From a virus (taxonomy: Duplodnaviria; Caudoviricetes): a stretch of 64,000 nucleotides of DNA. The position numbers and the translations under genes were made by a program. The notes below the pieces were generated by a model that saw nothing but the letters and a program-made list of their open reading frames with translations, was not told where the DNA came from and searched no databases. The DNA lies in IMG/VR virus record IMGVR_UViG_3300020036_004254. The stretch is one strand, 5' to 3'. This document shows positions 1-64,000 of this stretch, piece after piece. The number at the start of each line of letters is the position of its first letter. Positions within the stretch are counted from its first letter, which is position 1.

Positions 1-454
1 CCTAATGGTGACGGCGGCATCGCTTCCGGCATCAAACGTCAACCCCACGATTGTGCAGTATCGCGGTCGTGAAGTCAAGCTTGCTGGTGAAAGAACCTAT
101 GACCCATGGACCATTACTGTTATCAACGACACGAAAATGTCGTTGCGTAGCAAGTTTGAGCAGTGGTCAAACATGATGAACATCCGAGACAACAACGGGG
201 GTGTCACACTTCCTGCGAAGTATATGGTTGATTTTTCGGTTGAGCAACTGGACCGAAACAACGAAATCATCAGAACATACGGATTCTATGGGGCATTCCC
301 CATCACGGTATCTGAAGTTGGTCTGTCGTATGGGTCCAACGATGTTATCTCAGAATTCACCGTAACGTTCCAATATCAGTCTTTTGAGATTCTCAACCCT
401 AGCTTTGCACGAGTGGTTCCAGCAAACGATAACGCCGTTGGCGTCAATCGGTAA
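1..454 (+). CDS. gp19: Tail tube protein gp19 (5' truncated by window)
   Basis: T4 gp19-like motifs (YRGREVKLAGERTYDPWTITV; FTVTFQY), directly upstream of the portal. Confidence 0.9.
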   Translation, partial: LMVTAASLPASNVNPTIVQYRGREVKLAGERTYDPWTITVINDTKMSLRSKFEQWSNMMNIRDNNGGVTLPAKYMVDFSVEQLDRNNEIIRTYGFYGAFPITVSEVGLSYGSNDVISEFTVTFQYQSFEILNPSFARVVPANDNAVGVNR

Positions 455-479
455 TAGCACCCTTTAATCGGGACACATA

Positions 480-2126
480 ATGGCATTTGATATTTTTGGA
501 TACACAATTCGTCAGGAGGAGCCACAACAAGCGCAAAAAAGCTTTGTTCCTCCTTCTGACGATGGAGCGTATGATACGTTTAGAGCAGGTGGTCACTTTG
601 CGACTTATCTTGACCTTGACGGTGCGGCAAAGACAGAAGGAGAGTTAATCAAGAAATATCGTGACATTTCTATGATGGCCGATGTGGACATGGCTATTGA
701 AGATATCGTCAACGAATCGATTGCGAACGTGGACAACGATGCGCCAATCAAGATTAACTTGACCAAGGTTAAGTTATCAGACAATATCAAAAAAGACGTA
801 GAAAAGGCGTTTCATAAAATTGAACGGTTGATGAAGTTGGATAAACGCGCACAAGATTACTTCCGTCGGTGGTACATCGATGGGCGAATCCACTTCCATA
901 AAGTCATCGATGTCACCAAAAAGAAGGAAGGGTTGAAAGACATTCGATACATCGACCCAAGAAAAATCAAGAAGGTTCGTGAAATCCACAGAGAAAAAGA
1001 TTTAAAGACTGGTGTGGATTTCATCAAGAAAACTGAAGAATATTTCGTATACAATTCCTCTGGTGTAGCGGCGACCCGTGGGTCATCTACCCCAATATCA
1101 ACACAGGGATTGAAGATTACAAAGGATTCTATTGCGTATGCACCGTCTGGTCTAATCGACCAAGATAACAATATGGTGTTGAGTTATATGCACAAGGCTA
1201 TTAAACCAGCCAACCAGTTGCGTATGATGGAAAACGCCTTGGTAATTTACCGTTTGGCTCGTGCCCCAGAACGTCGAATTTTCTACATCGATGTGGGTAA
1301 TCTTCCAAAGATTAAGGCCGAGCAATACGTAAAAGACCAGATGAATCGGTACCGCAACAAACTGGTCTACGATTCGAACACAGGTGAACTCCGAGACGAC
1401 AAGAAGTACATGTCGATGCTGGAAGATTTTTGGTTGCCCCGTCGTGAAGGTGGAAAGGGCACCGAAATCGATACACTCCCGGGTGGTGATAACCTTGGTC
1501 AAATCGAAGACGTTATTTACTTCCAGAAGAAACTCTATCAGGCGTTAAACGTTCCGATGTCTCGTTTGGAACAGCAAGGTGGGTTGAACTTTGGTCGTGC
1601 CGCTGAAATCACCAGAGACGAGTTGAAGTTTGTCAAGTTCATTGACAAGTTGCAGAATAAGTTCAGCACGGTTATACACGATTTGGTACAGACCGAGTTG
1701 TTGTTGACCAATGTCATGACCAGTCAGGAATGGGAAGACATTCAATATGACATTCGTTACGACTTTGCTCAGGATGCCTACTATGCCGAGTCCAAGAAGC
1801 AAGAGATTCTTCGGTCGCGTTTTGATTTGCTTGGGTTGATTGCTCCGTATCAGGGATTGTTTGTTGATATGAAGTATTGCATGAAGGAAGTATTGAACAT
1901 GACCGATGACGAAATCAAGGATATCAACGAAGGTATCAAGAAAGACCCACCGAACCCCATGGGTATGGGTGGCATGATTCCGGGTGGTGGAAATCCGATG
2001 TTGGACCCCCAGTCACCCATCTTGAAAGCCTCTGTCGCACCAAAACCCAACACTTCTAAGACTGCACCCAAAAAGCCAAAGGCCAAGGCTCCTGCGGGTG
2101 GGTCATCAGCCGGGAAGCCTAAGTAA
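480..2126 (+). CDS. gp20: Portal vertex protein gp20
   Basis: RAPERRIFYIDVGNLPK, MLEDFWLPRREGGKGTEIDTLPGG, AEITRDELKF motifs. Confidence 0.97.
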   Translation: MAFDIFGYTIRQEEPQQAQKSFVPPSDDGAYDTFRAGGHFATYLDLDGAAKTEGELIKKYRDISMMADVDMAIEDIVNESIANVDNDAPIKINLTKVKLSDNIKKDVEKAFHKIERLMKLDKRAQDYFRRWYIDGRIHFHKVIDVTKKKEGLKDIRYIDPRKIKKVREIHREKDLKTGVDFIKKTEEYFVYNSSGVAATRGSSTPISTQGLKITKDSIAYAPSGLIDQDNNMVLSYMHKAIKPANQLRMMENALVIYRLARAPERRIFYIDVGNLPKIKAEQYVKDQMNRYRNKLVYDSNTGELRDDKKYMSMLEDFWLPRREGGKGTEIDTLPGGDNLGQIEDVIYFQKKLYQALNVPMSRLEQQGGLNFGRAAEITRDELKFVKFIDKLQNKFSTVIHDLVQTELLLTNVMTSQEWEDIQYDIRYDFAQDAYYAESKKQEILRSRFDLLGLIAPYQGLFVDMKYCMKEVLNMTDDEIKDINEGIKKDPPNPMGMGGMIPGGGNPMLDPQSPILKASVAPKPNTSKTAPKKPKAKAPAGGSSAGKPK

Positions 2127-3376
2127 TGTCAAAATTGTTGAACGAAAGAAATTCCGAAAACAAATCCAAGAAAAACCAGTGGTTCAAGGATACCTCGGCA
2201 CGAACGCAAGAAGGTGATGGGTCCAAGCGTGATGGTCGAGAGATTGCTCAAGGTGGTCGTGGAATGGACCACGTGTTCAATCGTAATCGCGCCCAAGAGA
2301 AGTTTCGTCAGAAATTTGGAAAATATAAGTTTGTCCCACGAAAAATGACTTCAGAGGAAAATGATATGTCAAAAAAAGATGAAGGGTCAGTTGCAATAAA
2401 CGAAATGAAGTACGGCGCAACCCATGAGTTCCGTGGAACTACGGAGTTTATGTCAAAGTGTGCAGACAAAGTCCTGAAGAAGCACGGAATTCAGGTACAT
2501 AGCATTGAAACATTGCCAGACGAAAAGGAGACTATTTACCACGTGAGTGGTTCTGTCGATGCCATTTCTAAAGCCTCTTCTGCGTTGTGGGATGAGGTGA
2601 GTGGAAGTTCAAAGCCCATTGCATACAAGCCAACAAAGTTTCAAGGTTCACATAAAAAGTATGTTGTAGAAGAAACCGAACTCAACGAGGAAGAAATGGA
2701 AACAGAACAGGATATGACCACAGAAGAAATTCTTGAAGTTGGCCCAGCGGCTATTATGTCGGCTATCTCCACCGATAGTGAAGATGCAGATGAAATCTTT
2801 CAGTCTGTCATGGGAGCCAAGATTGACCACATTCTAGACGGTCTTAAGAATGAGCTTGCCGCTGGAATGTTTGAGACACCAGAGGAAGTGACGACAGAAA
2901 ATCTTATTGCTGTATTGGGCGACATCGGCGTTGAGTTGACGGAAGAGCAGTTGGAAGAGGCGAAGTTGAGTGGCGAGGGCCGCAAGATTTCTACCTCGGA
3001 TGCCAACGCACACAAGGCACAGGAAGCAGAGCATCGCGGTGATTTTGCCGGGGCTAAGGTATTCTGGAAGCGTTCTGGGTTGAATCGTATTGGCACCAAG
3101 AACGGCAGTGCCGCCAACCTCAAGCTTCAGATTCGCGGGAAGAGTGTTCGAAAGGAAGATGTCGCAGACATCCTATCCAGCTTTGGGGTAAATCTCACGG
3201 AAGAACAGCTTGAAATCGCAGAAGCCAGCCTATGGAAGCCACAGGCCGCTGGGTTCACCAAGAAGGGTGTTCCGCCGAAAAAGGGTATGAAGAAGTCTGG
3301 TGAGTATGACAAGGCCGCACACGAAAAGTCATCGTCTGCCAGCATGGTTGACCAGATGACCGCAAAGAATCGCTAA
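2126..3376 (+). CDS. Prohead core/internal head protein (gp67-like region inside a longer protein)
   Basis: Between gp20 and gp21; alternating acidic and basic blocks; ADEIFQSVMGAKI resembles gp67-like segments. Confidence 0.5.
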   Translation: MSKLLNERNSENKSKKNQWFKDTSARTQEGDGSKRDGREIAQGGRGMDHVFNRNRAQEKFRQKFGKYKFVPRKMTSEENDMSKKDEGSVAINEMKYGATHEFRGTTEFMSKCADKVLKKHGIQVHSIETLPDEKETIYHVSGSVDAISKASSALWDEVSGSSKPIAYKPTKFQGSHKKYVVEETELNEEEMETEQDMTTEEILEVGPAAIMSAISTDSEDADEIFQSVMGAKIDHILDGLKNELAAGMFETPEEVTTENLIAVLGDIGVELTEEQLEEAKLSGEGRKISTSDANAHKAQEAEHRGDFAGAKVFWKRSGLNRIGTKNGSAANLKLQIRGKSVRKEDVADILSSFGVNLTEEQLEIAEASLWKPQAAGFTKKGVPPKKGMKKSGEYDKAAHEKSSSASMVDQMTAKNR

Positions 3377-3377
3377 C

Positions 3378-4313
3378 ATGGAACCTATTTCACATGAGGC
3401 TCTACAAGATATCCTCCACGATGTACTCGTGGAGGAAGGTGTAGAGTTGACAGAAGTCGTCAATCGTGTGGCAAAGCGGTTGGCGACGGGAACCAAACCT
3501 CGAAAGCGTTTGACCCCCAGTAAGTATTTGAAGAAATACGGTAACCGTTGGCACAACCTGAAAGAAGATGCGGAAGAACTTTCTGAAGAGCTAAATCCCG
3601 CCACGCGAGAAGATTCGCCTTCTCTCGCACATAAATATACCAAGAAGAACAAAGAGACGGCAGAAGTACGCCGTGTGGGTATCGATGGAACCTTGCACGA
3701 AGCCAAGGGCATGACGCCAACGAAAGCCAAGAAAGAAGAGCGCATTGCCAAAAACCGCACCTTGAAAAATAAGTTCCGCGACCTTGATGCCAAGCACGAA
3801 ATGCGAACGTCATCATCAGGCGTTCCGCATACAGCGTCGGGAAAGCGCATGACGTTTGAAGAAGTCATTCCTGCCAAAGGAAACAAGAAAGACAAGCGAG
3901 CCGATGTGGTTGCCAAGGAACTCCCGACCATGCCAGCCGGAATGAATGCTGGTATGCGTATGATGCCTGAAGAAATTCTTCACGAAATCTCAAGAGATAA
4001 GATTTACGGTGCTTACAAGGAACGCTACACGTTGGCAAAAGCACACACCACGGTTGGTAACAAGGCCGAGGCAGAAAAGAATGCTCATAAGGCATTGAAA
4101 CATGCGGAATATCATGCGGGATACAACGATTCGCGTGAAAAGTATGCGAAGATTGCGTCCGCTCGTGCGGAAATCGCCAAACGTGCGAAAAAGGTGCGGA
4201 AAGAAGAACCCGCTTCTAAAAAAAAGCCAGAAGCAACACCCGCACCAGAACCAAAGAAGAAAGGGGCATCGAAAAAGAGTACCCCCAAGACCCCAACTAC
4301 GAAAGAGGAATAA
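3378..4313 (+). CDS. Lys/Arg-rich putative prohead core/internal protein
   Basis: Head-module position; LHE/LTE candidate gp21 sites; shares a motif with 2126 and 32078 ORFs. Confidence 0.45.
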   Translation: MEPISHEALQDILHDVLVEEGVELTEVVNRVAKRLATGTKPRKRLTPSKYLKKYGNRWHNLKEDAEELSEELNPATREDSPSLAHKYTKKNKETAEVRRVGIDGTLHEAKGMTPTKAKKEERIAKNRTLKNKFRDLDAKHEMRTSSSGVPHTASGKRMTFEEVIPAKGNKKDKRADVVAKELPTMPAGMNAGMRMMPEEILHEISRDKIYGAYKERYTLAKAHTTVGNKAEAEKNAHKALKHAEYHAGYNDSREKYAKIASARAEIAKRAKKVRKEEPASKKKPEATPAPEPKKKGASKKSTPKTPTTKEE

Positions 4314-4316
4314 CCG

Positions 4317-4694
4317 ATGGCTATAACCGTACTGAAGAAAACACCAATTCATTGTGTGGTGAAAGTATCTGGGGCTAGTACAGAAACTATTACATTAGCT
4401 ACCACATTACTTTTTGGTCCAAATGAAGTGGCGAATAATCCCCGTGTAGATATTATGGGCCTACATTGGTGCATTCCGGGTGCAACGGCGGCAACTGTTG
4501 TGAGAAATGGTGTAACCGTCTTTTCATTGATTGGGGCGTGGGGTGAACAGTTTAACGGGTTTTCAGACACGCAAGAAAACGAATCAAACATTTCCGTCAC
4601 CATTCCTGCGGGTGGTGGACAAGTCATTTTGGAATTGTTAAAGGTGTCTGGATATGGCAACACACAGCACCGCAACTTCAATCAGGACGGCTAA
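4317..4694 (+). CDS. Hypothetical beta-rich head-module protein
   Basis: Intact ORF with RBS (GAGG) just before gp21. Confidence 0.6.
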   Translation: MAITVLKKTPIHCVVKVSGASTETITLATTLLFGPNEVANNPRVDIMGLHWCIPGATAATVVRNGVTVFSLIGAWGEQFNGFSDTQENESNISVTIPAGGGQVILELLKVSGYGNTQHRNFNQDG

Positions 4695-4696
4695 TC

Positions 4697-5350
4697 ATGA
4701 AGATTATTCAAGAGATTAACGAAGAGGTTCAAGTTCTTACCGAGGGAAAGGGTGAGAGCAAGACGTATTTCATCGAAGGTGTGTACTTGCAGGGGAACAT
4801 CGCTAACCGAAACAAGCGGTTGTATCCCATGAACACCCTGAGAGAAAAAGTTGAATCCTACAACAAGAACTACGTAGAGGCCAAGCGAGCCTTTGGTGAA
4901 CTGGGACATCCAAACGGACCCACCATCAACATGGACCGCGTGTCTCACATGATTACCTCGTTGAAAGAAGATGGAAATAACTTTATTGGTCGTGCCAAAA
5001 TCATGGACACCCCGATGGGTAAAATTGTCAAAACCTTTATTGATGAGGGAGCAAAGTTCGGTGTTTCGTCACGTGGACTTGGCACACTCAAGTTGAATTC
5101 TAATGGTATCAACGAGGTGCAAAATGATTTCTATCTTGCAACTGCCGCTGATATCGTGGCTGACCCGTCTGCCCCAGACGCCTTTGTGCAGGGCATCATG
5201 GAGGGTCGTGAATGGTTCTTCGATAGCAAAAAGGGAGAATGGCATTTTCAGGAGCAGGAAGAGATTAAAGAAATGATTACCAAGGCCAAAAAGCATCAGT
5301 TGGCTGAAGTGAAAATGTTAGCATTTGAGAGATTTTTGAAGGGGTTTTAA
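4697..5350 (+). CDS. gp21: Prohead protease gp21
   Basis: NRNKRLYP, GELGHP, GVSSRGLG, ADPSAPDAFV. Confidence 0.96.
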   Translation: MKIIQEINEEVQVLTEGKGESKTYFIEGVYLQGNIANRNKRLYPMNTLREKVESYNKNYVEAKRAFGELGHPNGPTINMDRVSHMITSLKEDGNNFIGRAKIMDTPMGKIVKTFIDEGAKFGVSSRGLGTLKLNSNGINEVQNDFYLATAADIVADPSAPDAFVQGIMEGREWFFDSKKGEWHFQEQEEIKEMITKAKKHQLAEVKMLAFERFLKGF

Positions 5351-5372
5351 GGCAAGTGAAAGAACGTCCGAG

Positions 5373-5380
5373 TATAAATA
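5373..5380 (+). promoter_or_regulatory. T4-type late promoter
   Basis: TATAAATA upstream of gp22. Confidence 0.8.
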
Positions 5381-5415
5381 CAAACATATGTCACACCAAT
5401 TTTAGGAGAGCATAA

Positions 5416-6738
5416 ATGTCACTTAAGAAAAAGATGATGGGCCTACTTGAAGCATATCCCGGATACGGCAAGAACCGTGAGTCGGATTCTCCGTCGCAGG
5501 GGTCTTCAAAGAAGCCTGAGGTTCAGGTTCTAGAGAAGGGAAGCGGTGGTGGAAAGACCATCCGTAAGTCAAATGCTGGCCTTGCACCGTTGGGTGCGAA
5601 GGTTGGTGCATTTGAAGAGAAGCCATCCAAGCAGGGTAGCTCACAGGATGCTCCTTCACAAGACCTTGGCAAAGACCCGGGCGAGCCAGCATTCCGAAAG
5701 GCTAAGGGCAAGGCTGGTATTGCAATGAAGGGTCCGGTTGGTAAGGCTCCGAATTTCAAGACAGTTTCCGACCCTGCCTCTGTGGTGAACATGTCTTCAT
5801 CAAAGGGTAACGTGCATCAGGAAGAAACCGAAACCGACGAAGAGTTGGTGGAGACGGAAGTCGAGGAGACAGAAGTCGAAGAGACTGAGGAAGTCGAAGA
5901 GTCTGAATTGACCGAGAAGAAGGAAGAGAAGGAAGAGGACGACGACGAAGACGAGGACGAGGATAAAGAGAAGAAGGATAAGAAGGAAGCGTTTACCAAG
6001 CTGAAGAAGGAAGAGCTTGAGCGTGACGTTGCCAATCTTTTCTCTGAGGAAGTAGACTTGACCGAAGAGTTCAAGAATAAGGCAACTGCGTTGTTCGAGG
6101 CCGCTGTTGTTGCTCGTGTTGCCCACGAAATGTCATTGGTTGAGGACGCGATTGCGGCCAAGGCGATTGAGATTATTGCCGAAAACGAAAATGCGCTGAT
6201 TGAGAAAATCGATGCGTATTTGACGTTGGTTGCAGAACAGTGGATTGCTGACAACGAAGTCGCCGTAGAGAACATGCTTCGCACCGAGATTGCGGAGAAC
6301 TTCATGGAAAGTCTACACACCTGTTTTGCCGAGAACTACATCACGGTCCCCGATGAGAAGTACGATGTAATCGGTGAAATGCAGGAAGCCTTGGATTCTC
6401 TTGCAGAGTCACATGAGGAAATTCTTAATGACGCTTCTGCCTTGGCGGAAGAGTTGATTGCGTTGAAGCGCGACAAGGTTGTCTCTCAGGTAACTGAGGG
6501 CATGGCCAAGACGCAGGTAGAAAAGTTCGTTTCTTTGATTGAAGAAGTGACTTTTGAAGACGAAGAGTCTTTCACCGACAAGCTATCTATCGTCAAGAAG
6601 AATTTGTTCTCGGGTAGTGTTTCTGCCCCGCAGAATGTAGTGGAAGAAGTGGATGGGTCAGAGGCGATTATCTCTGAGGCAGTTGACCCCGAGATTGCGG
6701 CATTGAATGCCAAGATTTCTGGAAAACCGCGATTCTAG
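5416..6738 (+). CDS. gp22: Prohead core scaffold gp22
   Basis: Acidic coiled coil, LTEEFKNKATALFEAAV, between gp21 and gp23. Confidence 0.92.
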   Translation: MSLKKKMMGLLEAYPGYGKNRESDSPSQGSSKKPEVQVLEKGSGGGKTIRKSNAGLAPLGAKVGAFEEKPSKQGSSQDAPSQDLGKDPGEPAFRKAKGKAGIAMKGPVGKAPNFKTVSDPASVVNMSSSKGNVHQEETETDEELVETEVEETEVEETEEVEESELTEKKEEKEEDDDEDEDEDKEKKDKKEAFTKLKKEELERDVANLFSEEVDLTEEFKNKATALFEAAVVARVAHEMSLVEDAIAAKAIEIIAENENALIEKIDAYLTLVAEQWIADNEVAVENMLRTEIAENFMESLHTCFAENYITVPDEKYDVIGEMQEALDSLAESHEEILNDASALAEELIALKRDKVVSQVTEGMAKTQVEKFVSLIEEVTFEDEESFTDKLSIVKKNLFSGSVSAPQNVVEEVDGSEAIISEAVDPEIAALNAKISGKPRF

Positions 6739-6751
6739 AAATTCTGGATTG

Positions 6752-6759
6752 CATAAATA
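6752..6759 (+). promoter_or_regulatory. Late promoter variant
   Basis: CATAAATA upstream of gp23. Confidence 0.65.
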
Positions 6760-6800
6760 CTAACGTGATTCAAAAGTAAATTCATCAAAAGGAGAAATAC

Positions 6801-8108
6801 ATGTATCTAATCGAAGAGAGTAAGCTAGACACTCGTTGGGCACCAGTTCTTGAGAACGCGAAGTTCGCCCCGATTACTAGCCAGTACCGTAAGGACGTAA
6901 CGACCATCGTTCTTGAAAACCAGTTCCGCGAAGCTCGCGCACAGGAACAGATGTTGAACGAAGATGCACCAGCGAACAACATTTCGGCTTCTGCCGGAAT
7001 TGATAAGTATGACCCCATTCTTATCTCGCTTGTCCGTCGTTCACTTCCGAACTTGATGGCGTATGACATTTGCGGCGTTCAGCCGATGACTGGCCCAACA
7101 GGTTTGATTTTCGCGTTGAAGAGCAAGTACGGCACCGACCGTAGCAATACTGGTTTGGAAGCGTTGTTCAACGAAGCCGATACTGATTTCTCAGGTACAG
7201 GCACACACGCTGGTTCTAACCCTGTGGACGGTAACCCGTACACCACTGGTACTGGATTGGCAACTGCTGATGCCGAAGCTTTGGGCACAGGTGGTTCAGG
7301 TGGCTCATTCGCTGAAATGACTTTCAGCATTGAGAAGACTTCAGTCACCGCGTTGTCACGCGCTTTGAAGGGTGAGTACACCATCGAATTGGCACAGGAC
7401 TTGAAGGCGGTCCACGGTGCTGATGCCGAAGGCGAGTTGTCAAACATTCTTTCGCAGGAAATGCTTGCGGAAGTGAACCGTGAAGTCGTCCGTACCATCT
7501 ACAAGGTTGCAAAGGTTGGTGCCGCTTCTACCGCAGTACCGGGAACGTTCAACCTTGACGTTGACTCAAACGGTCGTTGGAGCGTGGAGCGTTTCAAGGG
7601 CTTGATGTTCCAGATTGAGCGTGACGCAAACGTTATCGGCCAGCAGACTCGTCGTGGCAAGGGTAACTTCATCATCGTGTCGGCTGACGTTGGCTCGGCA
7701 TTGGCGATGGCAGGCAAGTTGGATTACGCAACTGGCTTGACCAACAACCTTGAGATTGATGACACAGGTAATACCTTTGCAGGTGTGTTGAACGGTCGCT
7801 TCAAGGTCTTCATTGACCCGTACAGCGCGAACATTTCAGCCGCCGCACAGTTCTACGTAGTTGGTTACAAGGGCAAGACCCCGTATGACGCTGGTATCTT
7901 CTACTGCCCATACGTACCGCTTCAGATGGTTCGTGCGACTGACCCGAACAGCTTCCAGCCGAAGATTGGCTTCAAGACCCGTTACGGCATGGTCAGCAAC
8001 CCATTCGTCACCACGAACGGTTTGCAGACAGGAACTCCTGACGCAATGACCTTCACCGCTGGTGCCAACCAGTACTTCCGTAAGGTCAAGGTTTCGAACC
8101 TGATGTAA
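6801..8108 (+). CDS. gp23: Major capsid protein gp23
   Basis: GVQPMTGPTGLIFA, ELAQDLKAVHG, FYCPYVPL, FQPKIGFKTRYG. Confidence 0.98.
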   Translation: MYLIEESKLDTRWAPVLENAKFAPITSQYRKDVTTIVLENQFREARAQEQMLNEDAPANNISASAGIDKYDPILISLVRRSLPNLMAYDICGVQPMTGPTGLIFALKSKYGTDRSNTGLEALFNEADTDFSGTGTHAGSNPVDGNPYTTGTGLATADAEALGTGGSGGSFAEMTFSIEKTSVTALSRALKGEYTIELAQDLKAVHGADAEGELSNILSQEMLAEVNREVVRTIYKVAKVGAASTAVPGTFNLDVDSNGRWSVERFKGLMFQIERDANVIGQQTRRGKGNFIIVSADVGSALAMAGKLDYATGLTNNLEIDDTGNTFAGVLNGRFKVFIDPYSANISAAAQFYVVGYKGKTPYDAGIFYCPYVPLQMVRATDPNSFQPKIGFKTRYGMVSNPFVTTNGLQTGTPDAMTFTAGANQYFRKVKVSNLM

Positions 8109-8126
8109 TCTTCGGATTGCATGACA

Positions 8127-8168
8127 GAAAAGAGGGTCACCCCTTGAAAGGTGACCCTCTTTCTTTTG
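8127..8168. terminator. Bidirectional rho-independent terminator
   Basis: AGAGGGTCACC/GGTGACCCTCT 11-bp stem with A-run before and T-run after, between convergent genes; a CTTCGG tetraloop hairpin lies at 8105-8120. Confidence 0.9.
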
Positions 8169-8363
8169 TTACCTGTTTTTCGAGAGTTTTTGTGCGATAT
8201 TTCGCGCCTCGGTCATCATGAACATTTCTACGGTTTCTGTGAAATGTTGTTTGGTAACAACTCCTATCGTCTTTCCTTTTTCATCTATCACATGAAAACA
8301 CGCAAGATTTGTCGGAGAAGTTAGGTAAAACTCTGGGCTGAGTGTTACTGTTGGTATCATCAT
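8169..8363 (-). CDS. Hypothetical protein
   Basis: Last of four coupled minus-strand ORFs; GGAG RBS. Confidence 0.6.
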   Translation of the reverse strand: MMIPTVTLSPEFYLTSPTNLACFHVIDEKGKTIGVVTKQHFTETVEMFMMTEARNIAQKLSKNR

Positions 8364-8563
8364 GTCTCCTGTTTTAGTTTATCTAGTCTTTTTTGGGATG
8401 GAACACGGGTTGAAATTGGAATGTCGATGTAATAGAGACTCTCGTAATATCTGGCAAACTTTTGAAAGTCACGAAGAGCAACATCCTCCTCAATTATCCC
8501 TTCCCCTTTTAAGAATCTGCTTAGAGCGTTCTCTTCAGAAGACGCAATGATGTAGAGTTTCAT
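8360..8563 (-). CDS. Hypothetical protein
   Basis: ATGA overlaps with neighbours. Confidence 0.6.
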   Translation of the reverse strand: MKLYIIASSEENALSRFLKGEGIIEEDVALRDFQKFARYYESLYYIDIPISTRVPSQKRLDKLKQET

Positions 8564-8763
8564 AGAAATCTCAACTTAGTATCCATCAGTTGTTCGATGA
8601 CATCCCGGGAAATGTACATTACTGTTCGAATTCCTTCGTCATCTTCTAAAAGGAGTTTGTAGGAACTTGGAACAATTTGTCCTGAAGGCCAATCTTCGGC
8701 TTTCACCTTTACTTTGGTTTGTGTGTTGTTTAGCTTCACGTGGACTGGCATAATCTTGGTCAT
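8560..8763 (-). CDS. Hypothetical protein
   Basis: AAGGAG RBS; ATGA overlap. Confidence 0.65.
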   Translation of the reverse strand: MTKIMPVHVKLNNTQTKVKVKAEDWPSGQIVPSSYKLLLEDDEGIRTVMYISRDVIEQLMDTKLRFL

Positions 8764-8794
8764 ATTATCTCCTTGCTATTTCAGCCTAGTATCG

Positions 8795-8995
8795 TCAGGC
8801 CGATGAGACGCTAGAGTCTTTCTCTAGAAGTATTTCTTTTTCCAGTTTTCCCAAATGAACCCCCAATAGGAAAACATTCCATGCAACTATTGGATGTCTC
8901 AAACAGAACCACCACACTCTTGGGGTGGTCAAAGTGAACCACGCAAAATGTAATGCGAGTCTCATCTTTTGACTATCCAATTCGTACCACTCCAT
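8795..8995 (-). CDS. Hypothetical hydrophobic protein
   Basis: GGAGG RBS, downstream of a minus-strand sigma70-like promoter. Confidence 0.6.
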   Translation of the reverse strand: MEWYELDSQKMRLALHFAWFTLTTPRVWWFCLRHPIVAWNVFLLGVHLGKLEKEILLEKDSSVSSA

Positions 8996-9016
8996 TCTTC
9001 CTCCCGAGAGACAGTG

Positions 9017-9024
9017 TATAAATA
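9017..9024 (+). promoter_or_regulatory. Late promoter for gp3
   Basis: TATAAATA. Confidence 0.7.
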
Positions 9025-9068
9025 CCCTTAGAGTAGGGTGTTCTATGGCTTACAACGGCTACACCCTG

Positions 9069-9097
9069 ATTCTATCACCTGTCAACCCCGATGTCAA
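9069..9097 (-). promoter_or_regulatory. Sigma70-like early promoter for the minus-strand operon
   Basis: TTGACA-N17-TAGAAT on the minus strand. Confidence 0.8.
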
Positions 9098-9128
9098 GGG
9101 GTGTTTGTAACAACTTCCAAGGATACAG

Positions 9129-9719
9129 ATGACTGTCACGACCACGAGAAGTAAAATCGACATCTCAAATCTTCAATGGGACCAACGTAACCCAAGTGAT
9201 ATCAACTACTTACGCCCCAATGGTTTCAGGTTTCTCATCCAAACCCTACCAAAAGTGACGTATTTCGTCCAAACGGCCAACATCCCGGAAATCACCCTAG
9301 GGGTGGCAGAACAGACCACCCCATACTATGACATGCCTCATCCGGGTGAGAAGTTGGTCTACGGCAATCTCGTCTTGAAGTTCATGATTCAAGAGTCTTT
9401 GGGAGACTACTACGAACTCTACAACTGGATGATAGGATTGGGCTTCCCGACAACACGACAGGAATTTATTGACTTGGTTGGGTCACAAGCCTATCGATTC
9501 CCTCTGGTCGCACAAAGTTCAGAAGGCCCTCAACTCAGCGATGCTACCTTGTTGGTCATGGGGTCAAACAACACCCCCGTGGCGGTGTTCAGCTACTTTG
9601 ACTGCTTCCCGGTTTCTCTTAGCGCAGTAGAGTTTGATTCGACTGTGGAAAACCCGGAGTATTTTCAAGCAACGGTTGAGTTTAAGTTTAGACATTTCAC
9701 TTTTAGTGAAGTGGCCTAA
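9129..9719 (+). CDS. gp3: Tail completion/sheath stabilizer gp3
   Basis: NYLRPNGFRF, PGEKLVYG, FPVSLSAVEFD; usual position after gp23. Confidence 0.88.
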   Translation: MTVTTTRSKIDISNLQWDQRNPSDINYLRPNGFRFLIQTLPKVTYFVQTANIPEITLGVAEQTTPYYDMPHPGEKLVYGNLVLKFMIQESLGDYYELYNWMIGLGFPTTRQEFIDLVGSQAYRFPLVAQSSEGPQLSDATLLVMGSNNTPVAVFSYFDCFPVSLSAVEFDSTVENPEYFQATVEFKFRHFTFSEVA

Positions 9720-9723
9720 CCCC

Positions 9724-9752
9724 TTGACAAACACGGTGTTGCCGTGTAATAT
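9724..9752 (+). promoter_or_regulatory. Sigma70-like promoter
   Basis: TTGACA-N17-TAATAT. Confidence 0.8.
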
Positions 9753-9778
9753 TCGACATGTGATTCAGCGAGGATATT

Positions 9779-9892
9779 ATGTTTCTTACCGAGTTTATAG
9801 ACGCAGACAAAAATGAAACACCACCCCCAGTTTTTCACTGGGCGTTGTTGGTGTTGTCTATTGTGTTGCTTTTCTGGGCGGTCTACCCATAA
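9779..9892 (+). CDS. 37-aa single-TM small protein (not in ORF track)
   Basis: GAGG RBS; MFLTEFIDADKNETPPPVFHWALLVLSIVLLFWAVYP; TAATG overlap with uvsY. Confidence 0.55.
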   Translation: MFLTEFIDADKNETPPPVFHWALLVLSIVLLFWAVYP

Positions 9893-10329
9893 TGAAGCTT
9901 ACTGAGCTTGAAGCAATGTGGAAGGAAGATTGTGTCGTGAATGAACTCAATCTTGGTCAGGAGGCGGCGAGGATTCCCCGCCTTCACGCCAAGTATTTGG
10001 GGCATTTGATGCAATACAAACTTCAGCTAAGAAAGGCTGAGTCTGAGCTTTCTCACATGAAGCGAAACAAGCGGGTGTGGTATTCTGGTAAGATGTCACA
10101 AGAAGACTTGGAAAAACTCCAATGGCCCCAATATCTCTTTAGTGCCGTGCTTAAAAGCGATATGGAGCGCGTCATATCCGAGGACGAGCTTGTCATCAAA
10201 CAAATAGATAAGATTGAGTATCTTCGGAACACGGTGTATGCGATTGAGTCGATTATGAAATCGATTTCAAGTCGTGGGTGGGATGTGAAGACCGCGCTCG
10301 AATTTGAAAAGTTCCGGGCGGGACTATGA
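9892..10329 (+). CDS. uvsY: Recombination mediator UvsY
   Basis: IPRLHAKYL, WYSGK, RGWDVKTALEFEKFRAG. Confidence 0.92.
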   Translation: MKLTELEAMWKEDCVVNELNLGQEAARIPRLHAKYLGHLMQYKLQLRKAESELSHMKRNKRVWYSGKMSQEDLEKLQWPQYLFSAVLKSDMERVISEDELVIKQIDKIEYLRNTVYAIESIMKSISSRGWDVKTALEFEKFRAGL

Positions 10330-11822
10330 GGCCCGTAGTACAGGTCATTAAGAAAAATGATGTATACATGAAGGTTCAGGCAGAACCTTATGTGTTGCAA
10401 GAACTGAGCGATGCGTTTTCGTTCTTTGTTCCGGGCTATCAACACATGCCGAAATACAAGTGTGGTATGTGGTCTGGTAAAATTCAACTGCTTAACATGT
10501 GGACGGGTGAACTCTACTTGGGGTTGTTGCCCAAGCTTCATGCCTTGTGTGAACGGAACGAGTACACTCTGGACAATCAAATCCAGATTACCGCAGATGA
10601 ATTGACCTACGATGATTTCTACGCATTTGTTGAGTCGTTGAATCTCACGGCCCGTGGTGAATCGATTGAGGCCCGGGACTATCAGTTGGAGGCCGCACAT
10701 CAGGCAATTGTGCGTGGGCGAACCCTGTTGTTATCACCAACCGCCAGTGGAAAATCGCTCATCATCTACATGATTATGCGTTGGCATTTGGCCAAAGGTA
10801 GAAAGCAGTTGATTGTGGTACCAACCACCTCATTGGTTGAACAGATGACCTCAGATTTTGCTGATTACGGGTTTGATGTGAAGCATATTCACAAAATCTA
10901 CAGTGGTCAGGAAAAAGTCTATGATGCCCCGGTGATTATTAGCACGTGGCAGAGTATCTATGAAATGCCGGATTCGTTCTTTTCAAACTTTGATGTGATG
11001 TTTGGAGACGAGGCCCACCAGTTTAAAGCAAAGTCGTTGGTATCTCTCTTAGAGAAGAGTGTAGACACTCCATATAAAATCGGGACGACTGGAACCTTGG
11101 ACGGAAGCAAAACCAACAAGATGGTTCTTGAGGGGTTGTTTGGGTCGGTGTTAAGTGTTACGACAACGAAAAAACTGATGGATGCCAATCAAATTGCCAA
11201 GCTGAACATCAAGGTCTTGGTCTTGAAGTATCCAGAGGCAGTACGAAAATCCTTCCGCGATGTTGACCCAGATACCAAACGGGTTAGTAAGAAGAAATAT
11301 AAAGATGAAGTTGATTTTTTGATTTCTCACCCCCAACGCAATCGGTTCATCCGTAATCTTGCTCTTGACCAAAGCACTAACACTCTACTACTGTTCACGT
11401 ATGTGGAGAAACACGGGAAGTTGTTGTACGATATGATTCAAGAGAAGGCTGGGTCGCGCAAGGTATTTTTTGTCCACGGAAAGGTAGACACGGAAACCAG
11501 AGAACAGATTCGTGCTATCACAGAAAAAGAGACAGATGCTATTATTGTTGCGAGTTCTGGTGTGTTTTCGACGGGTGTGAATATTCGTAACATCCATAAC
11601 ATCATTGCCGCATCCCCAACAAAATCCCGCATTCGAAATCTTCAATCTATTGGCCGTGGGTTGCGTTTGGGAGACGAAAAAAATTCGTGTACGCTGTATG
11701 ACATTGGCGACGACTTGTCATGGAAGAGCAGACAAAATCACACCTTACTTCACTTAGCAGAAAGGATAACCATATATAATGAAGAGTCATTTTCCTACCG
11801 AGTCATCCCCGTCCCCCTTTAG
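10326..11822 (+). CDS. uvsW: SF2 helicase UvsW
   Basis: SPTASGKS, DEAH, QSIGRGLR. Confidence 0.95.
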   Translation: MRPVVQVIKKNDVYMKVQAEPYVLQELSDAFSFFVPGYQHMPKYKCGMWSGKIQLLNMWTGELYLGLLPKLHALCERNEYTLDNQIQITADELTYDDFYAFVESLNLTARGESIEARDYQLEAAHQAIVRGRTLLLSPTASGKSLIIYMIMRWHLAKGRKQLIVVPTTSLVEQMTSDFADYGFDVKHIHKIYSGQEKVYDAPVIISTWQSIYEMPDSFFSNFDVMFGDEAHQFKAKSLVSLLEKSVDTPYKIGTTGTLDGSKTNKMVLEGLFGSVLSVTTTKKLMDANQIAKLNIKVLVLKYPEAVRKSFRDVDPDTKRVSKKKYKDEVDFLISHPQRNRFIRNLALDQSTNTLLLFTYVEKHGKLLYDMIQEKAGSRKVFFVHGKVDTETREQIRAITEKETDAIIVASSGVFSTGVNIRNIHNIIAASPTKSRIRNLQSIGRGLRLGDEKNSCTLYDIGDDLSWKSRQNHTLLHLAERITIYNEESFSYRVIPVPL

Positions 11823-12249
11823 GGACGATGGAGAGGAGTTTTTTAAGGTCATTCGCTTAAAGACCGGAGAAAACATCCTCTGCACCATGAGCCGAAACGT
11901 TACCTCGGTTGCGTCTGAATCCTACCTTACGTTACACAAGCCTGTGTTGGCGGTGTTGCACAAACAGATGACTAAGGCAGAGAGTGTTGTGGGAGAGCTA
12001 TTCCTTCTGCGTCCGTGGATTGGGTGTAGCAATTCCACCGATTTTGTTATGCCCACAGACATCATTTTGACGATGGGTGACCTTACAAAAACAATGAAGT
12101 TCGAATATCTTAAATATTTGGAAGAGTTGGAGGATGCACAAAAATTCATCGATAGGGAAGAGGATGAACGCGCCATGAACACGGCGATTTACAACCTGTT
12201 GACCGATGTCAACCCGGGTAAGCCGATTCATTTTCTTAATGATAACTAG
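11779..12249 (+). CDS. Conserved T4-like hypothetical (Sm-like fold); start uncertain
   Basis: KVIRLKTGENILC motif, between uvsW and gp55. Confidence 0.6.
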   Translation: MKSHFPTESSPSPFRDDGEEFFKVIRLKTGENILCTMSRNVTSVASESYLTLHKPVLAVLHKQMTKAESVVGELFLLRPWIGCSNSTDFVMPTDIILTMGDLTKTMKFEYLKYLEELEDAQKFIDREEDERAMNTAIYNLLTDVNPGKPIHFLNDN

Positions 12250-12256
12250 GAGATAT

Positions 12257-12805
12257 ATGAAAAAGGAACGGATTCATTATATAGACAATGAACGATTTTT
12301 GCAAGAGTTAAAGAAGCATGGGGTTGCAGTACGACGGGCGAAACGATTGAAACAAGAACTCCCGCTTCTCTCCGAATATATTGGAGAATGTTTTATCAAA
12401 ATCGCCACCAATATGGCACACCGCCCAAACTTCAATAATTACACATTTCTTGATGAAATGATATCAGACGGCATAGAAAACTGTTTGATTTATGTCAACA
12501 ACTTTAGTCCAAAGAAATCTACCAATGCCTTTGCTTATTTTAGCCAGATTGTGTGGTATGCTTTTATTCGGAGAATACAGAAAGAAAAGCGTCAACTCAA
12601 CACCAAGTATCGATACATCGAAACATTGGGCGTCGAAGACATCATTCGGCAAGCCCATGACGAGGGTGAATACGAGACGCCTTACATCGATTATTTGAAG
12701 AATCAAATAACCCAAGCTAGTGTGGAATTGGGTGAACAGCGGGAAAAGGCCCCCGAAATGACAAAGCGGCCTAAATACATGACCAAGGCTAAAAAAACCA
12801 AGTGA
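12257..12805 (+). CDS. gp55: Late sigma factor gp55
   Basis: HYIDNERFL, EMISDGIENC, NAFAYFSQIVWYAFIRRIQKEK; GGAG RBS. Confidence 0.95.
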   Translation: MKKERIHYIDNERFLQELKKHGVAVRRAKRLKQELPLLSEYIGECFIKIATNMAHRPNFNNYTFLDEMISDGIENCLIYVNNFSPKKSTNAFAYFSQIVWYAFIRRIQKEKRQLNTKYRYIETLGVEDIIRQAHDEGEYETPYIDYLKNQITQASVELGEQREKAPEMTKRPKYMTKAKKTK

Positions 12806-12813
12806 GGTAGATT

Positions 12814-13341
12814 ATGAGCAGACTGTTAAATGTTATGATAGACTTAGAGACAATGAGTACGGCACCAAACGCCGCGATTGTTTCTATTGGTGCGGTCAAG
12901 TTCTCGTTGAACGATGATGCCCCAAATCCCATTGTAGACAGCTTCTATTGCACCATCGACGCCAAGAGTTGTACGGCGGTTGGTCTACAGATTAGTAAGG
13001 CAACGGTAGAGTGGTGGTCCAAACAGCCACGGTCGGTAATGGATGCTCTCCGCAAAGACGCCAAGCCATTGAAGGAAGTCCTTGTCGAATTTTCCAAGTG
13101 GTATGGCTCAACCTCTCTCCCAACGTGGGGATGTGGGGCGAGTTTTGATAACGTCATTGTTGCGTCCGCATACGATGCGGTTGGGTTGATTCGCCCATGG
13201 AAGTACTGGCACGACCGTTGTTATCGCACAATGAAGGAAGTGGTCAAGCTTCCAGAGGACGACCGTCAGGGCACTTATCACAATGCGCTGGATGATGCCA
13301 TGCATCAGACCAACCACCTATTGAAAATTCTGAAGAGCTAA
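12814..13341 (+). CDS. DEDDh 3'-5' exonuclease (DexA/RNase AS-like)
   Basis: MIDLET, SFD, HNALDDA. Confidence 0.85.
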   Translation: MSRLLNVMIDLETMSTAPNAAIVSIGAVKFSLNDDAPNPIVDSFYCTIDAKSCTAVGLQISKATVEWWSKQPRSVMDALRKDAKPLKEVLVEFSKWYGSTSLPTWGCGASFDNVIVASAYDAVGLIRPWKYWHDRCYRTMKEVVKLPEDDRQGTYHNALDDAMHQTNHLLKILKS

Positions 13342-13343
13342 CC

Positions 13344-13769
13344 ATGAAACCAGCTTCTTTTTCCAAGACTTGTGGTGCGCCATTTCGGTGCATCTTCAGA
13401 GATTACAAGACAAATGGCCCCCTTTCGGGTCATGCGTTGTATGTAACGTTGAAGTTTGTCTGTGCATATCCGAGTGCGATGTCACACGACGATTTGGAAC
13501 AATTTGTGTTGAACGATACGCAGTGGGCCAATCAATATTTGGAAGAACTGTTGACTGACACCGTTCTGATTTCTCGGTTTGACCCTCTTGGAAACGTCAT
13601 TATCATCATGGAAACGGAGTCATTGATTGACGTTCGGTTGATGGATGACGTATCGCTTGAAGGGTTGTCCAAGATGATTAAGGAGGACTTTTCTCTCATG
13701 CTAAACCAAAAAACAGAGGGTGTTGTGGAACTGGCTGGCGTCGAGGTTCTTGAGGCTACGTTTGCATGA
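13344..13769 (+). CDS. Degenerate QueD/PTPS-like protein
   Basis: Layout like phage PTPS (FRCIFR..GHAL; LLTDTVLISRFDP; GVEVLE) but expected catalytic Cys/His not evident. Confidence 0.45.
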   Translation: MKPASFSKTCGAPFRCIFRDYKTNGPLSGHALYVTLKFVCAYPSAMSHDDLEQFVLNDTQWANQYLEELLTDTVLISRFDPLGNVIIIMETESLIDVRLMDDVSLEGLSKMIKEDFSLMLNQKTEGVVELAGVEVLEATFA

Positions 13770-14821
13770 AGATTGCCATTGTAACCGACACACACTTTGG
13801 GTTGCGCGGGGATTCGGAGGCGTTTGATAACGCCGCCCGTCGATTTTTCACAGACCAATTCTTCCCATACTTAGAAGAACATGACATTCAAGAAGTGTTT
13901 CATTTGGGCGACTTGTTTGATAGGAGAAAGTTTGTAAACTATCAAACGTTGCATAACTGTTTTGAATATTTCAACGGCCCTGTATCAGATTACGGATTAC
14001 GTATCATTCCCGGAAACCACGATGTGTATTACAAAAACACCAATCGGGTCAATGCCATTCATTTGTTGTTGGGGAGTGACTATGACTATGATTCAAAGTA
14101 CGTGATTTTCACACCAAAAGAGCTTGTAATGGGTGGAAGAAAGATTGCGATGATTCCATGGGTCACGGAAGACAATAGGGAAGAAACACTCAAGTTTCTT
14201 GAGAAAACTGACGCAACCGTGTGTATGGGCCATTTTGATATTGTTGGGTTTAAAATGACCAACGGTCAAGTGTGCGAACATGGGTTTGATGCATCGATGT
14301 TCAGTAAGTTTGATTTGGTCTTGAGCGGACACTTTCATCATAAGAGTCACAAGGGAAACATTCATTACTTGGGCTGTCCTTACGAGCAAACGTGGGATGA
14401 TTTTGGGAGTGATAAAGGATTCCACGTTCTGGACACGGATACGTTGGAGTTAGAGTTTATCAAAAATCCCAATGTCATGCACAAGAAAATTCACTATGAT
14501 GACTCTCAAGACCAGAAGATTGACGCAAAACAGTACAAGGGGTGTATGGTCAAGATAGTTGTGGTGAATAAAACGGACTACAAAAAGTTCGATGCATTGG
14601 TTGAAAAGCTGTATGTCGCGGGTGTGCTGGATTTGAAAATCATTGAAGATTTGATTGACCTAGAGGGGTTGACTTCTGATGACACCGAGGTTAACTTGGA
14701 AGATACTGCCAGCATTCTATCCGACTACATTGATGACGCTGATATTTCTTTGGAGAAATCACGACTCAAGGTTTTAATGAGAACGTTATATATTGAAGCA
14801 CAAAATGTGGAGAACATATAA
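13766..14821 (+). CDS. gp47: Mre11/SbcD-like nuclease gp47
   Basis: DTHFG, GDLFDRR, GNHD, SGHFH. Confidence 0.95.
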   Translation: MKIAIVTDTHFGLRGDSEAFDNAARRFFTDQFFPYLEEHDIQEVFHLGDLFDRRKFVNYQTLHNCFEYFNGPVSDYGLRIIPGNHDVYYKNTNRVNAIHLLLGSDYDYDSKYVIFTPKELVMGGRKIAMIPWVTEDNREETLKFLEKTDATVCMGHFDIVGFKMTNGQVCEHGFDASMFSKFDLVLSGHFHHKSHKGNIHYLGCPYEQTWDDFGSDKGFHVLDTDTLELEFIKNPNVMHKKIHYDDSQDQKIDAKQYKGCMVKIVVVNKTDYKKFDALVEKLYVAGVLDLKIIEDLIDLEGLTSDDTEVNLEDTASILSDYIDDADISLEKSRLKVLMRTLYIEAQNVENI

Positions 14822-17176
14822 GTGATTAACTTTACAACCCTACGTTTCAAAAACTTTCTGTCGTCGGGGAATGTATTTACGGAAATCAAGTTCGATGAAC
14901 ACCCCACCAATCTTGTGGTGGGGAAGAACGGCGCAGGAAAATCCACTATGTTGGATGCCTTGTGTTTCGTTCTGTTTGGCAAGCCATTTCGCAACATCAA
15001 TAAGCCACAGTTAGTGAACAGCGTCAACCAAAAGGCGTGTGTGGTTGAAATTGAGTTTGTGGTGGGTAAGCGGCAATACAAGATTGTGCGTGGGATTAAG
15101 CCCAATCTCTTTGAAATCTATCAAGATGGCGTTCTGATTGACCAAGATGCCGCGTCAAAGGATTACCAGAAGCACCTAGAAGAGAACATTCTAAAGTTGA
15201 ATTTCAAGTCCTTTACCCAGATTGTGATTTTGGGTGTGGCTTCGTTTACGCCGTTCATGGAACTTTCGGCGGCTTCCCGCCGAGAAATCATTGAAGATAT
15301 TCTGGATATTAGAATCTTCACGGTGATGAACAATCTCTTGAAAGAGAAGGTGTCGGACCTCAAGGATGCTTTGAATACCCTTGAGGGTGACTTGAACATA
15401 AATATAGCCAAGACGAAGCTTCAAGACAACTACATCAAGTCCCTGCAAGCGGATAGGCAACAGCGCATTGATGAGTTGAATCAGAAGATTGCCGAGGCCG
15501 AACATGACATCAGAGAAAAAGACGTTCATATCAAATCTTTTGCGGAAGATAGAGACAGGTTATTGGATATTCTTGGTGATACTTCTGGTCTGCGATTGGA
15601 AATTCAGGAAATTCATGCGTCGATTCGAGACTTGGAGAAAGAGAAGAAGTCGCTAACATCCTTAGCGGAGCTTTCCAAGAATCATACCCTCTGTCCGGTG
15701 TGTGTAATTCATCCGGACTTGTTAGAAGTCAATGCCAAAATTCGGGATTTGAACAAGGAGTACAATGCAATTCCAACCTTGACAGAGAAGTACATCAACT
15801 GTCCGGTGTGTTCTACTTTGCCAGCGATTTTGGACTTGGATGCAACAATTCGAGATTTGACGAGAAAAGAAACGTCTGCGAATCAGGCAATGGCTCTTCC
15901 AGAGGAATATACTGCTTGTAAAAGCTGTTCGGTTCTCCCTGAAATACTAGAGATTACCGCAACAATTCGGGACTTGGAGAAAGACAAGATAAACATCACG
16001 AAGACCTGTGGGTTTTATACGGACCATACCACGTGCCCGACCTGTCAACAAGACATCAGTGAAGAGTTGCGTCAAGACCATGTTGCGGAGTCAAACAAAA
16101 AGATTGATGATATCACCACCACGATAGTTGAGCTTGTTGCTCGGCGTAAAACGTTGGGGGAAACGGCGCATACCGAACATCAGGCGCGAGTCAAGCGTGA
16201 ATATGATGAAACGGTCTTGGGGCTGACTGAGGCAGTTGTGGAACGAGAAAAGTTGGGTTCGGTATCACACCAACTACATGTCAATTCGGTTGAACAACAT
16301 CGCGCCGATATCACGCAAATAATTCAGGTGTGTAATACGGAGCGTGACAAGATTGGTGAGAATCTCCACCGAATTCATACAGAGGAAGTAACCCTACGTC
16401 ACACCACTATTGATACGTCATTAGAAGACCTGACCACCAAACTTCAAGAGAAGAAAGTGGTGTCGGATAAGGTAGAGAAACAGGAGGGAGAGATTGCACT
16501 CTTGACTAACAAGATTTCCTCGCAGAATAGTGAAAAGCTTGGGCTTCAGCGGTTTATGGAAACTCTCGTCAAAGAGAAGTCTGAGTTGGAGAAAAAGGGA
16601 GGCAACATTGAAGAGGAGAAGGCCAAGCTTCGTACTATGGCATCTGAAGTGTTGACCATGACTTCAAAGAAGGCTGAACTAAAGGAAGAGAAAGATTATC
16701 ATGATGTGGCGGTGACCTTGTTGAAGGATGGTGGTGTTAAGACTCGTATCATCAAGCAATACCTTCCAGCCATCAATCAGATGGTAAACAAGTATCTTCA
16801 CGCTATGGATTTCTTTGTATCCTTTGAGTTGAACGAACAGTTCAGCGAGACTATCAAATCTCGCCACCGGGACGAGTTCAGTTACGAGAGCTTCAGTCAG
16901 GGTGAGAAACAGCGTATTGACTTGGCCTTGGTCTTCACATGGCGCACCATTGCAAAGATGAAGAATAGTACCAGCACCAACCTTTTGATTTTGGACGAGG
17001 TGTTCGACAGCAGTTTGGATGCAGATGGAACGGATTACGTAGTAAATCTTCTGAAGGTCATTGGGGAACAGACCAATGTATGGGTTATCTCACACAAGCC
17101 TGATATCATGGCGGATAAGTTTAGTAACGTACTACACTTCGTGAAAAAGAACAATTTCTCTGTTTTGGAGCGATAA
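14822..17176 (+). CDS. gp46: Rad50/SbcC-like ATPase gp46 with expanded coiled coil
   Basis: GKNGAGKST, FSQGEK signature, LILDE, ISH; 784 aa; four CxxC motifs. Confidence 0.95.
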   Translation: MINFTTLRFKNFLSSGNVFTEIKFDEHPTNLVVGKNGAGKSTMLDALCFVLFGKPFRNINKPQLVNSVNQKACVVEIEFVVGKRQYKIVRGIKPNLFEIYQDGVLIDQDAASKDYQKHLEENILKLNFKSFTQIVILGVASFTPFMELSAASRREIIEDILDIRIFTVMNNLLKEKVSDLKDALNTLEGDLNINIAKTKLQDNYIKSLQADRQQRIDELNQKIAEAEHDIREKDVHIKSFAEDRDRLLDILGDTSGLRLEIQEIHASIRDLEKEKKSLTSLAELSKNHTLCPVCVIHPDLLEVNAKIRDLNKEYNAIPTLTEKYINCPVCSTLPAILDLDATIRDLTRKETSANQAMALPEEYTACKSCSVLPEILEITATIRDLEKDKINITKTCGFYTDHTTCPTCQQDISEELRQDHVAESNKKIDDITTTIVELVARRKTLGETAHTEHQARVKREYDETVLGLTEAVVEREKLGSVSHQLHVNSVEQHRADITQIIQVCNTERDKIGENLHRIHTEEVTLRHTTIDTSLEDLTTKLQEKKVVSDKVEKQEGEIALLTNKISSQNSEKLGLQRFMETLVKEKSELEKKGGNIEEEKAKLRTMASEVLTMTSKKAELKEEKDYHDVAVTLLKDGGVKTRIIKQYLPAINQMVNKYLHAMDFFVSFELNEQFSETIKSRHRDEFSYESFSQGEKQRIDLALVFTWRTIAKMKNSTSTNLLILDEVFDSSLDADGTDYVVNLLKVIGEQTNVWVISHKPDIMADKFSNVLHFVKKNNFSVLER

Positions 17177-17177
17177 T

Positions 17178-17771
17178 ATGTATAATCAACGTGAGGTGGG
17201 TGCTTACATTCCCCCACAGAAGTTCTCTGTAGAGGGGCTTGACTTCGACCGTCTCTCCCTAGTACCTTTCGATGATGAAAGACTGACCACCCCACCACCC
17301 GAGTTCGATTTTGAGCAAGATGGGGTCCACGCCGAAACATTGGCTAATGGGATGTTCAAAACCATGTTGAAGTTTGGTGGGGTGGGACTATCTGCGAACC
17401 AGATAGGTCTGCCGTATCGGGTATTTGTGTTTGGTGGTAAGGATGTCCAACTAAACATCTTTAACCCAAAAATCGTTGGGGTATCCAAGGAAACGGTGGT
17501 TATGGAGGAGGCGTGTTTGTCTCTCCCGGGGTTCTCCTTGAATCTAAAACGCCCAACAGAAGTCACTGCATCCTACCAGAATGTAAGTGGAGAAGTTGTC
17601 GTATCTAAGTTTGTGGGTCTTGGGGCAAGAATATTCCTTCATGAATATGACCATATGGAAGGCGTGTTGTTTACTCAGTGGGCATCATCGTTTAAAATGA
17701 AACGGGCGGTAAATAAGGTCAAAAAACGCATCAAGAAGTTTGAGAGAAACAAACTCAACAATGAGAGGTAA
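17178..17771 (+). CDS. def: Peptide deformylase
   Basis: GVGLSANQ, EACLS, HEYDH. Confidence 0.92.
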   Translation: MYNQREVGAYIPPQKFSVEGLDFDRLSLVPFDDERLTTPPPEFDFEQDGVHAETLANGMFKTMLKFGGVGLSANQIGLPYRVFVFGGKDVQLNIFNPKIVGVSKETVVMEEACLSLPGFSLNLKRPTEVTASYQNVSGEVVVSKFVGLGARIFLHEYDHMEGVLFTQWASSFKMKRAVNKVKKRIKKFERNKLNNER

Positions 17772-17775
17772 CTAC

Positions 17776-18432
17776 ATGGATGAAGAGGAACAGTACATGA
17801 GCGGTTCACGAAATAATATGTTTGTCGGGAAGACGTTAAGCCAAATTCATAAGCTGTACATTTCAGGGTCTATCAAACAACCTGAGGAGTACATTGACAT
17901 GTTTGAAGTCATTCGTAATGCGGGAGAAAACGACATCATTTATCTGCATATCAATTCAGAGGGTGGGAGTTTATTCACCGCGATTCAGTTTCTTCGAGTG
18001 TTGGGTGAAACAAAGGCTATGGTTATCGCCTCTGTGGAAGGAATGTGTATGAGTGCCGCAACCATCCTCTTTATGGCGGCAAAGAACCACGAGATTACCA
18101 ACCACTCTATGTTCATGTTTCATAACTACTCCAACAAGGTTGAGGGTAAGGGTGGAGAGTTACACGACCACATCACCTTTGCGAAAGAATGGGGAGAAAA
18201 GCTCTTGCGTGATGTATATTCCAATTTCCTCACCGAGACAGAAATTGTGAAGATTCTAGACGGTAAAGATTTGTACATGACGAGTGAAGAGGTGGCACAA
18301 CGTCTTGAGAAACGAAATGCAGAAATTCAAAAGCTTGTGGAGTCGAAGAATTTGGTTGTGGCGGAAGAACCGAAAAAGAAGCCTCGGAAGAAGAAAGTTC
18401 TCATTTCACATCGTGACGGAGTGGCCGCATGA
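17776..18432 (+). CDS. ClpP-like protease
   Basis: INSEGGS, CMSAAT, FMFH. Confidence 0.85.
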   Translation: MDEEEQYMSGSRNNMFVGKTLSQIHKLYISGSIKQPEEYIDMFEVIRNAGENDIIYLHINSEGGSLFTAIQFLRVLGETKAMVIASVEGMCMSAATILFMAAKNHEITNHSMFMFHNYSNKVEGKGGELHDHITFAKEWGEKLLRDVYSNFLTETEIVKILDGKDLYMTSEEVAQRLEKRNAEIQKLVESKNLVVAEEPKKKPRKKKVLISHRDGVAA

Positions 18433-18722
18433 CAGAGTCTATTGCATACAAGTACAACGAGGGTGTGGCCTTGGCTGATGTCAAGGCGTACATCGACAAG
18501 ACATACTCGCAACATTATTCCCGGTCCAAGTTCCAAACCACGGAGTTTGTGATTGACCAAGGTCACGGGGATGGGTTTATGGTGGGGAACATCATCAAAT
18601 ATGCACAGCGATATGGAAAAAAGAATGGCTATAACAGAGCCGACATCATGAAGATTATTCACTACGCCATTATCCTGTTGCATGTTCACGACACTCGCCA
18701 TTCAGAGGAGTTACCATTTTAA
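18429..18722 (+). CDS. DUF3310-like conserved phage protein
   Basis: TYSQHY, GNIIKYAQRYGKK, DIMKIIHY. Confidence 0.8.
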   Translation: MTESIAYKYNEGVALADVKAYIDKTYSQHYSRSKFQTTEFVIDQGHGDGFMVGNIIKYAQRYGKKNGYNRADIMKIIHYAIILLHVHDTRHSEELPF

Positions 18723-19390
18723 TGAAAATCTCTGCAAGCACCATATCGTTTTTTAAGAATTTTTCGACTATCAATCAAAGCATTGTTATCAAGCCGGGAA
18801 ATCAGTTGGCCACGATGGACATTGGACCATCAATCCGTGCGATGGTTACGGTTCCAGAAGAGTTTCCGCATCGTGTTGCGATATACGACCTTCAAAAGTT
18901 CCTTGGCATTTTGGCCATGATGGGGGACTGCGAGGTAGAGTTCAAAGAGAACAAAGCGGTCTTAAAGCAGGGGAAACAGAAGGTCAACTTTATGTATTCC
19001 AATGCCAGCCTTATCAAAGAAGCGTCAACCAAACGCCCAAAGAGTAACGAGGTATTTACTGCCACCTTGACTGATAAGGACATTTTGTCTATCATCAAGT
19101 CTTCAGCGGTTCTGGCTTCTGATGTTCTATCGATTGTTGGTGAGAATGGGGTTGCCACATTGTACATTGGTACACCAAAATCTGATAACTACGGAAGTTC
19201 GGCAGATTCGTTTCAGTTAGATTTGGGTCCGTGTGAGAAGGAGTTTGACCTTCGAATCCCTATGGAAATCTTCAAAGTGATTCCGGGTGCGTATAAGCTA
19301 GTTGTTGACAGCAATCTTTTCATTCATCTTGCCTCAGTTGATACTTCCTTGGAGTATTGGATTGCGGCCCAACCAGATTCGAAGGTATAA
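18722..19390 (+). CDS. gp45: Sliding clamp gp45
   Basis: KNFSTINQSI, IYDLQKFL, YWIAAQPDS. Confidence 0.92.
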   Translation: MKISASTISFFKNFSTINQSIVIKPGNQLATMDIGPSIRAMVTVPEEFPHRVAIYDLQKFLGILAMMGDCEVEFKENKAVLKQGKQKVNFMYSNASLIKEASTKRPKSNEVFTATLTDKDILSIIKSSAVLASDVLSIVGENGVATLYIGTPKSDNYGSSADSFQLDLGPCEKEFDLRIPMEIFKVIPGAYKLVVDSNLFIHLASVDTSLEYWIAAQPDSKV

Positions 19391-20325
19391 TGAATACAAA
19401 TGATGAGCAGTTTCCGTGGGTTGAGAAATATCGCCCACGCACCGTGAAAGAGTGTATCCTTCCGAAGCATTTGCTGGACACGTTCACCGAGTTTGTCAAG
19501 AATGGCCAGATTACCAACATGACTTTTGATGGTCCGAAGGGAAGCGGGAAGACCACAGTAGCCAGAGCCTTGTGTGAGGAACTGGGGTGTGATTTCATCT
19601 TCATCAACGGGTCTGAGGAAAACGGCATTGACATGCTTCGCACCAAGCTTCGGAATTTTGCCACGACAGTGTCGTTTAACGGCGGGGTTAAAGTCGCTAT
19701 TATTGACGAGGCCGAGTATCTGAATGCAACCTCAACACAGCCAGCGTTCCGTTCTTTTATGGAGGAGTTTAGCAAGAACTGTCGCTTTATCTTTACGTGC
19801 AACAACAAAAATCGTTTGTTGCCAGCGTTGCTGTCTCGTGCCCCAGTCATCGATTTTAAGATTCCTGAGGACGAGCGGCCCAAGATGGCCAGTAAGTTCC
19901 TTGCTCGTTTGAAGGAGATTTTGGCGGCAGAGGGTGTGGAGTATGACGAGAAGGTGCTGGTTCAGGTTGTCTTGAAGTTTTTCCCGGACTATCGCCGCAT
20001 CCTTGGTGAGCTTCAGATTTACAGCTTGAGTGGAAAGATTGATGTAGGCATCCTCGGGAAGTTGGTAGACACCAACCTCAAGCCATTGATTGACATCTTG
20101 AAGGAGAAGGACTTCAAGAAGATGTGTCAGTGGGTGGTAGACAATGAGGTTGACGATGCCTTCTTCCGTAACCTGTTTGATGCCGTTCACGAACAGGTGG
20201 ACAAGGTTCCCCAATTGGTCTTGTTGGTGAACGACTGTCAGTACAAGTCGGCTTTCGTGGCTGACAAGGAACTGAACACTATTGCTTGTCTCACTGAGTT
20301 GATGGCTACCTGTGATTTCAAATAG
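19390..20325 (+). CDS. gp44: Clamp loader large subunit gp44
   Basis: WVEKYRP, GSGKTT, IIDEAE. Confidence 0.95.
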   Translation: MNTNDEQFPWVEKYRPRTVKECILPKHLLDTFTEFVKNGQITNMTFDGPKGSGKTTVARALCEELGCDFIFINGSEENGIDMLRTKLRNFATTVSFNGGVKVAIIDEAEYLNATSTQPAFRSFMEEFSKNCRFIFTCNNKNRLLPALLSRAPVIDFKIPEDERPKMASKFLARLKEILAAEGVEYDEKVLVQVVLKFFPDYRRILGELQIYSLSGKIDVGILGKLVDTNLKPLIDILKEKDFKKMCQWVVDNEVDDAFFRNLFDAVHEQVDKVPQLVLLVNDCQYKSAFVADKELNTIACLTELMATCDFK

Positions 20326-20326
20326 T

Positions 20327-30419: not shown

Positions 30420-31019
30420 ATGGACATTACTAAACTTAAAGGCACAATACCAGATTCGGTATTGGCCCAAATACCTGATGTATTGACGAAGTTTTCCATC
30501 TATACACCACTCCGGTTGGCACATTTCTTGTCTCAGTGTGGACACGAAAGTATCAATTTTACGGCAACCGTTGAGAATTTGAACTATTCTGAGGCGGCGT
30601 TGAATCGTGTATTTGGGAAGTACTTCCCGAATGGGCTGGCCGCGAGCTACGCCAGACAGCCCCAGCGTATCGGTTCCCGTGTCTATGGGGGTCGTATGGG
30701 CAACGGGCCAGAGGAGTCAGGAGAAGGATTCAAGTATCGGGGAAGAGGTTTCATTCAGTTGACCGGGAAAGTCAACTACGCCTCGTTTGACAAAGTGGTT
30801 GAAGAGAACATTCTTGAAACCCCGGAACTGGTTGCTACCAAATACCCACTGTTGTCGGCTGGGTGGTTTTGGAATAGCCGCAAACTTAATGATGTGGCTG
30901 ACCTAGGAGATAGTGACGCCATTGTCACCAAAATCACCAAAATCATTAACGGTGGTTTGAATGGGTATGACGATAGACTCAGGTTGTTCAAGAAATTCTA
31001 CCCATTGCTCAATGCCTAA
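30420..31019 (+). CDS. Endolysin, glycoside hydrolase family 19
   Basis: AHFLSQCGHES, ENLNYS, YRGRGFIQLTGKVNY, INGGLNG; CATAAATA at 30304. Confidence 0.92.
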   Translation: MDITKLKGTIPDSVLAQIPDVLTKFSIYTPLRLAHFLSQCGHESINFTATVENLNYSEAALNRVFGKYFPNGLAASYARQPQRIGSRVYGGRMGNGPEESGEGFKYRGRGFIQLTGKVNYASFDKVVEENILETPELVATKYPLLSAGWFWNSRKLNDVADLGDSDAIVTKITKIINGGLNGYDDRLRLFKKFYPLLNA

Positions 31020-31353
31020 GCACAAAATGTTCGGTTGGTTGTTCACACCACTCAGACCTATTTCTGATTGGTGGCTGTCTCGTATTATCGTTGACGAATC
31101 GGGTGACCCCTCGGCAAAACGTACCATGGGACTTGCGTCTGGATTTGCGTTGGTGTTTTCTCTTGTGTGGAATACCATTCATCCAGAAACAAAAATAAAT
31201 GAAAAGTTGGTTGAAGCTATGTTGTGGGTGTGCCTCGGGTGTCTCGGATTCTCTACCGCCGATAAGTTTTCACCAACCGCCACCATTCTAACTAACGCCC
31301 ACGTTGCAACACCACCTAAAGAAGTTCCACCCCAAGAACCTGAAGTGAAATAA
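31012..31353 (+). CDS. Putative holin (2 TM)
   Basis: Two hydrophobic helices, SAKR motif, follows the endolysin. Confidence 0.65.
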   Translation: MPKHKMFGWLFTPLRPISDWWLSRIIVDESGDPSAKRTMGLASGFALVFSLVWNTIHPETKINEKLVEAMLWVCLGCLGFSTADKFSPTATILTNAHVATPPKEVPPQEPEVK

Positions 31354-32045
31354 TGACAAAAATATGGGAAATCTTAAAAGCAATACCACAAACGCTTCAA
31401 TTGGTTTTGGTTGCCGCTCTGGTATATCTTGGTACAAGTTGGTTTTCTAATAACCAGACCAAGTCTTCTCTTGAAGAATACATAGACAAATATACCAAGT
31501 TTCAGAAAGAAGCCGAACAGAGTGTTCGTATTATTGACAGTGTCACCAAAGTCAATAAAGAAAAGGATGTACTCATCCTAACGTATATACAGGAAGCCAA
31601 TACAGCACGGGCGGAAAATGCTAGGATTCTCAGCAGACTTCCGGACCCTGCGGTAGTGGCTTCTTTGCGTACCAATATTGACAGTCTCAAGGCGGCAACC
31701 AGCGATAGCGTAGAAATGGCCAGAACAGTGATTCCAGCGCAAGACACACTCATCAAAGCGTTGGACAGCACCGTGGTGGTCCTTCGATTGTCCCAGTTTA
31801 AGATGACGAATGAAAATGTGGCGTTGCGTAGTGCCAACACCTTGTTGATTTCCGAAAAGAGTGCGTTGGAGCTTTCCTTGGCCGATGCGAGAAGTAAGTT
31901 GGTCAATTTGCCTCCACCCCCTGAGAATCCAGACAAGTTTTTCTTTGGACTGTTGAACAAACCGTCGAGAAAACAACTCGCGGTTATCGGATTCGTTGGT
32001 GGGGTGGTCACGTATGCTGTTGTAGACAACTCCCTTAAAAGGTAA
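31353..32045 (+). CDS. Putative spanin-like coiled-coil membrane protein
   Basis: N-terminal TM, long coiled coil, Pro-rich hinge, C-terminal hydrophobic segment; third lysis-cassette gene. Confidence 0.5.
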   Translation: MTKIWEILKAIPQTLQLVLVAALVYLGTSWFSNNQTKSSLEEYIDKYTKFQKEAEQSVRIIDSVTKVNKEKDVLILTYIQEANTARAENARILSRLPDPAVVASLRTNIDSLKAATSDSVEMARTVIPAQDTLIKALDSTVVVLRLSQFKMTNENVALRSANTLLISEKSALELSLADARSKLVNLPPPPENPDKFFFGLLNKPSRKQLAVIGFVGGVVTYAVVDNSLKR

Positions 32046-32077
32046 CTCTTATAAATAGAAGAAACCTAGGAGTCTAA

Positions 32078-34789
32078 ATGTCTTACAACTTGACACAACA
32101 AGAACTGAACGAAATGCGCGACTGGTCTGCAAAGGCAGAGCAGTTAGTTCGTTTGGGGATGTTGCCAGTTGGACAGTTACCATATGTTAAAAAAGCATTA
32201 AAGGCGGTACAAACGGATAGTTTTTTGCCCCTGATTCTGAGAAAACCGTTCTACAAGTTCATCGATGAACTCTTAGAACTATCTCTAGGGGAACCGGGAA
32301 TCTACCGCCTTATTCGAAACAAGGTTGCCGCCAACAGAAATAATTCTGTGGTGAACCGATATATGCCAGAGGGAACAATCATGGACGAAGATGTATTGAA
32401 CGAGGAAGCCAAGGCTTCTTTCAAGAAGTTGTTGCGCCCAAACTTCTATAAAGATAAAGAGGTGTCTACCAATCAGACAGAAACGTCTAAGATTGCAAGC
32501 AAGGCGCACTCAAAGGCCAAGGTAACTGAGGAAACAGAAGAGTTGAGTGAACTATCCAAGCCCACGATGAAGAACTATATCAAGAAAGCCAAGGATTGGA
32601 TGAATAATCCAAAAAATAATAATTATGGGGAGAAGAAACTTGGAGATAAAAATCTTTCCAAGAAAGGGATTGATGGCATCAAATCGTTGATTAATCAGCC
32701 ATCGATGGGTGGTGATAGAAAGTTCCTAACCAAAATAGGAAAAAGAACAATGAGTGTTGACCATGCCCGAACAAAGATAAAAGAAGAGACACTTAAAGAA
32801 GCACTCTTTGACAAGGAGTATTTGAAGAAGATGGCCGCACGGGGTACTCGTTTGGGTGCGCCTACGTCTGCCAAGGAATTCAAGGTCGGAAAGCCCAAGG
32901 AAAAGTTTACGGTCACCCCAAAATCCGCTACTGATTTCAAGGTGAAGAAAAACACCAACGAAGAGTTGGTGGTGGAGTTGAAGGCGGATACGTATCTGAG
33001 TGCCGGAAGAAAGGCGATTGGTAGACTTCAGACATTGGCCGCGAATCGTGGTATTGACCAGCTTTCCAGCGTCCAGAATAAAAGGGGTGCTGTTTCCGTG
33101 TCATCAAAAGAAAAAAGACACGCCAAAGGTGCTGAAAATGCCATGTCATTGTTGGCACGAAAAGCCAAGGCAAACGAAGAAATGGAAATTGCCAACATGG
33201 ACATTCTTGACGAGGATGTGAACTATCGCAAGACTCCTCAGGGAATGTTGCAAACCTTGTCCAACATGGTCAAGATTAAGAAGCGTCATGGTGGAAAGGT
33301 AAGCGTTAACGACCGTAAGATTGCGTCTAAGGCTCGCAACGAATTGCGCCGACGCAAGTACTTTGGGTCTGGGTCTTCTATTACCGCCAGCTTTGATACG
33401 GCGTATTTGGATTTGGCCGATGTGCTGGCGGAAGAGGGAATCTTCCTGAATGAAGAGCAGTTGGACGAGTTGAAAAACACCACCATGATGCGAGCCTATT
33501 CAGACCGTATGGACAAGGCCCGTCATCATCGTTCAATGGCCTCTTCACGCGCAAGACACCTTCTACGCCCCAATGAAGACCCCAAGGTTCGAACCGACCG
33601 TGTGCTTGAACGAAAGCACACGAAGAGAGCGGATAAGACCTTGTGGCACATGGCCAACAAGGGACGAAAGGTACAGGAAGAGGTTGAGTCAATCGAAGAG
33701 ATTTCCGATGAACTCAAGACTCGTTATGCCGAGAAGGTGCAGAGCAACTTCAAAGAGAAGGGTGTTCGCGCCAAGGGTCGAAAGCAGTTTGATAAAGTTA
33801 TCAAGCGTCTCAAGACCGCTGATGCTATTCTTCGAAAGGAAGAGGTTGAGCCATTAGAAGAGATTTCACGCGAATTGCGTGGTCGATATGTCAACGCGGC
33901 CATCAAAGACCGGGAAGCGCGTAGAACAGAAAGAGATAAGGTTGTGAAGCGTGAGAAAAGCAAAAAGACTAGCACCGGATGGAGTCCTGAAGAAAAGGAC
34001 AACGACCGTAAATATTTCAATCGCCATAAGGGGATTGATAGAAGCCGCTTGAAGTTTAAGCAAATGGGGCCGAAGAAAGTTTCTGAGTCTGTAGAACAAC
34101 TAGACGAACTTTCACGAAAGACGCTAGGTTCATATGTCAAGAAAGCCGTACCGGAAAAGAGTGACGCGGATTGGAATTTGGGAATCTTGGCACACAAAAG
34201 AAATGAAAACCAAGACTATCCGCTTCCAACGGGCGGGAAATCTTCTGTGAACAAATTGCTTCGAAAGACAGAAAAGCGTGGTAAAGGCATTCTAACAGCG
34301 GCAAAGAAAATGTCAGAATCATATGCCGATGATACCCCACCTGCAAATGATGAGTGGGAGTCTTCGGCCACTAAACCCAAAAAGAAAATCAGACCGTCCA
34401 AATCTACATGGTACAAGAGTGTTGATGATGCGGCTGATGTCAAAGGAGTAGACCCGAAAATGAAAGTACGATTCAATAAGGAAGAATTTGAGAAGCGAGT
34501 TGCCACCACACTAAACTTGTTTGAAGTAAAGAACATTTCGGAGTTGGACGAGGAAATGAGCAAGTTGTTCATGAGCCTTGTACAGATGGAAGCCAAGTCC
34601 GATTTGGTATATCATGACCAAGCCTACGCACGAATTCAGGCGGCGAAGAAGGGTGGTGTTGATTCTCGTTATCAAGAAGAGAAGAAAAAGCGCGAAGAAA
34701 AAGCCGCCGCCGCGATGTCAGCGGCCAGAGCAGAAATGGGAAAGGCAAAGATTGGTTCCGGATGGTCCAAGCTTCCTTCCGATAAGTAA
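32078..34789 (+). CDS. 903-aa repetitive basic/acidic protein, probable internal head polyprotein
   Basis: TATAAATA at 32050; repeated EE(V/T)E-x-L(D/E/S)E(L/I)S linkers separating K/R-rich modules. Confidence 0.65.
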   Translation: MSYNLTQQELNEMRDWSAKAEQLVRLGMLPVGQLPYVKKALKAVQTDSFLPLILRKPFYKFIDELLELSLGEPGIYRLIRNKVAANRNNSVVNRYMPEGTIMDEDVLNEEAKASFKKLLRPNFYKDKEVSTNQTETSKIASKAHSKAKVTEETEELSELSKPTMKNYIKKAKDWMNNPKNNNYGEKKLGDKNLSKKGIDGIKSLINQPSMGGDRKFLTKIGKRTMSVDHARTKIKEETLKEALFDKEYLKKMAARGTRLGAPTSAKEFKVGKPKEKFTVTPKSATDFKVKKNTNEELVVELKADTYLSAGRKAIGRLQTLAANRGIDQLSSVQNKRGAVSVSSKEKRHAKGAENAMSLLARKAKANEEMEIANMDILDEDVNYRKTPQGMLQTLSNMVKIKKRHGGKVSVNDRKIASKARNELRRRKYFGSGSSITASFDTAYLDLADVLAEEGIFLNEEQLDELKNTTMMRAYSDRMDKARHHRSMASSRARHLLRPNEDPKVRTDRVLERKHTKRADKTLWHMANKGRKVQEEVESIEEISDELKTRYAEKVQSNFKEKGVRAKGRKQFDKVIKRLKTADAILRKEEVEPLEEISRELRGRYVNAAIKDREARRTERDKVVKREKSKKTSTGWSPEEKDNDRKYFNRHKGIDRSRLKFKQMGPKKVSESVEQLDELSRKTLGSYVKKAVPEKSDADWNLGILAHKRNENQDYPLPTGGKSSVNKLLRKTEKRGKGILTAAKKMSESYADDTPPANDEWESSATKPKKKIRPSKSTWYKSVDDAADVKGVDPKMKVRFNKEEFEKRVATTLNLFEVKNISELDEEMSKLFMSLVQMEAKSDLVYHDQAYARIQAAKKGGVDSRYQEEKKKREEKAAAAMSAARAEMGKAKIGSGWSKLPSDK

Positions 34790-34810
34790 TTTTCACATAG
34801 GAGTAAGACA

Positions 34811-35467
34811 ATGAGTGGATGGAGCAGAACGCAACGGCCAGAGGCCGATACAACAAAGGATGCAAACTCAATTTTTGGTGTCGATGGCACTGAAATTGAA
34901 TTTGCACCGGGAGTCGCCCACATTGGTTGGGTGCATCGTAAAACCGTAGGGGACCGTGTCGTATACGAAACGGTTGTCGCCATGAAAGAAGCACCAGTCG
35001 AAGGAAGCGGTGATGATTCCGTATTCCCGAACGTTTCGTGGAGTGTAACCCCGACCCCGTCAGTCACCCCGTCGGTCACACGTACCCCGTCAGTCACACC
35101 GTCAGTGACCCCGACCGTAACCACCAGCACCAGCATTGGGTGGTCACCGTCAGTAACCCCGACCTCAACCCCAAGCAACAGCATTGGTTGGTCGGCATCA
35201 GCAACCCCAACCCCGACTGTGACCCCAACCGCAACCCCGACTGTAACACCAAGTCAGACGATTGGATTCACCCCGTCGGTAACACCGTCTCCGACCCCGT
35301 CAGAGACACCAAGTGTGAGCTTCACCCCAACGGTAACACCAACGGTGACCCCATCGGTTACCCCGTCGGTGACACGTACACCGTCCGTGACGCCGTCAGT
35401 CACACCGTCGGTGACACGTACACCGTCCGTGACGCCGTCAGTCACACCTTCACCTTCACGCCCGTAA
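34811..35467 (+). CDS. Pro/Thr/Ser/Val-rich repeat protein (probable virion surface)
   Basis: N-terminal HIGWVHRK..YETVVAM domain then VTPS/TPT repeats. Confidence 0.75.
   Translation: MSGWSRTQRPEADTTKDANSIFGVDGTEIEFAPGVAHIGWVHRKTVGDRVVYETVVAMKEAPVEGSGDDSVFPNVSWSVTPTPSVTPSVTRTPSVTPSVTPTVTTSTSIGWSPSVTPTSTPSNSIGWSASATPTPTVTPTATPTVTPSQTIGFTPSVTPSPTPSETPSVSFTPTVTPTVTPSVTPSVTRTPSVTPSVTPSVTRTPSVTPSVTPSPSRP
35044..35460 (+). repeat. Coding tandem repeats (VTPS units, including an exact 42-bp duplication near 35363-35446)
   Basis: CCGTCGGTGACACGTACACCGTCCGTGACGCCGTCAGTCACA occurs twice in tandem. Confidence 0.85.
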
Positions 35468-35480
35468 TAGGGGTTAATCA

Positions 35481-35924
35481 ATGGCAGATGGCAAACTAAC
35501 AGACTTCACGGCGGCAACGACGACAGAAGCAACTGATAAGATGTATTTGGTTCGGAATGGTGTGGATTTGTACATTACACTTTCCACGTTGTTGGCCAAT
35601 ATACCGTCTGTCATCAAAACGCAGAGTCCCATCTATTTGGGTGGGACTCCGCAGTCATTGGCGGGTGCGGGACTTATCACGGTAACACAAACAACAACAG
35701 AAATCACGAATACTTCAAGTGTTGGCTTGACCATCAATGATGGTTTGTTTGATGGTCATGTCAAAATCATTCTCACCACGAGTGCAACAGGTGTCTCCAC
35801 CTTGACGGGGGCGAATTTGGCCGTAACGTCAATTGCATTTGACCAAGCCGGGAAAACGATGTTGTTGTTTTGGCGTGGTACCAAGTGGTGGCCTCTTTCT
35901 GGAACCGCTACTATTACCTACTAA
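35481..35924 (+). CDS. Putative virion structural protein
   Basis: MADGKLTDF start, Thr-rich beta composition. Confidence 0.6.
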   Translation: MADGKLTDFTAATTTEATDKMYLVRNGVDLYITLSTLLANIPSVIKTQSPIYLGGTPQSLAGAGLITVTQTTTEITNTSSVGLTINDGLFDGHVKIILTTSATGVSTLTGANLAVTSIAFDQAGKTMLLFWRGTKWWPLSGTATITY

Positions 35925-35927
35925 ACC

Positions 35928-36299
35928 ATGATTCTAAATGATGAGACGTTCTTACTATATGCAGTAAAGCACTACGATAACCCCGGATGTATGGGAATGA
36001 AAGAGTTTCAAGATGATTTGAAGCGATTCAAATACATCAAACGGTTATTAAAGCAATACGAAAAAACTGGGGACATTGTGGAGCGATTGGTATTGAACCA
36101 TATCATATTACTCCACAATGTTTTTGGAGACGCCACGGTCCCCTTATTGTTTTTCAAATTCGAGAAGCGATATTGGCCACAGATTAAAACGTTTTTGGTG
36201 TTTTTGAACTATCTCCCAGACAATTACATGATTGATGGGGAAAGTGAAAGTACTATTCCACTAGACCAAACACTCATTTTTAAACTGAGAAAGATATGA
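35928..36299 (+). CDS. Conserved T4-like hypothetical protein
   Basis: YAVKHYDNP, EFQDDLKRFKYIKRLL, RLVLNHII. Confidence 0.8.
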   Translation: MILNDETFLLYAVKHYDNPGCMGMKEFQDDLKRFKYIKRLLKQYEKTGDIVERLVLNHIILLHNVFGDATVPLLFFKFEKRYWPQIKTFLVFLNYLPDNYMIDGESESTIPLDQTLIFKLRKI

Positions 36300-36484
36300 A
36301 GTCATTTATCGAATTTATTACCGAAGAGGGCGAGGGTGGCGTTCCGGCAAACAACAGTGCGGCCACTCCGGGTATTGCAAAATACGACCCGCTTCTCGGT
36401 AGCAAAAAACTCAAGGCAAGACGAACACAACCACAGACCGTGGGAAGCGTTGTTCGAATTCCCGGCACACCATCACATGGGTAA
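36296..36484 (+). CDS. Small protein with capsid-targeting-like N-terminus
   Basis: MKSFIEFITE resembles the T4 internal-protein CTS MKTYQEFIAE. Confidence 0.6.
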   Translation: MKSFIEFITEEGEGGVPANNSAATPGIAKYDPLLGSKKLKARRTQPQTVGSVVRIPGTPSHG

Positions 36485-36490
36485 TACAAT

Positions 36491-37006
36491 ATGGCTGACT
36501 CTGAACACATGACAAACCAGCTTGAGATTAAGGTTGCACTCATGGAACAAAACATGAACAATTTCAAAAACGTTTTTGACCGATTGGACACAGCCATCGA
36601 AAAGATTGGCGATGTCTCTGGTGTCATTAAACAGATGTTGGCTGTGCATGAACAACGCATTTCAAATCTAGACGACCGAATCAACTACCACAAAAACGAT
36701 GCTGAAATGGCCAATGAATCAATTAAAAGGGATGTCAAAGACCTTAATACGCGCATTACCGATGTCAACAAAGAGTTTACAGCACTCCTTACCTCAACCG
36801 AAACAAAGATTTTAGAAAAGCAGGATGAAGTAGAGGAAAGAATTCTTGCCAGTATGAAAGATATGAAGGAGTCTTTGGTCAAGAGTAACAAGTCATTAGA
36901 AAGCCGTGTTAAGACGTTGGAAACATGGCGTTGGATATTGGTGGGTATGGGGACAGCGGTTGGACTGTTGTTGGAATACGTCTACGATGCACTAACCAAG
37001 TCCTAG
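36491..37006 (+). CDS. Coiled-coil protein with C-terminal TM
   Basis: MLAVHEQRI, LETWRW plus hydrophobic tail. Confidence 0.7.
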   Translation: MADSEHMTNQLEIKVALMEQNMNNFKNVFDRLDTAIEKIGDVSGVIKQMLAVHEQRISNLDDRINYHKNDAEMANESIKRDVKDLNTRITDVNKEFTALLTSTETKILEKQDEVEERILASMKDMKESLVKSNKSLESRVKTLETWRWILVGMGTAVGLLLEYVYDALTKS

Positions 37007-37009
37007 GGC

Positions 37010-37038
37010 TTGACAACGCAGGTTTCATGGGGTACATT
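37010..37038 (+). promoter_or_regulatory. Sigma70-like promoter
   Basis: TTGACA-N17-TACATT. Confidence 0.75.
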
Positions 37039-37062
37039 TCTGGACTAACCGGAGTGTACCCC

Positions 37063-38112
37063 ATGTCGTTATATATCGATGTAACCTACTTGAATCAACT
37101 CAGTCCCAAGTTGCCCCTCTTCAAACAGAAGGGGCAATACTTGTGGAACTGTCGTTGTATACTATGTGGTGATTCTTCAAGCAAGAAAAACAAAACACGG
37201 GGTTATTTCTATCGCACCAGACAGAACTTGTACTACAAGTGTCACAACTGTAATGCCAGTATGCATTTTGGTTCGTTTCTCAAGGATGTAGACCCTGTCT
37301 TGTATGACGCATACTACTTTGAGCGGTTTGCGAGTGGGAGTGATGGACGAGCCGCCCACGTTGCCAAAGAAGAGGATTTGTTCTCGGGTCTTGAACCCAT
37401 GAGAGAATTGAAGCTCACCCCTCAGGTATGGGAAGATGATGTGCTTCATGGGGTGTGTCAGAAGGTATCAGACCTTCCCCCAGACCACCTTGCGCGGGTG
37501 TACTGTGCCGCTCGACAGCTTCCGGAACAGGAGCTTTATCGTCTGTATTACATCCCCCATGTCAAAGACATTCTTTCGGTGGCACCGGAGAAGTACAAAG
37601 AATCCCTCAACACCGATGAGCCAAGACTGGTCATTCCGTTTCATAAGGATAACGGAAAGATTGTTGGAGTGTCTCTCCGGGCACTGGATGATAACAAACG
37701 CCGATATATCTCAGTTAAATTCGAGGAAGACACCCCCTTGATTTTTGGGCTGTTACAGCTAGATAAGACACAGCCTTTTGTGGTATTAGAGGGACAGTTT
37801 GACAGCCTGTTTATTCCTAACAGCATTGCCTGTGGCGGAACGTCATTTAACAAAATAGAAACGTTTGGCTTGCCAAAAGAGCAAATGACCATTGTGTTTG
37901 ACAATCAGCCTCGTAACAATGATGTGTGTAAAATCATGAAACGATATATAGACATGGGCTATCGGGTGTGTATCTGGCCGTCTACCGTAGAACAAAAAGA
38001 TGTGAATGAAATGGTGTTGGCGGGGATTGACCCCATGAAACTTATTGCAGAGAATACCTATCAGGGCGTTCTTGCAGAACTACAATTTTCAATATGGAGA
38101 AAGATAAAATGA
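37063..38112 (+). CDS. gp61: DNA primase gp61
   Basis: CILCGDS..KTRGY..CHNC zinc finger; EGQFDSLF, DNQPRN, KDVNEM. Confidence 0.95.
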   Translation: MSLYIDVTYLNQLSPKLPLFKQKGQYLWNCRCILCGDSSSKKNKTRGYFYRTRQNLYYKCHNCNASMHFGSFLKDVDPVLYDAYYFERFASGSDGRAAHVAKEEDLFSGLEPMRELKLTPQVWEDDVLHGVCQKVSDLPPDHLARVYCAARQLPEQELYRLYYIPHVKDILSVAPEKYKESLNTDEPRLVIPFHKDNGKIVGVSLRALDDNKRRYISVKFEEDTPLIFGLLQLDKTQPFVVLEGQFDSLFIPNSIACGGTSFNKIETFGLPKEQMTIVFDNQPRNNDVCKIMKRYIDMGYRVCIWPSTVEQKDVNEMVLAGIDPMKLIAENTYQGVLAELQFSIWRKIK

Positions 38113-38960
38113 GAGTGATTTTAGAACCAACCGTAACCACGTTTTCCAAGCAGATATTCATTGAACATCCGGTGTACAAGATTCCGGCAGACGGAAATGA
38201 CGCTGTCAAGATTGGGGCCTTTGCCGCCAAGGGATGTTACGATTCGTTTGGTGAGAACGGTCGCGCCAACGAGGAGAATCAGCGTCAGGTGATTGAACAC
38301 GTTCATGGGTCTGTGCTTGAACATATTCAGGTGGGTGTCTTTATTGAGGGCGTCACTCGTGGGTTGTCCTTGGAGAGCAATCGCCATCGCCAGAACGCGA
38401 TTTCTCAGCGGTCTACCCGTTACACCGCAGAAGAGGATGCGGCGATTGTGCTTGAGCCGTATTATGCCGAGCTATGGCGGAAGTATGTGACGTTGGCACA
38501 AATCACCCGCGTTCCCGCAACAGATACACACCCGGGCCGTTGGACCTATCGATATTCAGACACCGTCACCACGTTGGTCCCGGATTTGAAACTCTTGATT
38601 AACTTTTTGAATAGCGCAGAACGTTCGTTTATGGATTACAACGAACAGGTTTGCATTCTTATGTCACTCAATCCCAACGACTTGAAGGGGTTTGACCTAC
38701 GCAAGTGGGCGCGTGGAAAGGCCAGAAACATTTTGCCACACGCATTGGAGACACGAGTTGCCTATACGGGCAATCTTCGGTCGTGGCGTTGGTTTATTCA
38801 GTCACGGTCTGAGAATCATGCTGAACCAGAAATCCGTCGCTTGGCAGATAAGTTGTTGGCCGAGTTGAGGATACACTACCCGCTCTATTTCGAGGACTTT
38901 GAAAACATTGGAGACTTTGACGGAATCCCAGAGTGGGTTCCAAAGTATCGCAAAGTATAA
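38109..38960 (+). CDS. thyX: Flavin-dependent thymidylate synthase ThyX
   Basis: HGSVLEH, RHR-x5-SQRSTRY, NLRSW, EIR. Confidence 0.93.
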   Translation: MRVILEPTVTTFSKQIFIEHPVYKIPADGNDAVKIGAFAAKGCYDSFGENGRANEENQRQVIEHVHGSVLEHIQVGVFIEGVTRGLSLESNRHRQNAISQRSTRYTAEEDAAIVLEPYYAELWRKYVTLAQITRVPATDTHPGRWTYRYSDTVTTLVPDLKLLINFLNSAERSFMDYNEQVCILMSLNPNDLKGFDLRKWARGKARNILPHALETRVAYTGNLRSWRWFIQSRSENHAEPEIRRLADKLLAELRIHYPLYFEDFENIGDFDGIPEWVPKYRKV

Positions 38961-39002
38961 ATACCCTTCCACCCATTAGAACCATTTCACAGAGAACGAC
39001 AC

Positions 39003-39374
39003 ATGAACCAAGCCGAAGTAGCAATTTTTCAGGAAGCCTGTGGCCAGAAGGTGAGCCGCACAATCACGTGGGAAAACAATGAACAGGCGGAACTTTACGC
39101 CAATTTGATTAGAGAAGAAGTTGGAGAGTTGTTAGATGCATTCGATGCGCGTGACATAGAAGAAGTAGCTGATGGTGCCGCTGATGCGATTTGGGTGATT
39201 CTAGGGTTGTGTAATACTATGGGTATTCCGATTAACCCAGTATGGAGAGAAGTCATGCTCTCCAATATGAGCAAGATTCCAGAGGATGGTGTGATTCTCC
39301 GTCGAGAAGACGGAAAGGTTTTGAAGCCAGCCAGTTTCTTCCCACCAAACATCAAACAGGTACTAGGACTATGA
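39003..39374 (+). CDS. MazG-like/PRA-PH NTP pyrophosphohydrolase
   Basis: EEVGEL, EVADGAAD, SNMSK, REDGKVLKP. Confidence 0.85.
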   Translation: MNQAEVAIFQEACGQKVSRTITWENNEQAELYANLIREEVGELLDAFDARDIEEVADGAADAIWVILGLCNTMGIPINPVWREVMLSNMSKIPEDGVILRREDGKVLKPASFFPPNIKQVLGL

Positions 39375-41026
39375 GTGTAACCGAACCAGTGGTAATGAGT
39401 GAGTTTGCCAAGAACATCATGGAGCAGAAGTATTCACACACACTTCCTGATGGGTCAAAGGAAACATGGGAAAACATTTCTTATCGTGCCGCCAAGCATG
39501 TGATGAAGGCGGTTGGTGCCGGAAAAGAGTTGACCAAACGTGCCGAAGCGTTGATTCGGCGTCGGGCGTTCATGCCCGGAGGTCGATATTTGTATGCAAG
39601 CGGTCGGGCATTCCACCAAACACAAAACTGTTTGTTGTTGAGAGCCGAGGATAGCCGCGAGGGATGGAGTCAGTTGATGCAGAAGGCAACCATGGCGTTG
39701 ATGACAGGCGCGGGTATTGGTATTGACTATTCTGACGTTCGGGCTGAAGGTAAGTTGATTCGTAAGACAGGTGGTGTTGCTACTGGCCCCATCGCACTTA
39801 TGCAAATGGTAAATGAAGCGGGTCGTGGTGTCATGCAGGGTGGGTCACGCCGCAGTGCGATTTGGGCGGGGTTGAACTGGAACCATGCAGACATTCATAA
39901 GTTCATCAGTCTCAAGAACTGGACCCCAGCGGTGCGTCAGTTGAAGGAAGCGGACTATAACTTCCCAGCGACGATGGACGGAACAAACATTTCTGTTATC
40001 CTTGACGATTTGTTCTTCAAGGCATATCGTGACGAGAAGCACAGTTTGCACAGTCACGCGCAGTCCGTCTATTGGGCGGTTATCGGACAGATGTTGAAGA
40101 CAGGAGAACCCGGGTTCTCAGTCAATCTTGGCGCGAACAGTCGGGAGTCGTTGCGGAATGCGTGTACCGAAGTGACCTCAGAAGATGATAGCGATATCTG
40201 CAATCTGGGAAGCATCAACATGGCCCAGATTAACAGTTTGGAAGAAATGCAGGAAGCCGTAGATACTGGCATTGCATATCTTTTGGCTGGCACGGTGTAC
40301 TCTGATGTACCATATGCCGAGGTAGATAAGATTCGTCAGAAGAATCGTCGCTTGGGTCTTGGTTTGATGGGGTTGCACGAGTGGCTATTGTTGCGCGGAA
40401 AGAAGTACGGTCCAGATGCCGAACTTCAGAAGTATTTGGAGATTTACGCCACCAGCACGGATATTGCAGAGAAGTACGCCAAGCAGTGGGATTTGAGTGT
40501 ACCTGTCAAGACCCGCGCCATCGCTCCAACCGGAACGATTGGTATCGTGGCGGAAACCACCACAGGCATGGAGCCTATCTTCTGTGCGGCGTACAAGCGT
40601 CGATATCGCAAGGGGACAGACATGATGGCGTACCAGTACGTCATTGACCCAACCGCTAAGAAACTAGTGGACAAGGGAGTGAACCCAGACCATATTGAAG
40701 ATGCCTACACCTTGGCAGAAGATGTGGAACGGCGTGTTGCGTTCCAAGCGTGGTTGCAGAAGTACGTGGACCATTCGATTTCATCCACTATCAATCTCCC
40801 AGAGTGGGGAAGTGAATTGAACAATACCAACACGGTGCAGAAGTTTGGGACCATGTTGATGAAGTATTTGCCAGAGTTGCGTGGTATTACCTGTTACCCA
40901 GACGGAGCGCGTGGTGGACAACCCTTGACTCCGGTGAAGTATTCAACCGCCATCAAGCACACTGGGGAAGTCTTTTACGAGGCAGTTGATGTATGTGACA
41001 TCACAAAAGCCGGGAGTTGTGGATGA
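39371..41026 (+). CDS. nrdJ: Ribonucleotide reductase, probably class II (B12-dependent)
   Basis: PGGRYL, QNC, RRSA, NACTE, CNLGS, APTGT, C-terminal Cys pair; no nrdB adjacent. Confidence 0.85.
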   Translation: MSVTEPVVMSEFAKNIMEQKYSHTLPDGSKETWENISYRAAKHVMKAVGAGKELTKRAEALIRRRAFMPGGRYLYASGRAFHQTQNCLLLRAEDSREGWSQLMQKATMALMTGAGIGIDYSDVRAEGKLIRKTGGVATGPIALMQMVNEAGRGVMQGGSRRSAIWAGLNWNHADIHKFISLKNWTPAVRQLKEADYNFPATMDGTNISVILDDLFFKAYRDEKHSLHSHAQSVYWAVIGQMLKTGEPGFSVNLGANSRESLRNACTEVTSEDDSDICNLGSINMAQINSLEEMQEAVDTGIAYLLAGTVYSDVPYAEVDKIRQKNRRLGLGLMGLHEWLLLRGKKYGPDAELQKYLEIYATSTDIAEKYAKQWDLSVPVKTRAIAPTGTIGIVAETTTGMEPIFCAAYKRRYRKGTDMMAYQYVIDPTAKKLVDKGVNPDHIEDAYTLAEDVERRVAFQAWLQKYVDHSISSTINLPEWGSELNNTNTVQKFGTMLMKYLPELRGITCYPDGARGGQPLTPVKYSTAIKHTGEVFYEAVDVCDITKAGSCG

Positions 41027-41301
41027 TTATCGTCAAACGATTTACCGCCGCGTGGTGTGCCCCATGTCGGATGCTTAAGCCAGTCATAGAAGAACTAGAA
41101 CAGGAATATCCTGATGTCAAGTTTGAAACTATTGATGTGGATGCTAACCTCAATCTTGCCGCAGAGTTTGAGGTCCGTTCAGTCCCCACCGTGTTGTTTC
41201 TCAACCAAGATTTAACCACCTTGCGTACTGTAATCGGGGCACACCCCAAGAAGTTTTACGCAGAGATTCTGAATGAACTTGTCCAACAGGAGAACACATG
41301 A
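41023..41301 (+). CDS. Thioredoxin
   Basis: WCAPC; VRSVPT. Confidence 0.92.
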   Translation: MIIVKRFTAAWCAPCRMLKPVIEELEQEYPDVKFETIDVDANLNLAAEFEVRSVPTVLFLNQDLTTLRTVIGAHPKKFYAEILNELVQQENT

Positions 41302-41459
41302 ACAAAAACATATATTGCGGACCTTGTGAGTTGGAGTTTCGCATCAAACATGACGCTGATGATGACATCTTTGTTCCAGAGTTTTGTCCATTTTGTGGAG
41401 CAAACCTAGACCTTGAAGAAGAATATGATGTGGACGATGTCGAAGAGGATGAGGAGTAA
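41298..41459 (+). CDS. 53-aa zinc-ribbon protein with acidic tail (not in ORF track)
   Basis: CGPC..CPFCG then D/E-rich; AGGAG RBS. Confidence 0.75.
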   Translation: MNKNIYCGPCELEFRIKHDADDDIFVPEFCPFCGANLDLEEEYDVDDVEEDEE

Positions 41460-41496
41460 GACTAGATAAATAGAGTGACCCCAACACGGACACTCT

Positions 41497-41901
41497 ATGT
41501 GGATATATGAAGGAAAGGAATTTGACGAAGTACCACCCAAGGTGATTGGATTTGTATACAACATTACCAACACCTTGGATGGTCGTCAGTACATTGGAAA
41601 GAAGCTGTTCAACTTCTCCACCAAGAAACCCCCCAAGAAGGGCAAGGTTCGAAAACGCCGCGTGACCAAAGAATCAGATTGGCGCGAATATTACGGGTCA
41701 AACGAAGAGTTGAATGCCGATGTGGAAAAACTTGGCAGAGAACATTTTACACGAGAAATACTCTATCTCTGCACAACCAAGGGGTGGTGTAACTACCACG
41801 AAGCTCGTTTGCAGTTTGAGTTTCGGGTGCTGGAAAACCGGGATAAATTCTACAACCAACAAATTCGGTGCCGCGTTCACCGGAGTCACTTGAAACAATA
41901 G
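41497..41901 (+). CDS. GIY-YIG endonuclease (EndoII/DenA-like)
   Basis: GFVY..QYIGKK, ESDWREYYGS, FYN. Confidence 0.85.
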   Translation: MWIYEGKEFDEVPPKVIGFVYNITNTLDGRQYIGKKLFNFSTKKPPKKGKVRKRRVTKESDWREYYGSNEELNADVEKLGREHFTREILYLCTTKGWCNYHEARLQFEFRVLENRDKFYNQQIRCRVHRSHLKQ

Positions 41902-41915
41902 GCACATGAACCCCC

Positions 41916-41944
41916 TTGACAAACGGGGTTGACTGGTGTACATT
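41916..41944 (+). promoter_or_regulatory. Sigma70-like promoter
   Basis: TTGACA-N17-TACATT. Confidence 0.75.
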
Positions 41945-41976
41945 CCCTTCATACCCGTGATAGGAGGATTTTGGAT

Positions 41977-42177
41977 ATGTTTGAACTTTGGCTTCGTATT
42001 GTTGTCTTTCTCCCATTTGCCATCGTTGGGTTTCTTTTTATTCTTGTGTCGGAAATAACAGAATATGTTGGAAACACAATTTCTAATTGGTCAGAAAAAC
42101 ATGGGCCGTTGGCAATAACCAATCGTCAACGGAAAAAACTTCAAGAGGAAATGCGTTATTATGACACAGAAAACTGA
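41977..42177 (+). CDS. Small membrane protein
   Basis: AGGAGG upstream; single TM. Confidence 0.55.
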   Translation: MFELWLRIVVFLPFAIVGFLFILVSEITEYVGNTISNWSEKHGPLAITNRQRKKLQEEMRYYDTEN

Positions 42178-42514
42178 TAGTATGTACGATGAAATGATTG
42201 TGAAGTTGAAAGATATTCTTCACAAGAATGTTGTGACCGTGCGATTTGTGAAAGAAAGTACAGGGGAAACCAGAGAAATGGTGTGTACCTTGGTAGAAAA
42301 GTATCTACCGGAGAAGAAAGCCCCGGCGAAGGATGCGCCAGTCAAGGCCCCGCGCAAGCAAAATCCCGATGTGTGCGTGGTGTTTGATTTACAGCGAGAG
42401 GAATGGCGGTCGTTCCGTTACGATTCGGTCATTGAATTCAGCACGATTGAGGGTGTCTATGTCCCAAAGACCCCGTCAAAGGTTGAGTTGGTGTTTACCC
42501 CAAACGAGGTATAA
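42161..42514 (+). CDS. WYL-like/SH3-fold (DUF2693-type) protein
   Basis: VRFVKESTGETREMVCT, FDLQREEWRSFR. Confidence 0.75.
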   Translation: MTQKTDSMYDEMIVKLKDILHKNVVTVRFVKESTGETREMVCTLVEKYLPEKKAPAKDAPVKAPRKQNPDVCVVFDLQREEWRSFRYDSVIEFSTIEGVYVPKTPSKVELVFTPNEV

Positions 42515-42519
42515 ACTCT

Positions 42520-43662
42520 GTGAAGGCTGTCAAGCTACATCATGTCGGTCCCTCTGCCGCTGAACGGGGGACCATTGGAGAAGAGCCAGATTGGACCCAA
42601 GAAAAGGTGACGAACTATTCATCGGCCTTGTCTAGGGGGTTGAACTGGTACAACTATATCTGTGACCACAAGAACTACACCAAGTTCTTGGCAGAGTGGA
42701 TTCAGACTAATCGCTCTGATACGGCCAAAAAAGATTTGTCGCGTTTGGACAAGCTTTCTGAGAAGGAAGTGAATGCCACAACCGCCATCTTTGCCAGAAT
42801 GCATCTGAAGGGATTCCCCCTGAGCGAAGGACATCAAGAGATTATCACAGATTATGTGAATGGTCTGAAGCGTCTGGACAAGGTCAAGTCTGAATCGTCT
42901 GACGAACCAAAGGGTCCGTCAGTACAAGACCGGATGCGCCAACAGGTGTCTGGGGCCTTGTCAGAAATCGATGTGGCGGTGGACAACTTCTTGGTTGATA
43001 ACATTAAAGTAGACTTCGACAAGTTGCGCGATGTTATTTTCAACCCGCTCTTCAAGGGTCCGCACCACGCCATTATCGAAAAACACCTGAAGCGGTACAT
43101 TGCGGAATGGCAAGAGGCTGTGGACGCCATGAACGGGAATTTCAGGAACCCAGATTCTAATCAGTTGGCGGAAGGGTACGCCTACACGGGTGGACCCAAG
43201 TTCATGAACAATCTTATCACCAAGTTCTCTGCTCTACGAAACACCTTGACCACGGAAGGTGCCAAGGTCAAGATGCAACGGATTCGGAAGAAGAAGCCTG
43301 TGGATAAGAAGAAGATGGTGTCCAAGATGAAGTTCCTCAAGGAGTGTAAGGAACTGGGCTTGACAAGCGTCAATCCCGCTGATATCATTGGAGCCACCAC
43401 CCTCTGGGTCTATGACTGCAAGAAGCGCAAGCTTGGAATGTTTGAAGGGGAGTTCTCAGGAAGTTTGCATGTCAAGGGGACAACCATCCTTGGAGTCAAG
43501 CCCTCATTCCAGAAGACCCTGCGAAAGCCAGACCAACAGATGGCTGAGTTCATTAAGCTCAGGAAAAACCAGACCGCCAACTTCTTTGGCGCAATCAAGG
43601 CCAAGCCCCAAGAAATGACGGGCCGAACCAACACTGATTTGATTCTGGTTAGAGTGGACTGA
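42520..43662 (+). CDS. Conserved T4-like hypothetical protein
   Basis: LNWYNY; SVNPADIIGA, VKGTTI, KTLRKP, GRTN. Confidence 0.7.
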   Translation: MKAVKLHHVGPSAAERGTIGEEPDWTQEKVTNYSSALSRGLNWYNYICDHKNYTKFLAEWIQTNRSDTAKKDLSRLDKLSEKEVNATTAIFARMHLKGFPLSEGHQEIITDYVNGLKRLDKVKSESSDEPKGPSVQDRMRQQVSGALSEIDVAVDNFLVDNIKVDFDKLRDVIFNPLFKGPHHAIIEKHLKRYIAEWQEAVDAMNGNFRNPDSNQLAEGYAYTGGPKFMNNLITKFSALRNTLTTEGAKVKMQRIRKKKPVDKKKMVSKMKFLKECKELGLTSVNPADIIGATTLWVYDCKKRKLGMFEGEFSGSLHVKGTTILGVKPSFQKTLRKPDQQMAEFIKLRKNQTANFFGAIKAKPQEMTGRTNTDLILVRVD

Positions 43663-43687
43663 TAAAATACCTTATAAAGGAGACAAT

Positions 43688-43939
43688 ATGAAAAAATATG
43701 TGGTCAGACGTACTAGTGGAAATAGGTACTTGGTAACTGATGGTGATAAGAAAAGTTTTTATGGTCCTTGGGGTTCAAATGATGTCAACGAGGCCACCAA
43801 ATACGATAGCCATCATGAGGCCATGGTAAGTCTTTTTCAAACATATGAAAATAGGTGTAGTCGTATCAAAGATGAAACTGGGCTTGAAATTGTTCAAGTT
43901 CGAGAGATATCAAACCCGCGATGGGAAGTGGTGGAATGA
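43688..43939 (+). CDS. Hypothetical protein
   Basis: AAGGAG RBS. Confidence 0.65.
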   Translation: MKKYVVRRTSGNRYLVTDGDKKSFYGPWGSNDVNEATKYDSHHEAMVSLFQTYENRCSRIKDETGLEIVQVREISNPRWEVVE

Positions 43940-44832
43940 TAATTGTCGATTACAGCCAGATTGCTATCAGCACATTGATGGCGGAATTAGCAGGACGCAA
44001 GGATGTTCCCATCAGCGTTCCGTTGGTGCGGCACATGCTGGTCAACGCCATGCGGTCGTTCAAGTATCGATTTGGACGCACCTATGGACAGTTGGTGATT
44101 GCCTGTGACGACCGTCGTTACTGGCGTAAGGAAATCTTTGAACACTACAAGGCCAGTCGAAAAAAGGCGCGTGAAGATTCAGGGTTTGATTGGCAATCCA
44201 TTTTCGAAGCCTTGAATATGGTCAAGCAAGAATTGTCGGAACACTTCCCCTATCCGGTGATTGAAGTGTCTCGTGCTGAAGCTGACGATGTCATTGCGTC
44301 ACTGGTTTTCTGGTCGCAGAATAATGATTTGGTTGGTGGTGGTATTCTTGAGGATGCCCAACCACAACCCATCTTGATTCTTTCACAGGACCACGATTTC
44401 CAACAGTTGCAGATGTACCACAATGTGGAACAATACGCCCCGGTGGAAAAGAAGTTCATCAAAAACGAGAACCCCAATCTATTCCTTGTGGAGCATATCC
44501 TGCGAGGGGATAAGGGTGACGGGATTCCTAACTTCCTCAGTCCCGCTGAAACCTTTGTCACAGAAGGAATGCGACAGAAGAATTTGGGAGCCAAGGCTGA
44601 TGTCTGGAAGCACCTTTCCAAGGATGAGTACTTGACAACACCTGAGTTGAAGGCTAACTTTGAAAGGAATGAGCGATTGGTGGACCTCCGGTGTATCCCC
44701 CAAGAGATTCAGGACGCTGTCATCGATTCGTACACGAAACAGGTGGCCCTTAGAAAGGACCGCTCCAAATTGCTCGACTACTTTGTGAAGTACCAGATGC
44801 CTAACATGATGGAGCATTTAAATGAATTCTAG
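43936..44832 (+). CDS. rnh: T4-type RNase H (5'-3' exonuclease)
   Basis: IIVDYSQ, YWRK..YKASR, EADD, SQDHDF, GDKGDGIPN. Confidence 0.94.
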   Translation: MIIVDYSQIAISTLMAELAGRKDVPISVPLVRHMLVNAMRSFKYRFGRTYGQLVIACDDRRYWRKEIFEHYKASRKKAREDSGFDWQSIFEALNMVKQELSEHFPYPVIEVSRAEADDVIASLVFWSQNNDLVGGGILEDAQPQPILILSQDHDFQQLQMYHNVEQYAPVEKKFIKNENPNLFLVEHILRGDKGDGIPNFLSPAETFVTEGMRQKNLGAKADVWKHLSKDEYLTTPELKANFERNERLVDLRCIPQEIQDAVIDSYTKQVALRKDRSKLLDYFVKYQMPNMMEHLNEF

Positions 44833-45042
44833 AAACAATAAAATCACCTAGCTAAACCATGATAATTTCAATTTCGAAAATAGATGATATGGTTGGTGTA
44901 TTGTCCCTCGTAATAGAAAGTCGTGATGATAGAAATTCAGAACGGGAAATCGTTTCTCTAAAACGCGCTGTTGACGCTTTGTCAGATTACATTAAATATA
45001 AAAACGAAACTAGACAAACTCACATTATGGGGGATGTATAAC

Positions 45043-46149
45043 ATGGAAATCGTTCGCTCTTCACAAGTTCTTGTATCCAAGGCCAGCACTGGTCTTGATA
45101 AATTCTGGCAAGGTCATATCGTCACAGACGGTAAGGATTACTTTCTGACTTCTTCTAGCTGGCGCGAGTTGGCTGGTGGGGGAACGAGTAAGGTGGTGGA
45201 GTCCGTTCCGTACTTGGTGACCGTCAAGAACGTGGGGAAGATTAACGAGACAGACCCGCTGGAACAGGCCGAGTCGGAGTTTGATTCCATGGTCAAGAAG
45301 CAGATGGACTCGAAGAACTATCTTCCCAAGGGCACCAAGGCGTCAGCCAAGAAGCTTCCACTTCCGATGTTGGCCCAGAAGTACCGGGACAAGAGCCACA
45401 AGATTCAGTGGCCAGCATTTATCCAAAGAAAATATGATGGAAATAGGATGATTTTCAATGGCGAAAATGCCCAGACTCGCGGGGGCAAACCATTCCTTGA
45501 CGGTGTCATCAAGCACTTGAAGTTTGACACAAAGGGATATATTCTCGACGGAGAGTTGATGTTGCCGGGGAATGTTCCTCTGCAAACGACAATGAAGGCG
45601 GTGAAAAAAGTATGTGAAGAGTCTAAGACGCTCGTTTACTGTGTTTATGATATTGTAGACGAATCGCTGACGTTTGAAGACCGTTATAGAACCCTCAAAG
45701 AATTGCTCAAATCTGCTCCGAAGAGTGTCGTATCTGTTGAAACTGTGGTGGTCAAATCGGAATCAGAAATGCAAGCCAAACACGAAGAGTGGGTTCTTGA
45801 GGGGTTCGAGGGAACTATTATTCGAAATGGAAGCGGAAAATACGCCATCAATCAACGGTCGGAAAACCTTCAGAAACACAAAGACTTCCTTGACCAAGAA
45901 TATGAAATTGTTGGGGTTAAATCTGGCGAGGGCTTATATTCTGATTGTGCTATTTTCCGTTGTGTGACTGAAGATGGTGAAGAGTTTGATTCCAACCCCG
46001 AAGGTACATTGGAATACAAGAGAGAAATCTTCCGTAACAAGGGAAGTTATATCGGAAAGTGGTTGACAGTGAGATTTTTCTCGAAAAGTTTGTCTGGAAA
46101 GCCGCTCATGAATGTTGGTGTCGCTGTGCGAGATAAGGAAGAATTCTAG
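45043..46149 (+). CDS. ATP-dependent DNA ligase
   Basis: KYDGNR, LDGEL, YDI, EGTIIR, KHK motifs. Confidence 0.92.
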   Translation: MEIVRSSQVLVSKASTGLDKFWQGHIVTDGKDYFLTSSSWRELAGGGTSKVVESVPYLVTVKNVGKINETDPLEQAESEFDSMVKKQMDSKNYLPKGTKASAKKLPLPMLAQKYRDKSHKIQWPAFIQRKYDGNRMIFNGENAQTRGGKPFLDGVIKHLKFDTKGYILDGELMLPGNVPLQTTMKAVKKVCEESKTLVYCVYDIVDESLTFEDRYRTLKELLKSAPKSVVSVETVVVKSESEMQAKHEEWVLEGFEGTIIRNGSGKYAINQRSENLQKHKDFLDQEYEIVGVKSGEGLYSDCAIFRCVTEDGEEFDSNPEGTLEYKREIFRNKGSYIGKWLTVRFFSKSLSGKPLMNVGVAVRDKEEF

Positions 46150-46211
46150 GACTTTACTTGTTTCAGAGCTTGTTGGATGTATAAATACACATACACCGAC
46201 AAGGAGAGTAT

Positions 46212-46907
46212 ATGCCAAAGGGAATTTCGGGACGAGAAACCAAAACAACTTGTGTTGAATATTGGGTGACCAAGGGATACAGTAGAGAGAATGCAGAAGA
46301 TGCGTTGAGAGAACATCAGCGCAAAAATGTTTCGAAAGTCAAAAAGGCTTCTGAGGAAAATCAAAAATCAAAAATCACCCTAAATCAAACATTTGGAAAG
46401 TGGGTAGTCAAAACCCTTGACTTCAAAAGCGGAGAACAATTAGGGCTTATTGGAAAACAGTCAACGTGGTTTGTTCAAGTAACATGTGTTTGTGGGTTTG
46501 AGAAGCATGTGGCCATAAGAAGCCTCGTATCTGGACGAAGCAATGGGTGTAAAACGTGTGTCAAAGCTCGCGGAGAATCCCATTCAAAATGGAACGGGTA
46601 TAAAGATTTGTCTGGTCGTTATTACGGTCAAGTGAAAGAACACGCAAAACGAGCTAAAAGAACGTTTAATATATCGAAGAAGTTCATGTACGATTTGTTT
46701 GAAAAGCAGAATCGTTGTTGTGCTTTGTCGGGTATTGCGTTAACGTGGGGCGATGCTTCGTTGGACCGAATTGACAGCACTGTGGGATACGAAAAGCATA
46801 ATGTCCAGTGGGTTCATAAAAAGCTCAATCAGATGAAGTCAGATACACCAATAAACGAATTTCTTGATTGGTGTGTTAAAGTTTCAAACTTTCAACAGAG
46901 TGTATAA
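46212..46907 (+). CDS. Putative free-standing HNH-like homing endonuclease
   Basis: CALSG..SLDRIDSTVGY..NVQWVHKKLNQMK; own TATAAATA at 46180. Confidence 0.75.
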   Translation: MPKGISGRETKTTCVEYWVTKGYSRENAEDALREHQRKNVSKVKKASEENQKSKITLNQTFGKWVVKTLDFKSGEQLGLIGKQSTWFVQVTCVCGFEKHVAIRSLVSGRSNGCKTCVKARGESHSKWNGYKDLSGRYYGQVKEHAKRAKRTFNISKKFMYDLFEKQNRCCALSGIALTWGDASLDRIDSTVGYEKHNVQWVHKKLNQMKSDTPINEFLDWCVKVSNFQQSV

Positions 46908-47419
46908 TGGCAATAACAAACATTGGTGACATCCGAAGAAAGCTTGATGCGTGTATTGCGGGTCGTAATGCCACGGATGCGGCAGTGCGGGTATATCAGG
47001 ACGCCAAGATTTTGGTCAATGATGCATTAGACGCTCTTACCACGGCAGAACAGGTATTGACCGATGCGGCGGCGGCGGCAGAGGCGGCTTTGGACACCAA
47101 GGTGGCGGCAGTTGTTGCGTTAGAAACGGGGATGGAAGGGTTGCTTGACTCTATTCAAAACGCCAAACGCCTCAAGAAAGGAAATGCGTTGGACACCTGT
47201 ATTGCTATTCGTGAGGCGATTAATGATACGGCGCAAACTGTTGACCGTTTGAAACGGCAAGCGGAATCTGCCGCTGAACTATCTAGCATTGCAGATGCGG
47301 CGGTGCAAACCGCTGAATCCGCTTGGTTGGAACGAGTTCGTGTGTATGATAATGCGGTGGCGACAGTGGAAAGTGCCAGAAACGCGGCCATTGAAGCCGC
47401 AAAAATCTTAGGTGTGTAA
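46907..47419 (+). CDS. Ala-rich coiled-coil protein
   Basis: Coupled ORF with heptad pattern. Confidence 0.65.
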   Translation: MAITNIGDIRRKLDACIAGRNATDAAVRVYQDAKILVNDALDALTTAEQVLTDAAAAAEAALDTKVAAVVALETGMEGLLDSIQNAKRLKKGNALDTCIAIREAINDTAQTVDRLKRQAESAAELSSIADAAVQTAESAWLERVRVYDNAVATVESARNAAIEAAKILGV

Positions 47420-47424
47420 ATATA

Positions 47425-47739
47425 ATGACAGAATCACTTCCCTTCTCATGGAGTGTATTTTGGTCGGGGGTTGCGGATATGGCTGGTGCCAGCTATATTC
47501 TACCAGTCCTGTGTTTTGCGGCGGCATTTGCTACGGATTGGTGTTGGACAAAATACATCAAGCGAGCGGGTGAAGGGGCGGCATTTCCTGCGGCGGCGTG
47601 GAGTATGGCTATCTACATCCTCTCTTCTCTGAATGTTCTGGCTTACACAAAGAACCCATGGCTCTTGGGTCCAATGATTGTAGGATATTTCTTTGGCACA
47701 TATTATGCAGTAAAACATGACAAAAAGGAGAAGGTATGA
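47425..47739 (+). CDS. Small multi-TM membrane protein
   Basis: Three hydrophobic helices. Confidence 0.7.
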   Translation: MTESLPFSWSVFWSGVADMAGASYILPVLCFAAAFATDWCWTKYIKRAGEGAAFPAAAWSMAIYILSSLNVLAYTKNPWLLGPMIVGYFFGTYYAVKHDKKEKV

Positions 47740-48110
47740 GTGCAAAACAGGAAATGATTGATGCGGTAAACAAATTTCGAAATCATTTGATGGCAGAATC
47801 AACCTCGTTCCGTTCAATGACACATGATAATGTACTGCGGAGCTTGCATTCTGCGAGACGGGTTGGTAATACTTCTACGCTCGCTGGTGTTCTCAAGATA
47901 AATCCAAATGCTACACTCTTGGTTGGCAATCGAAGAATGGTTGATGACGTAACAAAAACTCACGGCATTTGTACAACTAGGGTACACAGCGCAGAATCAT
48001 TTTCTCAAAACCCCGGATTTCTCTATTGGGTTAATGGTCCCGTGCTGTTTGATACAACCGCAATAGAAACAATTTTACATAACATCAGGAATGAGGTTCA
48101 AAATGGCTAA
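47736..48110 (+). CDS. Hypothetical protein
   Basis: Coupled ORF; RRVGNTS resembles a degenerate P-loop. Confidence 0.6.
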   Translation: MSAKQEMIDAVNKFRNHLMAESTSFRSMTHDNVLRSLHSARRVGNTSTLAGVLKINPNATLLVGNRRMVDDVTKTHGICTTRVHSAESFSQNPGFLYWVNGPVLFDTTAIETILHNIRNEVQNG

Positions 48111-48711
48111 GTTACAGGTAAATGAAATTCTTGACAGAGTTTCCGCATTAGATGACATGGATTTAAAGATTAAAGCCATGGATGACATGTGCAAGAAGGA
48201 ACCGTATTTGTGGTCATTGCTCAAGATGGCTGTCAACCCGGACTATAAGATTGACCGTCTTCCACCCGGATTGCCAGAACGGTTTAAGCCAGAGCCAGAT
48301 TTGCCGTCTAGTATTTCTGATACCAACATTCGAACCGAATTCCGTCGGATTCAGAATTACGTAAAGGGTGGTGCTTTAAAGGTTATTGACGAAAAGAAGT
48401 TGTTGGATAGCTGGACTGCCCTGTTACAGGGTTTGCACTATCAGGAAGCCCTGATTTTGACCATGGTAAAGGACCAAAATCTTTTGGAAAAATATCCTGA
48501 TTTTTGGGTCATTTGTCCCGCTCTAGGGATTGAAACGTGTATAAATACAGATGAGGAAACTGGCGACCCAGCCTCGGCTTTGAAGTCCGTTGACCCAGAC
48601 ACGAAGTCCGCTGAAACCGTCACCGGAAGTCCTGTCCCACCAAGCGTGGATACAGTTACGGAACCGCCCAAAGCGAGTCCAGCCAAAACCAAGAAAGGAA
48701 AAGAGAAATGA
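48103..48711 (+). CDS. Conserved T4-like hypothetical protein
   Basis: VNEIL.., LPPG.P, LLQGLHYQEA..KD. Confidence 0.7.
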   Translation: MAKLQVNEILDRVSALDDMDLKIKAMDDMCKKEPYLWSLLKMAVNPDYKIDRLPPGLPERFKPEPDLPSSISDTNIRTEFRRIQNYVKGGALKVIDEKKLLDSWTALLQGLHYQEALILTMVKDQNLLEKYPDFWVICPALGIETCINTDEETGDPASALKSVDPDTKSAETVTGSPVPPSVDTVTEPPKASPAKTKKGKEK

Positions 48712-48877
48712 TTAGAACACATTTTATACTCTGGACAGAACGGAAATCTGAAGTGACCAAGTCGTCACTTGAGAGCAAGTCTGGTACACAAGGTTCAAGT
48801 TTCTAGTCAGGTTTCCGGTGTTTCTTCGGCCCCTTTCTGGTTACCAAACTGGAAAGGGGCTTCAGATTTTAGGGGGC

Positions 48878-48906
48878 TTGACAAACGCAGGAAGGGGGTG
48901 TAAGAT
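48878..48906 (+). promoter_or_regulatory. Sigma70-like promoter at the start of the RNA island
   Basis: TTGACA-N17-TAAGAT. Confidence 0.75.
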
Positions 48907-48931
48907 ATGGGTAACACTCTCTGGGGGTAAT

Positions 48932-49087
48932 GTGGAATACAGCGAAATGATTGAGCGATTGCACCATGTGCTAGCGAGGTTGGATGGCGAGACACGCAAG
49001 TTCTCCGAGGGTGAAGTGAAGAGACAGTTTTTGAAAGATTTAGACGCGGTAGAATGGGCCATCAAGATTGTAGAAGAGAATCAGTAG
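48932..49087 (+). CDS. Hypothetical protein
   Basis: GTG start after GGGGG RBS. Confidence 0.45.
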   Translation: MEYSEMIERLHHVLARLDGETRKFSEGEVKRQFLKDLDAVEWAIKIVEENQ

Positions 49088-49093
49088 TATCAC

Positions 49094-49168
49094 GGGAGGT
49101 TCGCCTAGCGGCTATGGCACTTGTCCTACACACAAGTATAACCGTGGGTTCGAGTCCCACACTTCCCA
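49094..49168 (+). tRNA. tRNA-Val(TAC), C33
   Basis: GGGAGGT/ACTTCCC acceptor; CTTGT-ccTACac-ACAAG; TTCGA T-loop. Confidence 0.88.
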
Positions 49169-49170
49169 TT

Positions 49171-49313
49171 TGGTTCGATACACCAGCCTCGCCAGAGGCG
49201 TGAATGCAGATGACGTACCCGTGTCCTGTCGCTAACGGCGAAATCTAGTACTGCATTCTGTAAGGGAGCGTTATCGACGTAAGGAACCACACGCTGACAT
49301 GGGTGGTTCGCCA
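49171..49313 (+). ncRNA. Candidate pseudoknotted ncRNA
   Basis: GAATGCAG/CTGCATTC, GAACCAC/GTGGTTC, ACCCGTGTC/GACATGGGT pairings. Confidence 0.5.
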
Positions 49314-49317
49314 ATTT

Positions 49318-49400
49318 GGAGAGTACCGCGAAACGGTTTGCAAGTGGACTTGAAATCCATGGACACCGCAAGGTGTGGGGTTCGATTCCTCTACTCTCCT
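49318..49400 (+). tRNA. tRNA-Ser(TGA)
   Basis: GGAGAGT/ACTCTCC; GTGGA-ctTGAaa-TCCAT; long variable arm. Confidence 0.88.
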
Positions 49401-49407
49401 CTGAAGG

Positions 49408-49476
49408 TTTTCTGTGGTGAAATGGAGAACACCCTCTGCTAGCGGGGGATTGTGGGTTCGAGTCCCACCAGAAAGA
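49408..49476 (+). ncRNA. tRNA-shaped RNA with collapsed anticodon loop
   Basis: TTTCTG/CAGAAA acceptor, D arm, canonical T arm; loop only 4-6 nt (GCTAGC). Confidence 0.6.
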
Positions 49477-49672
49477 TGAAGCACCCCTTGACAAACGCAA
49501 TGTAAGGGGTTATGCTATAGAAGTGTTTATTGACAACTGAAGATAGTAGTGTACGTTTAGGTACACCCATTACCTACCATGGTGCCGTGTTGACATTGTT
49601 GGTATCACATCAACACCAGCGCAAGCTGTGTGATATCGATTGGGGGTTCTCCATTCATCCTAAATGGAATAT

Positions 49673-49755
49673 ACCGCCATGGCAAAATGGCAAAGCGCCG
49701 CACTTAGGATGCGGAGTCCGAAAGGGCATTGTGGGTTCGAGTCCCACTGGCGGTA
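49673..49755 (+). tRNA. tRNA-Leu(TAG)
   Basis: ACCGCCA/TGGCGGT; CCGCA-ctTAGga-TGCGG; variable arm. Confidence 0.9.
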
Positions 49756-49757
49756 CT

Positions 49758-49853
49758 GTGACTGTGATGGAACATGATAGACATAGGGAAAGGACAATCC
49801 CGGAAGAGAAATTCCAAACGCTCTTCGTATCGGTTTGAATCCGGTCGGTCACG
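49758..49853 (+). ncRNA. Leu-type tRNA-shaped RNA with non-canonical anticodon loop
   Basis: GTGACTG/CGGTCAC; GGGA-AAGGACAA-TCCC; long variable arm; ATCGG-TTTGAAT-CCGGT. Confidence 0.6.
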
Positions 49854-49948
49854 TTGAAACAACCTTGTAGTACAAATTACCGTTCAGCATGAGCGAGGGG
49901 TGATACTGGCCAGTAAGCCCACGGTCCATGCGTTTAACCCGAACTACG

Positions 49949-50004
49949 GGCGATATCCTGTAGTGGTTAGAAGATGGGGCGTTCGATTCCCCCAACGGTC
50001 GCTA
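49949..50004 (+). ncRNA. Mini tRNA-like element lacking an anticodon arm
   Basis: GGCGAT/GTCGCT ends, TAGTGGTT D-loop, GTTCGATTC T-loop. Confidence 0.45.
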
Positions 50005-50132
50005 TATCGTCCGTCCCTCATGGTTGGGACGTTAAACAAAGGCCAGAATCGTTGTGTGTCCCTTGAGAAGGAACACTCTGGTAAGTGGGGATAGTGCCAT
50101 AATGCAATCTGACTGGTTGCAAACCCCTTCAC

Positions 50133-50207
50133 GCGCTCATCGAATTTAACGGTTAGTTCAACGGACTTTTAATCCGTATGGTGGGGGTTCGAATCCCTCT
50201 GGGCGCA
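50133..50207 (+). tRNA. tRNA-Lys(TTT)
   Basis: ACGGA-ctTTTaa-TCCGT; GCGCTCA/TGGGCGC. Confidence 0.9.
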
Positions 50208-50283
50208 TTGTACAGTCGAACGTGTCAGCACACACCTAGCTAAGTACGAGGGGCCGTTCCTTGTAACTGTACATTCTCAGGAC

Positions 50284-50312
50284 TTGACAAACACCACATC
50301 CGGTGGTACTAT
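50284..50312 (+). promoter_or_regulatory. Sigma70-like promoter
   Basis: TTGACA-N17-TACTAT. Confidence 0.75.
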
Positions 50313-50456
50313 ACGGAGGTCGGAAGACCATAAATTCCCTCTCGTTCTCAATTTCAAGTCTGACGAACGGTTGATTAATGACTTGGTGCGAACTCCACAG
50401 CAGAAGCGGTTGCCTTAAGACAGTAAGCGCAACATTGAGTGGGGAAACTGTCACAT

Positions 50457-50531
50457 GGCGCATTGGTGTAATAGGCTAACACGCAGGATTTTCACTCCTG
50501 AGACTTACGAGTTCGAGCCTCGTATGCGCTA
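50457..50531 (+). tRNA. tRNA-Glu(TTC)
   Basis: CAGGA-ttTTCac-TCCTG; GGCGCAT/ATGCGCT. Confidence 0.85.
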
Positions 50532-50602
50532 TTAGGACAAAAAGACAACAAAAGTAGAGAGTTCGACTCGTATAAATACTAGCAACCTCATCAGGAGCTA
50601 GT

Positions 50603-51382
50603 ATGGTTGTAAAGTGTAAATGTGGAGCGGACTTTGAGAATGTCGGTAAATATGGGATTCGTAAGTTTTGTTCGCGGAAGTGTGCCAACAGCCGTGGACC
50701 GAGAACAGAGGAAACCAAGAGAAAGCAATCAATGTCTCTTGTTGGTCGTAATGTTGGTGGAAAACTCGCCAACCCACTTCTCAAAGAGAAAAGAAAATGT
50801 TTAGGGTGTGATAGCAAATTTGAGTGTTACAAAAAAGCATCCAAACGTTGGTGTTCTCTTAAGTGCAGTAAGAAACTCTCTGGTGGGTACAGGGAGGGTT
50901 CTGGGAACGGGAAGTCTGGGTGGTACAAAGGAATCTTCTGCAATTCTAGCTATGAATTAGCATGGGTGGTTTATCGCTTAGACCACGGATTTGAAGTGAA
51001 AAGATTCTCGGGGTACTTGACTAATGGTGTGTTGAAGTATTATCCTGATTTCATCGTGGGTGACAAACACATTGTTGAGATAAAGGGGTACCATCGTAAA
51101 GAGGTTGATGAGAAGACCGAGCTTGCTAAATCTTTGGGATATGTGATAGATGTCCTATACAAGACAGATTTGCGGGAGTGTTTTGATTGGATACAAACAA
51201 AGTATCACACGAAAAATGTCATCAGCCTTTATGACAACCGAAAACCGAAATTTAGTTATAGATGTCATTTCTGTGGTAAGGATATCTACAGAGAACAAAG
51301 ATTAAAGGGGAAAGTGGCCTTTTGTTCCCGTGTGTGTGCGGGTAAGGGTATACTGAACCGAAAGAATGTTGGGCCGACTTGA
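50603..51382 (+). CDS. Zinc-finger-repeat plus PD-(D/E)XK (TnsA-like) endonuclease
   Basis: FCSRKC repeats; SSYE..YYPDF..VEIKG; own late promoter at 50571. Confidence 0.75.
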   Translation: MVVKCKCGADFENVGKYGIRKFCSRKCANSRGPRTEETKRKQSMSLVGRNVGGKLANPLLKEKRKCLGCDSKFECYKKASKRWCSLKCSKKLSGGYREGSGNGKSGWYKGIFCNSSYELAWVVYRLDHGFEVKRFSGYLTNGVLKYYPDFIVGDKHIVEIKGYHRKEVDEKTELAKSLGYVIDVLYKTDLRECFDWIQTKYHTKNVISLYDNRKPKFSYRCHFCGKDIYREQRLKGKVAFCSRVCAGKGILNRKNVGPT

Positions 51383-51460
51383 ATTATCCTTGCAGGGATT
51401 AGGAGAGGAGGTAAGACACAACGTTGACGAAAGGACTGCAATCCCAAGTCTCATACGTTG

Positions 51461-51530
51461 ATTTTCGTAGCCAAGCGGTCACGGCACCCCCATTGCAGGG
51501 GGCATCGTAGGTTCGAATCCTACCGGAAAT
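51461..51530 (+). ncRNA. Gln-like tRNA-shaped RNA with a 6-nt anticodon loop
   Basis: ATTTTCG/CGGAAAT; GCC-AAGCGGTCAC-GGC; CCCCC-ATTGCA-GGGGG; GTAGG-TTCGAAT-CCTAC. Confidence 0.65.
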
Positions 51531-51533
51531 ATT

Positions 51534-51685
51534 GTTGCGGGATAAGCTCCGTGACAAGCTGGATAGTACAGATAAGAATAGGGTTGGTGAGACTAACCTA
51601 GTGTAAATGCGAACTCTCACTAGGCGCACCAGCATGACGTAATACTCAAACAGGTGTCGCAACCAAGTAGAGTTCTGTATTGTCC
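51534..51685 (+). ncRNA. Candidate pseudoknotted ncRNA
   Basis: GGATAGTACAGA/TCTGTATTGTCC, CCTAGTG/CACTAGG, loop GAACTCT/AGAGTTC. Confidence 0.5.
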
Positions 51686-51689
51686 TTTT

Positions 51690-51761
51690 GCTCTACAAAC
51701 ATAGATGGCGATGTACGGGTTTTGTAAACCTGAAAGGGCAGTTCAAGTCTGCCGTGGAGCT
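51690..51761 (+). tRNA. tRNA-Thr(TGT)
   Basis: CGGGT-ttTGTaa-ACCTG; GCTCTAC/GTGGAGC. Confidence 0.88.
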
Positions 51762-51763
51762 TA

Positions 51764-51870
51764 GGATGGTTTCTCAGGGGGAACACAGACTTCTTGGCGG
51801 AAGTCCAAGCCCCATTCCACGGTGTGCGCCAACGCACCGCGAACAAGGTCGATGCCCTTGGAAATCGTCC
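51764..51870 (+). ncRNA. Kissing-loop ncRNA candidate
   Basis: GGATGGTTTC/GAAATCGTCC closing stem; hairpin loops TTGGCG and CGCCAA are exact complements. Confidence 0.6.
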
Positions 51871-52067
51871 AACTCATTGGGAGGTTGTGGTTTAGGGAAA
51901 CAAGGTTCTTGACGGAGCCTCAAGCCCCATCCGTAAATGTGCGTCAACACGTTTGTATTCGGACAGCAAAGGAGTCATCGACTCTGCACCTGACTGCTAC
52001 CGCTACATTACATCGGGTCTGGGGGAGTCCCTATTGCAAAAGGTATAAAGAACCTGTCCCCCTCCAC

Positions 52068-52140
52068 GCACTGGTAACTCAACTGGCAGAGTATCCGCCT
52101 CTTAAGCGGAAAGTTATGGGTTCGACTCCCATCCGGTGCA
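52068..52140 (+). tRNA. tRNA-Lys(CTT)
   Basis: TCCGC-ctCTTaa-GCGGA; GCACTGG/CCGGTGC. Confidence 0.92.
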
Positions 52141-52398
52141 TTGTTTGAAAATGATATACTCTGGAAAAGAAGAATTTACATTTCTTACACTCTTGAAGGG
52201 AAAGAAAGAACGTATACACCAGACTTCTTTCTACCAAATGAAAATTTGTACTTAGAAGTAAAGGGATACTTTTCAGAAATTGACAAGAAAAAGATTGATG
52301 TTGTATCAAAGATAATACCGATAAAGCTTGTGTTCAAAAAACATCTAGATAGGTTGAAAACAATTTCAACGATTGATGAACTTCTTGGCGTTTTATAG
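52141..52398 (+). pseudogene. PD-(D/E)XK nuclease-domain remnant
   Basis: YTPDF..YLEVKG; abuts the tRNA-Lys 3' end; no RBS or N-terminal domain. Confidence 0.6.
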
Positions 52399-52407
52399 AA
52401 CAACTGA

Positions 52408-52480
52408 CGGCGTGTAATTCAATGGTCAGAAATTTCGTCTTATATACGAAAAGTTGTGGGTTCAATTCCCACCACGCCTA
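52408..52480 (+). tRNA. tRNA-Ile(TAT)
   Basis: TTCGT-ctTATat-ACGAA; GGCGTG/CACGCC. Confidence 0.8.
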
Positions 52481-52484
52481 CTTT

Positions 52485-52573
52485 TGTCAAGTGTGGGAAA
52501 ACTCCTTAGCGGGGGCTAGGTCGGTTGGTATGCCGACAGGGTTCGAATCCTATACAACACCCGACACTTGACA
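52485..52573 (+). ncRNA. tRNA-like RNA on a 13-bp extended stem
   Basis: TGTCAAGTGTGGG/CCC-G-ACACTTGACA enclosing three hairpins, the last with a GGTTCGAATCC T-loop. Confidence 0.6.
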
Positions 52574-52579
52574 TATCAC

Positions 52580-52652
52580 GGCTCTATCGTCTAGGGGACA
52601 AGGACACCACCCTCTCAAGGTGGGGACGGCAGTTCGAATCTGCTTAGAGCTA
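52580..52652 (+). tRNA. tRNA-Glu(CTC)
   Basis: CCACC-ctCTCaa-GGTGG; GGCTCTA/TAGAGCT. Confidence 0.9.
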
Positions 52653-52757
52653 TTGGGTTGTGTAACACGGAAGGAACGCCGTGTGACTATATCAAAGCGG
52701 GTGTTAATCTCGCCACAATCCCCACTTGACTTCGATGAAACATGGTAGTATACTTAC

Positions 52758-52831
52758 GCCCTTATAGCTCAGTCCGGAAGAGCGACGGTCTTCGGAACCG
52801 TGCGTCGGGAGTTCAAATCTCTCTAGGGGCA
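52758..52831 (+). tRNA. tRNA-Arg(TCG)
   Basis: ACGGT-ctTCGga-ACCGT; promoter TTGACT-N17-TATACT at 52726-52754. Confidence 0.9.
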
Positions 52832-52853
52832 CTTCATTCATCATGGGGGGGTT

Positions 52854-53261
52854 ATGCAAACGTTTCTACCGTATGCGGACTTTGACAAGACGGCACAGGT
52901 GCTTGACCGTCAGCGGTTGGGCAAGCAACGCATCGAAGCTAAACAGATTTTGCAAAACCTTCTAGAAGAAACAGAGAAGCAGGGGTGGAAGAATCACCCT
53001 GCGGTCAAGATGTGGAAGGGAAGTGAAGGTGTGTTGGCACAGTACGGTGTGGCGATTTGTGCAGAGTGGGTTCGTCGGGGTTACAAAGACAACCAGATGG
53101 CCTACTTTGTTGAGCGTGTCAACAATGCACCAACGCCTACATGGTTGGGTGACAATGCGTTTCATGTGGCGCATCAATCCAATCTGGTACGAAAGAACGC
53201 AGAGCATTACGGAAAGTATTTTCAGGTCACAAACGATTTGCCGTATGTGTGGCCAGTTTGA
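52854..53261 (+). CDS. MSMEG_6728-family pyrimidine-dimer DNA glycosylase-like protein
   Basis: MQTFLPY, LDRQRLGKQRIE, HPAVKMW, HQSNLVRK, YVWP. Confidence 0.85.
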   Translation: MQTFLPYADFDKTAQVLDRQRLGKQRIEAKQILQNLLEETEKQGWKNHPAVKMWKGSEGVLAQYGVAICAEWVRRGYKDNQMAYFVERVNNAPTPTWLGDNAFHVAHQSNLVRKNAEHYGKYFQVTNDLPYVWPV

Positions 53262-53262
53262 G

Positions 53263-53296
53263 TGGTGAGGTAATGGCTCACCAAGGCCACGACGGG
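53263..53296 (+). other. 16S rRNA helix-11-like fragment
   Basis: TGGTGAGGTAATGGCTCACCAAGGCCACGACGGG closely matches recalled bacterial 16S sequence (E. coli ~250-285 region). Confidence 0.75.
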
Positions 53297-53414
53297 CAAA
53301 TTCTCTTTAATCATTCGACCAGTTGATGGAACTGGATTGCCGTACTACGACTACGGTGGTGTCTTACGGACGTTCTCAGTGGGAATGGACGAAGAAATCA
53401 AAATCCATCACTGA

Positions 53415-53485
53415 AGGTCATTCGTCTATCGGTAAGACTTCCGCCTCCAAACCGGAAAAGGTGGGTTCGATTCCTACATGGCCTG
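53415..53485 (+). tRNA. tRNA-Trp(CCA)
   Basis: AGGTCAT/ATGGCCT-G; loop ctCCAaa. Confidence 0.85.
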
Positions 53486-53520
53486 TTGCAGTTTCATCAT
53501 TTCACTTAGTGAGGTTTCAC

Positions 53521-53814
53521 ATGTTTAATCCGCTTTCCGACAACGTTATTATCACCCCTTCAACCGCTTCCGAGACACAGACCGCTGGTGGTTTGTACAT
53601 CCCAGAGACGGCTCAGGCGAACGGTGCCATCACTCACGGTACTGTTGTGGCGGTTGGTCCCGGTCATATCTATGATTCCGGTGTCCGTGGAGAAATGTTG
53701 ACCAAGGTTGGTGATACCGTGTGGTACGCCAAGGGTCATGCGTCAACCATCACGTTGGATGGTAAGCAGTACAAGGTTGTGGCAGAGCGCAACATCTTTG
53801 GGTATCATCGGTAA
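53521..53814 (+). CDS. groES: Co-chaperonin GroES-like
   Basis: PLSDNVII, TAGGLYIPETA, GTVVAVGPG, KVGDTV. Confidence 0.92.
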   Translation: MFNPLSDNVIITPSTASETQTAGGLYIPETAQANGAITHGTVVAVGPGHIYDSGVRGEMLTKVGDTVWYAKGHASTITLDGKQYKVVAERNIFGYHR

Positions 53815-54014
53815 TGAAAGACTTCCTGAAGGACATCGCCGTGGGTTCTGTGGTGATGGTAGTGTCTGGTATGGTTTGGGTTGTAGCGTACCATGTTGTC
53901 AACAATCTAAATCTTTTCGATGATATTTTGATGGGACTATTGGCAATTGCTATTATAATGGCCGCGTCTATCGTTGGTACCATTACGAGGAGCCTATGGA
54001 ATTCGTATCGCTAA
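53814..54014 (+). CDS. Small 2-TM membrane protein
   Basis: Two hydrophobic helices; TAATG coupling. Confidence 0.65.
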   Translation: MKDFLKDIAVGSVVMVVSGMVWVVAYHVVNNLNLFDDILMGLLAIAIIMAASIVGTITRSLWNSYR

Positions 54015-54538
54015 CATTGAAACAGTTAGACCAAGACACCGCAGAAATCAGAACGGTGGTCAATACCGATGTGTTGCTGTCTTTGTTCAGAAAGAAGAGG
54101 GTGAAAGAGGTTGAACTGTTTTATGACAATCTTGGGCAGGAAATTGCAAGACAAATCAATGAGGTATTTGGAAACTGCGAACCAGAGTTTTTCGTAGAAT
54201 CGTTGGGTGACCAACAGCACCGAACGCATCGGGGAACCACGGTACATGGACAAACGTTTGTTTCGGTGCAGTCCGTGGTCAAGGTCTTGCCAGAAGGTGG
54301 GGGCTTGACATACGACCTCTCAACCGCTATCGTTGACCATATCAAGGTGGCGATGCGGGAAGGAACCCCGGTGTTTCCACATACGGCAACATCTTTGTGT
54401 GCAGAGGGTGTGTTGTTTAATGTTCTTCTGACAGACGAAAAGAGAATGGAAGGTCTTTCTTTGGATGAAATTGTTCGAATTGCAACAACGGCGTTGGAAA
54501 AGGAAGTACGAAGGGAAGCTTGGAAAGCGCGGGTATAA
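53996..54538 (+). CDS. Hypothetical protein
   Basis: GAGGAG RBS; stop lies inside tRNA-Gly. Confidence 0.6.
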   Translation: MEFVSLTLKQLDQDTAEIRTVVNTDVLLSLFRKKRVKEVELFYDNLGQEIARQINEVFGNCEPEFFVESLGDQQHRTHRGTTVHGQTFVSVQSVVKVLPEGGGLTYDLSTAIVDHIKVAMREGTPVFPHTATSLCAEGVLFNVLLTDEKRMEGLSLDEIVRIATTALEKEVRREAWKARV

Positions 54539-54600
54539 TTCAGTGGTAGAATGCCGAGTTGCCAACCCGGATGCCGTGGGTTCGAACCCCACTACCCGCT
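54529..54600 (+). tRNA. tRNA-Gly(GCC)
   Basis: GCGGGTA/TACCCGC-T; loop ttGCCaa. Confidence 0.9.
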
Positions 54601-54621
54601 TAACTTTATCATGAGGTCACA

Positions 54622-54834
54622 GTGAAAAACAAAAAGATGTCCAGAACAAAAGTGATAAAGAATCTTCGTGCTATCAGAAGTTTGCTAACCCGTTTGCACA
54701 ACAATGGAAACATTATTGGGGTGGTCACGGAAGAAGACCAAGCCTTGACAGAAGCCATTCGGCTGATTAAGTTAGATATGAAGTCTATCAGCGATAAGAA
54801 GAAATTTGAGAAGTTTGGCATTCGGATATGGTGA
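54622..54834 (+). CDS. Hypothetical basic protein
   Basis: GAGG RBS, GTG start. Confidence 0.5.
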   Translation: MKNKKMSRTKVIKNLRAIRSLLTRLHNNGNIIGVVTEEDQALTEAIRLIKLDMKSISDKKKFEKFGIRIW

Positions 54835-54842
54835 GGACTAAC

Positions 54843-55331
54843 ATGGATATGATTCAGAAGGCTCTGTACTTTGCCGCCAAGAAGCACGGTGACCAGAAAT
54901 ACAGTGACATGCCGTACATGGTACACATTGCGTGTGTGATGAGTGTACTTCAGCGGTACAAGGCTCGTGAGGATGTGATTGTGGCAGGTATCTTGCACGA
55001 TGTGCTGGAAGACACTGACACCACGTATGAGGAGATTGACAACCTGTTTGGTGACCGTGTGGCCAAGTTGGTGTTGGCCGTTACGAACCCAAAAGAGGGT
55101 AGTCGTAAGCAGAAGCACGAGATTCAGTATCCCAAGATTCGTGAAGCGGGGGTGTGGGCGGTTCAGGTCAAACTGGCTGACCGCATCGCCAACGCCGGAA
55201 GCGGTGGCAAGCTTGGGATGTACCAGCGGGAACACGAGACGTTCCGCAAGCACCTGTACGACCGTGGGGATATCATGATTCAGGCCATGTGGAACGAACT
55301 TGAAGAGATTGTTATGGTTCCGGGGTTCTAG
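54843..55331 (+). CDS. HD-domain (p)ppGpp hydrolase-like (SpoT-HD/Mesh1)
   Basis: AAKKHGDQ, PYMVH, LHDVLEDT, VKLADRIAN. Confidence 0.88.
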   Translation: MDMIQKALYFAAKKHGDQKYSDMPYMVHIACVMSVLQRYKAREDVIVAGILHDVLEDTDTTYEEIDNLFGDRVAKLVLAVTNPKEGSRKQKHEIQYPKIREAGVWAVQVKLADRIANAGSGGKLGMYQREHETFRKHLYDRGDIMIQAMWNELEEIVMVPGF

Positions 55332-55715
55332 ATGAAAATCTTCTGTCTAGAAGCTGATGTAGTAAACCCATCCGGGAGAGTCTATCCAAAAGCCGTCTTG
55401 GAAAAGGCGGTAGCGGATTACACCGAAGAGTTTGTTGGGGGTAATAGAGCGTTGGGTGAATTGGGTACTCCTGACGGTCAAGTGGTAAACCTCAAAAATG
55501 TATCACATATCGTTCGTGGGTTTCATTGGGAGGGGGATAAGTTGTTTGCTGACATAGAGGTGTTAAGTACACTCAGTGGAGCTATGGTAAAATCGTTGTT
55601 GGCCAACGGTGTGAAACTACGTGGTTCCATTAGAGGACTGGGTTCGTTGGTGGACTCAATTGTCCAAGACGACTATACCATTTCTTCTATCGATGTGAGG
55701 TTAGATGACAACTAA
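55332..55715 (+). CDS. Truncated gp21 prohead-protease paralogue lacking the catalytic His
   Basis: NPSGRVYP, ALGELGTP (vs GELGHP), VSH, GSIRGLGS (vs VSSRGLG). Confidence 0.8.
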   Translation: MKIFCLEADVVNPSGRVYPKAVLEKAVADYTEEFVGGNRALGELGTPDGQVVNLKNVSHIVRGFHWEGDKLFADIEVLSTLSGAMVKSLLANGVKLRGSIRGLGSLVDSIVQDDYTISSIDVRLDDN

Positions 55716-55977
55716 AACCTTCTACGCCATCTACGATGTGCCTAGCAAGAAGTTCAAAGGTCGTGGGAACGTTCGCGGAGTCCGGTGGACTGATGAACCA
55801 ACCCAGACGTATGACACCATATCACGGGCCAAATCAGCACTCAAGGCTCATCTAAAAGTATGGAACAGATATCCTTGGCTTTCCTCGGTTCAACAGCGTG
55901 ATAAATACTTGATTGTCATTCCGGTGACCGTTAGTTGGGAAGACCATCAAGAAGTGTTAGAAGGAATGTTCGAGTAG
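55705..55977 (+). CDS. Hypothetical protein
   Basis: GAGG RBS. Confidence 0.6.
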   Translation: MTTKTFYAIYDVPSKKFKGRGNVRGVRWTDEPTQTYDTISRAKSALKAHLKVWNRYPWLSSVQQRDKYLIVIPVTVSWEDHQEVLEGMFE

Positions 55978-55980
55978 GGC

Positions 55981-56009
55981 TTGACAAACGAAGGAAGGGT
56001 CACTAACTT
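55981..56009 (+). promoter_or_regulatory. Sigma70-like promoter upstream of the large ncRNA
   Basis: TTGACA-N17-TAACTT. Confidence 0.7.
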
Positions 56010-56016
56010 CCTTTCA

Positions 56017-57013
56017 TGAAGCGGGGAGAACGGGGTGCCTAATCCTCGTCAAGGCGATGCGACACCAGCTATGCCTTGTGGTCCAAGTGTGGACGCCCTG
56101 CACGTTTTCTGAAGGAGTTGTCCTTCAGAGTGGTGGAGGTTCGCTGATTAACAAATGAAAGATGGGGTGTTTGGACTCCATAAGAGCAGTGTGTCGCAAG
56201 ACGCATAAAGGTGTGTATCTTTGTAAGCACCGCTGGCCAAAAGCCAGTTCACCCAAACAAGTCTGACCGAGGGGGTATTCGAACACTCCCGCTTCACTGT
56301 AACGGTGGAGATAGGTCTGAAGAGTAGGTAGAGAAGAAAGCCTCATCGACGCTCCGCAAGGAAAGCGGGTGGGGAAGACTGACAGGTGGTGCTGGGTACT
56401 CTACACAACCAACTATTCGAAGACGGATTGGTAACAGATATACACGCATGTCCAAGGGGTTGCACCCAAGGGCTAGGTGTGATGTCGAAAGGTTTGAGCG
56501 GGGTGCTATTCCAAATAGCCTCGCCCTAAATCTTGACAACAGATTAAGTACCCGGAGCAAGGGGAAAGGTAGCCGTGGAGTGTTGCATTCTGGTATCCAA
56601 AAGATACTGGAACAACTGAGGAAGCACTTCACTCAAAGTTCGTTTAGGGTTAGAAGCCCACAATAATTTGGATATTGCCAAACACAAAAAAGGAAAGACT
56701 TCCTCGGTCTTAACGCGAAAAGTAGCATAATGCCTTCCCGTAAGGAAGAAGGCAGATTCGATGGCCCCAAGCCTGACAATCTTTCATGCAGACTCGCACA
56801 TAATCTCCTAGCGGAGACTAACGGCTCGCAAGGTCGGTGGTAGAGAAAACGTGGAGTAGCGTAAGATGACGGTCACACTGTTCAGACCTTAAAAAGAACT
56901 GCTTCGGTTGTCTACTTCCTTGCGGAAGTGGAAAAGAGGGGAAAGGCTGGTGGGGACACTGGCTCATAATCCCTTGAAAGGACGACTACGGAAGGTGTAT
57001 TCTCAGCCTCCCA
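56017..57013 (+). ncRNA. ~1-kb large structured ncRNA, GOLLD-like
   Basis: No credible ORF; many hairpins with GNRA-type loops; 3' ACTTCC/GGAAGTGGA..AAGGTGTATTCTCAGCCT resembles the recalled GOLLD 3' domain; sits in a phage tRNA cluster. Confidence 0.65.
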
Positions 57014-57022
57014 CAATACTAC

Positions 57023-57098
57023 AGCGCATCGGACTCAAGGTCAGGGTCGCCAGTTTCGGGAACTGGATAACAGGTGGATTCGATTTCCACATGCGCTA
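57023..57098 (+). tRNA. tRNA-Pro(CGG), atypical acceptor
   Basis: CCAGT-ttCGGga-ACTGG; AGCGCAT/ATGCGCT. Confidence 0.78.
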
Positions 57099-57189
57099 TC
57101 GGTGGGTCCGACGAATTGCGGTGTGATGGCCGAATGTTCTGAGGATAAGCCGTACATCAATCATTATCATCACAATATTAGGCGATGTA

Positions 57190-57253
57190 TTTCTCGTGGA
57201 CGAATGGCAAGTCGGCGTAGAACGCATGGCGGGTTCGAATCCCCCCGAGAAAA
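57190..57253 (+). ncRNA. tRNA-shaped RNA with miniature anticodon arm
   Basis: TTTCTCG/CGAGAAA; GAC-GAATGGCAA-GTC; GCG-TAGAA-CGC; GGG-TTCGAAT-CCC. Confidence 0.65.
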
Positions 57254-57493
57254 TGGATGGAGAGAGCAAGAAACAATAACAAAAGAATCACCGTGGATGC
57301 GCGGTATAAGGCTTTTGTGAAAACTTCTGTCAGACATGACGGCTCGCCATCCTCTACTGGAATGGAACGGGGACCATTAGTCAGGGAAAAGCGAAGAGAT
57401 AACTTCAAAATGCTCGGTACCGTGATGACGATATCAAATTCTCGGCAATATGTCTACAGAGCATACGTGGTCTGTAAAACCTCTATTGACTAC

Positions 57494-57566
57494 GCCAACT
57501 AAGTTTACGTGGTCGGAACGTCTGTCTGAAGAGCAGAATGGCTCAGTTCAATTCTGAGAGTTGGCA
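57494..57566 (+). tRNA. tRNA-Phe(GAA)
   Basis: TCTGT-ctGAAga-GCAGA; GCCAACT/AGTTGGC. Confidence 0.88.
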
Positions 57567-57567
57567 C

Positions 57568-57642
57568 TGGCGCATAGCTTAGTCTGGTCTAAAGCAGTAT
57601 CCCGACACGATACGAGCGGGAGTTCGAATCTCTCTGTGCCAA
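57568..57642 (+). tRNA. tRNA-Val(GAC), C33
   Basis: GTATC-ccGACac-GATAC; TGGCGCA/TGTGCCA. Confidence 0.85.
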
Positions 57643-57709
57643 TTTTAGGTTGTAGAGATATTCAAACGTATAAATACTCTTTGGTTAGTTATCCCAAGGA
57701 GATTTGAAT

Positions 57710-58318
57710 ATGACGATGACCAGAAAAGAAGTTTGTGTATTAGCGGGTGCGGGTGCCGCAAAATACAACAGAAAACAAAAACAGAAAAGAATATCAGAAT
57801 ACAATAAAACGCCAACACGCTGTATGACTTGTACAGCCCCACTTGTATATGAAAAAAGAAAGTATAAATTCTGTTCGAAAAAGTGTGCAGGGGTGGAAAA
57901 CGGCAAAAGATTTCCAAAAAGAAAAAGAGTGCCGCGCTGGTGTGTATACTGCAAAAAAGAAACCAAAAAATATGGAAAATATTGTGATAAGAAGTGCGAG
58001 TTTTCTCACAAAGACGAAAAAAGATTAGAAAAACTGAAAAATGGATTGGTGAAAGATAGAAGAGTTTTGAGAACCTTTTTGATAGAAACTCGCGGATATA
58101 AGTGTGAGTTGTGTTCAAATAATGGGTCACACAATGGTTTAAAATTGATTTTAGAAATTGACCACGTTGATGGAAATTCTGATGATTCTTCTCCAAAAAA
58201 CATAAGATTTTTGTGCCCCAATTGTCACAGTCAACAACCGACTTCTGCTGGTGGCATTAAAAACAAAAAGTTTCACAAAAGAAACCTGATAATGCACCGA
58301 AGAAGTATGCCGCTATAG
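57710..58318 (+). CDS. HNH homing-type endonuclease with zinc fingers
   Basis: CELC..LEIDHVDG..NIRFLCPNCHSQ; own TATAAATA at 57669; AT-rich. Confidence 0.85.
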   Translation: MTMTRKEVCVLAGAGAAKYNRKQKQKRISEYNKTPTRCMTCTAPLVYEKRKYKFCSKKCAGVENGKRFPKRKRVPRWCVYCKKETKKYGKYCDKKCEFSHKDEKRLEKLKNGLVKDRRVLRTFLIETRGYKCELCSNNGSHNGLKLILEIDHVDGNSDDSSPKNIRFLCPNCHSQQPTSAGGIKNKKFHKRNLIMHRRSMPL

Positions 58319-58382
58319 CCAAGTTGGTTAAGGCAGGAGTCTCATAAGCTCCCATGCAACAGTTCGAATCTGTTTAGCGGTA
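58309..58382 (+). tRNA. tRNA-Met/Ile2(CAT), elongator type
   Basis: GGAGT-ctCATaa-GCTCC; GCCGCTA/TAGCGGT. Confidence 0.88.
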
Positions 58383-58443
58383 TCAGGGAGTTAACTGTCC
58401 CCGTAGGGTCCGTCGCGGCGGCTTGTACCCCAACAGTCATTGA

Positions 58444-58516
58444 CGCGGGAATGGAGCAAAAGAGGCTCGCTTGGCTCATAACCAAGAGACGGTAGGCGCA
58501 ATCCCTACACCCGCTA
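58444..58516 (+). tRNA. Initiator-like tRNA-fMet(CAT), divergent
   Basis: CGCGGG start with C1 mismatch; CTTGG-ctCATaa-CCAAG; aberrant T-loop CGCAATC. Confidence 0.7.
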
Positions 58517-58537
58517 TCGTTTAACATAGAGGTCTAT

Positions 58538-58915
58538 ATGAACAATTACGTTCGAACAGAAATTGGGGATTTGCTCCCGTGCTTCAAGTGTGGGAAAGCG
58601 ATGACCGAATCCGCTGGTCCGTGTGGTGGAGACGGGGTTGACTCTCAGGGGAACCAAGGCATTTGGGCGGTTCCCTATAAAGGAACGGAGTTCGACACCA
58701 TGGGGCATTATGGTTCAACATTTTGGGACTCCTTTGAGAGCGAAAGCATCACGATTACAATTTGTGATGAATGCTGTAAAGAACACATTCGCCTCATGCG
58801 GTTTCGTAAGCGTGTGCGATATGGACGTTCGATTGAATTTACACCAGAAGAATACAAGGAATTATATGAGTGGAAATTGGGGCTGGAAACCGGAGAGGGC
58901 ACCGGAAACGGATAA
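58538..58915 (+). CDS. Hypothetical Cys-rich protein
   Basis: CFKC..GHYGSTFWD..ICDEC. Confidence 0.7.
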   Translation: MNNYVRTEIGDLLPCFKCGKAMTESAGPCGGDGVDSQGNQGIWAVPYKGTEFDTMGHYGSTFWDSFESESITITICDECCKEHIRLMRFRKRVRYGRSIEFTPEEYKELYEWKLGLETGEGTGNG

Positions 58916-59017
58916 TGGACGATTCGCTTGTCAAGGAATCTACGGTTGTACCAAGACGGTCAAGCAAGAAGGAACGGCGTGTCTGGCGTGTAAACGTAAA
59001 CTGAAGAGGGATTCTAA

Positions 59018-59290
59018 ATGAACGGTTCTGTGTGTTATTCTCGGGATGGAGAAATTCGATTTCGGGAAAAGTTTTGCTTCTTCAAGTATAGTTTTACTAC
59101 CAAGAAATCCCATATTGATAATCGTGTTTTGTGCGAAGATTGGTACTGGTTGGAGTGGATTACCATCACGGAAGTCTTTACCACCCGTCGAGACGGATTT
59201 GACTATATTAATGAATGGGTTCCGACTTGGGTGGTGTCTGGTCGTCACAAGAAGTGGATTGAAGACCAAATGAAGAAGGCCACCAGATGA
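59018..59290 (+). CDS. Hypothetical protein (paralogue of next ORF)
   Basis: DGEIRFREKFCFF..YWLEWIT. Confidence 0.65.
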   Translation: MNGSVCYSRDGEIRFREKFCFFKYSFTTKKSHIDNRVLCEDWYWLEWITITEVFTTRRDGFDYINEWVPTWVVSGRHKKWIEDQMKKATR

Positions 59291-59505
59291 TTTGGGAAAA
59301 TCGAGTTCTAAAAGATGGGGAAATTCGATATCGCCACAAGTTTTGTTGGTTTCCGTACACGTGGAGATATACGTTTGTAGAACGGACCTATTGGCTCATA
59401 TGGATTACTGTGAAAGAAGAATGGAAATGGAGTAAAACCACGATTAAGTGGTTGCCCGTGAATGTTACAGAAGGAAAGTTGGACTTGACAAACGCCAATT
59501 GGTGA
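59287..59505 (+). CDS. Hypothetical protein (paralogue of previous ORF)
   Basis: DGEIRYRHKFCWF..YWLIWIT. Confidence 0.65.
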   Translation: MIWENRVLKDGEIRYRHKFCWFPYTWRYTFVERTYWLIWITVKEEWKWSKTTIKWLPVNVTEGKLDLTNANW

Positions 59506-59630
59506 GTTAAGCTTAGGATGTTCGTGAACGCACAGTAGGAACTAGTGAAGCGGTGCAAGTAGCGAAAAAGCAAGATGTGAGGCTGAAGTGCAGGGAACTG
59601 GTATCTAGACTGCATACACATCAACCACAT

Positions 59631-59711
59631 GGTGTCGTTGAGCAACTGGCTGGCTCACCAAACTGTAAATTTGGCTCCTAGGACTTGAAGGTTCGACTCC
59701 TTCCGGCACCA
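59631..59711 (+). tRNA. tRNA-Tyr(GTA)
   Basis: CCAAA-ctGTAaa-TTTGG; variable arm; GGTGTCG/CGGCACC. Confidence 0.9.
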
Positions 59712-59788
59712 CTTTAGTAGATAAATAGTAGGGTCACAACCTAGTAATCCAGAAAGGTGCAAGTACCAGATAAACGGTTGTGACATAC

Positions 59789-59861
59789 CCTCGTCAGGTG
59801 TATCGGTTTGCATTTTCGTCTGATAAACGAGAGGTGCCCAGTTCAATTCTGGGGACGAGGA
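59789..59861 (+). tRNA. tRNA-Ile(GAT)
   Basis: TTCGT-ctGATaa-ACGAG; CCTCGTC/GACGAGG. Confidence 0.82.
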
Positions 59862-59987
59862 CTTGGTTTGACGATTAGAGCGTGATGTTGGAAGCGCAAG
59901 ATATGACTTCATGCAGTGAAGAGCGTCGAACTCTTGTTGATACCTTACCGTTGGGTTGCAACGCAATGTCGTAGTGCAAGAAAGAAA

Positions 59988-60060
59988 GGGCGGTTAACTC
60001 AGTGGTAGTAGTGGCAAGCTGTTAACTTGTTCGTCGGGGGTTCGATTCCCTCACCGCCCG
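59988..60060 (+). tRNA. tRNA-Asn(GTT)
   Basis: GCAAG-ctGTTaa-CTTGT; G73. Confidence 0.88.
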
Positions 60061-60106
60061 TTGTAGGAAACGCGCACGATTTTCATGAATCGCGCACGAA
60101 AAATCT

Positions 60107-60178
60107 GGGGAGTAGAGTGTGTTGGGATGCACAAATCTTTTGCAAAGATTGAGAGGGGTTCGATTCCCATACTCTCCA
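60107..60178 (+). tRNA. tRNA-Ala(TGC)
   Basis: AATCT-ttTGCaa-AGATT; G3:U70 present. Confidence 0.85.
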
Positions 60179-60323
60179 CTAAGTAGGTCATTGAGGGCAA
60201 CAATAAAATTCCCCGAAGTCTACGCCGCAAAACGCAGAACATGAGCGAGTTGGTGGGATATGAAAGTAGACACGTTGTTGAGCGACCTGAGCCTACCACC
60301 ACTGTAACATCCAAGGGGTTCTT

Positions 60324-60839
60324 ATGCGAGCCATTGTGCATTTGGGTGGAAACCCCAAGCGACTTCAGACTACGCACATTGAAGTGTTGCGGTATCCAAA
60401 CTCGTTTGTGGTGTTTCTTACACCAGAAAACCCAGAAGAGTGTTTTCGAAAAATGGTCATGGCGGGTGTTCCACGCAAGAAAATCCTGTTTGGGTTTAAG
60501 GGGTGGGATACGCTGACCGGATTTGTTGAGTTGAAGAACATGTTGGTGGGAATGGGTGTCAAGCACATTATCCTTGTCACGGATGAAGGGCACTTGAATC
60601 CTCGTTCGTTGTGGACCGCGAAGATTGTGTTTTTCATGTGTGGTATCAAGATTACTGGTGCGGCACACCCGTCATCGTACAAAGACCCATGGACTCGTGT
60701 GGTGGTAGATGTCTTTCGTGCCGTGGTTCATACCTGTACAGACATTCTGTTGTACAATCCAAAGATTCGCAAAGAAAGAGAGTTGAGTATTGCGGGTTTC
60801 AAGCGGGAGTACCTTGACAAAGTTGCACGTGTAGTATAA
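60324..60839 (+). CDS. YdcF/ElyC (DUF218)-like protein
   Basis: VHLGG..R, WDTLTGF, ILVTDEGHLNPRS. Confidence 0.6.
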   Translation: MRAIVHLGGNPKRLQTTHIEVLRYPNSFVVFLTPENPEECFRKMVMAGVPRKKILFGFKGWDTLTGFVELKNMLVGMGVKHIILVTDEGHLNPRSLWTAKIVFFMCGIKITGAAHPSSYKDPWTRVVVDVFRAVVHTCTDILLYNPKIRKERELSIAGFKREYLDKVARVV

Positions 60840-60859
60840 GTTGTACTTGTAGTATAGAA

Positions 60860-60932
60860 GGGCCTATCGTCTATCGGAAAGGATTTTTCCCTGTCACGGA
60901 AAAGAGCGCGGGTTCAACTCCCCGTAGGCCCG
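60860..60932 (+). tRNA. tRNA-Asp(GTC)
   Basis: TTTCC-ctGTCac-GGAAA; promoter TTGACA-N17-TAAGTT at 60814-60842. Confidence 0.9.
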
Positions 60933-60944
60933 TTTACTTACATT

Positions 60945-61205
60945 ATGGAGGTTCTTGTGAGAAAGGCTACGTTGAAGAAAGAAGTCAAGACCAGAAAAAT
61001 CGTCTATTGTGTGTTCACCACGGATGATGACGGGTTCATGCGCGAACCCATGCGTAGTGGGTATTACGGGAGAGAACACATATTCAACAGATATGGATAC
61101 GATACGCCGGAACAGGCGTATGACGCCATTGAAAAGGAAACCAGCTACGGTGGATACTTCGTTGTGCCCAAGATGACTATCGATACGGAGTACGTATGGG
61201 AGTAA
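60945..61205 (+). CDS. Hypothetical protein
   Basis: GYDTPEQAYDAI, similar to next ORF; start may be GTG at 60957. Confidence 0.6.
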   Translation: MEVLVRKATLKKEVKTRKIVYCVFTTDDDGFMREPMRSGYYGREHIFNRYGYDTPEQAYDAIEKETSYGGYFVVPKMTIDTEYVWE

Positions 61206-61513
61206 GACCCAAAAAGATTAAAACTCCACCACCTCAGTTAGAAGAGGTGGTGGAGAAGGAAATCCGGTGGTTCATCAGGGAAATCACTGAAGAGGGTCAT
61301 ATACTTCCTAGACACGATGGGTTTGAGTACAACGGGTATAATTCTCTAGAAGAAGCGCAAGAAGATATTCTCCGTTATCTGAGGAGAATGAATGACAATA
61401 TGTATGAGTATCACACTCCAACATTGTATAATGGTCAAACAAGTGGATTCAGGGCAAAATTCTTTGTCATTCCACAAATTTATGTACATGTATTTCATCG
61501 GGTAGTGCAGTAA
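61196..61513 (+). CDS. Hypothetical protein
   Basis: GYNSLEEAQEDI. Confidence 0.6.
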   Translation: MGVRPKKIKTPPPQLEEVVEKEIRWFIREITEEGHILPRHDGFEYNGYNSLEEAQEDILRYLRRMNDNMYEYHTPTLYNGQTSGFRAKFFVIPQIYVHVFHRVVQ

Positions 61514-61586
61514 TATTACAGCAATCACATTTCACAAGGAGAGGACCATGACTAGAATTCTATAGCCCCTTAACAAGGAGTTTTCT

Positions 61587-62156
61587 ATGCATGGCAGTAA
61601 GAAGTGGATTCAGGACTATCGTGGTCGGTGGAAGCGGTCGAGTGACCGCACCAAGAAAGACTATTACGCTGGTCTGAGGAAGTGGAAGGTGCCGTATCGT
61701 TTGAGATACGGTCAAGAAAACCCAGACACCGGGGAATTCTGCCCCCAGTGCAAGCACGTGCAGAAGTCGTTGCACAACGATTATGTGACCTATTACGCCG
61801 TCCGGAATCAGGTGCGACAGGAATGGAAGACGTTGTTCGGTGATTCGTACTGGGTCAAGGTTGACGGCAAGTCGTTGTACTTCGAGGACTATTTCCATCA
61901 GCACAAAGACTATCCGGGTCCGTTGTGGAACTACGACCTTCGTAGCTACCTGTGCTTCAAGCACGAGCGCATGTACGAGCAGGAGCGGGAAATGTGGTAC
62001 GACAACTACCACGGGAAGAAGCGTGGCAGTCAGTGGACCATCAAGCACGAGCGACAGAAGTACCGCCGTCAGGTCAAGCAGAAGATGGCGAGGGCCAAGT
62101 ACGACGAGGAGGTCTACGACGAGATTCTTCCCCCGAGGAGAGGGTGGTTGGATTGA
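61587..62156 (+). CDS. Basic aromatic-rich hypothetical protein
   Basis: AAGGAG RBS; CPQC..CFKH. Confidence 0.7.
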   Translation: MHGSKKWIQDYRGRWKRSSDRTKKDYYAGLRKWKVPYRLRYGQENPDTGEFCPQCKHVQKSLHNDYVTYYAVRNQVRQEWKTLFGDSYWVKVDGKSLYFEDYFHQHKDYPGPLWNYDLRSYLCFKHERMYEQEREMWYDNYHGKKRGSQWTIKHERQKYRRQVKQKMARAKYDEEVYDEILPPRRGWLD

Positions 62157-62313
62157 CCCTTGACAAGTACCAATCGATGTAGTAGGTTAGATGTGCATCA
62201 CACAATGTGCCGATTCGGAATAAATGAAAATAATGGGGCAAAGGGCAAGGTTCGTGGGTCACAATCTCCCCCACCAAGTAACCAAAAGGTCTAACGGGTT
62301 GTGTGATGTGTTC

Positions 62314-62388
62314 GCCAGTGTACGAGAAGAGGCATATCGGGGGGATTTAAAATCCCTTGCTTTGTGGGTTCGAGGCCCACCACTGGCA
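62314..62388 (+). tRNA. tRNA-Leu(TAA), short variable region
   Basis: GGGGA-ttTAAaa-TCCCT; GCCAGTG/CACTGGC-A. Confidence 0.82.
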
Positions 62389-62446
62389 TGGATAGAGCGA
62401 GAGGTTTCACTTGTATAAATACATGTGACTCTTTCGCGGAAGGAAA

Positions 62447-63067
62447 ATGGGTGTATGTAAGCATTGTGGTAAAGGTTTTGATATTTCAGAAAAACCAAAA
62501 GGTTGGATGGCTAATCACACAAGATGGTGTTCTGAAAATCCAAAATCAAAGATTCACAAAGACAATATGATTTTTGCTCGTTCTTGCATTAAAGAACACA
62601 GCAATCAACACATAAAGGCCAAAAAAATAGGAAGTGGCGGCTTTCTTGTTTCAAAGGAAACAAGATTGAAATTGTCGATAGCTGGTTCTAAAAGAAAACA
62701 CACCAAAGAAAGTATTGAAAAAATGAGTGTTTCTGCTCGTCTTTCAAAACACAGAAGACTGAGAAAAAAAATGATTGAGTATAAAGGAATTATGCTTGAT
62801 TCGTCTTGGGAACTAGCTCTTGCAAAAAGATTAGATAAACTTGGTGTGTTGTGGGTCAGACCTGAACCTCTCGTCTATTTCGATAGACAAGGAAAAGAGA
62901 GACATTATTTCCCTGATTTTTTTCTTCCAGAATACAACACATTTCTTGACCCCAAAAATCCACAAGCATATAAAGTACAAAAAGAAAAGATAGACCTTCT
63001 AAACGAACAGTTTTCAAACATTTTCTTCATCAGAACGTTATCTGATGTTGAGAAATATACGCCCTAG
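62447..63067 (+). CDS. Zinc-finger/NUMOD3-like plus PD-(D/E)XK endonuclease
   Basis: CKHC..H..C; KHTKESIEKMS; DSSWE..YFPDF..DPK; TATAAATA at 62414. Confidence 0.78.
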   Translation: MGVCKHCGKGFDISEKPKGWMANHTRWCSENPKSKIHKDNMIFARSCIKEHSNQHIKAKKIGSGGFLVSKETRLKLSIAGSKRKHTKESIEKMSVSARLSKHRRLRKKMIEYKGIMLDSSWELALAKRLDKLGVLWVRPEPLVYFDRQGKERHYFPDFFLPEYNTFLDPKNPQAYKVQKEKIDLLNEQFSNIFFIRTLSDVEKYTP

Positions 63068-63135
63068 TATTGGCCCTGACTTCTAATCAGAAGGCGCATA
63101 ACTGGAATATGGGGGTTCGAATCCCTTCTGGGGCA
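63061..63135 (+). tRNA. Rearranged tRNA-Arg(TCT) with D-loop-like sequence after the anticodon arm
   Basis: GCCCTAG/CTGGGGC; CTGA-ctTCTaa-TCAG only ~8 nt after the acceptor; AACTGGA follows it; canonical T arm. Confidence 0.7.
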
Positions 63136-63157
63136 TCATCATCTTTATGGAGACACA

Positions 63158-63793
63158 ATGAATAACGATATGTACATTGAACTGTTGGAAAAGGAAGTGG
63201 AAAGACTCAAGCGTGAGCTATTACTTCTTAAAGAAGGGATGGTGGAAGTCGAAACCAAAGCTCCGCACTTAACTCTCATCAAGCCTCTTTTTGCACCAGA
63301 TGTTATTCCATCATTGGTGGTTGCGGAACCAAAGACAGAAACACCAAGTACCATTTTGGAAGTTGCAAAGGATTTTCTTGATGTTTCAACGGCCAAAGAT
63401 ATTCCGGTAGAGCGGTTTGATGCCATGTTTGAACAAGGCAAAATCATCATCGAAACGGACAACCATGGGTTTACTCCTTCATGGGGTGTGTGGTTTGATT
63501 CAGACGCAGTGCTTCATGTTCCAAAAGGAGCTACGCCGTGTTTTGAATTAGTTCGTGGTTGTTCTGGGTACGCGCTTGCCGAGTCCTTTATGTTCGAGGG
63601 ACTGGTTTACAACATGGATAAACGGGCACCAAAAATGTTTTCCACGGTTGGGGAAATGCGAGAGTACGCCGAGACGTTGTTTGCGGTGTTCTTGGCCTAT
63701 GTCTGGGTGTCACCCCTTGACAAAGTCACTCCCCGGTATTTCATTCTCGGGTGTCAGAAGGAAGATGGATTCATCCCAACCCATGGACTATGA
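63158..63793 (+). CDS. Hypothetical protein
   Basis: GGAG RBS, 211 aa. Confidence 0.65.
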   Translation: MNNDMYIELLEKEVERLKRELLLLKEGMVEVETKAPHLTLIKPLFAPDVIPSLVVAEPKTETPSTILEVAKDFLDVSTAKDIPVERFDAMFEQGKIIIETDNHGFTPSWGVWFDSDAVLHVPKGATPCFELVRGCSGYALAESFMFEGLVYNMDKRAPKMFSTVGEMREYAETLFAVFLAYVWVSPLDKVTPRYFILGCQKEDGFIPTHGL

Positions 63794-64000
63794 GTAACAG
63801 CACTGTTGAAATTGAGCGTAAGTACACCGCAAAGATTATCGGGGCAATCCCGGTTCATGAGGTGGTGTGGTCTACACAAGGGTATATCGCCGTTCGTCCC
63901 AAATGGGAGTGGCGTATTCGAAAGCTGGACAAAAAAGATAAGGATGGCTGGATTCGGCACACGTGGTATACGGCCATTAAGATTGGGAATGGGTTTGTTC
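63790..64000 (+). CDS. Hypothetical protein (runs off window)
   Basis: ATGA overlap with previous ORF; open to the window end. Confidence 0.5.
   Translation, partial: MSNSTVEIERKYTAKIIGAIPVHEVVWSTQGYIAVRPKWEWRIRKLDKKDKDGWIRHTWYTAIKIGNGFV

Follow-up and report, generated by a model that had tools for sequence, protein, structure and literature searches.

The gp47–gp46 locus

The window, a 64,000-nucleotide stretch of phage DNA (IMG/VR record IMGVR_UViG_3300020036_004254), carries a gene for a gp47 (Mre11/SbcD-like) nuclease directly upstream of a gene for a gp46 (Rad50/SbcC-like) ATPase, the former ending one base before the start of the latter (Table 1). The 784-residue gp46 was matched by the Pfam families SMC_N (2.7e-19, residues 6–768), AAA_23 (1.1e-17) and AAA_29 (6.4e-8), and its head by solved Rad50 and SbcC heads, with E-values down to 7e-12; the match to SbcC_Walker_B, taken singly, scored 17.4 bits, under the 27-bit cut-off. 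The features by which a Rad50/SbcC/gp46 protein is recognised were all found, namely both head halves, a predicted antiparallel arm, an apical CxxC and an adjacent gp47 gene. The assignment as a gp46 of 784 residues, made earlier in a sequence-only reading of this DNA, is borne out by the Pfam and PHROG matches and by the upstream gp47/Mre11 partner. Several independent metagenome contigs carry the same protein with 1–2 substitutions, which rules out an assembly artefact. The protein is best read as a functional gp46/Rad50 ATPase; its phage is uncultured, T4-like and related to the cyanophages.

The gene order (gp47, gp46), the ATPase motifs and the signature FYxxHxxCPTCxQxIS are shared with T4 gp46/gp47, with the 570–571-residue gp46 proteins of T4-like cyanophages (for example Syn9 and S-RIM2) and with metagenomic relatives, the heads being 40–71% identical. 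In contrast to the T4 and cyanophage proteins, which have one CxxC and a short arm, the 784-residue gp46 has 213 further arm residues, three further CxxC motifs and three HxxH motifs. With the closest relatives (571 residues, a single hook at residue 291, heads 69–71% identical) as the reference, the outgoing strand holds ~114 of the extra residues and the return strand the other 99, so that both strands have been extended by three modules, each of ~38 + 33 residues.

Table 1. Coordinates of the genes and protein features at the locus, in window numbering
Feature	Position	Strand	Basis or remark
gp47 / Mre11 / SbcD-like nuclease gene, 351 aa	13766..14821	+	Pfam Metallophos, E 2.4e-13; PHROG 100 (SbcD-like), E 1.6e-107
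gp46 / Rad50 / SbcC-like ATPase gene, 784 aa, GTG start	14822..17176	+	Pfam SMC_N, AAA_23; PHROG 77 (SbcC-like), E 4e-173; head compared with solved Rad50/SbcC chains
Walker A P-loop GKNGAGKS, aa 34–41	14921..14944	+	N-terminal half of ABC-type head
Module array of the arm, aa 256–535	15587..16426	+	Out: four IRDL...CxxC units; back: three (L/I)G-x3-HxxH units
CPVC, aa 291–294, basal lateral knuckle	15692..15703	+	Residue number equals that of the single hook of 571-aa relatives; proposed partner H516/H519
CPVC, aa 327–330, middle lateral knuckle	15800..15811	+	Proposed partner H483/H486
CKSC, aa 366–369, distal lateral knuckle	15917..15928	+	Proposed partner H450/H453
CPTC, aa 405–408, predicted true apical zinc hook (FYTDHTTCPTCQQDIS)	16034..16045	+	Aligned with the hook of all relatives; chain reversal, beta-bridge aa 404/411 (AlphaFold2)
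Return strand of the arm, aa 414–599, one continuous helix	16061..16618	+	AlphaFold2 model m3abad5f92ce6, helix 215–400 in model numbering
HTEH, aa 450–453, after LG-x3	16169..16180	+	Sequence motif
HQLH, aa 483–486, after LG-x3	16268..16279	+	Sequence motif
HRIH, aa 516–519, after IG-x3	16367..16378	+	Sequence motif
ABC signature motif SQGE, aa 692–695	16895..16906	+	C-terminal head half
Walker B LLILDE, aa 721–726	16982..16999	+	C-terminal head half
H-loop ISH, aa 756–758	17087..17095	+	C-terminal head half

Cysteine and histidine motifs along the arm

The outgoing strand carries four CxxC motifs at the positions given in the sequence-only reading, with spacings of 36, 39 and 39 residues, and four exact IRDL words (residues 268, 307, 343 and 382). 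On the return strand, the three His motifs had been described as HxxxH. The strings AHTEH, SHQLH and LHRIH, their spacing of exactly 33 residues and the preceding (L/I)G-x3 all stand, but the motif is HxxH, the number of HxxxH in the protein being zero; the nucleotide positions given for them (16169, 16268 and 16367) are those of the first His (H450, H483 and H516). Because the motif is HxxH instead of HxxxH, knuckle-plus-helix (treble-clef-like) sites, rather than classical C2H2 fingers, are the proper comparison.

The proposed 3:3 nested symmetry around the CPTC at residue 405 was confirmed, with position sums of 816 (366 + 450), 810 (327 + 483) and 807 (291 + 516) against 2 × 405, or 810. 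When the arm was shuffled 200,000 times with its composition preserved, at least four CxxC motifs arose in 10 shuffles and at least three HxxH motifs in 1.3%, and the combined Cys/His geometry was matched in none of 100 shuffles of the window. The CxxC and HxxH pattern of the arm is more than chance.

The suggestion that CPTC 405–408 is the true hook agrees with its FYxxHxxCPTCxQxIS signature, its alignment with the hooks of all relatives and the reversal of the chain in the AlphaFold2 model, and zinc binding is predicted there. The CPxC knuckle on a coiled-coil hairpin is that of the Rad50 zinc hook of P. furiosus and human, in which Zn(Cys)4 is held between two protomers, and in this respect the apical CPTC is orthodox. 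The extra knuckles are hook-like, with H or Y at position –3 and CPxC, and the first of them is at residue 291, the hook position of the relatives.

The repeat units within the protein share 8–44% amino acid identity and 30–52% DNA identity, with all Cys and His pairs kept, and since they are so strongly diverged the duplications must be old, which rules out a recent neutral tandem duplication. Selection rather than neutral duplication, as argued in the sequence-only reading, is upheld by the retention of every Cys and His in diverged units and by the matching 2 + 2 geometry of a second carrier (see below). Judged by this retention, the extra CxxC and HxxH motifs are under selection.

Occurrence among gp46 proteins

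The second carrier is a protein of 718 residues, 60% identical to the gp46 of the window, from a syntenic T4-like contig in which the gp47–gp46 order is conserved (the two proteins are referred to as P0004 and P0001, respectively). P0004 contains CTVC, CPIC and the hook CPTC, together with HNAH and HTEH, that is, three CxxC and two HxxH. Over 203 residues the two proteins can be aligned with no gap, the offset staying at 36 throughout; all 10 candidate ligands are conserved, against an identity of 21% elsewhere, and for the eight non-hook ligands we calculate from this identity 0.21^8, or ~4e-6. C396 and H493, which lie outside the motifs and the hook block, are not conserved between the two. 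By gapless BLOSUM scoring of unit against unit, the units of P0001 and P0004 are too diverged for orthology to be assigned. Equal numbers of extra CxxC and HxxH in homologues had been set as a test beforehand, and the 2 + 2 of P0004 agree with it, a correlation which amounts to one gain or loss event since only two lineages carry the modules. The equal counts are partly forced by geometry, as both strands of any hairpin arm lengthen together.

None of the modules turned up in about 390 related gp46 sequences, among them 266 close relatives, 119 other IMG/VR gp46 genes that share the hook signature and nine metagenomic relatives with longer arms, nor in the long gp46 proteins encoded by Vibrio phage QD01 (746 residues) and Klebsiella phage May (776 residues). 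The other long-armed gp46 proteins (P0045 and P0126, both of 704 residues, P0221 of 708 residues, QD01 and May) are likewise extended on both strands and have one apical hook; unlike that of the 784-residue gp46, their extensions are plain coiled coil without Cys/His. Because these long arms lack the modules, lengthening alone does not yield the motifs.

P0004, which came from a whole-protein search, was the sole other carrier found. Word-index searches with the P0001 and P0004 arms, and back-translated peptides searched against IMG/VR and the JGI metagenomes, returned only the window's own phage; three geometry-only DNA patterns run on IMG/VR and a tblastn search of the arm against 50,697 phage records gave no carrier beyond it. 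Seven other matches to the geometry patterns were out-of-frame, low-complexity chance matches. A HMMER search of 1.84 billion representative sequences was read from the best 150 of 16,158 matches, and since 571-residue representatives stand there for P0001 and P0004, additional carriers may exist.

Predicted structure of the arm

AlphaFold2 gave confident antiparallel hairpins for both carriers, with a mean pLDDT of 88.6 for the 784-residue protein and 92.4 for P0004. In both models the return strand is a single helix and the outgoing strand is interrupted at each CxxC, each new outgoing helix beginning at the Pro of CxxC-x3-P, and the knuckle loops are well ordered (pLDDT 74–90 per 10-residue block). 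Going by the modelled helix lengths, the arm would be about twice the usual length, having grown from ~13 nm to ~28 nm; the Rad50 arms of phage homologues are ~100 Å (PMC7752040).

Arithmetic on the helix boundaries of the models sets the distal outgoing helix, which has 29 residues in both proteins, opposite return residues 414–442, and this brings the knuckle loop level with residues 443–457, the LG-x3-HxxH block. By similar arithmetic, the return period of 49.5 Å equals outgoing helix plus loop in every module. The hydrophobic moment places the His pair facing the seam (within 45 degrees) at three of five sites, with H483 and H516 79–105 degrees off and having weak moments. A complex prediction with two copies of residues 334–480 and three Zn scored 0.02 (mark 0.42) with no contacts reported, and speaks neither for nor against metal binding.

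Searches of the PDB with Foldseek returned generic antiparallel coiled coils only, the nearest being the MukB elbow, Rad50, a Lamassu SMC-like arm and the dynein stalk, and the arm sequence had no significant match in the PDB. An ESM Atlas feature search returned unnamed clusters and a Rad50_zn_hook cluster.

Proposed zinc staples and alternative readings

We propose that the lateral Cys and His sets are zinc staples of the Cys2His2 type, derived from former hooks and internal to each arm, a putative arrangement whose chances of being right or wrong we regard as evenly balanced. The apical CPTC (residues 405–408) would still be the inter-protomer zinc hook, and the arm would have been lengthened by three nested modules. 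The outgoing half of a module would consist of a helix ending in a hook-like CPxC or CKSC knuckle, followed by x3-Pro and the next helix, and the return half of 33 residues of continuous helix with (L/I)G-x3-HxxH. Each knuckle would lie level with one HxxH, so that two Cys and two His could bind one Zn in the same protomer, the candidate pairs being C366/C369 with H450/H453, C327/C330 with H483/H486, and C291/C294 with H516/H519. In P0004 the corresponding pairs would be C330/C333 with H414/H417 and C291/C294 with H447/H450. Such sites would clamp the broken outgoing strand to the continuous return helix and keep the long arm in register, and each chain would carry three intramolecular Zn plus half a hook Zn. 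The knuckles would be ex-hooks, in which the CxxC partner in trans was exchanged for a His pair in cis as the arm grew at its tip.

The Rad50 zinc hook as known occurs once, at the arm apex, and joins two molecules through four Cys (PMC7752040, PMC5093744), whereas the extra sites are lateral, with two Cys and two His as putative ligands, and are probably intramolecular. CPxC is the consensus zinc-knuckle, and in the treble clef knuckle and helix each supply two ligands to one zinc (PMC4999995). The likeness of the arm to this fold is at the sequence level only, and consists of CPxC-type knuckles (CPVC, CPVC and CKSC; CTVC and CPIC in P0004) and a helix pair at x2 spacing. Unlike a treble clef, the arm has no predicted beta-hairpin core, its two half-sites are 84–225 residues apart on opposite coiled-coil strands, and the helix ligands are His, modelled inside a long helix and not in its first turn. 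The HxxH is preceded by a conserved Gly at position –4, and the models show a continuous helix without beta-hairpin.

A classical C2H2 finger (beta-beta-alpha) is a contiguous unit of ~30 residues, C-x2-4-C-x12-H-x3-5-H. It was ruled out for the arm, where the paired Cys and His motifs are separated by 84, 156 and 225 residues, the His spacing is x2 and there is no zinc-finger Pfam match. An HxxH midway along a long helix departs from the classical C2H2 layout, which counts against the staple reading. Antiparallel helix hairpins held in register by nested links between matched motifs are found in the twin Cx3C small Tim and twin Cx9C CHCH proteins, to which the proposed staples would be analogous. 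The links of those proteins are Cys–Cys disulfides in small domains in an oxidising compartment, whereas the gp46 staples would be metal sites on a cytoplasmic SMC-like arm.

Rad50, SbcC and SMC proteins are thought to depend for their action on how long and how stiff their coiled-coil arms are and on arm zipping, and to our knowledge the single apical hook is the only metal site known in them. No description of extra CxxC/HxxH sites in Rad50/SbcC/gp46 arms was found in the literature covered. If the proposal is true, ex-hooks serving as lateral Cys2His2 clamps would represent a novel means of constructing and bracing long antiparallel coiled coils, and a clear case of a dimerisation site re-used intramolecularly. 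The natural variants of 571, 718 and 784 residues form a compact phage system in which arm length and rigidity could be altered independently and examined with established T4 gp46/gp47 assays.

Sequence alone does not separate a cis from a trans arrangement. The CxxC and HxxH may bind metal between hook-joined protomers, either as CxxC with the HxxH of the other chain or as Cys4 plus His4 sites, and zip the arms together as a rigid rod of four helices, so that the closed rod state of Rad50/SMC arms would have a metal-dependent counterpart; we consider this unlikely, though worth keeping in view. The counts, the conservation and the fixed geometry fit it equally well, the knuckles resemble hooks and would be trans binders by origin, and it is also favoured by the fact that in rod-shaped states the Rad50 arms run side by side close to the hook (see also the review PMC7752040). 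Against it, the hairpins are modelled with confidence from the monomer by itself, the knuckle loops being ordered on their own return helix, and Cys4 plus His4 sites leave unexplained why Cys and His pairs lie level on opposite strands of one hairpin. In a broader form that we judge similarly unlikely, the lateral sets would be a metal- or redox-dependent zipper which ligates across protomers or opens and closes reversibly, switching the dimer between an open ring and the four-helix rod. Sites that are trans or reversible would bear directly on the control of nuclease activity by arm zipping, and in a true zipper the arm zipping by which Rad50/SMC function is driven would be gated chemically.

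That all four CxxC are serial alternative hooks, forming inter-protomer Zn(Cys)4 sites that produce ladders, networks or a variable effective arm length, with the His incidental or auxiliary, would suit extra units that are clearly hook-derived (H/Y-x2-CPxC, the first at ancestral position 291). It is improbable, as it leaves the HxxH conservation, the 33-residue period and the mirror placement unexplained; moreover, the AlphaFold2 models show no chain reversal at the extra CxxC, and the extra units lack the FY...CPTCxQxIS signature of the real hook. Two Cys and two His are also the Rieske ligand set, and the nearest cultured relatives point to a host group that is probably photosynthetic; a Rieske-type [2Fe-2S] cluster or other metal making the arm redox-sensitive is nonetheless very hard to credit, since the Rieske motifs, CxH and CxxH, belong to a beta fold, unlike the CxxC and HxxH of a helical hairpin, a zinc site is predicted at the apex of this very protein, and the data contain no Fe-S signs. 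Finally, the Cys and His may have no metal role and be kept for helix capping or loop packing on the return helix, for docking of a partner protein or DNA, or for redox CxxC disulfides. The thioredoxin-type redox motif is likewise a CxxC at the N-terminus of a helix, and the hydrophobic-moment test is ambiguous at two sites. We think this reading distinctly unlikely, because Cys pairs and His pairs with x2 spacing, equally numerous, a constant distance apart and conserved against a 21% background, are the typical signature of a tetrahedral metal site, and the same clade uses the apical CPTC for zinc. In addition, another gp46 of the clade (L039) has a compact CNDC-x4-HTAH directly after its hook, which is an independent pairing of CxxC with HxxH in a single unit.

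Identity and genomic context of the gp46 gene

The gene under study had been read from sequence as gp46 (Rad50/SbcC) with a 784-aa product (here P0001), an assignment upheld by the ORF, Pfam matches (SMC_N, AAA_23, AAA_29), PHROG 77 ("SbcC-like", E 4e-173), and the head domain, which matches solved Rad50 and SbcC chains. With Walker A (aa 34), signature SQGE (692), Walker B (721) and an H-loop (756), P0001 is a Rad50/SbcC/gp46 ATPase and clearly belongs to the gp46/Rad50 family. Its nearest cultured relatives are from T4-like Synechococcus and Prochlorococcus phages (heads 40-50% identical), so the source is an uncultured T4-like phage. An assembly product was ruled out, since a near-identical gene (1-2 substitutions) recurs on several independent metagenome contigs. 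Residue 495 (window 16304-16306) is Ala in the window and Thr in IMG/VR and other metagenome copies; neither this variant nor I325T or A440V affects a motif Cys or His.

The Rv2179c-like exonuclease gene is also kept on the contig of P0004, a gp46 relative described below, where the deformylase and ClpP-like pair occupies the same place; the gene list of that contig has no DUF3310 gene at the corresponding place. The protease ORF is listed with a TTG start that overlaps the end of the deformylase gene, so the true start may be further in.

Coordinates of gp46 and neighbouring genes in the window, and of the gp46 gene on contig L039
Feature	Position	Strand	Remarks
Rv2179c-like 3'-5' exo(ribo)nuclease	12814-13341		Pfam E 3.9e-44; two genes upstream of gp47
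141-aa ORF, no family	13344-13769		between Rv2179c-like gene and gp47
gp47/Mre11/SbcD nuclease	13766-14821		immediately upstream of gp46
gp46/Rad50/SbcC-like ATPase, 784 aa	14822-17176	+	GTG start; single ORF containing the whole feature
Peptide deformylase	17178-17771		between gp46 and gp45 clamp
ClpP-like protease	17740-18432		between gp46 and gp45 clamp
Small DUF3310 protein	18429-18722		between ClpP-like gene and gp45-like clamp gene
L039 (IMGVR_UViG_3300048447_000254) gp46	locus base 4071 to contig end		T4-like

Cys and His motifs in the arm

The P0001 arm contains four CxxC motifs (CPVC 291, CPVC 327, CKSC 366 and CPTC 405; spacing 36/39/39) and four IRDL motifs (aa 268, 307, 343 and 382) on the outgoing strand, and three His pairs on the return strand, starting at 450, 483 and 516 with a period of exactly 33 and each preceded by (L/I)G-x3. 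The strings and coordinates in the sequence-only reading were right, but its HxxxH label was wrong: the motif is H-x2-H (HTEH, HQLH, HRIH), and HxxxH occurs nowhere in the protein. Its nested 3:3 symmetry holds, with partner positions summing to 816, 810 and 807 as compared with 2 × 405 = 810, and CPTC is, as it proposed, the true hook: CPTC 405-408 bears the clade signature FYxxHxxCPTCxQxIS in alignment with the closest relatives, aligns with the one hook that each 571-aa relative has, and coincides with the chain reversal predicted by AlphaFold2 (beta-bridge aa 404/411).

The pattern is more than chance: shuffling the arm 200,000 times yielded at least four CxxC in 10 cases, and the Cys/His DNA geometry pattern had no match in shuffled windows. 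The extra units resemble half a hook, with H/Y at −3, CPxC or CKSC, then x3-Pro and a new helix. Identity among the repeat units is 8-44% for protein and 30-52% for DNA, and the module duplications are old. That all Cys and His pairs are retained despite this divergence agrees with the selection suggested earlier; the observed motif array is real and under selection.

Comparison with relatives

The nearest relatives of P0001 are 571 aa long, with heads 69-71% identical and one CxxC at residue 291, where the first CxxC of P0001 also lies. The additional 213 residues (~114 outgoing, ~99 return) correspond to three modules, each about 38 + 33 aa long and made up of an IRDL...CxxC unit with its (L/I)G-x3-HxxH counterpart. 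In the simplest picture, the arm would have been extended at its tip, the former hook at 291 staying as a lateral knuckle.

One arm CxxC and zero or one scattered HxxH are found in 266 of the 270 closest proteins, and of 120 IMG/VR gp46 genes with the shared hook signature, none carries modules except that of the window's own phage. Nine longer-armed metagenomic relatives of 595-708 aa (P0253, P0148, P0225, P0263, P0125, P0170, P0251, P0045/P0126 and P0221) have plain coiled coil free of Cys/His, as do, unlike P0001, the long arms of gp46 from Vibrio phage QD01 (746 aa) and Klebsiella phage May (776 aa). The gp46 arms of the cyanophage-like clade seem to have grown several times, by different amounts, as a frequently tuned trait; since long arms recur without modules, lengthening is recurrent in the clade and lengthening by modules is rare.

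The only other carrier found is P0004 (718 aa, 60% identical to P0001), and directed searches of IMG/VR, JGI metagenomes and phage records gave no further one. Its contig (L001) is syntenic and T4-like, with gp23, UvsY, UvsW, gp47, gp46, PDF, ClpP, clamp and clamp-loader genes. The motifs of P0004 (CTVC 291, CPIC 330, hook CPTC 369, HNAH 414, HTEH 447) comprise two extra CxxC and two HxxH; the equal counts anticipated for homologues are thus seen, as a single whole-module gain or loss rather than several independent events. P0001 298-500 aligns with P0004 without gaps at a constant offset of 36, and 10 of 10 candidate ligands coincide, while identity beyond the ligands and hook block is 21%; C396 and H493, outside the motifs and hook block, are not kept. 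By our own calculation, the figure for the eight non-hook ligands is 0.21^8 ~ 4e-6.

Predicted structure of the arm

AlphaFold2 models were built for P0001 aa 200-600 (nine-sequence alignment; mean pLDDT 88.6) and for the P0004 arm (92.4). In both, a single unbroken helix forms the return strand (aa 414-599 in P0001), and the outgoing strand is broken at each CxxC into helices that start from the Pro of CxxC-x3-P; the loops of the knuckles remain ordered (block pLDDT 74-90). Judging from helix boundaries, the 29-residue distal outgoing helix would lie opposite return residues 414-442, and the knuckle loop would therefore be level with 443-457, the conserved LG-x3-HxxH block. Per module, outgoing helix plus loop would match the 49.5 Å of 33 return-helix residues, and Cys-His contact in P0001 is plausible. 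Return helix length suggests an arm of ~28 nm for P0001 versus ~13 nm for the 571-aa relatives; the published value for phage homologues is ~100 Å (PMC7752040). Foldseek returned generic antiparallel arms only (MukB elbow, Rad50, Lamassu SMC-like arm, dynein stalk).

Possible roles of the lateral motifs

Reviews describe one central CXXC hook in each Rad50 (PMC7752040; also PMC5093744, PMC6969161) and, for phage homologues, a short arm (PMC7752040). A full-text literature search on Rad50/SbcC/gp46 gave nothing relevant on additional CxxC motifs, a second hook, HxxH or intramolecular zinc, and the lateral Cys2/His2 modules are new within the gp46/Rad50 family.

We put at roughly even chances that the P0001 arm carries three intramolecular Cys2His2 zinc staples (C366/C369-H450/H453, C327/C330-H483/H486, C291/C294-H516/H519) together with an orthodox apical hook. 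This putative mechanism is well motivated: in knuckle-plus-helix zinc sites, the knuckle (consensus CPxC) and a helix contribute two ligands each (PMC4999995), and the P0001 ligand chemistry, a CPxC knuckle and a helix His pair, is consistent with such sites. The His spacing of x2 and the separation of the ligand halves by 84-225 residues rule out a classical C2H2 finger. The sequence fits cis and trans arrangements alike, and the main rival, to which we assign a minor share, is that the same groups ligate between two protomers, so that the two arms zip together as a rod. That the conserved Cys/His serve some purpose other than metal binding is slightly less probable again; serial trans hooks with incidental His are improbable, and a non-zinc cofactor, e.g. 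a Rieske-type cluster, would be very surprising. The hypothesis of intramolecular zinc staples is a sharp one and, if true, would surprise researchers of Rad50 and SMC arms.

The gp46 of contig L039 has a compact H-CNDC-x4-HTAH (C312, C315, H320, H323) right after its hook CPTC (aa 294). It is an independent pairing of CxxC with HxxH and, by sequence, looks like a small, local Cys2His2 site in the return strand.

Follow-up and report, generated by a model that had tools for sequence, protein, structure and literature searches.

The window, a stretch of 64,000 nt of viral DNA, belongs to an uncultured T4-like water phage (a myovirus), as judged from genes that include those for the portal, a gp23-like capsid protein and a gp43-like polymerase; the major capsid protein is ~62% identical to its counterparts in Pelagibacter and Methylophilales phages. 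The 14-kb stretch 48878-63135 is a tRNA and stable-RNA island, whose tRNA order, together with the succession of an HD hydrolase gene, the GOLLD RNA and tRNA-Pro, is common to the relatives L001, L016, L017 and L018. An earlier note on this DNA had described a 14-kb RNA island, and the tRNAs, giant non-coding RNA, tRNA mimics, promoters and proteins it reported were all recovered, but neither its pseudoknots nor its statement that most spacers are structured held up as written.

Genes and promoters of the island

The canonical tRNA genes number 22, every one on the + strand, as are all other island features located below. ARAGORN reports 23 tRNAs, all on the + strand, from 49094 to 62388, to which Rfam adds 58445-58515, 63061-63135 and, close to its threshold, one of Ser type at ~49317-49401. 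Detected by both programs are tRNA-Val(UAC) (49094-49168), Leu(UAG) (49673-49756), Lys(UUU) (50133-50207), Glu(UUC) (50456-50532), Lys(CUU) (52068-52140), Ile(UAU) (52408-52481), Glu(CUC) (52580-52652), Arg(UCG) (52758-52832), Trp(CCA) (53415-53485), Gly(GCC) (54529-54600), Phe(GAA) (57494-57567), Val(GAC) (57568-57642), Met(CAU) (58308-58384), Tyr(GUA) (59631-59712), Asn(GUU) (59988-60060), Ala(UGC) (60107-60179), Asp(GUC) (60860-60932) and Leu(UAA) (62314-62388), while tRNA-Thr(UGU) (51690-51761), Pro(CGG) (57023-57098) and Ile(GAU) (59789-59862) are ARAGORN calls. The slightly aberrant tRNA-Ser(UGA) at ~49317-49401 reaches 41.6 bits with the Rfam tRNA-Sec model, under the gathering score, is called tRNA-Ser(UGA) by ARAGORN at a lowered threshold, and has a tRNA-Ser(UGA) at its orthologous site in L001, L016 and L023. 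CCA is encoded by no tRNA in the island, and a U directly follows the discriminator in 26 of 28 tRNA or tRNA-like genes.

Upstream, a terminator-like hairpin with a 9-bp G+C stem and a U-rich tail (48829-48872, + strand; stem invariant in five relatives) closes the preceding gene block. All eight promoters named earlier match TTGACW-N16-18-TANNNT, a motif of which the window has 26 copies where 3.65 would be expected (7-fold enriched), with 24 of the 26 matches on the + strand. These approximately eight sites are predicted to be rightward, sigma70-like promoters of early type with an extended box, TTGACAAAC. The first, P1 (48878-48906; TTGACAAACG..N17..TAAGAT), has a TTGACA that is invariant across the window, L001, L016, L022 and L023, and two tandem promoters (49488 and 49530; 49488-49557) have -35 boxes that are both invariant in four phages. 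Further motif matches lie at 50284-50312 (TTGACAAACAC..TACTAT), 5' of tRNA-Arg (52726-52754), and ahead of the Tyr (59485-59513), Asp (60814-60842) and Leu(UAA) (62160-62188) units, those of the Tyr and Leu(UAA) units being conserved in L018. Kept in relatives, with several sites invariant, are P1, the tandem pair, 59485, 62160 and the promoter at 55981 described below.

Among the protein genes, the passengers named by the earlier note were all found with Pfam: a HD_4 (RelA/SpoT-type) small hydrolase (54843-55331; PF13328, E 1.8e-16), which has 390 homologues and an unchanged position in all relatives, a GroES (Cpn10) co-chaperonin (53509-53814; PF00166, E 1.2e-22; phrog_3188) and a paralogue of the prohead protease gp21 (S77; 55332-55715; PF03420, a Peptidase_S77 fragment). 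This paralogue, described as His-less, has lost the catalytic His (to Thr) and also the Ser (to Ile), with GELGTP and GSIRG in place of GELGHP and VSSRG of the phage's own gp21 (4697-5350), and is predicted to be inactive. A DenV-like pyrimidine-dimer DNA glycosylase (52854-53261; PF03013, E 2.5e-25) and an 85-aa ORF with a weak Phage_endo_I match (52141-52398; PF05367, 29.1 bits, exactly the cut-off) are also present. Three endonuclease genes occupy sites which are empty in relatives: a 259-aa HNH homing-endonuclease-like gene (50603-51382; phrog_1271, E 1.9e-8) is missing at the corresponding site of L001, an HNH gene (57710-58318; PF01844) is missing in L017 and L018, in which Val and Met abut, and an endonuclease-like gene between Leu(UAA) and an Arg-like tRNA (62447-63067; phrog_15137, E 1.7e-11) is missing in L001, where the flanking tRNAs are 2 nt apart.

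tRNA-shaped RNAs and GOLLD

As the earlier note had proposed, tRNA mimics lie among the tRNAs; at least eight non-canonical tRNA-shaped elements can be found in the island, and several of these look-alikes are unable to decode. ARAGORN calls an RNA with G33 and 'CUA' in its anticodon loop (49408-49476), whose L001 orthologue keeps the acceptor, D and T arms and has 49 nt inserted within the anticodon region, as well as a tRNA-shaped RNA with a 6-nt anticodon loop (51461-51531; Rfam tRNA 48.9 bits), a loop length also found in the L001 orthologue. An element with a 7-bp closing helix and a T-arm-like hairpin lacks an anticodon arm (49758-49852; fold z -0.4), and a cloverleaf-like element with a T-arm-like hairpin (49879-50000; z -1.5) is of low confidence; neither is conserved among the relatives. 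At 52485-52573, a perfect 10-bp closing helix surrounds three hairpins (z -3.9), one of which carries the T-loop motif GGUUCGAAUCC, the only part in common with relatives. The 63-nt element 57190-57252, with a 7-bp acceptor-like helix, a T arm and a truncated anticodon arm, is called by neither ARAGORN nor Rfam. The tRNA(CAU) at 58445-58517 (Rfam 31.6 bits; called by ARAGORN at low threshold) is initiator-like, with C1 mismatched to U72 and CGCAAUC as an aberrant T loop; L017 and L018 carry it at 99-100% identity, as compared with ~85% for GOLLD. Finally, a tRNA-Arg(UCU)-like element (63061-63135; Rfam 32 bits, and fold) has rearranged arms, the anticodon arm preceding a D-loop-like stretch, where L001 has a normal tRNA-Arg(UCU).

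The giant non-coding RNA seen earlier proved to be full-length GOLLD (Rfam RF02032, which scores 196.1 bits over 56575-57009 and has a gathering score of 150). From its predicted start it spans ~1 kb (56016-57009) with a conserved core at 56106-57009; conservation extends 5' to ~56106, and continues in the closest relatives as far as the promoter. The 5' half is 68-89% conserved in L001 and L016-L018, alignment with relatives reveals full-length conservation with compensatory changes, and folding z values are -3.1 and -2.5. Its promoter (55981-56009) matches the TTGACW-N16-18-TANNNT motif, is conserved in L018 and is 96% identical to P1 across 23 nt, while at the other end tRNA-Pro(CGG) follows after 13 nt (12-13 nt in L001, L016 and L018). 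Both ROOL and GOLLD are described as 'often near tRNA islands', and GOLLD assembles as a 14-mer cage (bioRxiv 10.1101/2024.12.08.627333).

Spacers and leaders between the tRNAs

Compared with five sister phages, six to eight elements in spacers or leaders combine conserved sequence with compensatory base-pair changes, the covariation being drawn from only 2-5 sequences and the structures predicted out of those same alignments. Best supported are E1, E2 and E3, for which there is covariation evidence. E1, between tRNA-Val and tRNA-Ser (49169-49316; window, L001, L022, L023), has 46 pairs, 13 of them compensatory, and is 95.7% paired versus 35-45% when slid (0/500 shuffles). E2, the 5' leader of tRNA-Leu(UAA) with a 13-bp closing helix (62194-62312; three phages), has 24 pairs, six compensatory, and is 94% paired versus 35-56% when slid; E3, a hairpin in the tRNA-Tyr leader (59572-59624; four phages), has an inner 6-bp stem which is 100% paired with four compensatory pairs, and an invariant 17-nt loop, GGGAACUGG.A..CUAG. 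The covariation score of each of these two was reached in 0/500 shuffles. E4 to E6 are supported from two sequences: E4, between the 6-nt-loop tRNA and tRNA-Thr (51532-51689; z -3.4, + strand only), keeps 23/23 pairs, seven compensatory, with an L001 spacer of similar length; E5, the leader of tRNA-Leu(UAG) (49558-49672; conserved in L016), keeps 33/33 pairs, three compensatory, one hairpin loop holding a variable insertion; and E6, 3' of tRNA-Ala (60180-60323; 81% identity to L018 4672-4754), keeps 24 pairs, three compensatory. A hairpin spacer at 58385-58444 (90% identity to L017 4574-4625) keeps 14 pairs, one compensatory, and is missing from L018 and L001, and a block ahead of the 6-nt-loop tRNA (51383-51460) is 75.6% identical to L001 7531-7610 (local alignment z 16). 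A search of Rfam gave no match for the conserved spacer and leader elements. A hairpin at 53255-53292 resembles 16S rRNA helix 11 (positions 243-279 of the Rfam bacterial SSU model), weakly at 10.2 bits (E 0.46, 191-nt search), and a similar piece of L001 (11880-11925) scores 32 bits (E 2e-5).

The spacers as a group offer a different picture, and the claim that most of them are structured shrinks to the elements above. Their folding is no better than that of control segments elsewhere in the window: 25 non-GOLLD spacers have a mean z of -1.1 on the + strand (-0.9 on the - strand; five at or below -2.4), 25 controls -0.8 (three at or below -2.4), and the one pseudoknot proposal tested did no better than shuffles (117/500). 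For about half of the spacers, the largest among them (49757-50132, 50208-50455 and 57099-57493), no counterpart could be detected in any relative, and many stand where relatives' tRNAs abut at 1-14 nt, which makes them dispensable accessories, not parts of one integrated module. Together with the three inserted endonuclease genes and the rearranged Arg(UCU)-like tRNA adjoining one of them, these findings favour the view that, GOLLD aside, most non-tRNA non-coding DNA has no RNA function and represents decaying duplicated tRNA genes, insertion scars of homing endonucleases and small ORFs, promoters and terminators, the look-alikes being pseudogenes heading for deletion. We nevertheless regard this as rather doubtful: the helices of E1, E2 and E3 are kept by compensatory changes between phages whose proteins are merely 54-73% identical, L001 retains both the 6-nt anticodon loop and the CUA-like element, the initiator-like tRNA is better conserved than GOLLD, and the closing helix of 52485-52573 is intact.

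Proposed processing and possible roles

The rightward promoters would yield several polycistronic precursors with the 22 decoding tRNAs, GOLLD, which at roughly 1 kb would fill the entire 5' leader in the tRNA-Pro unit, eight or more tRNA-shaped RNAs whose anticodon arms are disabled or odd, and six to eight small structured RNAs, interspersed with the homing-endonuclease, DenV, GroES, SpoT-type hydrolase and putatively inactive gp21 paralogue genes. Host RNase P would cut every tRNA or tRNA-like 5' end, and an RNase Z-type cut would be expected after the discriminator, given that CCA is not encoded and that a U comes next in 26 of 28 cases. Such cuts would free the tRNAs and, as discrete by-products, both GOLLD and the structured spacer RNAs, much as in the T4 tRNA cluster. 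Release of this kind is consistent with the architecture: E2, E5, E3 and GOLLD each fill a leader that runs from a promoter to the unit's first tRNA, so RNase P cleavage would set their 3' ends. The unit of promoter 52726, whose -10 box stops 3 nt ahead of tRNA-Arg, does not fit this leader-then-RNase-P scheme.

The same leader positions would also suit elements acting in cis only, with no role once released, as folding insulators, as protection of the 5' triphosphate or by setting when or in what order RNase P/Z cut, with the tRNA-shaped elements as additional cutting signals. The extreme 5' end of E2 pairs with the bases immediately ahead of the tRNA, and the look-alikes have lost the anticodon arm but still have the acceptor and T arms, which are the part read by RNase P and RNase Z. 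A purely cis role seems improbable to us all the same, as the same tRNAs are processed in relatives that lack the elements (in L018 just 5 nt separate Pro from Phe, and in L001 Leu directly follows the promoter), and the invariant loop of E3 and the conserved sequence inside E2 suggest partner recognition over mere spacing. That the spacers encode small proteins overlooked by gene callers is very hard to credit: several contain short + strand ORFs (for example 48908-49087, or the 81-aa ORF 57257-57502, called in L009), but these have no Pfam hits and match proteins in relatives only via the underlying GOLLD or tRNA nucleotide identity, and the conserved elements change by compensatory base pairs with no codon pattern.

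We consider it likely that the region is a tRNA island with GOLLD, tRNA-shaped RNAs and conserved spacer RNAs, transcribed from multiple promoters and processed by RNase P/Z. Its composition and conservation are established by the present comparison; as for the earlier interpretation, the multi-promoter, same-strand layout with non-tRNA RNAs directly against tRNAs stands, whereas 'most' spacers was an overstatement. The non-tRNA RNAs may function in trans; roles in host takeover or counter-defence, or as decoys or scaffolds, are speculation. The island is a rich case of an already known type of phage region and does not constitute a new system; a mycobacterial cluster of 32 tRNAs likewise contains GOLLD with an HNH gene (PMC6582537).

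The tRNA island, its carrier and its promoters

The tRNA cluster at about 48.8-63.1 kb, in which all features lie on the + strand, most likely represents, by analogy, a T4-type tRNA cluster that has grown into an island of stable RNAs including GOLLD. In the T4 cluster the tRNAs are co-transcribed with the stable RNAs species 1 and 2 (rnaC, rnaD), and such non-tRNA RNAs accumulate after RNase P-dependent processing, whereas the conserved structured elements of the window have been predicted from sequence. Both clusters combine tRNAs on the same strand, non-tRNA RNAs between them and a homing endonuclease gene inside, in T4 that of SegB (PMC2330249). The island is much larger than the T4 cluster (22 tRNAs vs 8), has no sequence similarity to it and differs by its many promoters, GOLLD, at least eight tRNA-shaped elements unable to decode (look-alikes) and protein passengers. 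The carrier itself is, by gene content, a T4-like myovirus, since it possesses portal, scaffold and gp23-type capsid genes as well as genes for an SbcC-like nuclease, a family-B polymerase, a DnaB-like helicase, ribonucleotide reductase and ligase. In the capsid protein, identity to deposited phages does not exceed 62%, the nearest being Methylophilales phage Melnitz and Pelagibacter phage HTVC008M.

Using ARAGORN, 23 tRNAs were called in the island and, at lowered threshold, also a tRNA-Ser(UGA) at 49317-49400, which is a near-threshold Ser-type match in Rfam; two weak extra tRNA matches were obtained with Rfam at 58445-58515 and 63061-63135. According to our own tally of the 14.3-kb island, about 55% is protein-coding, 13-14% tRNA or tRNA-like, 7% GOLLD and about 25% other non-coding sequence. 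The protein passengers named in the earlier note, a SpoT-type HD hydrolase, GroES and a His-less gp21 paralogue, could all be recovered (HD_4, PF13328; Cpn10/GroES; Peptidase_S77), and DenV as well as three endonuclease genes are present besides them. The Peptidase_S77 paralogue (127 aa) contains GELGTP and GSIRG, as compared to GELGHP and VSSRG in the phage's own gp21; Thr thus replaces His and Ile substitutes for Ser at positions which we take, from T4 gp21, to be catalytic residues.

Near-identical contigs originate from JGI and Logan environmental samples, and no nucleotide match to the island was found among 50,697 phage records (megablast and blastn). Scanning IMG/VR with the HD protein, GroES, DUF6433, the initiator-like tRNA and the patterns of two structured RNA elements (E1 and E2) yielded only one related contig, IMGVR_UViG_3300045973_000170, L001 being the sole syntenic contig in IMG/VR; the other sister contigs (L016, L017, L018, L022 and L023) were obtained via exact-protein look-ups, and a GroES scan of metagenomes returned one distant match, which was of no use. 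All relatives have the tRNA order in common, plus the block Gly - HD - GOLLD - Pro - Phe - Val - Met - Met-like - Tyr, and their proteins are 54-77% identical to those of the window. A contig in ENA (ERZ27257534), represented by gene calls only, matches the window at about 47-64 kb and encodes an identical HD protein; within the island its calls are without the 259-aa HNH gene, include a 218-aa gene at the DenV position and have, near 62.4 kb, an HNH_3 gene encoded by the opposite strand, so that the island is not constant among closely related strains.

The motif TTGACW-N16-18-TANNNT matches the window 26 times (3.65 expected), 24 of these matches being on the + strand and 12 in the island, and they comprise all eight promoter sites proposed from the sequence in the earlier note. 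Many of the sites have an extended box in common, TTGACAAAC. The first promoter is preceded by a conserved hairpin, whose stem is invariant in five phages; the tandem promoters at 49488/49530 are kept in four phages, and L018 shares those at 55981, 59485 and 62160. Motifs of the TTGACAAAC type also occur on the + strand outside the island, at 9724, 29501, 41916 and 11 further positions, spanning replication and nucleotide-metabolism genes, and this type probably constitutes the early promoter class of the phage.

GOLLD and the adjoining hydrolase gene

The giant ncRNA seen in the island is GOLLD: the segment 56575-57009 matches RF02032 (Rfam) over the whole model (positions 1-416 of 416) with 196.1 bits, the gathering score being 150 (E 9e-54), and the copies of the relatives reach 170-186 bits. 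In the 5' direction, four sister phages share the sequence as far as about 56106 and the nearest two up to the promoter at 55981, so that the RNA should measure about 0.9-1.0 kb; the leader is predicted to begin at about 56016 and the conserved block (56106-57009) is without an ORF. Identity to the relatives amounts to 80-87% in the 3' half and 68-86% in the 5' half, and the gap between GOLLD and tRNA-Pro(CGG) is 12-13 nt in four of five phages (13 nt in the window). All features that can be tested on the sequence, namely model score, conserved block and a phage-encoded position beside a tRNA, thus place the RNA within GOLLD. An apparently hypervariable GOLLD block between the window and a further contig, L009, turned out to be only a masked run of N.

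GOLLD RNAs are about 0.9-1.0 kb long with a variable 5' half, and the structure of their cage has been solved, while their function is not known (bioRxiv 10.1101/2024.12.08.627333). Their occurrence near tRNA islands together with HNH genes has been published (bioRxiv 10.1101/2024.12.08.627333; PMC6582537), and this part of our finding is already known. With the GOLLD RNAs of other phage and prophage tRNA islands the window copy shares the length, the conserved 3' domain, the more variable 5' domain, the phage-encoded origin, an adjoining tRNA and HNH genes in the same cluster. It differs from them in having its own conserved promoter, in making up the complete 5' leader of tRNA-Pro(CGG), in being without a tRNA embedded in the linker and in its carrier, a T4-like aquatic/wastewater myovirus. 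The 14-mer cage and expression during lytic growth are traits of the family, to which the RNA described here is assigned by its sequence.

Conserved adjoining GOLLD is the gene of a stand-alone HD_4 domain protein of 162 aa (54843-55331, + strand; PF13328, 60.7 bits vs a cut-off of 27.2), which by this architecture classifies as a putative RelA/SpoT-type small alarmone hydrolase (SAH), such enzymes likewise being stand-alone HD_4 domains. Certain SAHs can repair tRNA that FaRel2-type toxins have altered, reversing toxSAS pyrophosphorylation at the CCA ends (bioRxiv 10.1101/2021.04.30.441581). Because some of these enzymes do so, the protein, which is tied to the surrounding tRNAs by position only, could repair tRNA 3' ends and thereby counter toxSAS defences.

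Look-alikes, leaders and spacers

The earlier note had also described tRNA mimics, and look-alikes departing from the 7-nt anticodon loop, the U33 or the normal cloverleaf of a decoding tRNA are indeed present, all on the + strand. The one at 49408-49476 carries G33, and in its L001 orthologue the acceptor, D and T arms are retained, enclosing an insertion of 49 nt; the one at 51461-51531 and its L001 orthologue both have an anticodon loop of 6 nt. An anticodon arm is absent from the element at 49758-49852 and truncated in that at 57190-57252, both of which have a 7-bp closing helix and a T arm right before its 3' strand; likewise without an anticodon arm, the element at 52485-52573 consists of a 10-bp closing helix and three hairpins including a T-loop motif (z-score of folding, z, -3.9). 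An initiator-like tRNA(CAU) at 58445-58517 shows a C1xU72 mismatch and an aberrant T loop (CGCAAUC); its identity to the copies of L017 and L018 is 99-100%, as against only about 85% for GOLLD and about 57-63% for proteins. The Arg(UCU)-like tRNA at 63061-63135, adjoining an inserted endonuclease gene, is rearranged, with the anticodon arm ahead of D-loop-like sequence; at the matching position of L001, 2 nt after tRNA-Leu(UAA), the arm order is normal.

The proposal that most spacers between the tRNAs are structured is borne out in part, by conserved paired elements in sister phages, but not by folding energy. The 25 non-GOLLD spacers have a mean z of -1.1 (+ strand) and -0.9 (- strand), five of them reaching -2.4 or less, and 25 length-matched control segments elsewhere in the window have a mean of -0.8, three of them reaching -2.4 or less; since spacers equal controls, folding energy was dropped as evidence of structure. 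The covariation check in related phages, on the other hand, revealed compensatory pairs in six leader and spacer elements (E1-E6) and one hairpin, each in two to four phages. As the structures were predicted from the same few sequences, the counts are favourable estimates: E1 (49169-49316; four phages) has 46 predicted pairs, 13 of them compensatory; E2 (62194-62312; three phages), which occupies the whole stretch between the predicted start and tRNA-Leu(UAA), has a 13-bp closing helix and six compensatory pairs; E3 (59572-59624; four phages) is a hairpin with an invariant 17-nt loop and a 6-bp inner stem that stays paired throughout, four of its positions being compensatory; in two phages each, E4 (51532-51689) keeps 23/23 pairs (7 compensatory), E5 (49558-49672) 33/33 (3 compensatory), E6 (60180-60323) 24/24 (3 compensatory) and the hairpin at 58385-58444 14/14 (1 compensatory). 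For E1, pairing reaches 95.7%, compared to 35-45% with the partners slid, and was equalled by 0 of 500 shuffles.

Judged by their predicted pairing, E1, E2 and E3 are at least three well-supported RNA motifs absent from Rfam, and E1-E6 altogether are undescribed motifs of narrow known distribution, so far two to five related phages. ROOL and other structured RNAs near phage tRNA arrays occupy the same genomic setting, their function likewise not being known (bioRxiv 10.1101/2024.12.08.627333), but neither ROOL nor any other Rfam family was matched at E<=1 by the island spacers, including E1-E6 and the hairpin at 58385-58444. Six spacers (49757-50132, 50208-50455, 53262-53414, 57099-57493, 59713-59788 and 59863-59987) have no counterpart in any relative, where the tRNAs flanking them often abut at 1-14 nt.

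Several candidates were rejected. Of the pseudoknot pairings proposed for E1, only 5/9 and 4/5 pairs hold in all four phages, 117 of 500 shuffles do equally well, and the pairings compete with better-supported nested helices. Reading the spacers as small ORFs found no conservation at the protein level, and five matches of the E1 pattern in GTDB genomes (Methanosarcina, Wallbacteria, Hungatella) were discarded because their number is about that expected by chance and they show neither HMM similarity nor tRNAs.

It should also be noted that a short hairpin directly after tRNA-Leu(UAA) (62389-62446), without counterpart in L001, reaches z -4.6 (+ strand) and -4.0 (- strand) and is thus symmetric, and that the lowest z seen anywhere in the window (-5.5) belongs to a control segment in the SbcC-like gene (15232-15431). 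Directly after the DenV stop codon, a hairpin at 53255-53292 aligns to positions 243-279 (helix 11) of bacterial 16S rRNA, with a weak Rfam match; a similar helix-11 piece (L001:11880-11925; 32 bits vs the SSU model) is located in the GOLLD 5' leader of L001, so that the hairpin occurs in two phages at two different places.

Proposed processing and possible roles

While the parts of the island, with their order and conservation, and the promoter motif can be read directly, we infer its expression as follows: it would be transcribed as several polycistronic precursors, in which RNase P would cut at every tRNA 5' end and an RNase Z-type enzyme after the discriminator, in keeping with the cutting preferences of both enzymes. 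Such a 3' cut fits the tRNA and tRNA-like genes between 49094 and 63135, none of whose 28 members encodes CCA and 26 of which have T right after the discriminator. These cuts would free GOLLD, the leaders and the spacers as discrete RNAs, the 3' end of GOLLD being set by the cleavage maturing tRNA-Pro; GOLLD, E2, E5 and E3 all lie in leaders between a promoter and the first tRNA.

The released RNAs may act in trans, may only aid processing or folding in cis, or may be filler. A far-reaching version of the first reading, which we consider improbable, would see the leaders including GOLLD, the spacers, the look-alikes without anticodon and the helix-11-like hairpin as a coordinated set, released by RNase P/Z and acting in trans on the translation or defence machinery of the host, for example as sponges for tRNA-targeting nucleases, toxSAS enzymes or a ribosomal protein, with the SpoT-type hydrolase as a partner repairing tRNA 3' ends. 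Should partners of the released RNAs exist, these RNAs would add a new layer of phage-host interaction; should there be none, the island shows tRNA operons gaining and losing structured filler. The new motifs and the non-decoding tRNA-shaped RNAs support phage tRNA islands as general stable-RNA loci, not as codon supplies only, and the defined promoter, the flanking conserved SpoT-type hydrolase and the small RNAs make this island a compact natural setting for studying GOLLD.

Matches of the hammerhead core (CUGAUGA ... GAAA, three stems) in the window are not above chance. Directly 5' of tRNA-Tyr, at L001:14944-15000 and L017:5741-5797, there is a hammerhead-like core composed of CUGAUGAG, a GCCC/GGGC stem, CGAAAC, a short stem III and then GUC, which is missing from the window, L016 and L018 and is not called by Rfam in L001 and L017. 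Its stem I would form with the first bases of tRNA-Tyr, and self-cleavage would therefore mature this tRNA at its 5' end independently of RNase P.

What the first reader, a model, noticed from the sequence alone, without database searches (positions are those of the whole stretch)
49408..57253. Family of tRNA-shaped RNAs with intact D/T elbows but disabled anticodon arms
Seen: 49408-49476 (4-6-nt loop), 49758-49853 (8-nt purine-rich loop, no U33), 49949-50004 (no anticodon arm), 51461-51530 (6-nt loop ATTGCA on a perfect 5-bp G-C stem) and 57190-57253 (3-bp arm). They mostly keep paired acceptor stems and T/D loops. Three share a U-rich acceptor (TTTCTG, TTTTCG, TTTCTCG) unlike the decoding tRNAs here. 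Inference: damage concentrated in the anticodon arm, with paired stems elsewhere, is not what random decay predicts. They may be non-decoding mimics: decoys for anticodon nucleases or tRNA-sensing defences, RelA/T-box ligands, or processing punctuation.
Basis: partly seen in the sequence, partly recalled or inferred. Interest (0 to 1): 0.75.

Follow-up and report, generated by a model that had tools for sequence, protein, structure and literature searches.

The report
Non-decoding tRNA look-alikes in phage array
An uncultured T4-like phage carries, between its ordinary tRNA genes, several RNAs that keep the tRNA shape but cannot read codons; at least three are kept by selection, and they resemble the long-known, still unexplained tRNA-like stable RNAs of phages T5 and T4.

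Summary
Four of the five elements (49408, 49758, 51461, 57190) pair a 7-bp acceptor stem with a T arm. That combination occurs 25 times in the array and nowhere else in the window. The fifth (49949-50004) is mis-bounded: it is the 3' end of a 123-nt four-way-junction RNA (49878-50000).

Relatives do not carry normal 7-nt-loop versions.
- The 51461 element recurs in two other phages with 59 of 60 pair cells intact, 10 of 20 pairs changed on both sides, and a 6-nt loop each time whose sequence is not conserved.
- The 49408 element recurs once, with a 65-nt two-hairpin insert in place of the anticodon arm.
- The 123-nt RNA is 94% identical in another phage, more than any tRNA, and all six substitutions fit the fold.
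- 49758 has at most a doubtful counterpart and 57190 has none.

The elements at 49408, 51461 and 57190 form one family with U-rich acceptors. They are non-decoding tRNA-like RNAs, not fresh pseudogenes.

This is a known kind: T5 RNA1, RNA2 and RNA3 and T4 species 1 RNA. Function is unknown. Having no anticodon loop argues against anticodon-nuclease, RelA and T-box roles.

This scan has reported similar arrays in other phages.

The parts
49408..49476 (+). c1: 69-nt tRNA-like RNA. Acceptor UUUUCUG/CAGAAAG, 3-bp D stem, 6-bp stem capped by a CUAG tetraloop in the anticodon position, canonical T arm, discriminator A. It lies 7 nt after tRNA-Ser(UGA) and just before a sigma-70-like promoter.
   Evidence: The L001 counterpart at 11136-11254 keeps the acceptor, D and T arms with three acceptor pairs changed on both sides. 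Its anticodon arm is replaced by a two-hairpin insert of about 65 nt. c1 is absent at the same junction in L019, L020, L021 and L023.
49758..49853 (+). c2: 96-nt tRNA-shaped RNA with an extra arm. It has a 7-bp acceptor, a 3-bp D-like stem, a 4-bp stem with the 8-nt loop AAGGACAA, a 6-bp hairpin with a 12-nt loop, and a T arm with a UUUGAAU loop. It starts 1-2 nt after tRNA-Leu(UAG).
   Evidence: All 25 proposed pairs are intact. It is an insertion relative to L023. The only possible counterpart, L001 11463-11546, is doubtful. No canonical tRNA is a close relative.
49878..50000 (+). c3x: 123-nt four-way-junction RNA. It has a closing acceptor-like stem, two long hairpins in the D and anticodon positions, and a T arm with a UUCGAUU loop.
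   Evidence: It is 94% identical to L023 1075-1197, more than any tRNA shared by the two phages (54-88%). Of the six substitutions, two are in loops, two form one U-A to C-G exchange, one turns C-G into U-G, and one completes the terminal pair. It has the same layout as T4 rnaC.
51461..51531 (+). c4: 71-nt tRNA-like RNA. Acceptor AUUUUCG/CGGAAAU, tRNA-Gln-like D arm, 5-bp G-C stem with the 6-nt loop AUUGCA, canonical T arm, discriminator A.
   Evidence: Counterparts lie at L023 1524-1596 (loop CAGAUG) and L001 12141-12211 (loop CUUCGC). Across the three, 59 of 60 pair cells are intact, 10 of 20 pairs changed on both sides, and 0 of 500 shuffles reach this. c4 is absent in L021 and L143.
57190..57253 (+). 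c5: 64-nt shortened tRNA-like RNA. Acceptor UUUCUCG/CGAGAAA (7/7 Watson-Crick), 3-bp D stem, 3-bp stem with a 5-nt loop, T arm with one mismatch, discriminator A. It lies 91 nt after tRNA-Pro(CGG).
   Evidence: It was found only in this phage. L001 and L022 have nothing there, and L021 has an unrelated tRNA-Gly(UCC). Its nearest relatives are c4 of L023, L139 and c1.
51391..51446 (+). Conserved hairpin just upstream of c4. The stem UUGCRG/CYGCAA changes on both sides between phages. Together with c4 and the conserved spacer of about 160 nt downstream (51532-51689) it forms one module.
   Evidence: Read directly. W and L001 have UUGCAG/CUGCAA; L023 has UUGCGG/CCGCAA. The flanks are 62-69% identical between phages.

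Best explanation
These are genuine non-decoding tRNA-like RNAs of an uncultured T4-like phage. They are of the same kind as the 'tRNA-like stable RNAs with unknown functions' of phage T5 (RNA1, RNA2, RNA3) and species 1 RNA (rnaC) of phage T4.

Shown:
- They lie on the tRNA strand inside a tRNA array driven by sigma-70-like promoters.
- They keep a tRNA upper half: acceptor stem, T arm and a D element.
- The anticodon position is a sealed stem with a 4- to 6-nt loop, a short stub, or a larger insert.
- In c4, c1 and c3x the stems are kept through changes on both sides while the loop sequences drift.

Inferred:
- They are cut out of the long array transcripts by the host tRNA maturation enzymes (RNase P at the 5' end, 3' trimming, CCA addition) and accumulate as tRNA-sized RNAs that cannot enter decoding.

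My committed guess for the role, at about 30%: they act in trans as upper-half mimics. They would occupy a host factor that reads the acceptor end or the elbow of tRNA, and the family-specific UUCU/AGAA acceptor would keep them from being charged.

Nearly as likely, at about 25%: they are cis processing handles that define the ends of the neighbouring structured RNAs.

c2 and c5 have no confirmed counterpart, so they could be young members or recent pseudogenes.
For: - The T-arm-plus-acceptor signature is confined to the array: 25 hits against 0 elsewhere and 0.09 per shuffle.
- c4 in three phages has 98.3% of cells paired and 10 of 20 pairs changed on both sides. All four helices covary. The loop is 6 nt in all three (AUUGCA, CAGAUG, CUUCGC).
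- c4 is 58-62% identical between phages, the same range as the decoding tRNAs (54-88%).
- c1 in L001 keeps the upper half and has three acceptor pairs changed on both sides. Its anticodon arm is replaced.
- c3x is 94% identical to the L023 copy and all six substitutions fit the fold.
- c1, c4, c5 and a solitary element in an unrelated phage (L139) are mutual nearest neighbours. They share a 5'-WUUYYYG / CRRRAAW-A acceptor.
- The T5 record AY543070 annotates RNA1 and RNA2 as 'tRNA-like stable RNA with unknown functions' and RNA3 as 'putative tRNA-like RNA' inside its tRNA region.
- T5 RNA3 folds with a UUCUGUG acceptor and a 6-bp stem carrying a 6-nt loop. T5 RNA2 has an AUUCUAG acceptor and enlarged arms.
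- T4 rnaC folds as a four-way junction with a canonical T arm.
- Most decoding tRNAs here end in discriminator A followed by YUG with no encoded CCA. c4 ends the same way; c1 and c5 end in A followed by UGA and UGG.
Against: - No expression or processing data exist for this uncultured phage.
- There are only two or three counterparts per element, so covariation rests on very few sequences.
- Any two tRNA-derived sequences show 'compensatory' differences. c4 of L001 is closest to the neighbouring tRNA-Glu, so orthology rests on position and conserved flanks.
- The elements are patchy. c1 is in 2 of 6 relatives examined at that junction, c4 in 3 of 5 and c5 in 1 of 4. They are therefore dispensable.
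- c1 and c2 sit within 1-7 nt of real tRNAs, which makes a pure punctuation role redundant there.
- No binding partner is identified, and no tRNA-related enzyme gene was recognised in the array apart from an HD_4 hydrolase.
- No sequence homology to the T5 or T4 RNAs could be shown.
Confidence: 0.55

Rival explanations
1. They are cis-acting processing handles, like plant mitochondrial t-elements or mascRNA. They recruit RNase P and the 3' tRNA-processing enzymes to cut the long array transcripts where no real tRNA is present. This releases or stabilises the neighbouring structured spacer RNAs, GOLLD or small mRNAs. The tRNA-like piece itself is a by-product.
For: - Only the upper half, which is what RNase P and RNase Z read, is kept. 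The anticodon arm is free to shrink, be sealed or be replaced.
- c4 sits between two conserved structured spacers, and in L143 it is missing together with them as one module.
- c1 ends a transcription unit just before a promoter.
- No intrinsic terminators were found on the + strand of the array, so transcripts are probably long.
Against: - c1 and c2 lie 1-7 nt from real tRNAs that already supply such cuts.
- A shared, unusual U-rich acceptor is not needed for RNase P.
- The anticodon stem of c4 covaries although RNase P does not need it.
- The T5 record annotates RNA1 and RNA2 as stable RNAs and the T4 record annotates rnaC as a small, stable RNA.
Confidence: 0.25
2. They are tRNA pseudogenes in decay. 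They are former decoding tRNAs disabled by small deletions in the anticodon arm, not yet eroded elsewhere, and without function.
For: - Arrays of this clade do contain debris. L001 11551-11590 looks like the 5' half of a tRNA with no partner.
- c5 has no counterpart and c2 at most a doubtful one. c5 has a mismatched T stem.
- Presence among relatives is patchy.
- Homing endonuclease genes that could drive rearrangements lie in the array.
Against: - For c4, c1 and c3x the stems stay intact at 38-42% sequence divergence, or carry only fold-compatible changes.
- The 6-nt loop is kept in three lineages.
- No relative has an intact version.
- All 25 proposed pairs of c2 and 17 of the 18 proposed pairs of c5 are intact.
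Confidence: 0.12
3. They are decoys for anticodon nucleases or ligands for anticodon-dependent sensors (PrrC, RloC, VapC, PARIS AriB, RelA on the ribosome, T-box leaders).
For: Phage tRNAs are known to counter defences that cleave tRNA. This rests on established knowledge of T4 with PrrC and of T5 with PARIS and retron-Eco7, not on anything tested here. The elements keep the overall tRNA shape.
Against: - All of these partners read the anticodon loop or need codon or specifier pairing.
- The loops here are 4-6 or 8 nt, lack U33 and are not conserved between counterparts.
- In L001 the c1 arm is replaced outright.
Confidence: 0.04
4. They are unusual decoders. c1 would be an amber suppressor (CUA), c2 an 8-nt-loop quadruplet or frameshift tRNA, and c4 a tRNA-Gln-like decoder with a shortened loop.
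For: - ARAGORN reads CUA in c1.
- c2 has an 8-nt loop, as +1 frameshift suppressors do.
- c4 has a tRNA-Gln-like D arm and UUG within its loop.
- The array lacks tRNA-Gln, tRNA-His and tRNA-Cys.
Against: - TAG ends 12 of 51 long reading frames, so there is no recoding.
- The 7-nt reading of c1 has G33, and the stable fold is a tetraloop.
- The L001 counterpart of c1 has no CUA.
- The c4 loops differ completely between phages.
- The c2 loop has no U33.
Confidence: 0.03

Closest known systems
Phage T5 RNA3 ('putative tRNA-like RNA') and RNA2 and RNA1 ('tRNA-like stable RNA with unknown functions'), GenBank AY543070
   Same: - They lie inside a phage tRNA region that also holds promoters, HNH endonuclease genes and other stable RNAs.
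- RNA3 is tRNA-sized, with the pyrimidine-rich acceptor strand UUCUGUG and a 6-bp stem carrying a 6-nt loop where the anticodon arm should be. This matches c1 and c4.
- RNA2 (125 nt) has an AUUCUAG acceptor, a canonical T arm and enlarged arms. This matches the L001 form of c1.
- Function is unknown.
   Different: - No sequence homology could be shown.
- T5 is a siphovirus of Demerecviridae, whereas this phage is T4-like.
- T5 RNA3 has an 8-nt T loop, no clear D stem and an encoded CCA.
- In the record, T5 RNA1 and RNA2 are annotated as stable RNAs and RNA3 only as putative. The RNAs here are predictions.
Phage T4 species 1 RNA (rnaC), a small stable RNA at the end of the T4 tRNA cluster
   Same: - It comes from a T4-type phage and sits in the tRNA cluster on the same strand as the tRNAs.
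- It is a 139-nt four-way junction: a closing stem, two long hairpins and a canonical T arm CCGGG-UUCGAAU-CCCGG that runs straight into the 3' strand of the closing stem.
- c3x (123 nt) has the same layout.
   Different: - There is no sequence similarity.
- The closing stem of rnaC is weaker.
- T4 has no counterpart of the short c1/c4/c5 family.
Plant mitochondrial t-elements and the mascRNA / MEN-beta tRNA-like elements
   Same: They are tRNA-like folds with an upper half but no working anticodon, read by RNase P and RNase Z to make RNA ends. This rests on established knowledge; PMC1920247 surfaced but I did not read it.
   Different: They are eukaryotic or organellar and embedded in mRNAs or long non-coding RNAs. 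Processing of the phage elements has not been tested.
Canonical tRNA (Rfam RF00005), in particular tRNA-Gln
   Same: - c1 and c4 pass the Rfam tRNA threshold (36.5 and 48.9 bits).
- The D arm of c4, UAGCCAAGCGGUCACGGCA, resembles that of T4 tRNA-Gln, UAGCCAAGUUGGUAAGGCA.
- Phage tRNA-Gln genes also start with U and have U-rich acceptors.
   Different: There is no 7-nt anticodon loop, no U33 and no conserved anticodon.

Membership tests
Canonical decoding tRNA (Rfam RF00005) | 7-bp acceptor stem followed by a 5-bp T stem with a UUCRANY loop | tested here: met
   c1, c2, c4 and c5 meet it. c2 has UUUGAAU and c5 has one T-stem mismatch. c3x has a 6-7-bp closing stem and a T arm with a bulge.
Canonical decoding tRNA (Rfam RF00005) | Score at or above the Rfam gathering threshold of 29 bits | tested here: inconclusive
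   c1 scores 36.5 and c4 48.9 bits and pass. c2, c3x and c5 give no hit even at E<=10.
Canonical decoding tRNA (Rfam RF00005) | 7-nt anticodon loop with U33 and a purine at 37, and an anticodon conserved among orthologues | tested here: not met
   The loops are 4 nt (or 7 nt with G33) in c1, 8 nt in c2, 6 nt in c4 and 5 nt in c5. c3x has none. The c4 loops are AUUGCA, CAGAUG and CUUCGC in three phages.
Amber-suppressor tRNA (for c1, called CUA by ARAGORN) | TAG read as sense in the genome | tested here: not met
   TAG ends 12 of 51 reading frames of 150 codons or more, and long genes are intact under table 11.
Amber-suppressor tRNA (for c1, called CUA by ARAGORN) | CUA kept in the orthologue within a 7-nt loop with U33 | tested here: not met
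   The L001 counterpart has a two-hairpin insert of about 65 nt instead. In the window the 7-nt reading has G33.
Recent tRNA pseudogene | Close relatives carry an intact decoding version at the same site | tested here: not met
   At each site the relatives (L001, L019, L020, L021, L022, L023, L143) have either the same non-decoding form or nothing. L021 has a tRNA-Gly(UCC) at the c5 position, but it is unrelated in sequence.
Recent tRNA pseudogene | Stems erode at the neutral rate | tested here: not met
   c4 keeps 59 of 60 pair cells at 58-62% identity. All six c3x substitutions fit the fold. This cannot be tested for c5, which has no counterpart, or for c2, whose only candidate counterpart is doubtful.
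Phage tRNA-like stable RNAs (T5 RNA1, RNA2, RNA3; T4 rnaC) | Encoded within the phage tRNA cluster on the tRNA strand, with a T arm and closing stem but no decoding loop | tested here: met
   for the window. for the T4 and T5 references.
Phage tRNA-like stable RNAs (T5 RNA1, RNA2, RNA3; T4 rnaC) | Accumulates as a discrete stable RNA in infected cells | not testable with these tools
   The phage is uncultured and no transcript data were available.
Phage tRNA-like stable RNAs (T5 RNA1, RNA2, RNA3; T4 rnaC) | Sequence homology to the T5 or T4 RNAs | tested here: not met
   Global alignments give only generic tRNA-level similarity. A blastn of 49000-56900 against 50,697 phage records hit only ordinary tRNA genes.
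t-element / mascRNA-type processing signal | Cleaved by RNase P at the 5' end and by RNase Z at the 3' end, defining the ends of flanking RNAs | not testable with these tools
   Only the anatomy (an intact upper half) and the position between structured spacers are consistent with this.
YrlA / bacterial Y RNA tRNA mimic, tmRNA and viral 3' tRNA-like structures | Match to the Rfam models | tested here: not met
   No such hit at any of the five elements at E<=10. The one weak Tymo_tRNA-like match (18.3 bits, E=5.6) lies on tRNA-Ile at 52414-52503. The only other trace is a 17-bit tmRNA 3'-end match on the T arm and acceptor of the L023 c4 counterpart.

The most novel reading that the evidence does not exclude
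The U-rich-acceptor family (c1, c4, c5, with look-alikes in T5 RNA2 and RNA3 and in an unrelated phage, L139) would be a dedicated counter-defence RNA. It would be an abundant, uncharged, CCA-ended tRNA upper half with a sealed anticodon stem. Its job would be to soak up host antiphage toxins that attack the acceptor end of tRNA, such as CapRel- or FaRel2-type pyrophosphokinases, MenT nucleotidyltransferases or GNAT acetyltransferases. It would work alongside the RelA/SpoT-type HD_4 hydrolase gene that is conserved inside the same array.
Probability: 0.1. Interest if true: 0.85.

Novelty: new variant of a known kind. Interest (0 to 1): 0.5.

Why it matters
Phages T4 and T5 have been known for decades to make stable tRNA-like RNAs from their tRNA clusters, and nobody knows what they do.

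This locus adds three things:
- Comparative evidence from an unrelated, uncultured T4-like clade that such RNAs are under selection for tRNA shape.
- Evidence that the anticodon position is deliberately sealed, with a 6-nt loop kept in three lineages.
- A short family that shares an unusual U-rich acceptor, also seen in T5 RNA2 and RNA3.

That gives a concrete handle for experiments in the tractable phages: mutate the acceptor signature or reopen the loop in T5 RNA3 or RNA2.

It also matters for annotation. tRNA finders either miss these genes or mislabel them, as with the 'tRNA-Pyl' amber-suppressor call here.

Tried and rejected
- Near and distant DNA searches of cultured phages found only ordinary tRNA genes.
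- The nearest held virus record (G001) does not cover the region.
- A metagenome scan with the HD-domain protein returned unrelated HD proteins with no tRNAs nearby.
- IMG/VR pattern scans for the c4 flank and for the c5-type acceptor found only L001 and one unrelated phage, L139.
- A looser T-arm-plus-acceptor pattern mostly returned normal phage tRNAs, among them tRNA-Gln genes with U-rich acceptors.
- A 20-mer from c3x gave no IMG/VR hit and two chance hits in bacterial genomes.
- Several Logan contigs of relatives could not be fetched because the files were too large.
- A 380-nt difference between the window and the near-identical contig L018 turned out to be masked N, not biology.
- I rejected c1 as an amber suppressor and c2 as a quadruplet decoder (see the rival explanations).
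- Orthology of c2 with L001 11463-11546 could not be settled.
- I built no covariance model, because three to six heterogeneous sequences would only have reproduced a generic tRNA model.

Full report
**Setting**

The window is part of an uncultured T4-like phage.
- It encodes a gp20-type portal, a gp46-like SbcC nuclease, a gp41-like helicase and a family-B polymerase 46% identical to cyanomyovirus gp43.
- TATAAATA late-promoter motifs stand before several small genes.
- From 49.0 to 63.2 kb all RNA genes lie on the + strand. There are about 25 tRNAs, a GOLLD RNA (56575-57009, 196 bits) directly before tRNA-Pro, two HNH endonuclease genes and a few small ORFs.
- Strong sigma-70-like promoters sit at 48878, 49488, 50284, 52726 and 54305. 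No + strand terminators were found.

I scanned for a T arm (5-bp stem, UUYRANN loop) followed at once by the 3' strand of a 7-bp acceptor.
- It gave 25 hits in the array and none in the other 48.8 kb of the + strand.
- It gave none on the whole - strand and 0.09 per shuffle.
- Twenty-one hits are decoding tRNAs.

ARAGORN and the Rfam tRNA model see only 49408 (called 'tRNA-Pyl' CUA, 36.5 bits) and 51461 (called 'tRNA-???', 48.9 bits).

- 49408 has a 6-bp stem with a CUAG tetraloop. The alternative 7-nt loop has G33.
- 49758 has an 8-nt loop and an extra 6-bp arm.
- 51461 has CCCCC/GGGGG with the loop AUUGCA.
- 57190 has two 3-bp arms.

The U-rich acceptors are real and are not shared by any decoding tRNA here.

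The fifth element is mis-drawn. The T arm at about 49975-49993 is closed by (U)ACCGUU (49878) pairing with AACGGU(C) (to 50000). The unit is a 123-nt four-way junction, which I call c3x.

**Relatives**

Cultured phages hold nothing similar. Protein anchors next to or inside the array led to syntenic arrays in metagenome contigs.
- L001 is a 127-kb IMG/VR contig.
- L019, L020 and L016 cover the array starts.
- L021, L022, L023 and L143 cover larger stretches.
- Their flanking proteins are 64-79% identical to the window's. Shared decoding tRNAs are 54-88% identical.

**c4 (51461-51531)**

- A counterpart lies between tRNA-Glu(UUC) and tRNA-Thr(UGU) in L001 (12141-12211) and in L023 (1524-1596). 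Conserved flanks surround it in both.
- All three fold as cloverleaves whose anticodon arm is 16 nt rather than 17 nt. The arm is a 5-bp stem with a 6-nt loop, or 6 bp with a tetraloop in L023.
- The loops are AUUGCA, CUUCGC and CAGAUG.
- On the three-way alignment 98.3% of pair cells are paired and 10 of 20 pairs changed on both sides. All four helices are involved, including three of the five pairs of the anticodon stem. None of 500 shuffles reaches this.
- c4 diverges as fast as the decoding tRNAs (58-62% identity) and yet keeps every stem.
- L021 and L143 lack it. In L143 it is missing together with its flanking spacers.
- Caveat: with three sequences, and with c4 of L001 closest in sequence to the neighbouring tRNA-Glu, part of the 'covariation' could reflect replacement by another tRNA-derived copy. 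Even so, three lineages holding a 6-nt loop at the same site is hard to get by decay.

**c1 (49408-49476)**

- L001 has a counterpart at the same junction, between tRNA-Ser(UGA) and the double promoter.
- It keeps the same D and T arms and an acceptor in which three pairs changed on both sides.
- About 65 nt forming two hairpins replace the anticodon arm. Their loops, GGCA and UGCC, are complementary to each other.
- L019, L020, L021 and L023 go straight from tRNA-Ser to the promoter or to an HNH gene.
- TAG ends 12 of 51 long frames, so a CUA suppressor is not called for.

**c3x (49878-50000)**

- L023 carries it at 94% identity, more than any tRNA shared by the two phages.
- Of the six substitutions, two are in unpaired positions and two make one U-A to C-G exchange. 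One turns C-G into U-G, and one completes the terminal pair.
- I found it nowhere else.

**c2 and c5**

- c2 is an insertion relative to L023. A possible L001 counterpart is doubtful.
- c5 is absent from L001 and L022. In L021 an unrelated tRNA-Gly(UCC) occupies that place.
- Nearly all their proposed pairs are intact (25 of 25 for c2 and 17 of 18 for c5). With no confirmed counterpart, selection cannot be shown.

**One family or several?**

- Among all tRNAs and tRNA-likes of the window and four relatives, c1, c4 (window and L023) and c5 are each other's nearest neighbours. A solitary 64-nt element in an unrelated AT-rich phage (L139) groups with them.
- They share a 5'-WUUYYYG / CRRRAAW acceptor, a 3-bp D stem, a shortened or sealed anticodon arm, a 3-4-nt variable region and discriminator A.
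- c2 and c3x are different kinds.

**What is known**

- The T4 record lists rnaC (species 1 RNA, 139 nt) and rnaD beside its eight tRNAs. rnaC folds as a four-way junction with a canonical T arm that runs into the closing stem, which is the c3x layout.
- The T5 record AY543070 lists RNA1 and RNA2 as 'tRNA-like stable RNA with unknown functions' and RNA3 as 'putative tRNA-like RNA'. They sit among tRNAs, promoters, HNH genes and other stable RNAs.
- T5 RNA3 folds with the acceptor UUCUGUG and a 6-bp stem with a 6-nt loop. T5 RNA2 has the acceptor AUUCUAG, a canonical T arm and enlarged arms.
- The architecture is therefore precedented, including the U-rich acceptor and the 6-nt loop. No sequence homology can be shown.
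- GOLLD is known to sit in tRNA islands with HNH genes and pseudo-tRNAs and to form RNA cages (PMC6582537; bioRxiv 10.1101/2024.12.08.627333).
- A survey of phage structured RNAs mentions tRNA-like candidates without assigning a function (PMC10690425).
- Earlier notes of this scan report similar non-decoding arrays in many other phages.

**How it most likely works**

Shown:
- the position within promoter-driven tRNA units;
- an intact upper half;
- a sealed or replaced anticodon arm;
- fold-preserving evolution for c4, c1 and c3x.

Inferred:
- Maturation by RNase P, 3' trimming and CCA addition. Most decoding tRNAs here end in discriminator A followed by YUG with no encoded CCA. c4 ends the same way, and c1 and c5 end in A followed by UGA and UGG.
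- The products cannot pair with codons. This argues against roles as anticodon-nuclease decoys, RelA activators or T-box ligands.
- What remains is anything that reads the acceptor end or the elbow.

My committed guess is a trans-acting upper-half mimic (about 30%).
- The unusual acceptor is shared across unrelated phages, which a simple RNase P handle would not need.
- The T5 record annotates RNA1 and RNA2 as stable RNAs and the T4 record annotates rnaC as a small, stable RNA.

A cis processing handle (about 25%) fits c4, which lies between two conserved structured spacers. It is redundant for c1 and c2, which abut real tRNAs.

Decay (about 12% overall, higher for c2 and c5) is contradicted for the three conserved elements.

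**Verdict**

The finding is real and mostly correct in what it saw, and over-reaching in the roles it proposed. It is a new variant of a known but unexplained kind of phage RNA.

Noticed in passing
window 49169-49316: The spacer of about 145 nt between tRNA-Val(UAC) and tRNA-Ser(UGA) is conserved in L001, L019 and L016, with shared blocks such as GGTTYGATACACCAGCC and CACACGCTGACATGGGTGGTTC. It looks like a structured RNA of its own.
   Followed up: no
window 49545-49672: The leader between the promoter at 49488 and tRNA-Leu(UAG) is conserved in the more distant L021 (8310-8454). It gives a weak rncO-like Rfam hit (17 bits), so it may be an RNase III-type processing structure.
   Followed up: no
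window 52482-52562: An odd 81-nt element abuts tRNA-Ile(UAU). ARAGORN at a low threshold calls it 'tRNA-???'. Its UUCGAAU loop has only a 3-bp stem, and GUGUGGG pairs with CCUAUAC. A similar element follows tRNA-Glu(CUC) in L143 (about 866-935).
   Followed up: partly
window 54828-55331: A RelA/SpoT-type HD_4 hydrolase gene (60.7 bits, motif ILHDVLEDT) sits inside the tRNA array. It is present in the relatives that cover this stretch (L001, L021, L022, L143). It could be a small alarmone hydrolase, which would be relevant to defences that use alarmone synthetase-type toxins.
   Followed up: partly
window 50603-51382: An HNH endonuclease gene with its own TATAAATA late promoter is inserted directly after tRNA-Glu(UUC). 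L001 and L023 lack it at this site, and the last codons of the gene overlap the conserved spacer start TGTTGGGCC. This looks like a homing insertion.
   Followed up: partly
window 56575-57009 and L001 16904-17338: The GOLLD RNA is 84% identical between the window and L001, more than any shared tRNA (55-73%). In the window and in L001, L021, L022 and L143 it ends about 10-14 nt before tRNA-Pro(CGG). L143 4431-4501 is a tRNA-like fold just upstream of tRNA-Pro, where GOLLD would be expected; GOLLD itself was not searched for in L143.
   Followed up: partly
window 49317-49400: tRNA-Ser(UGA) is missed by ARAGORN at default settings. In Rfam it scores best as tRNA-Sec (41.6 bits, below threshold). 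It is an ordinary long-arm tRNA-Ser.
   Followed up: yes
L001 11136-11254: In the enlarged c1 counterpart the two hairpin loops are GGCA and UGCC. They are perfectly complementary, so an intramolecular kissing contact is possible. In the window, the c1 loop CUAG and the c4 loop UGCA are self-complementary.
   Followed up: no
L139 5069-5131 (IMGVR_UViG_3300022555_000024): A solitary 63-nt tRNA-like element lies between ORFs in an unrelated AT-rich 112-kb phage. It has the acceptor UUUCUUG/CAAGAAA, D and T arms, and no anticodon arm. It still scores 49.8 bits with the Rfam tRNA model.
   Followed up: partly
L001 11551-11590: This is a 5' half of a tRNA (acceptor strand, D arm, start of an anticodon stem) with no 3' partner. 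It is a true tRNA fragment, which shows that debris also exists in these arrays.
   Followed up: no
L001 13437-13512 and 19762-19837; L021 14449-14524; window 63061-63135: These are tRNA genes with a normal acceptor and T arm but a rearranged core. ARAGORN misses them. They carry plausible anticodon loops (Ile GAU type, Arg UCU).
   Followed up: no

Follow-up and report, generated by a model that had tools for sequence, protein, structure and literature searches.

Mimicry of the protein-binding sites of rRNA is known from the leaders of ribosomal protein mRNAs, in which S15, S8, L1 and L20 have autoregulatory sites; such leaders lie in the 5' UTR of their own operon, and their likeness to rRNA is mainly structural. 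Phage T4 encodes, within its tRNA cluster, the small stable RNAs C and D, whose function is unknown and for which no resemblance to rRNA is known. Another system with which we compare the element described here is helix 11 (h11) of 16S rRNA (E. coli positions 240-286), which belongs to the uS17 binding domain in the 30S 5' domain. Protein S17 interacts with h11, h7 and h11 together making up its binding domain, and the contact of S16 is the base of h12 (PMC4604426, PMC5591316). Here we report a 34-base likeness of h11 in a phage genome and consider it likely that this is a truncated, phage-borne copy from a widespread but uncatalogued family of modules, shortened by a deletion of ~260 nt between TGGT repeats and derived from a putative mimic of the uS17 site. 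As in the ribosomal protein leaders, a transcript other than rRNA would bear a copy of a ribosomal protein binding site; unlike the leaders, the element is found in a phage, beside unrelated genes, and is nearly identical to rRNA in sequence. An autoregulatory leader was rejected as an explanation, since the locus is not the 5' UTR of a ribosomal protein operon and adjoins genes for a glycosylase, tRNA-Trp and GroES. With RNAs C and D of T4, compared by description only, the element shares the character of a structured non-tRNA RNA among phage tRNA genes in a T4-like context.

The stretch of DNA analysed (64,000 nucleotides, henceforth ‘the window’) is from a large phage with a GC content of 46%, and the called genes of the region of interest are on the + strand. 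T4-like genes in the window are those for a gp21-type prohead protease, an endonuclease VII-like protein, an HNH protein, a denV-like protein and Cpn10, and more than 20 tRNA genes are present at 49-63 kb. Two of these, both identified by Rfam and ARAGORN, border the variable stretch of interest: tRNA-Arg (tcg) at 52758-52832 (+) on the left and tRNA-Trp (cca) at 53415-53485 (+) on the right. Between them lie a denV-like pyrimidine-dimer DNA glycosylase gene (52854-53261, +; 135 amino acids; Pfam PF03013, Pyr_excise, E 2.5e-25), the 16S h11-like piece (53263-53296, +), a linker (53297-53319, +) and a second structured element (53320-53414, +). The gene for GroES (Cpn10; 53521-53814, +; Pfam PF00166) follows tRNA-Trp and served as bait for relatives of the phage. 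Neither ARAGORN nor the Rfam tRNA model found a tRNA or tRNA-like gene between 53262 and 53414, and no terminator-like site was detected on the + strand from 52000 to 54600, the h11-like hairpin being followed by GACGGGCAAAUUC with no U-tract.

Other features of the tRNA region were noted in passing. The motif TTCATTCAT(C)ATGG / TTTCATCATT is repeated just upstream of genes and RNA elements (window 52836-52850 and 53497-53520; 4333-4343 in the corresponding locus L385 of a relative, G002) and may be a promoter or processing signal. At 49408-49476 and 51461-51531 ARAGORN calls two tRNAs, one with the anticodon CTA (amber-reading, ‘Pyl’-type) and one whose anticodon loop is unusual; an earlier reading made from the sequence alone (henceforth the sequence-only reading) had also flagged, in the same region, RNAs that are shaped like tRNAs but have disabled anticodon arms. 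A resemblance to CAAGGCGATG / ACCAGCTA at 56040-56090 was rejected as an ordinary hairpin (CAAGGC with GCCTTG) that gave no match to the h11 covariance model R1 described below.

The h11-like piece, TGGTGAGGTAATGGCTCACCAAGGCCACGACGGG, is an exact string at 53263-53296 and starts one base past the glycosylase stop codon (53259-53261). It is identical at 33 of its 34 positions to the h11 consensus of 16S rRNA from Actinomycetota, the sole difference being C53288 in place of G. When any base was allowed at this position (position 26 of the 34-mer), the piece matched at least 120 16S genes in GTDB representative genomes; among the 120 matches listed, the base is G in 107, A in seven and T in six, and the taxa are mostly Actinomycetota (Streptomyces, Micrococcales, Nanopelagicaceae, Rhodoluna) with some Gemmatimonadales and Verrucomicrobiota. 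None of 100 dinucleotide shuffles of the window matched the 34-mer with three or fewer mismatches, and a short-word BLAST of the whole window against 120 rRNA-operon loci returned the piece as its only significant match. The sequence-only reading, which had proposed a 16S h11 fragment with a single mismatch after the glycosylase stop codon, was thus borne out. The exact 34-mer with C has no match in IMG/VR or in GTDB representative genomes, and a degenerate pattern for the C variant has none in IMG/VR. The first 28 bases of the C variant occur in 48 metagenome contigs, all of them true 16S of other lineages and none phage-like, and all 48 continue differently from the window, with GAT or TAT. 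The piece is flanked by glycosylase codons on one side and by an unrelated linker on the other, with no continuation of 16S, and the Rfam SSU model gave no match to it even at E values up to 10. A true 16S rRNA gene or fragment is therefore ruled out by the non-16S flanks, the lack of an SSU match and the fact that this is the lone rRNA-like piece in the window.

Within the 34 bases, an apical 7-bp hairpin (53263-69 with 53277-83) with the loop GUAAUGG is followed by the 3' strand of h11, AAGGCCACGACGGG. The likeness to 16S therefore extends from the apical stem and its loop through the 3' strand, in sense orientation relative to transcription, and the interval 53264-53292 fits the pattern of the phage modules (h11 apical stem, a 7-nt loop GURAHGG and a 3' strand RGCNAYGA). 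Unlike h11 in 16S rRNA, the piece lies outside an rRNA gene, has neither the 5' strand nor the base helix, and has a stem closed by foreign sequence: the 5' strand AGCUAG, which is invariant or nearly so in 31 representative modules, is replaced by glycosylase codons AGUUUGAG and one extra base. Both the minimum-energy and the centroid folds predict a replacement closing helix in which UGUGGCC (53248-54) pairs with GGCCACG (53285-91), the whole fold (53248-53291, +) having an energy of -20.3 kcal/mol and a z score of -2.5. By the pairing logic read from the sequence, a G-G clash gives way to a G-C pair at C53288, so that the helix with the end of the glycosylase gene becomes a perfect 7 bp. 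Model R1, a covariance model of the h11 arm derived from the 31 representatives, matched the window at 53248-53300 (35.8 bits, E 2.6e-10) and nowhere else, the search of this phage spanning 64 kb out of the 172 kb or more that its genome measures; the score compares with 55 bits for the copy in G002 and 66-78 bits for true 16S genes. The R1 alignment pairs a 3-bp base helix (GCC at 53252-54 with GGC at 53295-97) and also permits a middle helix (GUU with GGC), whereas the minimum-energy fold has the different, 7-bp helix. No outer closing stem P1 with a hairpin at the h12 position (three-way junction) was found among folds of 53240-53420.

Between the linker and tRNA-Trp the second structured element folds with a z score of -3.7 and ends 1-2 nt before the tRNA, its closing stem pairing CAGTTGATGGA (53320-53330) with TCCATCACTG (53404-53413). 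The sequence-only reading had correctly seen a second structured element here, although it had placed the start of the stem at 53343. A frame of the form GACCAGTTGATGGAACTGGA ... CAAAATCCAT(CA/TG) stands directly upstream of tRNA-Trp in three related phages with a different interior in each (window 53320-53414; contig L400, 51-166; contig L398, 3366-3480). Both arms of the window are matched exactly in L400 (18/18 and 17/17) and almost exactly in L398/L399, where the 3' arm has diverged, and the element looks like a hairpin with exchangeable inserts. An exact 21-mer from it had no match in IMG/VR.

One relative with a copy of the h11-like piece is represented by two contigs of the same Logan run (SRR24299656). 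L395 carries the cluster-mate of the glycosylase (90% identity) and ends 274 nt past its stop codon in ...GCAATCTACCAGCTAGTTGGTGAGGTAACGGCTCACCAAG (terminal letters ...CTACCAGCTAGTTGGTGAGGTAACGGCTCACCAAG); the first 20 nt of L400 equal the end of L395 and are followed by GGCTATGACGGAAGC..., the same stem frame, tRNA-Trp and GroES. The join is inferred from this 20-nt overlap, which lies inside 16S-like sequence, both contigs breaking within the element. Joined in this way, the contigs have the glycosylase gene followed, after a spacer of 251 nt, by a complete copy of h11 and then by the frame element, tRNA-Trp and GroES, with 423 nt between stop codon and tRNA compared to 153 nt in the window. 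For the 98-aa ORF that precedes the glycosylase gene in L395, no other homologue was found. The 34-mer is identical to the relative's copy at 30 of 34 positions and the frame arms are identical, whereas the linker between them is unalike and, in the pairwise alignment with the joined contigs, not conserved; a conserved hairpin beside a diverged linker is compatible with selection on the hairpin and equally with a recent deletion.

Comparison of the two loci points to how the window copy may have arisen. L395 reads GTTTGAA-TGGT-TGAAAAC ... (~250 nt) ... GCTAGT-TGGT-GAGGTAAC, and a deletion between its TGGT repeats predicts GTTTGAATGGTGAGGTAA, one base different from the GTTTGAGTGGTGAGGTAA of the window. 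In this scheme, the ancestor would have had a complete module ~250 nt downstream of the denV-like gene, as the close relative still does, and a deletion of ~260 nt between the two repeats would have fused the stop codon to the hairpin with loss of the 5' strand of h11. Such a deletion explains why the similarity to 16S begins right at the stop codon, with one extra base between TGA and TGGTGAGG. We place the deletion in the lineage of the window by parsimony, because an insertion would need to recreate the 5' strand of h11. The remnant would be transcribed with the tRNA cluster and would fold as the 7+7-bp hairpin in which the lower stem pairs with the last glycosylase codons; it may be a relic in decay, or else have been put to new use as a structured 3' end for the glycosylase message. 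The last codons themselves, CCA GTT TGA (Pro-Val-stop), are of native origin: homologues of the glycosylase at 90%, 81% and 74% identity share the 3' codons CCGTATGTGTGGCC(A/T)GT(T/A)TGA, so the upstream CAGTTTG, which the sequence-only reading had likened to CAGCTTG of 16S, belongs to the gene. No h11 piece is present in the 105 and 318 nt past the stop codons of the 81% and 74% homologues, respectively, or at 80 loci with glycosylase homologues.

A second relative, G002 (IMG/VR, 126.8 kb), has a GroES 73% identical to that of the window and no homologue of the glycosylase. It contains exactly one match to R1 (55 bits), at another site than in the window: a complete, stem-closed h11 hairpin (GGGAG...CUCCC; L385, 4375-4429) upstream of the conserved 5' region of a GOLLD RNA. 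The syntenic site of the window (56110-56140, +) reads ccttcaga-g-tggtggagg, with no insert, and is likewise upstream of GOLLD RNA. A look among related phages, which the sequence-only reading had suggested, revealed h11 copies in two relatives. The copies of both share the 5' variant CTACCAGC (16S: CTATCAGC), which suggests descent of the element within phages. The segment 53262-53414 has no match in G002 or in G001, the latter being a 16.8-kb fragment outside the region.

The surroundings of these sites also differ between the genomes. The 582 nt at window 52833-53414 (glycosylase gene, h11 piece and frame element), bordered on the left by tRNA-Arg, are wholly absent from G002, where tRNA-Arg (L385, 2107-2178) and tRNA-Trp (2183-2259) are only 4 nt apart, and the site upstream of tRNA-Trp is variable in every relative examined. 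The GOLLD RNA of the window is at 56575-57009 (Rfam, 196 bits); the ~430 nt upstream of it (~56140-56575) are also conserved with G002 and are probably the variable 5' half of GOLLD RNA.

Copies of the h11 core are widespread in other phages. A 25-mer core occurs in 74 IMG/VR contigs, in none of them inside a 16S gene, and a degenerate h11 pattern matches at least 118 IMG/VR contigs; flanks read for 58 new matches to this pattern showed real 16S in only ~2. A search of 50,697 phage records with a full Streptomyces 16S sequence returned contaminant records together with short matches embedded in complete phage genomes, nearly all of which lie at 16S positions 231-307 (h11-h12) and which come from at least five lineages, including Streptomyces phages Stella and Omar, four Jedunavirus, Yersinia vB_YenM_30.14 and Shewanella vB_SbaS_Y11. 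No family of Rfam 15 covers the h11(-h12) module, and we found no paper on phage rRNA mimics or on 16S fragments in phage genomes. The 31 non-redundant representatives mostly fold as a closing stem, an h11 arm and a second hairpin at the position of h12. In their h11 arm 94.6% of cells are paired, the covariation score was reached by none of 500 shuffles, and all four base-helix pairs covary with changes on both sides, a signal that independent captures from different 16S genes could mimic, since these covary too; the non-16S closing stems are for this reason the stronger argument for a self-contained RNA. R1 gave no match in 495 kb of other phage loci.

The copy in the window can be set beside these uncatalogued modules (Jedunavirus ZCEC13/SBP, phi80/HK639-like leaders, vB_YenM_30.14, vB_SbaS_Y11, Omar and Stella). 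It has the same h11 core in sense orientation in a non-coding gap, and its relatives have complete copies. Typical modules, unlike the window copy, have h11 with both of its strands and with base-helix pairs that covary, together with a closing stem and, at the position of h12, a second hairpin. The window copy also sits in a tRNA array; a general association of the modules with tRNA genes was rejected, a tRNA being found within 500 nt at none of 135 module loci.

Two further groups of sites were recorded. Enterobacterial prophages of the phi80/HK639-like kind have an h11-h12-like module within the early-left leader, where it follows a putL-like (antiterminator) RNA (L214, 4480-4780, and ~73 IMG/VR prophage contigs resembling it, L201-L274); in related prophages its place is taken by different sequence, and the BLAST matches are split in two pieces. 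In Enterococcus phage vB_EfeBG-143 (PQ433353.1), positions 42558-42736 match Streptomyces 16S positions 728-906 (179 nt, 84%) within an unannotated gap of the 143.7-kb genome, possibly another rRNA-derived element.

Recurrent retention of exactly h11-h12, in sense orientation and with a closing stem of its own, fits an RNA mimic of the S17 site, and as judged from sequence the module family most likely mimics the uS17-binding part of the 30S 5' domain. Such a mimic may titrate uS17, recruit uS17 to phage RNA or divert another factor that recognizes h11. A broader proposal, which we hold to be rather doubtful, is that phages of many lineages, the present lake group with its tRNA arrays and GOLLD RNA among them, make small RNAs copying the uS17/bS16-binding h11-h12 so as to capture a ribosome-assembly protein or divert a host factor that recognizes this helix, the truncated hairpin being still active; the result may then be that 30S assembly in the host is stalled or that phage RNA is protected.

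Against our preferred reading of an inherited and then truncated copy, we weighed first whether the truncated hairpin is a minimal h11 decoy that still works, the apical hairpin and 3' strand, closed by glycosylase codons, being sufficient for its ligand (uS17 or other). We consider this rather unlikely. The 34 bases still agree with the consensus at 33 positions and with the relative's copy at 30, even as the adjoining linker has fully diverged, yet the high identity may just reflect a recent deletion. The only substitution completes the 7-bp closing helix, and the R1 alignment still leaves room for the base helix (GCC with GGC) and the middle helix (GUU with GGC); however, the lowest-energy fold locks the 3' strand of the h11 internal loop into a regular helix, and the (nearly) invariant AGCUAG strand of the 31 modules is missing from the window. 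The presence of one copy each in the searched window and in G002 is also in keeping with a working decoy.

It is unlikely that the piece is a generic hairpin without a role related to rRNA, which would protect the 3' end of the glycosylase mRNA after RNase P cleavage at tRNA-Trp or act as a processing signal. The hairpin is stable, it lies directly past the stop codon in a tRNA array that has no nearby terminator-like site, and a second structured element abuts the tRNA, all of which would suit such a role. However, the hairpin is not followed by a U-tract, and neither the identity to h11 nor the recurrence of h11 in many phages would be explained. Should the copy be neither an active decoy nor only a structured 3' end, we regard it as a relic.

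We think it improbable that the piece was freshly captured from host 16S to fill a junction of illegitimate recombination and left there as a neutral scar, from which an Actinomycetota host could be read. Its best match is indeed Actinomycetota-type 16S with a single difference from the consensus, and it stands at the edge of the 582-nt stretch that G002 lacks. However, the 90% relative, with the same gene neighbourhood, has a full copy there that bears the phage-specific CTACCAGC variant of the G002 copy; the exact 34-mer is in no 16S of the GTDB representative genomes, and the 48 metagenome matches to the C variant diverge (GAT or TAT); and recurrence of h11-h12 alone in phages is unexpected from random capture. 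As to the host, the Actinomycetota form of the helix base, TATCAGC...GACGACGG(GTAG), is also the one seen in copies from enterobacterial prophages and from phages of E. coli, Klebsiella and Yersinia, the enterobacterial phage TATCAGC...GACGACGGGTAG comparing with GATTAGC...GACGATCCCTAG in Salmonella 16S. Because enterobacterial phage copies are thus of Actinomycetota type, unlike Salmonella 16S, the element is not a reliable host marker. Since the 90% relative has a complete copy with phage-specific variants, we favour a copy that was inherited and then truncated over one freshly captured. Re-capture from 16S or gene conversion may nevertheless have contributed, because the 34-mer is closer to the 16S consensus (one difference) than to the relative's copy (four differences). 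The sequence-only reading had offered either a captured host scar that could hint at the host or a retained mimic; the second fits the wider evidence, and the first is weakened by the complete copy of the relative.

Assembly chimerism or chance resemblance is largely refuted: although metagenome assemblers can mis-join at conserved 16S words and L395 and L400 both break within the element, phage sequence is present on both flanks, two relatives have related copies, no shuffle of 100 matched, and a one-off chimera is unlikely because the region 53200-53530 is identical on JGI contig L390 (whose assembly may share its origin with the window's own), an identical glycosylase protein being carried by four contigs.

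Overall, a stand-alone and nearly identical copy of one 16S helix recurs across unrelated phages, for which neither an Rfam 15 family nor a paper was found. The window shows that the module is present in T4-like lake phages too, that it shifts its site between related genomes, that it can be shortened by microhomology deletion and that it is unfit for host inference. Their function is open to direct tests in E. coli, for which cultured phages (ZCEC13, for example) or phi80/HK639-like prophages would serve. Should uS17 or some other h11-binding factor be bound by the modules, they would represent a new phage route to disturb ribosome biogenesis or, alternatively, the borrowing by phages of an abundant host RNA-binding protein.

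Follow-up and report, generated by a model that had tools for sequence, protein, structure and literature searches.

We examined a 64,000-nt stretch of DNA from an uncultured phage (IMG/VR record IMGVR_UViG_3300020036_004254; hereafter the window), in which a large island of RNA genes contains a stretch of about 1 kb that very probably encodes a GOLLD RNA. Analysis with ARAGORN revealed 23 tRNA calls between positions 49094 and 62388. The gp46 homologue of the phage is 40-44% identical to gp46 of cyanomyoviruses, and the phage is thus only distantly T4-like. The T4-type late promoter word TATAAATA was identified at nine sites in the window, all on the + strand (5373, 9017, 32050, 38956, 46180, 48540, 50571, 57669 and 62414), compared with 0.92 expected. 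The tRNA calls, the gp46 homologue and the late promoters agree with the placement of the element in a phage and beside tRNA genes in the initial annotation. Several protein genes also lie on the + strand around the element. Upstream, these are two genes inside the RNA island, an HD_4 (SpoT-type HD) hydrolase (54828-55331) and a fragment-sized ORF of 127 aa assigned to Peptidase_S77 (gp21-like and prohead-protease-like; 55332-55715), and a 90-aa ORF with no assigned role (55705-55977). Downstream, and also inside the island, is an HNH endonuclease gene (57704-58318), which is directly preceded by one of the late promoters.

The tRNA finders disagreed on seven genes of the island. Five were called by ARAGORN only (starting at 51690, 57023, 59789, 60107 and 62314) and two by Rfam only (58445-58515 and 63061-63135), and this disagreement suggests that the island holds several non-canonical tRNAs or tRNA-like RNAs. 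A tRNA with the anticodon CUA (49408-49476) was labeled tRNA-Pyl, an amber suppressor, by ARAGORN and scored 36.5 bits with Rfam; the long ORFs of the window look intact under code 11, with no sign of TAG recoding. A tRNA(CUA) was also seen in the IMG/VR locus L009 (601-670), approximately 41 nt upstream of its GOLLD. In the 395 nt between the tRNA-Pro-like gene described below and tRNA-Phe (57099-57493) no Rfam match was found. This interval holds a T-arm-like word, GGGTTCGAATCCC, at 57231-57243, and an 81-aa ORF at 57257-57502 had no Pfam match.

Positions 56017-57013 had been described in the initial annotation as about 1 kb without a credible ORF. Stop codons were present in every frame (8-22 per frame), and the longest ORFs with an ATG, GTG or TTG start were 72 aa on the + strand (56448-56666) and 112 aa on the - strand (56294-56632). 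None of the four longest ORFs matched PHROGs. The stops in all frames and the lack of PHROGs matches together bear out that description. The whole 997 nt folded better than dinucleotide shuffles of the same sequence (z = -3.6; 0 of 20 shuffles folded as well). Five hairpins had been named in this region, and all five were located. Four of them are conserved GOLLD helices: TGTGTC-GCAA-GACGCA (56190-56205) and CTGGC-CAAAA-GCCAG (56233-56247) lie in the 5' domain and display compensatory changes, while TTCTGGTATC-CAAAA-GATACTGGAA (56588-56612) and ACTTCC/GGAAGT (56914-56919/56924-56929) lie in the 3' domain defined by Rfam. The remaining hairpin, TCTGAAGGA/TCCTTCAGA (56108-56116/56121-56129), is located in an unconserved leader.

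The family identity of the element was examined with Rfam 15 over the whole window. This analysis revealed a match of the GOLLD model RF02032 to 56575-57009 on the + strand at 196.1 bits (E = 9e-54), well above the curated gathering score of 150 bits. The alignment covered model positions 1-416 and was untruncated, and it was the sole non-tRNA Rfam match in the window. A local scan of 55900-57500 at E ≤ 1 recovered this match and gave none to any other Rfam family, including ROOL and OLE, and a blastn search with 55900-57100 against GenBank phages also gave no match. In the RF02032 alignment, CAAAA closes the first hairpin of the ring domain, as the conserved 3' domain is also called, and the 3' end contains GGUGUAUUCUCAGCCU; the window copy carries a terminal GGTGTATTCTCAGCCT there (56994-57009). 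The GOLLD family was reportedly described by Weinberg et al. in 2009. Its assignment here had originally rested on 3'-domain motifs; it is now supported by the covariance model and by the homology and covariation of the 5' half, and the proposed comparison of the GOLLD, ROOL and OLE models gave a match for GOLLD and none for ROOL or OLE.

The RF02032 model covers the conserved 3' domain only, and the 5' half was therefore tested separately. A conserved 16-mer from the GOLLD 3' end was used to collect 118 viral contig stretches. When 56017-56574 was searched as a single sequence with nhmmer, it matched five of these loci (L006, L063, L089, L097 and L009) at E values of 7e-9 to 6e-8. The matches sit directly upstream of Rfam-scored GOLLD 3' domains, and the matched part of the window begins at approximately 56154-56161. 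In all, matches to the 5' domain were found in the 5' flanks of eight GOLLD 3' domains that Rfam confirms, and RF02032 scored 157-230 bits on eight relatives. An iterated 5'-domain profile found 15 loci. When longer flanks were used, the closest relative was L148, located on a 343-kb contig, which aligned over the whole RNA (E = 4e-42). A strict 5'-domain pattern matched L119 alone, and L167, found by an exact 26-mer of the 5' domain, was no closer than L148. A search of IMG/VR for syntenic relatives with the proteins of the 90-aa ORF and the HD-domain ORF found none. Permuted tmRNA genes (RF04321/RF01850) were observed within a few kb of the GOLLD in three loci (L119, 2136-2594; L084, 2259-2440; L118, 5975-6358).

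A consensus fold was derived from a nine-sequence alignment of the 5' domain. It comprises 83 pairs in 13 helices, and 65 of the pairs display compensatory changes. In this fold 91.5% of the cells could pair, compared with 69.1% in shuffled alignments and 37-41% when the partners were slid by 1-3 columns; 0 of 500 shuffles reached any of five fold measures. In the window the 5' domain, which forms the cap in solved cages, spans 56161-56574 (+), with the conserved profile extending over 56163-56550 and the first hairpin at 56162-56181. Homology and covarying helices thus mark the 5' half as an authentic 5' domain of GOLLD, belonging to a recurrent subclass.

These results bear directly on two other explanations of the region. 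The first is that it is protein-coding or carries small ORFs such as those at 56294-56632 (-) and 56448-56666 (+); ORFs of 72-112 aa do exist mechanically, but they are set against the stop codons in each frame and the absence of PHROGs matches, and the credible genes of the window are all on the + strand. Moreover, the RNA family model and the pair covariation explain the sequence fully, and covariation acts on base pairs rather than codons. We regard a coding function as having a negligible probability. The same holds for a new class of large RNA that merely resembles GOLLD, or for a ROOL or OLE RNA. Nothing speaks for such a class except the unconserved leader, while RF02032 is matched over its full length with a score that exceeds the gathering threshold by 46 bits, and ROOL, OLE and the other Rfam families were unmatched in 55900-57500 at E ≤ 1; this explanation is already refuted. 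Taken together, these data support the conclusion, to which we assign a probability of about 93%, that 56161-57009 (+) holds a GOLLD RNA gene of full length with both domains, carried in the tRNA island of a phage that is uncultured and only distantly T4-like. The RNA joins a described family and does not represent a new kind.

The conserved body of this GOLLD begins with the first hairpin (56162-56181), ends at 57009 with the terminal motif and measures 849 nt (56161-57009). The initial annotation had considered the element longer than the usual type of roughly 800 nt, possibly with extra 5' domains. Neither suggestion was supported: the env-38 GOLLD, which forms a 14-mer cage (PDB 9MEE), measures 833 nt (10.1101/2024.12.08.627333), so the conserved body is of normal GOLLD length and not oversized, and the additional 145 nt represent a leader without detectable homologues. 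A shorter member, the S. agalactiae GOLLD, measures 700 nt (10.1101/2024.12.08.627333, PMC12990946). After the first 3'-domain hairpin the window copy contains a linker (approximately 56637-56700) that aligns to a variable stretch of RF02032, and no tRNA was detected inside this linker by Rfam or ARAGORN. Of the eight relatives for which an RF02032 score is given above, seven had a complete tRNA in the linker; it was absent from the window copy and from L119/L149. Within 56640-56700 of the window, the linker hairpin UUUGG-AUAUUG-CCAAA aligns to the T-arm of the linker tRNAs in L148, L063, L009 and L006, and the window linker may be the decayed remnant of an embedded tRNA.

A sigma70-type promoter, TTGACA-N17-TAACTT, is located at 55981-56009 (-35 at 55981-55986 and -10 at 56004-56009), 180 nt upstream of the first GOLLD helix. 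The presence of a sigma70-like promoter ahead of the element, as originally proposed, was supported at the level of the motif. The pattern TTGACW-N17-TANNNT occurs at 21 sites in the window compared with 1.04 expected (the largest value in any shuffle was 5), with 20 of the 21 sites on the + strand and positions ranging from 9069 to 62188. Many sites of this promoter family share an extended form, a (G/C)-rich stretch followed by TTGACAAAC. The promoter at 55981 and the site at 48878 have the form GGGC-TTGACAAACG in common; over 22 nt, 55978-55999 and 48875-48896, the latter at the head of the tRNA island, are 95% identical. A generic sigma70 scan missed 55981-56009 because its -10 element TAACTT matches TATAAT at only three of six positions; the promoter and terminator scan itself performed at chance level. 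When 11 relatives were examined, TTGAC-N16-18-TAnnnT was found 42-212 nt upstream of the first helix in six. A sigma70-type promoter of its own is usual for a viral GOLLD of this 5'-domain subclass. From the spacing, transcription is predicted to start near A56016. No T4-type late promoter lies between 50571 and 57669, and as judged by these motifs GOLLD therefore sits behind a host-type promoter and not a late one.

At its other end the GOLLD is followed by a tRNA-Pro(CGG)-like gene (57023-57098, +), which begins 14 nt after the GOLLD 3' end and was called by ARAGORN only. Inspection by hand revealed a 7-bp acceptor stem, a 5-bp anticodon stem and a UUCGAUU T-loop, together with several oddities (C8, an A53-U61 pair and a 7-nt variable loop). 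With the Rfam tRNA model, a search of 496 nt at E ≤ 10 still did not report this gene, and the description that fits its sequence best is that of a non-canonical tRNA or tRNA-like gene. Thus, of the initial statement that the element ends just before tRNA-Pro, the adjacency stood, whereas the tRNA identity was given by ARAGORN only, with Rfam silent. Among 110 viral GOLLD loci, 25 have a same-strand tRNA whose start is no more than 20 nt from the GOLLD 3' end. It is therefore reasonable to propose that tRNA processing releases the 3' end, and the GOLLD 3' end in the window is probably made by processing of the tRNA-Pro-like gene; since the Rfam tRNA model misses this gene, its recognition by RNase P is uncertain. 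The generic scan, at chance level, found no terminator-like site on the + strand after the GOLLD and before 58000. The sole + strand terminator-like site, at 56087-56103, is weak and lies inside the leader.

The 5' leader of approximately 145 nt (56016-56160, +) lies outside the conserved GOLLD body. Analysis of 56017-56160 revealed that it folds better than shuffled sequences (z = -3.1). Its first part may form a cloverleaf-like, four-way fold (56021-56100; z = -2.4 for 56017-56104), in which the third arm has a 4-nt loop and not a T-loop. The 9-bp leader hairpin follows (56108-56129), extending to 10 pairs in the MFE fold (56107-56130), and after it is a candidate boxA-like word, CGCTGATTAACAA (56142-56154), 8 nt before the first GOLLD helix. 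We take the core consensus of the E. coli rrn boxA to be GCTCTTTAACAA. The region 56143-56154 matches this E. coli consensus at 10 of 12 positions.

Searches with nhmmer and blastn identified no homologue of the leader in 119 viral GOLLD loci, in L148, L149 and L167, or in the rest of the window, and the nhmmer alignment to L148 enters the leader only at low posterior probability. No tRNA-like or other Rfam match was found in 56000-56170 at E ≤ 10. A metagenome scan with TCTGAAGGA-N4-TCCTTCAGA returned 28 matches, none of them related to the locus by nhmmer, and these were rejected as chance matches to the palindrome; a scan of viral contigs with the boxA-like 16-mer returned 14 matches, all unrelated. 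Words with up to two mismatches to boxA were not enriched in the window (8 compared with 6.2 expected), and upstream of viral GOLLDs they were rare (3 matches in 62 distinct loci). Such words were seen in L148, where TGTTCTTTAAAAA lies just after the promoter, and in L100, where ACTCTTTGACAA lies 44 nt before the 5' domain. Leader length among the relatives ranges from less than 10 to approximately 175 nt, and nothing in the leader is therefore part of the conserved architecture. The longest of these values was observed in L148, with approximately 175 nt of structured sequence between the promoter and the first helix (z = -5.5). At 894-1106 of L148 the order is a strong TTGACG-N17-TACAAT promoter, TGTTCTTTAAAAA, a tRNA-like fold of approximately 92 nt and the GOLLD. 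This tRNA-like fold has a canonical T-arm and was uncalled by ARAGORN.

What the leader contributes can be explained in more than one way. The mature RNA could be approximately 1 kb long, with 56016-56160 retained on it as a further structured 5' domain by which the cage is decorated or altered. The folding of the leader relative to shuffles and the structured leader of L148 are consistent with this proposal, but the lack of any homologue among the loci searched and the spread of leader lengths argue against it, and covariation gives it no support because no close relative was found. We consider an extra domain improbable. Alternatively, the leader could be a control or processing module. In an antitermination form, similar in style to that of rRNA operons, the hairpin at 56108-56129 would act as a boxB-like element and CGCTGATTAACAA as a boxA-like element; in a processing form, the cloverleaf at 56021-56100 would be cut by host RNases to free the GOLLD 5' end, and the two forms could be combined. 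This proposal draws on the 10/12 boxA match right after a stable hairpin and close to the first helix, on the boxA-like words in the L148 and L100 leaders, and on the cloverleaf-like fold, with a tRNA-like element at the same place in L148. Set against it are the near-chance number of boxA-like words in the window, their rarity upstream of other GOLLDs, the E. coli origin of the consensus, the silence of Rfam and the third cloverleaf arm without a T-loop. We view a control or processing role as unlikely, though less so than an extra cage domain. A broader proposal would join these elements into a functional, lineage-specific front module (tRNA-shaped at 56021-56100 and boxB/boxA-like at 56108-56154) that couples GOLLD synthesis to host rRNA-type antitermination and tRNA-processing enzymes; the linker would then be what is left of a tRNA once embedded there. 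This we hold to be a long shot, on a par with the extra domain.

For the two-domain GOLLD gene, the features of the locus are compatible with the following sequence of events. Host RNA polymerase would start near 56016 and produce a single precursor comprising the leader, the GOLLD and the tRNA-type genes downstream. Cleavage by RNase P where the tRNA-Pro-like gene begins would free the GOLLD 3' end, and the unconserved 145-nt leader would be either trimmed or kept as a dispensable tail. By analogy with solved relatives, the RNA of approximately 850 nt would then self-assemble without protein into a closed dihedral cage of 12-14 copies, with the 5' domains as caps and the 3' domains as rings, as in the env-38 and S. 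agalactiae GOLLDs. Assembly of GOLLD RNA into cages is documented (10.1101/2024.12.08.627333, PMC12990946), and for the window copy we infer cage formation from these relatives. The known oligomers differ, with 10-, 12- and 14-mers described (PMC12990946), and helices P9, P11a-c and P21b set the 14-mer versus the 12-mer stoichiometry (10.1101/2024.12.08.627333). In the only genetic test, as cited in PMC7567579, a prophage GOLLD accumulated during lytic growth and was dispensable for phage production, and any statement on function is weak for this reason. The linkage to tRNA genes is constant, and on this ground a function connected with the supply of phage tRNAs or with translation during infection can be offered as a tentative guess, one that we think is more apt to be wrong than right.

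Comparison with the GOLLD family as reviewed (PMC12990946) revealed no family-defining difference in the window copy. It has the full 3' domain, immediately preceded by a structured 5' domain of approximately 400 nt; its variable linker follows the first hairpin of the 3' domain, and it is located in a phage tRNA array. Its particulars are the tRNA-free linker, a dedicated promoter followed by 145 nt of unconserved leader, and the distantly T4-like phage that carries it. The 5'-domain subclass is common to the window copy and the IMG/VR loci L148, L149/L119, L063, L009, L006 and L167, as is the 3' domain (156.9-229.8 bits in the seven scored, with L167 unscored). Most of these relatives lie in tRNA arrays with a sigma70-like promoter upstream, and their leaders differ from that of the window copy in length and sequence. 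The window copy and env-38, compared by description, agree in size and two-domain layout. Two loops used for contacts in the env-38 structure (10.1101/2024.12.08.627333) also occur in the window copy: the A-rich one on the first 3'-domain hairpin (CAAAA in the window) and the terminal GUAnUCUCAG loop. Both RNAs adjoin a tRNA-type gene, env-38 being downstream of tRNA-Met whereas the window copy is upstream of the tRNA-Pro-like gene. ROOL and OLE RNAs are similarly large, ORF-free and multi-helical, and ROOL is also phage- and tRNA-associated and cage-forming; however, their sequences and folds are unrelated, and neither has an Rfam match in the window.

The value of these findings lies mainly in annotation: a described, cage-forming RNA family accounts for the largest stretch without genes in a phage tRNA island. 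It adds one further GOLLD from a T4-like phage and leaves knowledge of the family unchanged. At the comparative level, about one in four viral GOLLDs has its end no more than 20 nt from a tRNA, and GOLLD leaders are variable. If the doubtful proposal of a tRNA-linked front module were true, GOLLD genes would be built and matured within the tRNA-processing pathway, and this would provide a handle on the function of the family.
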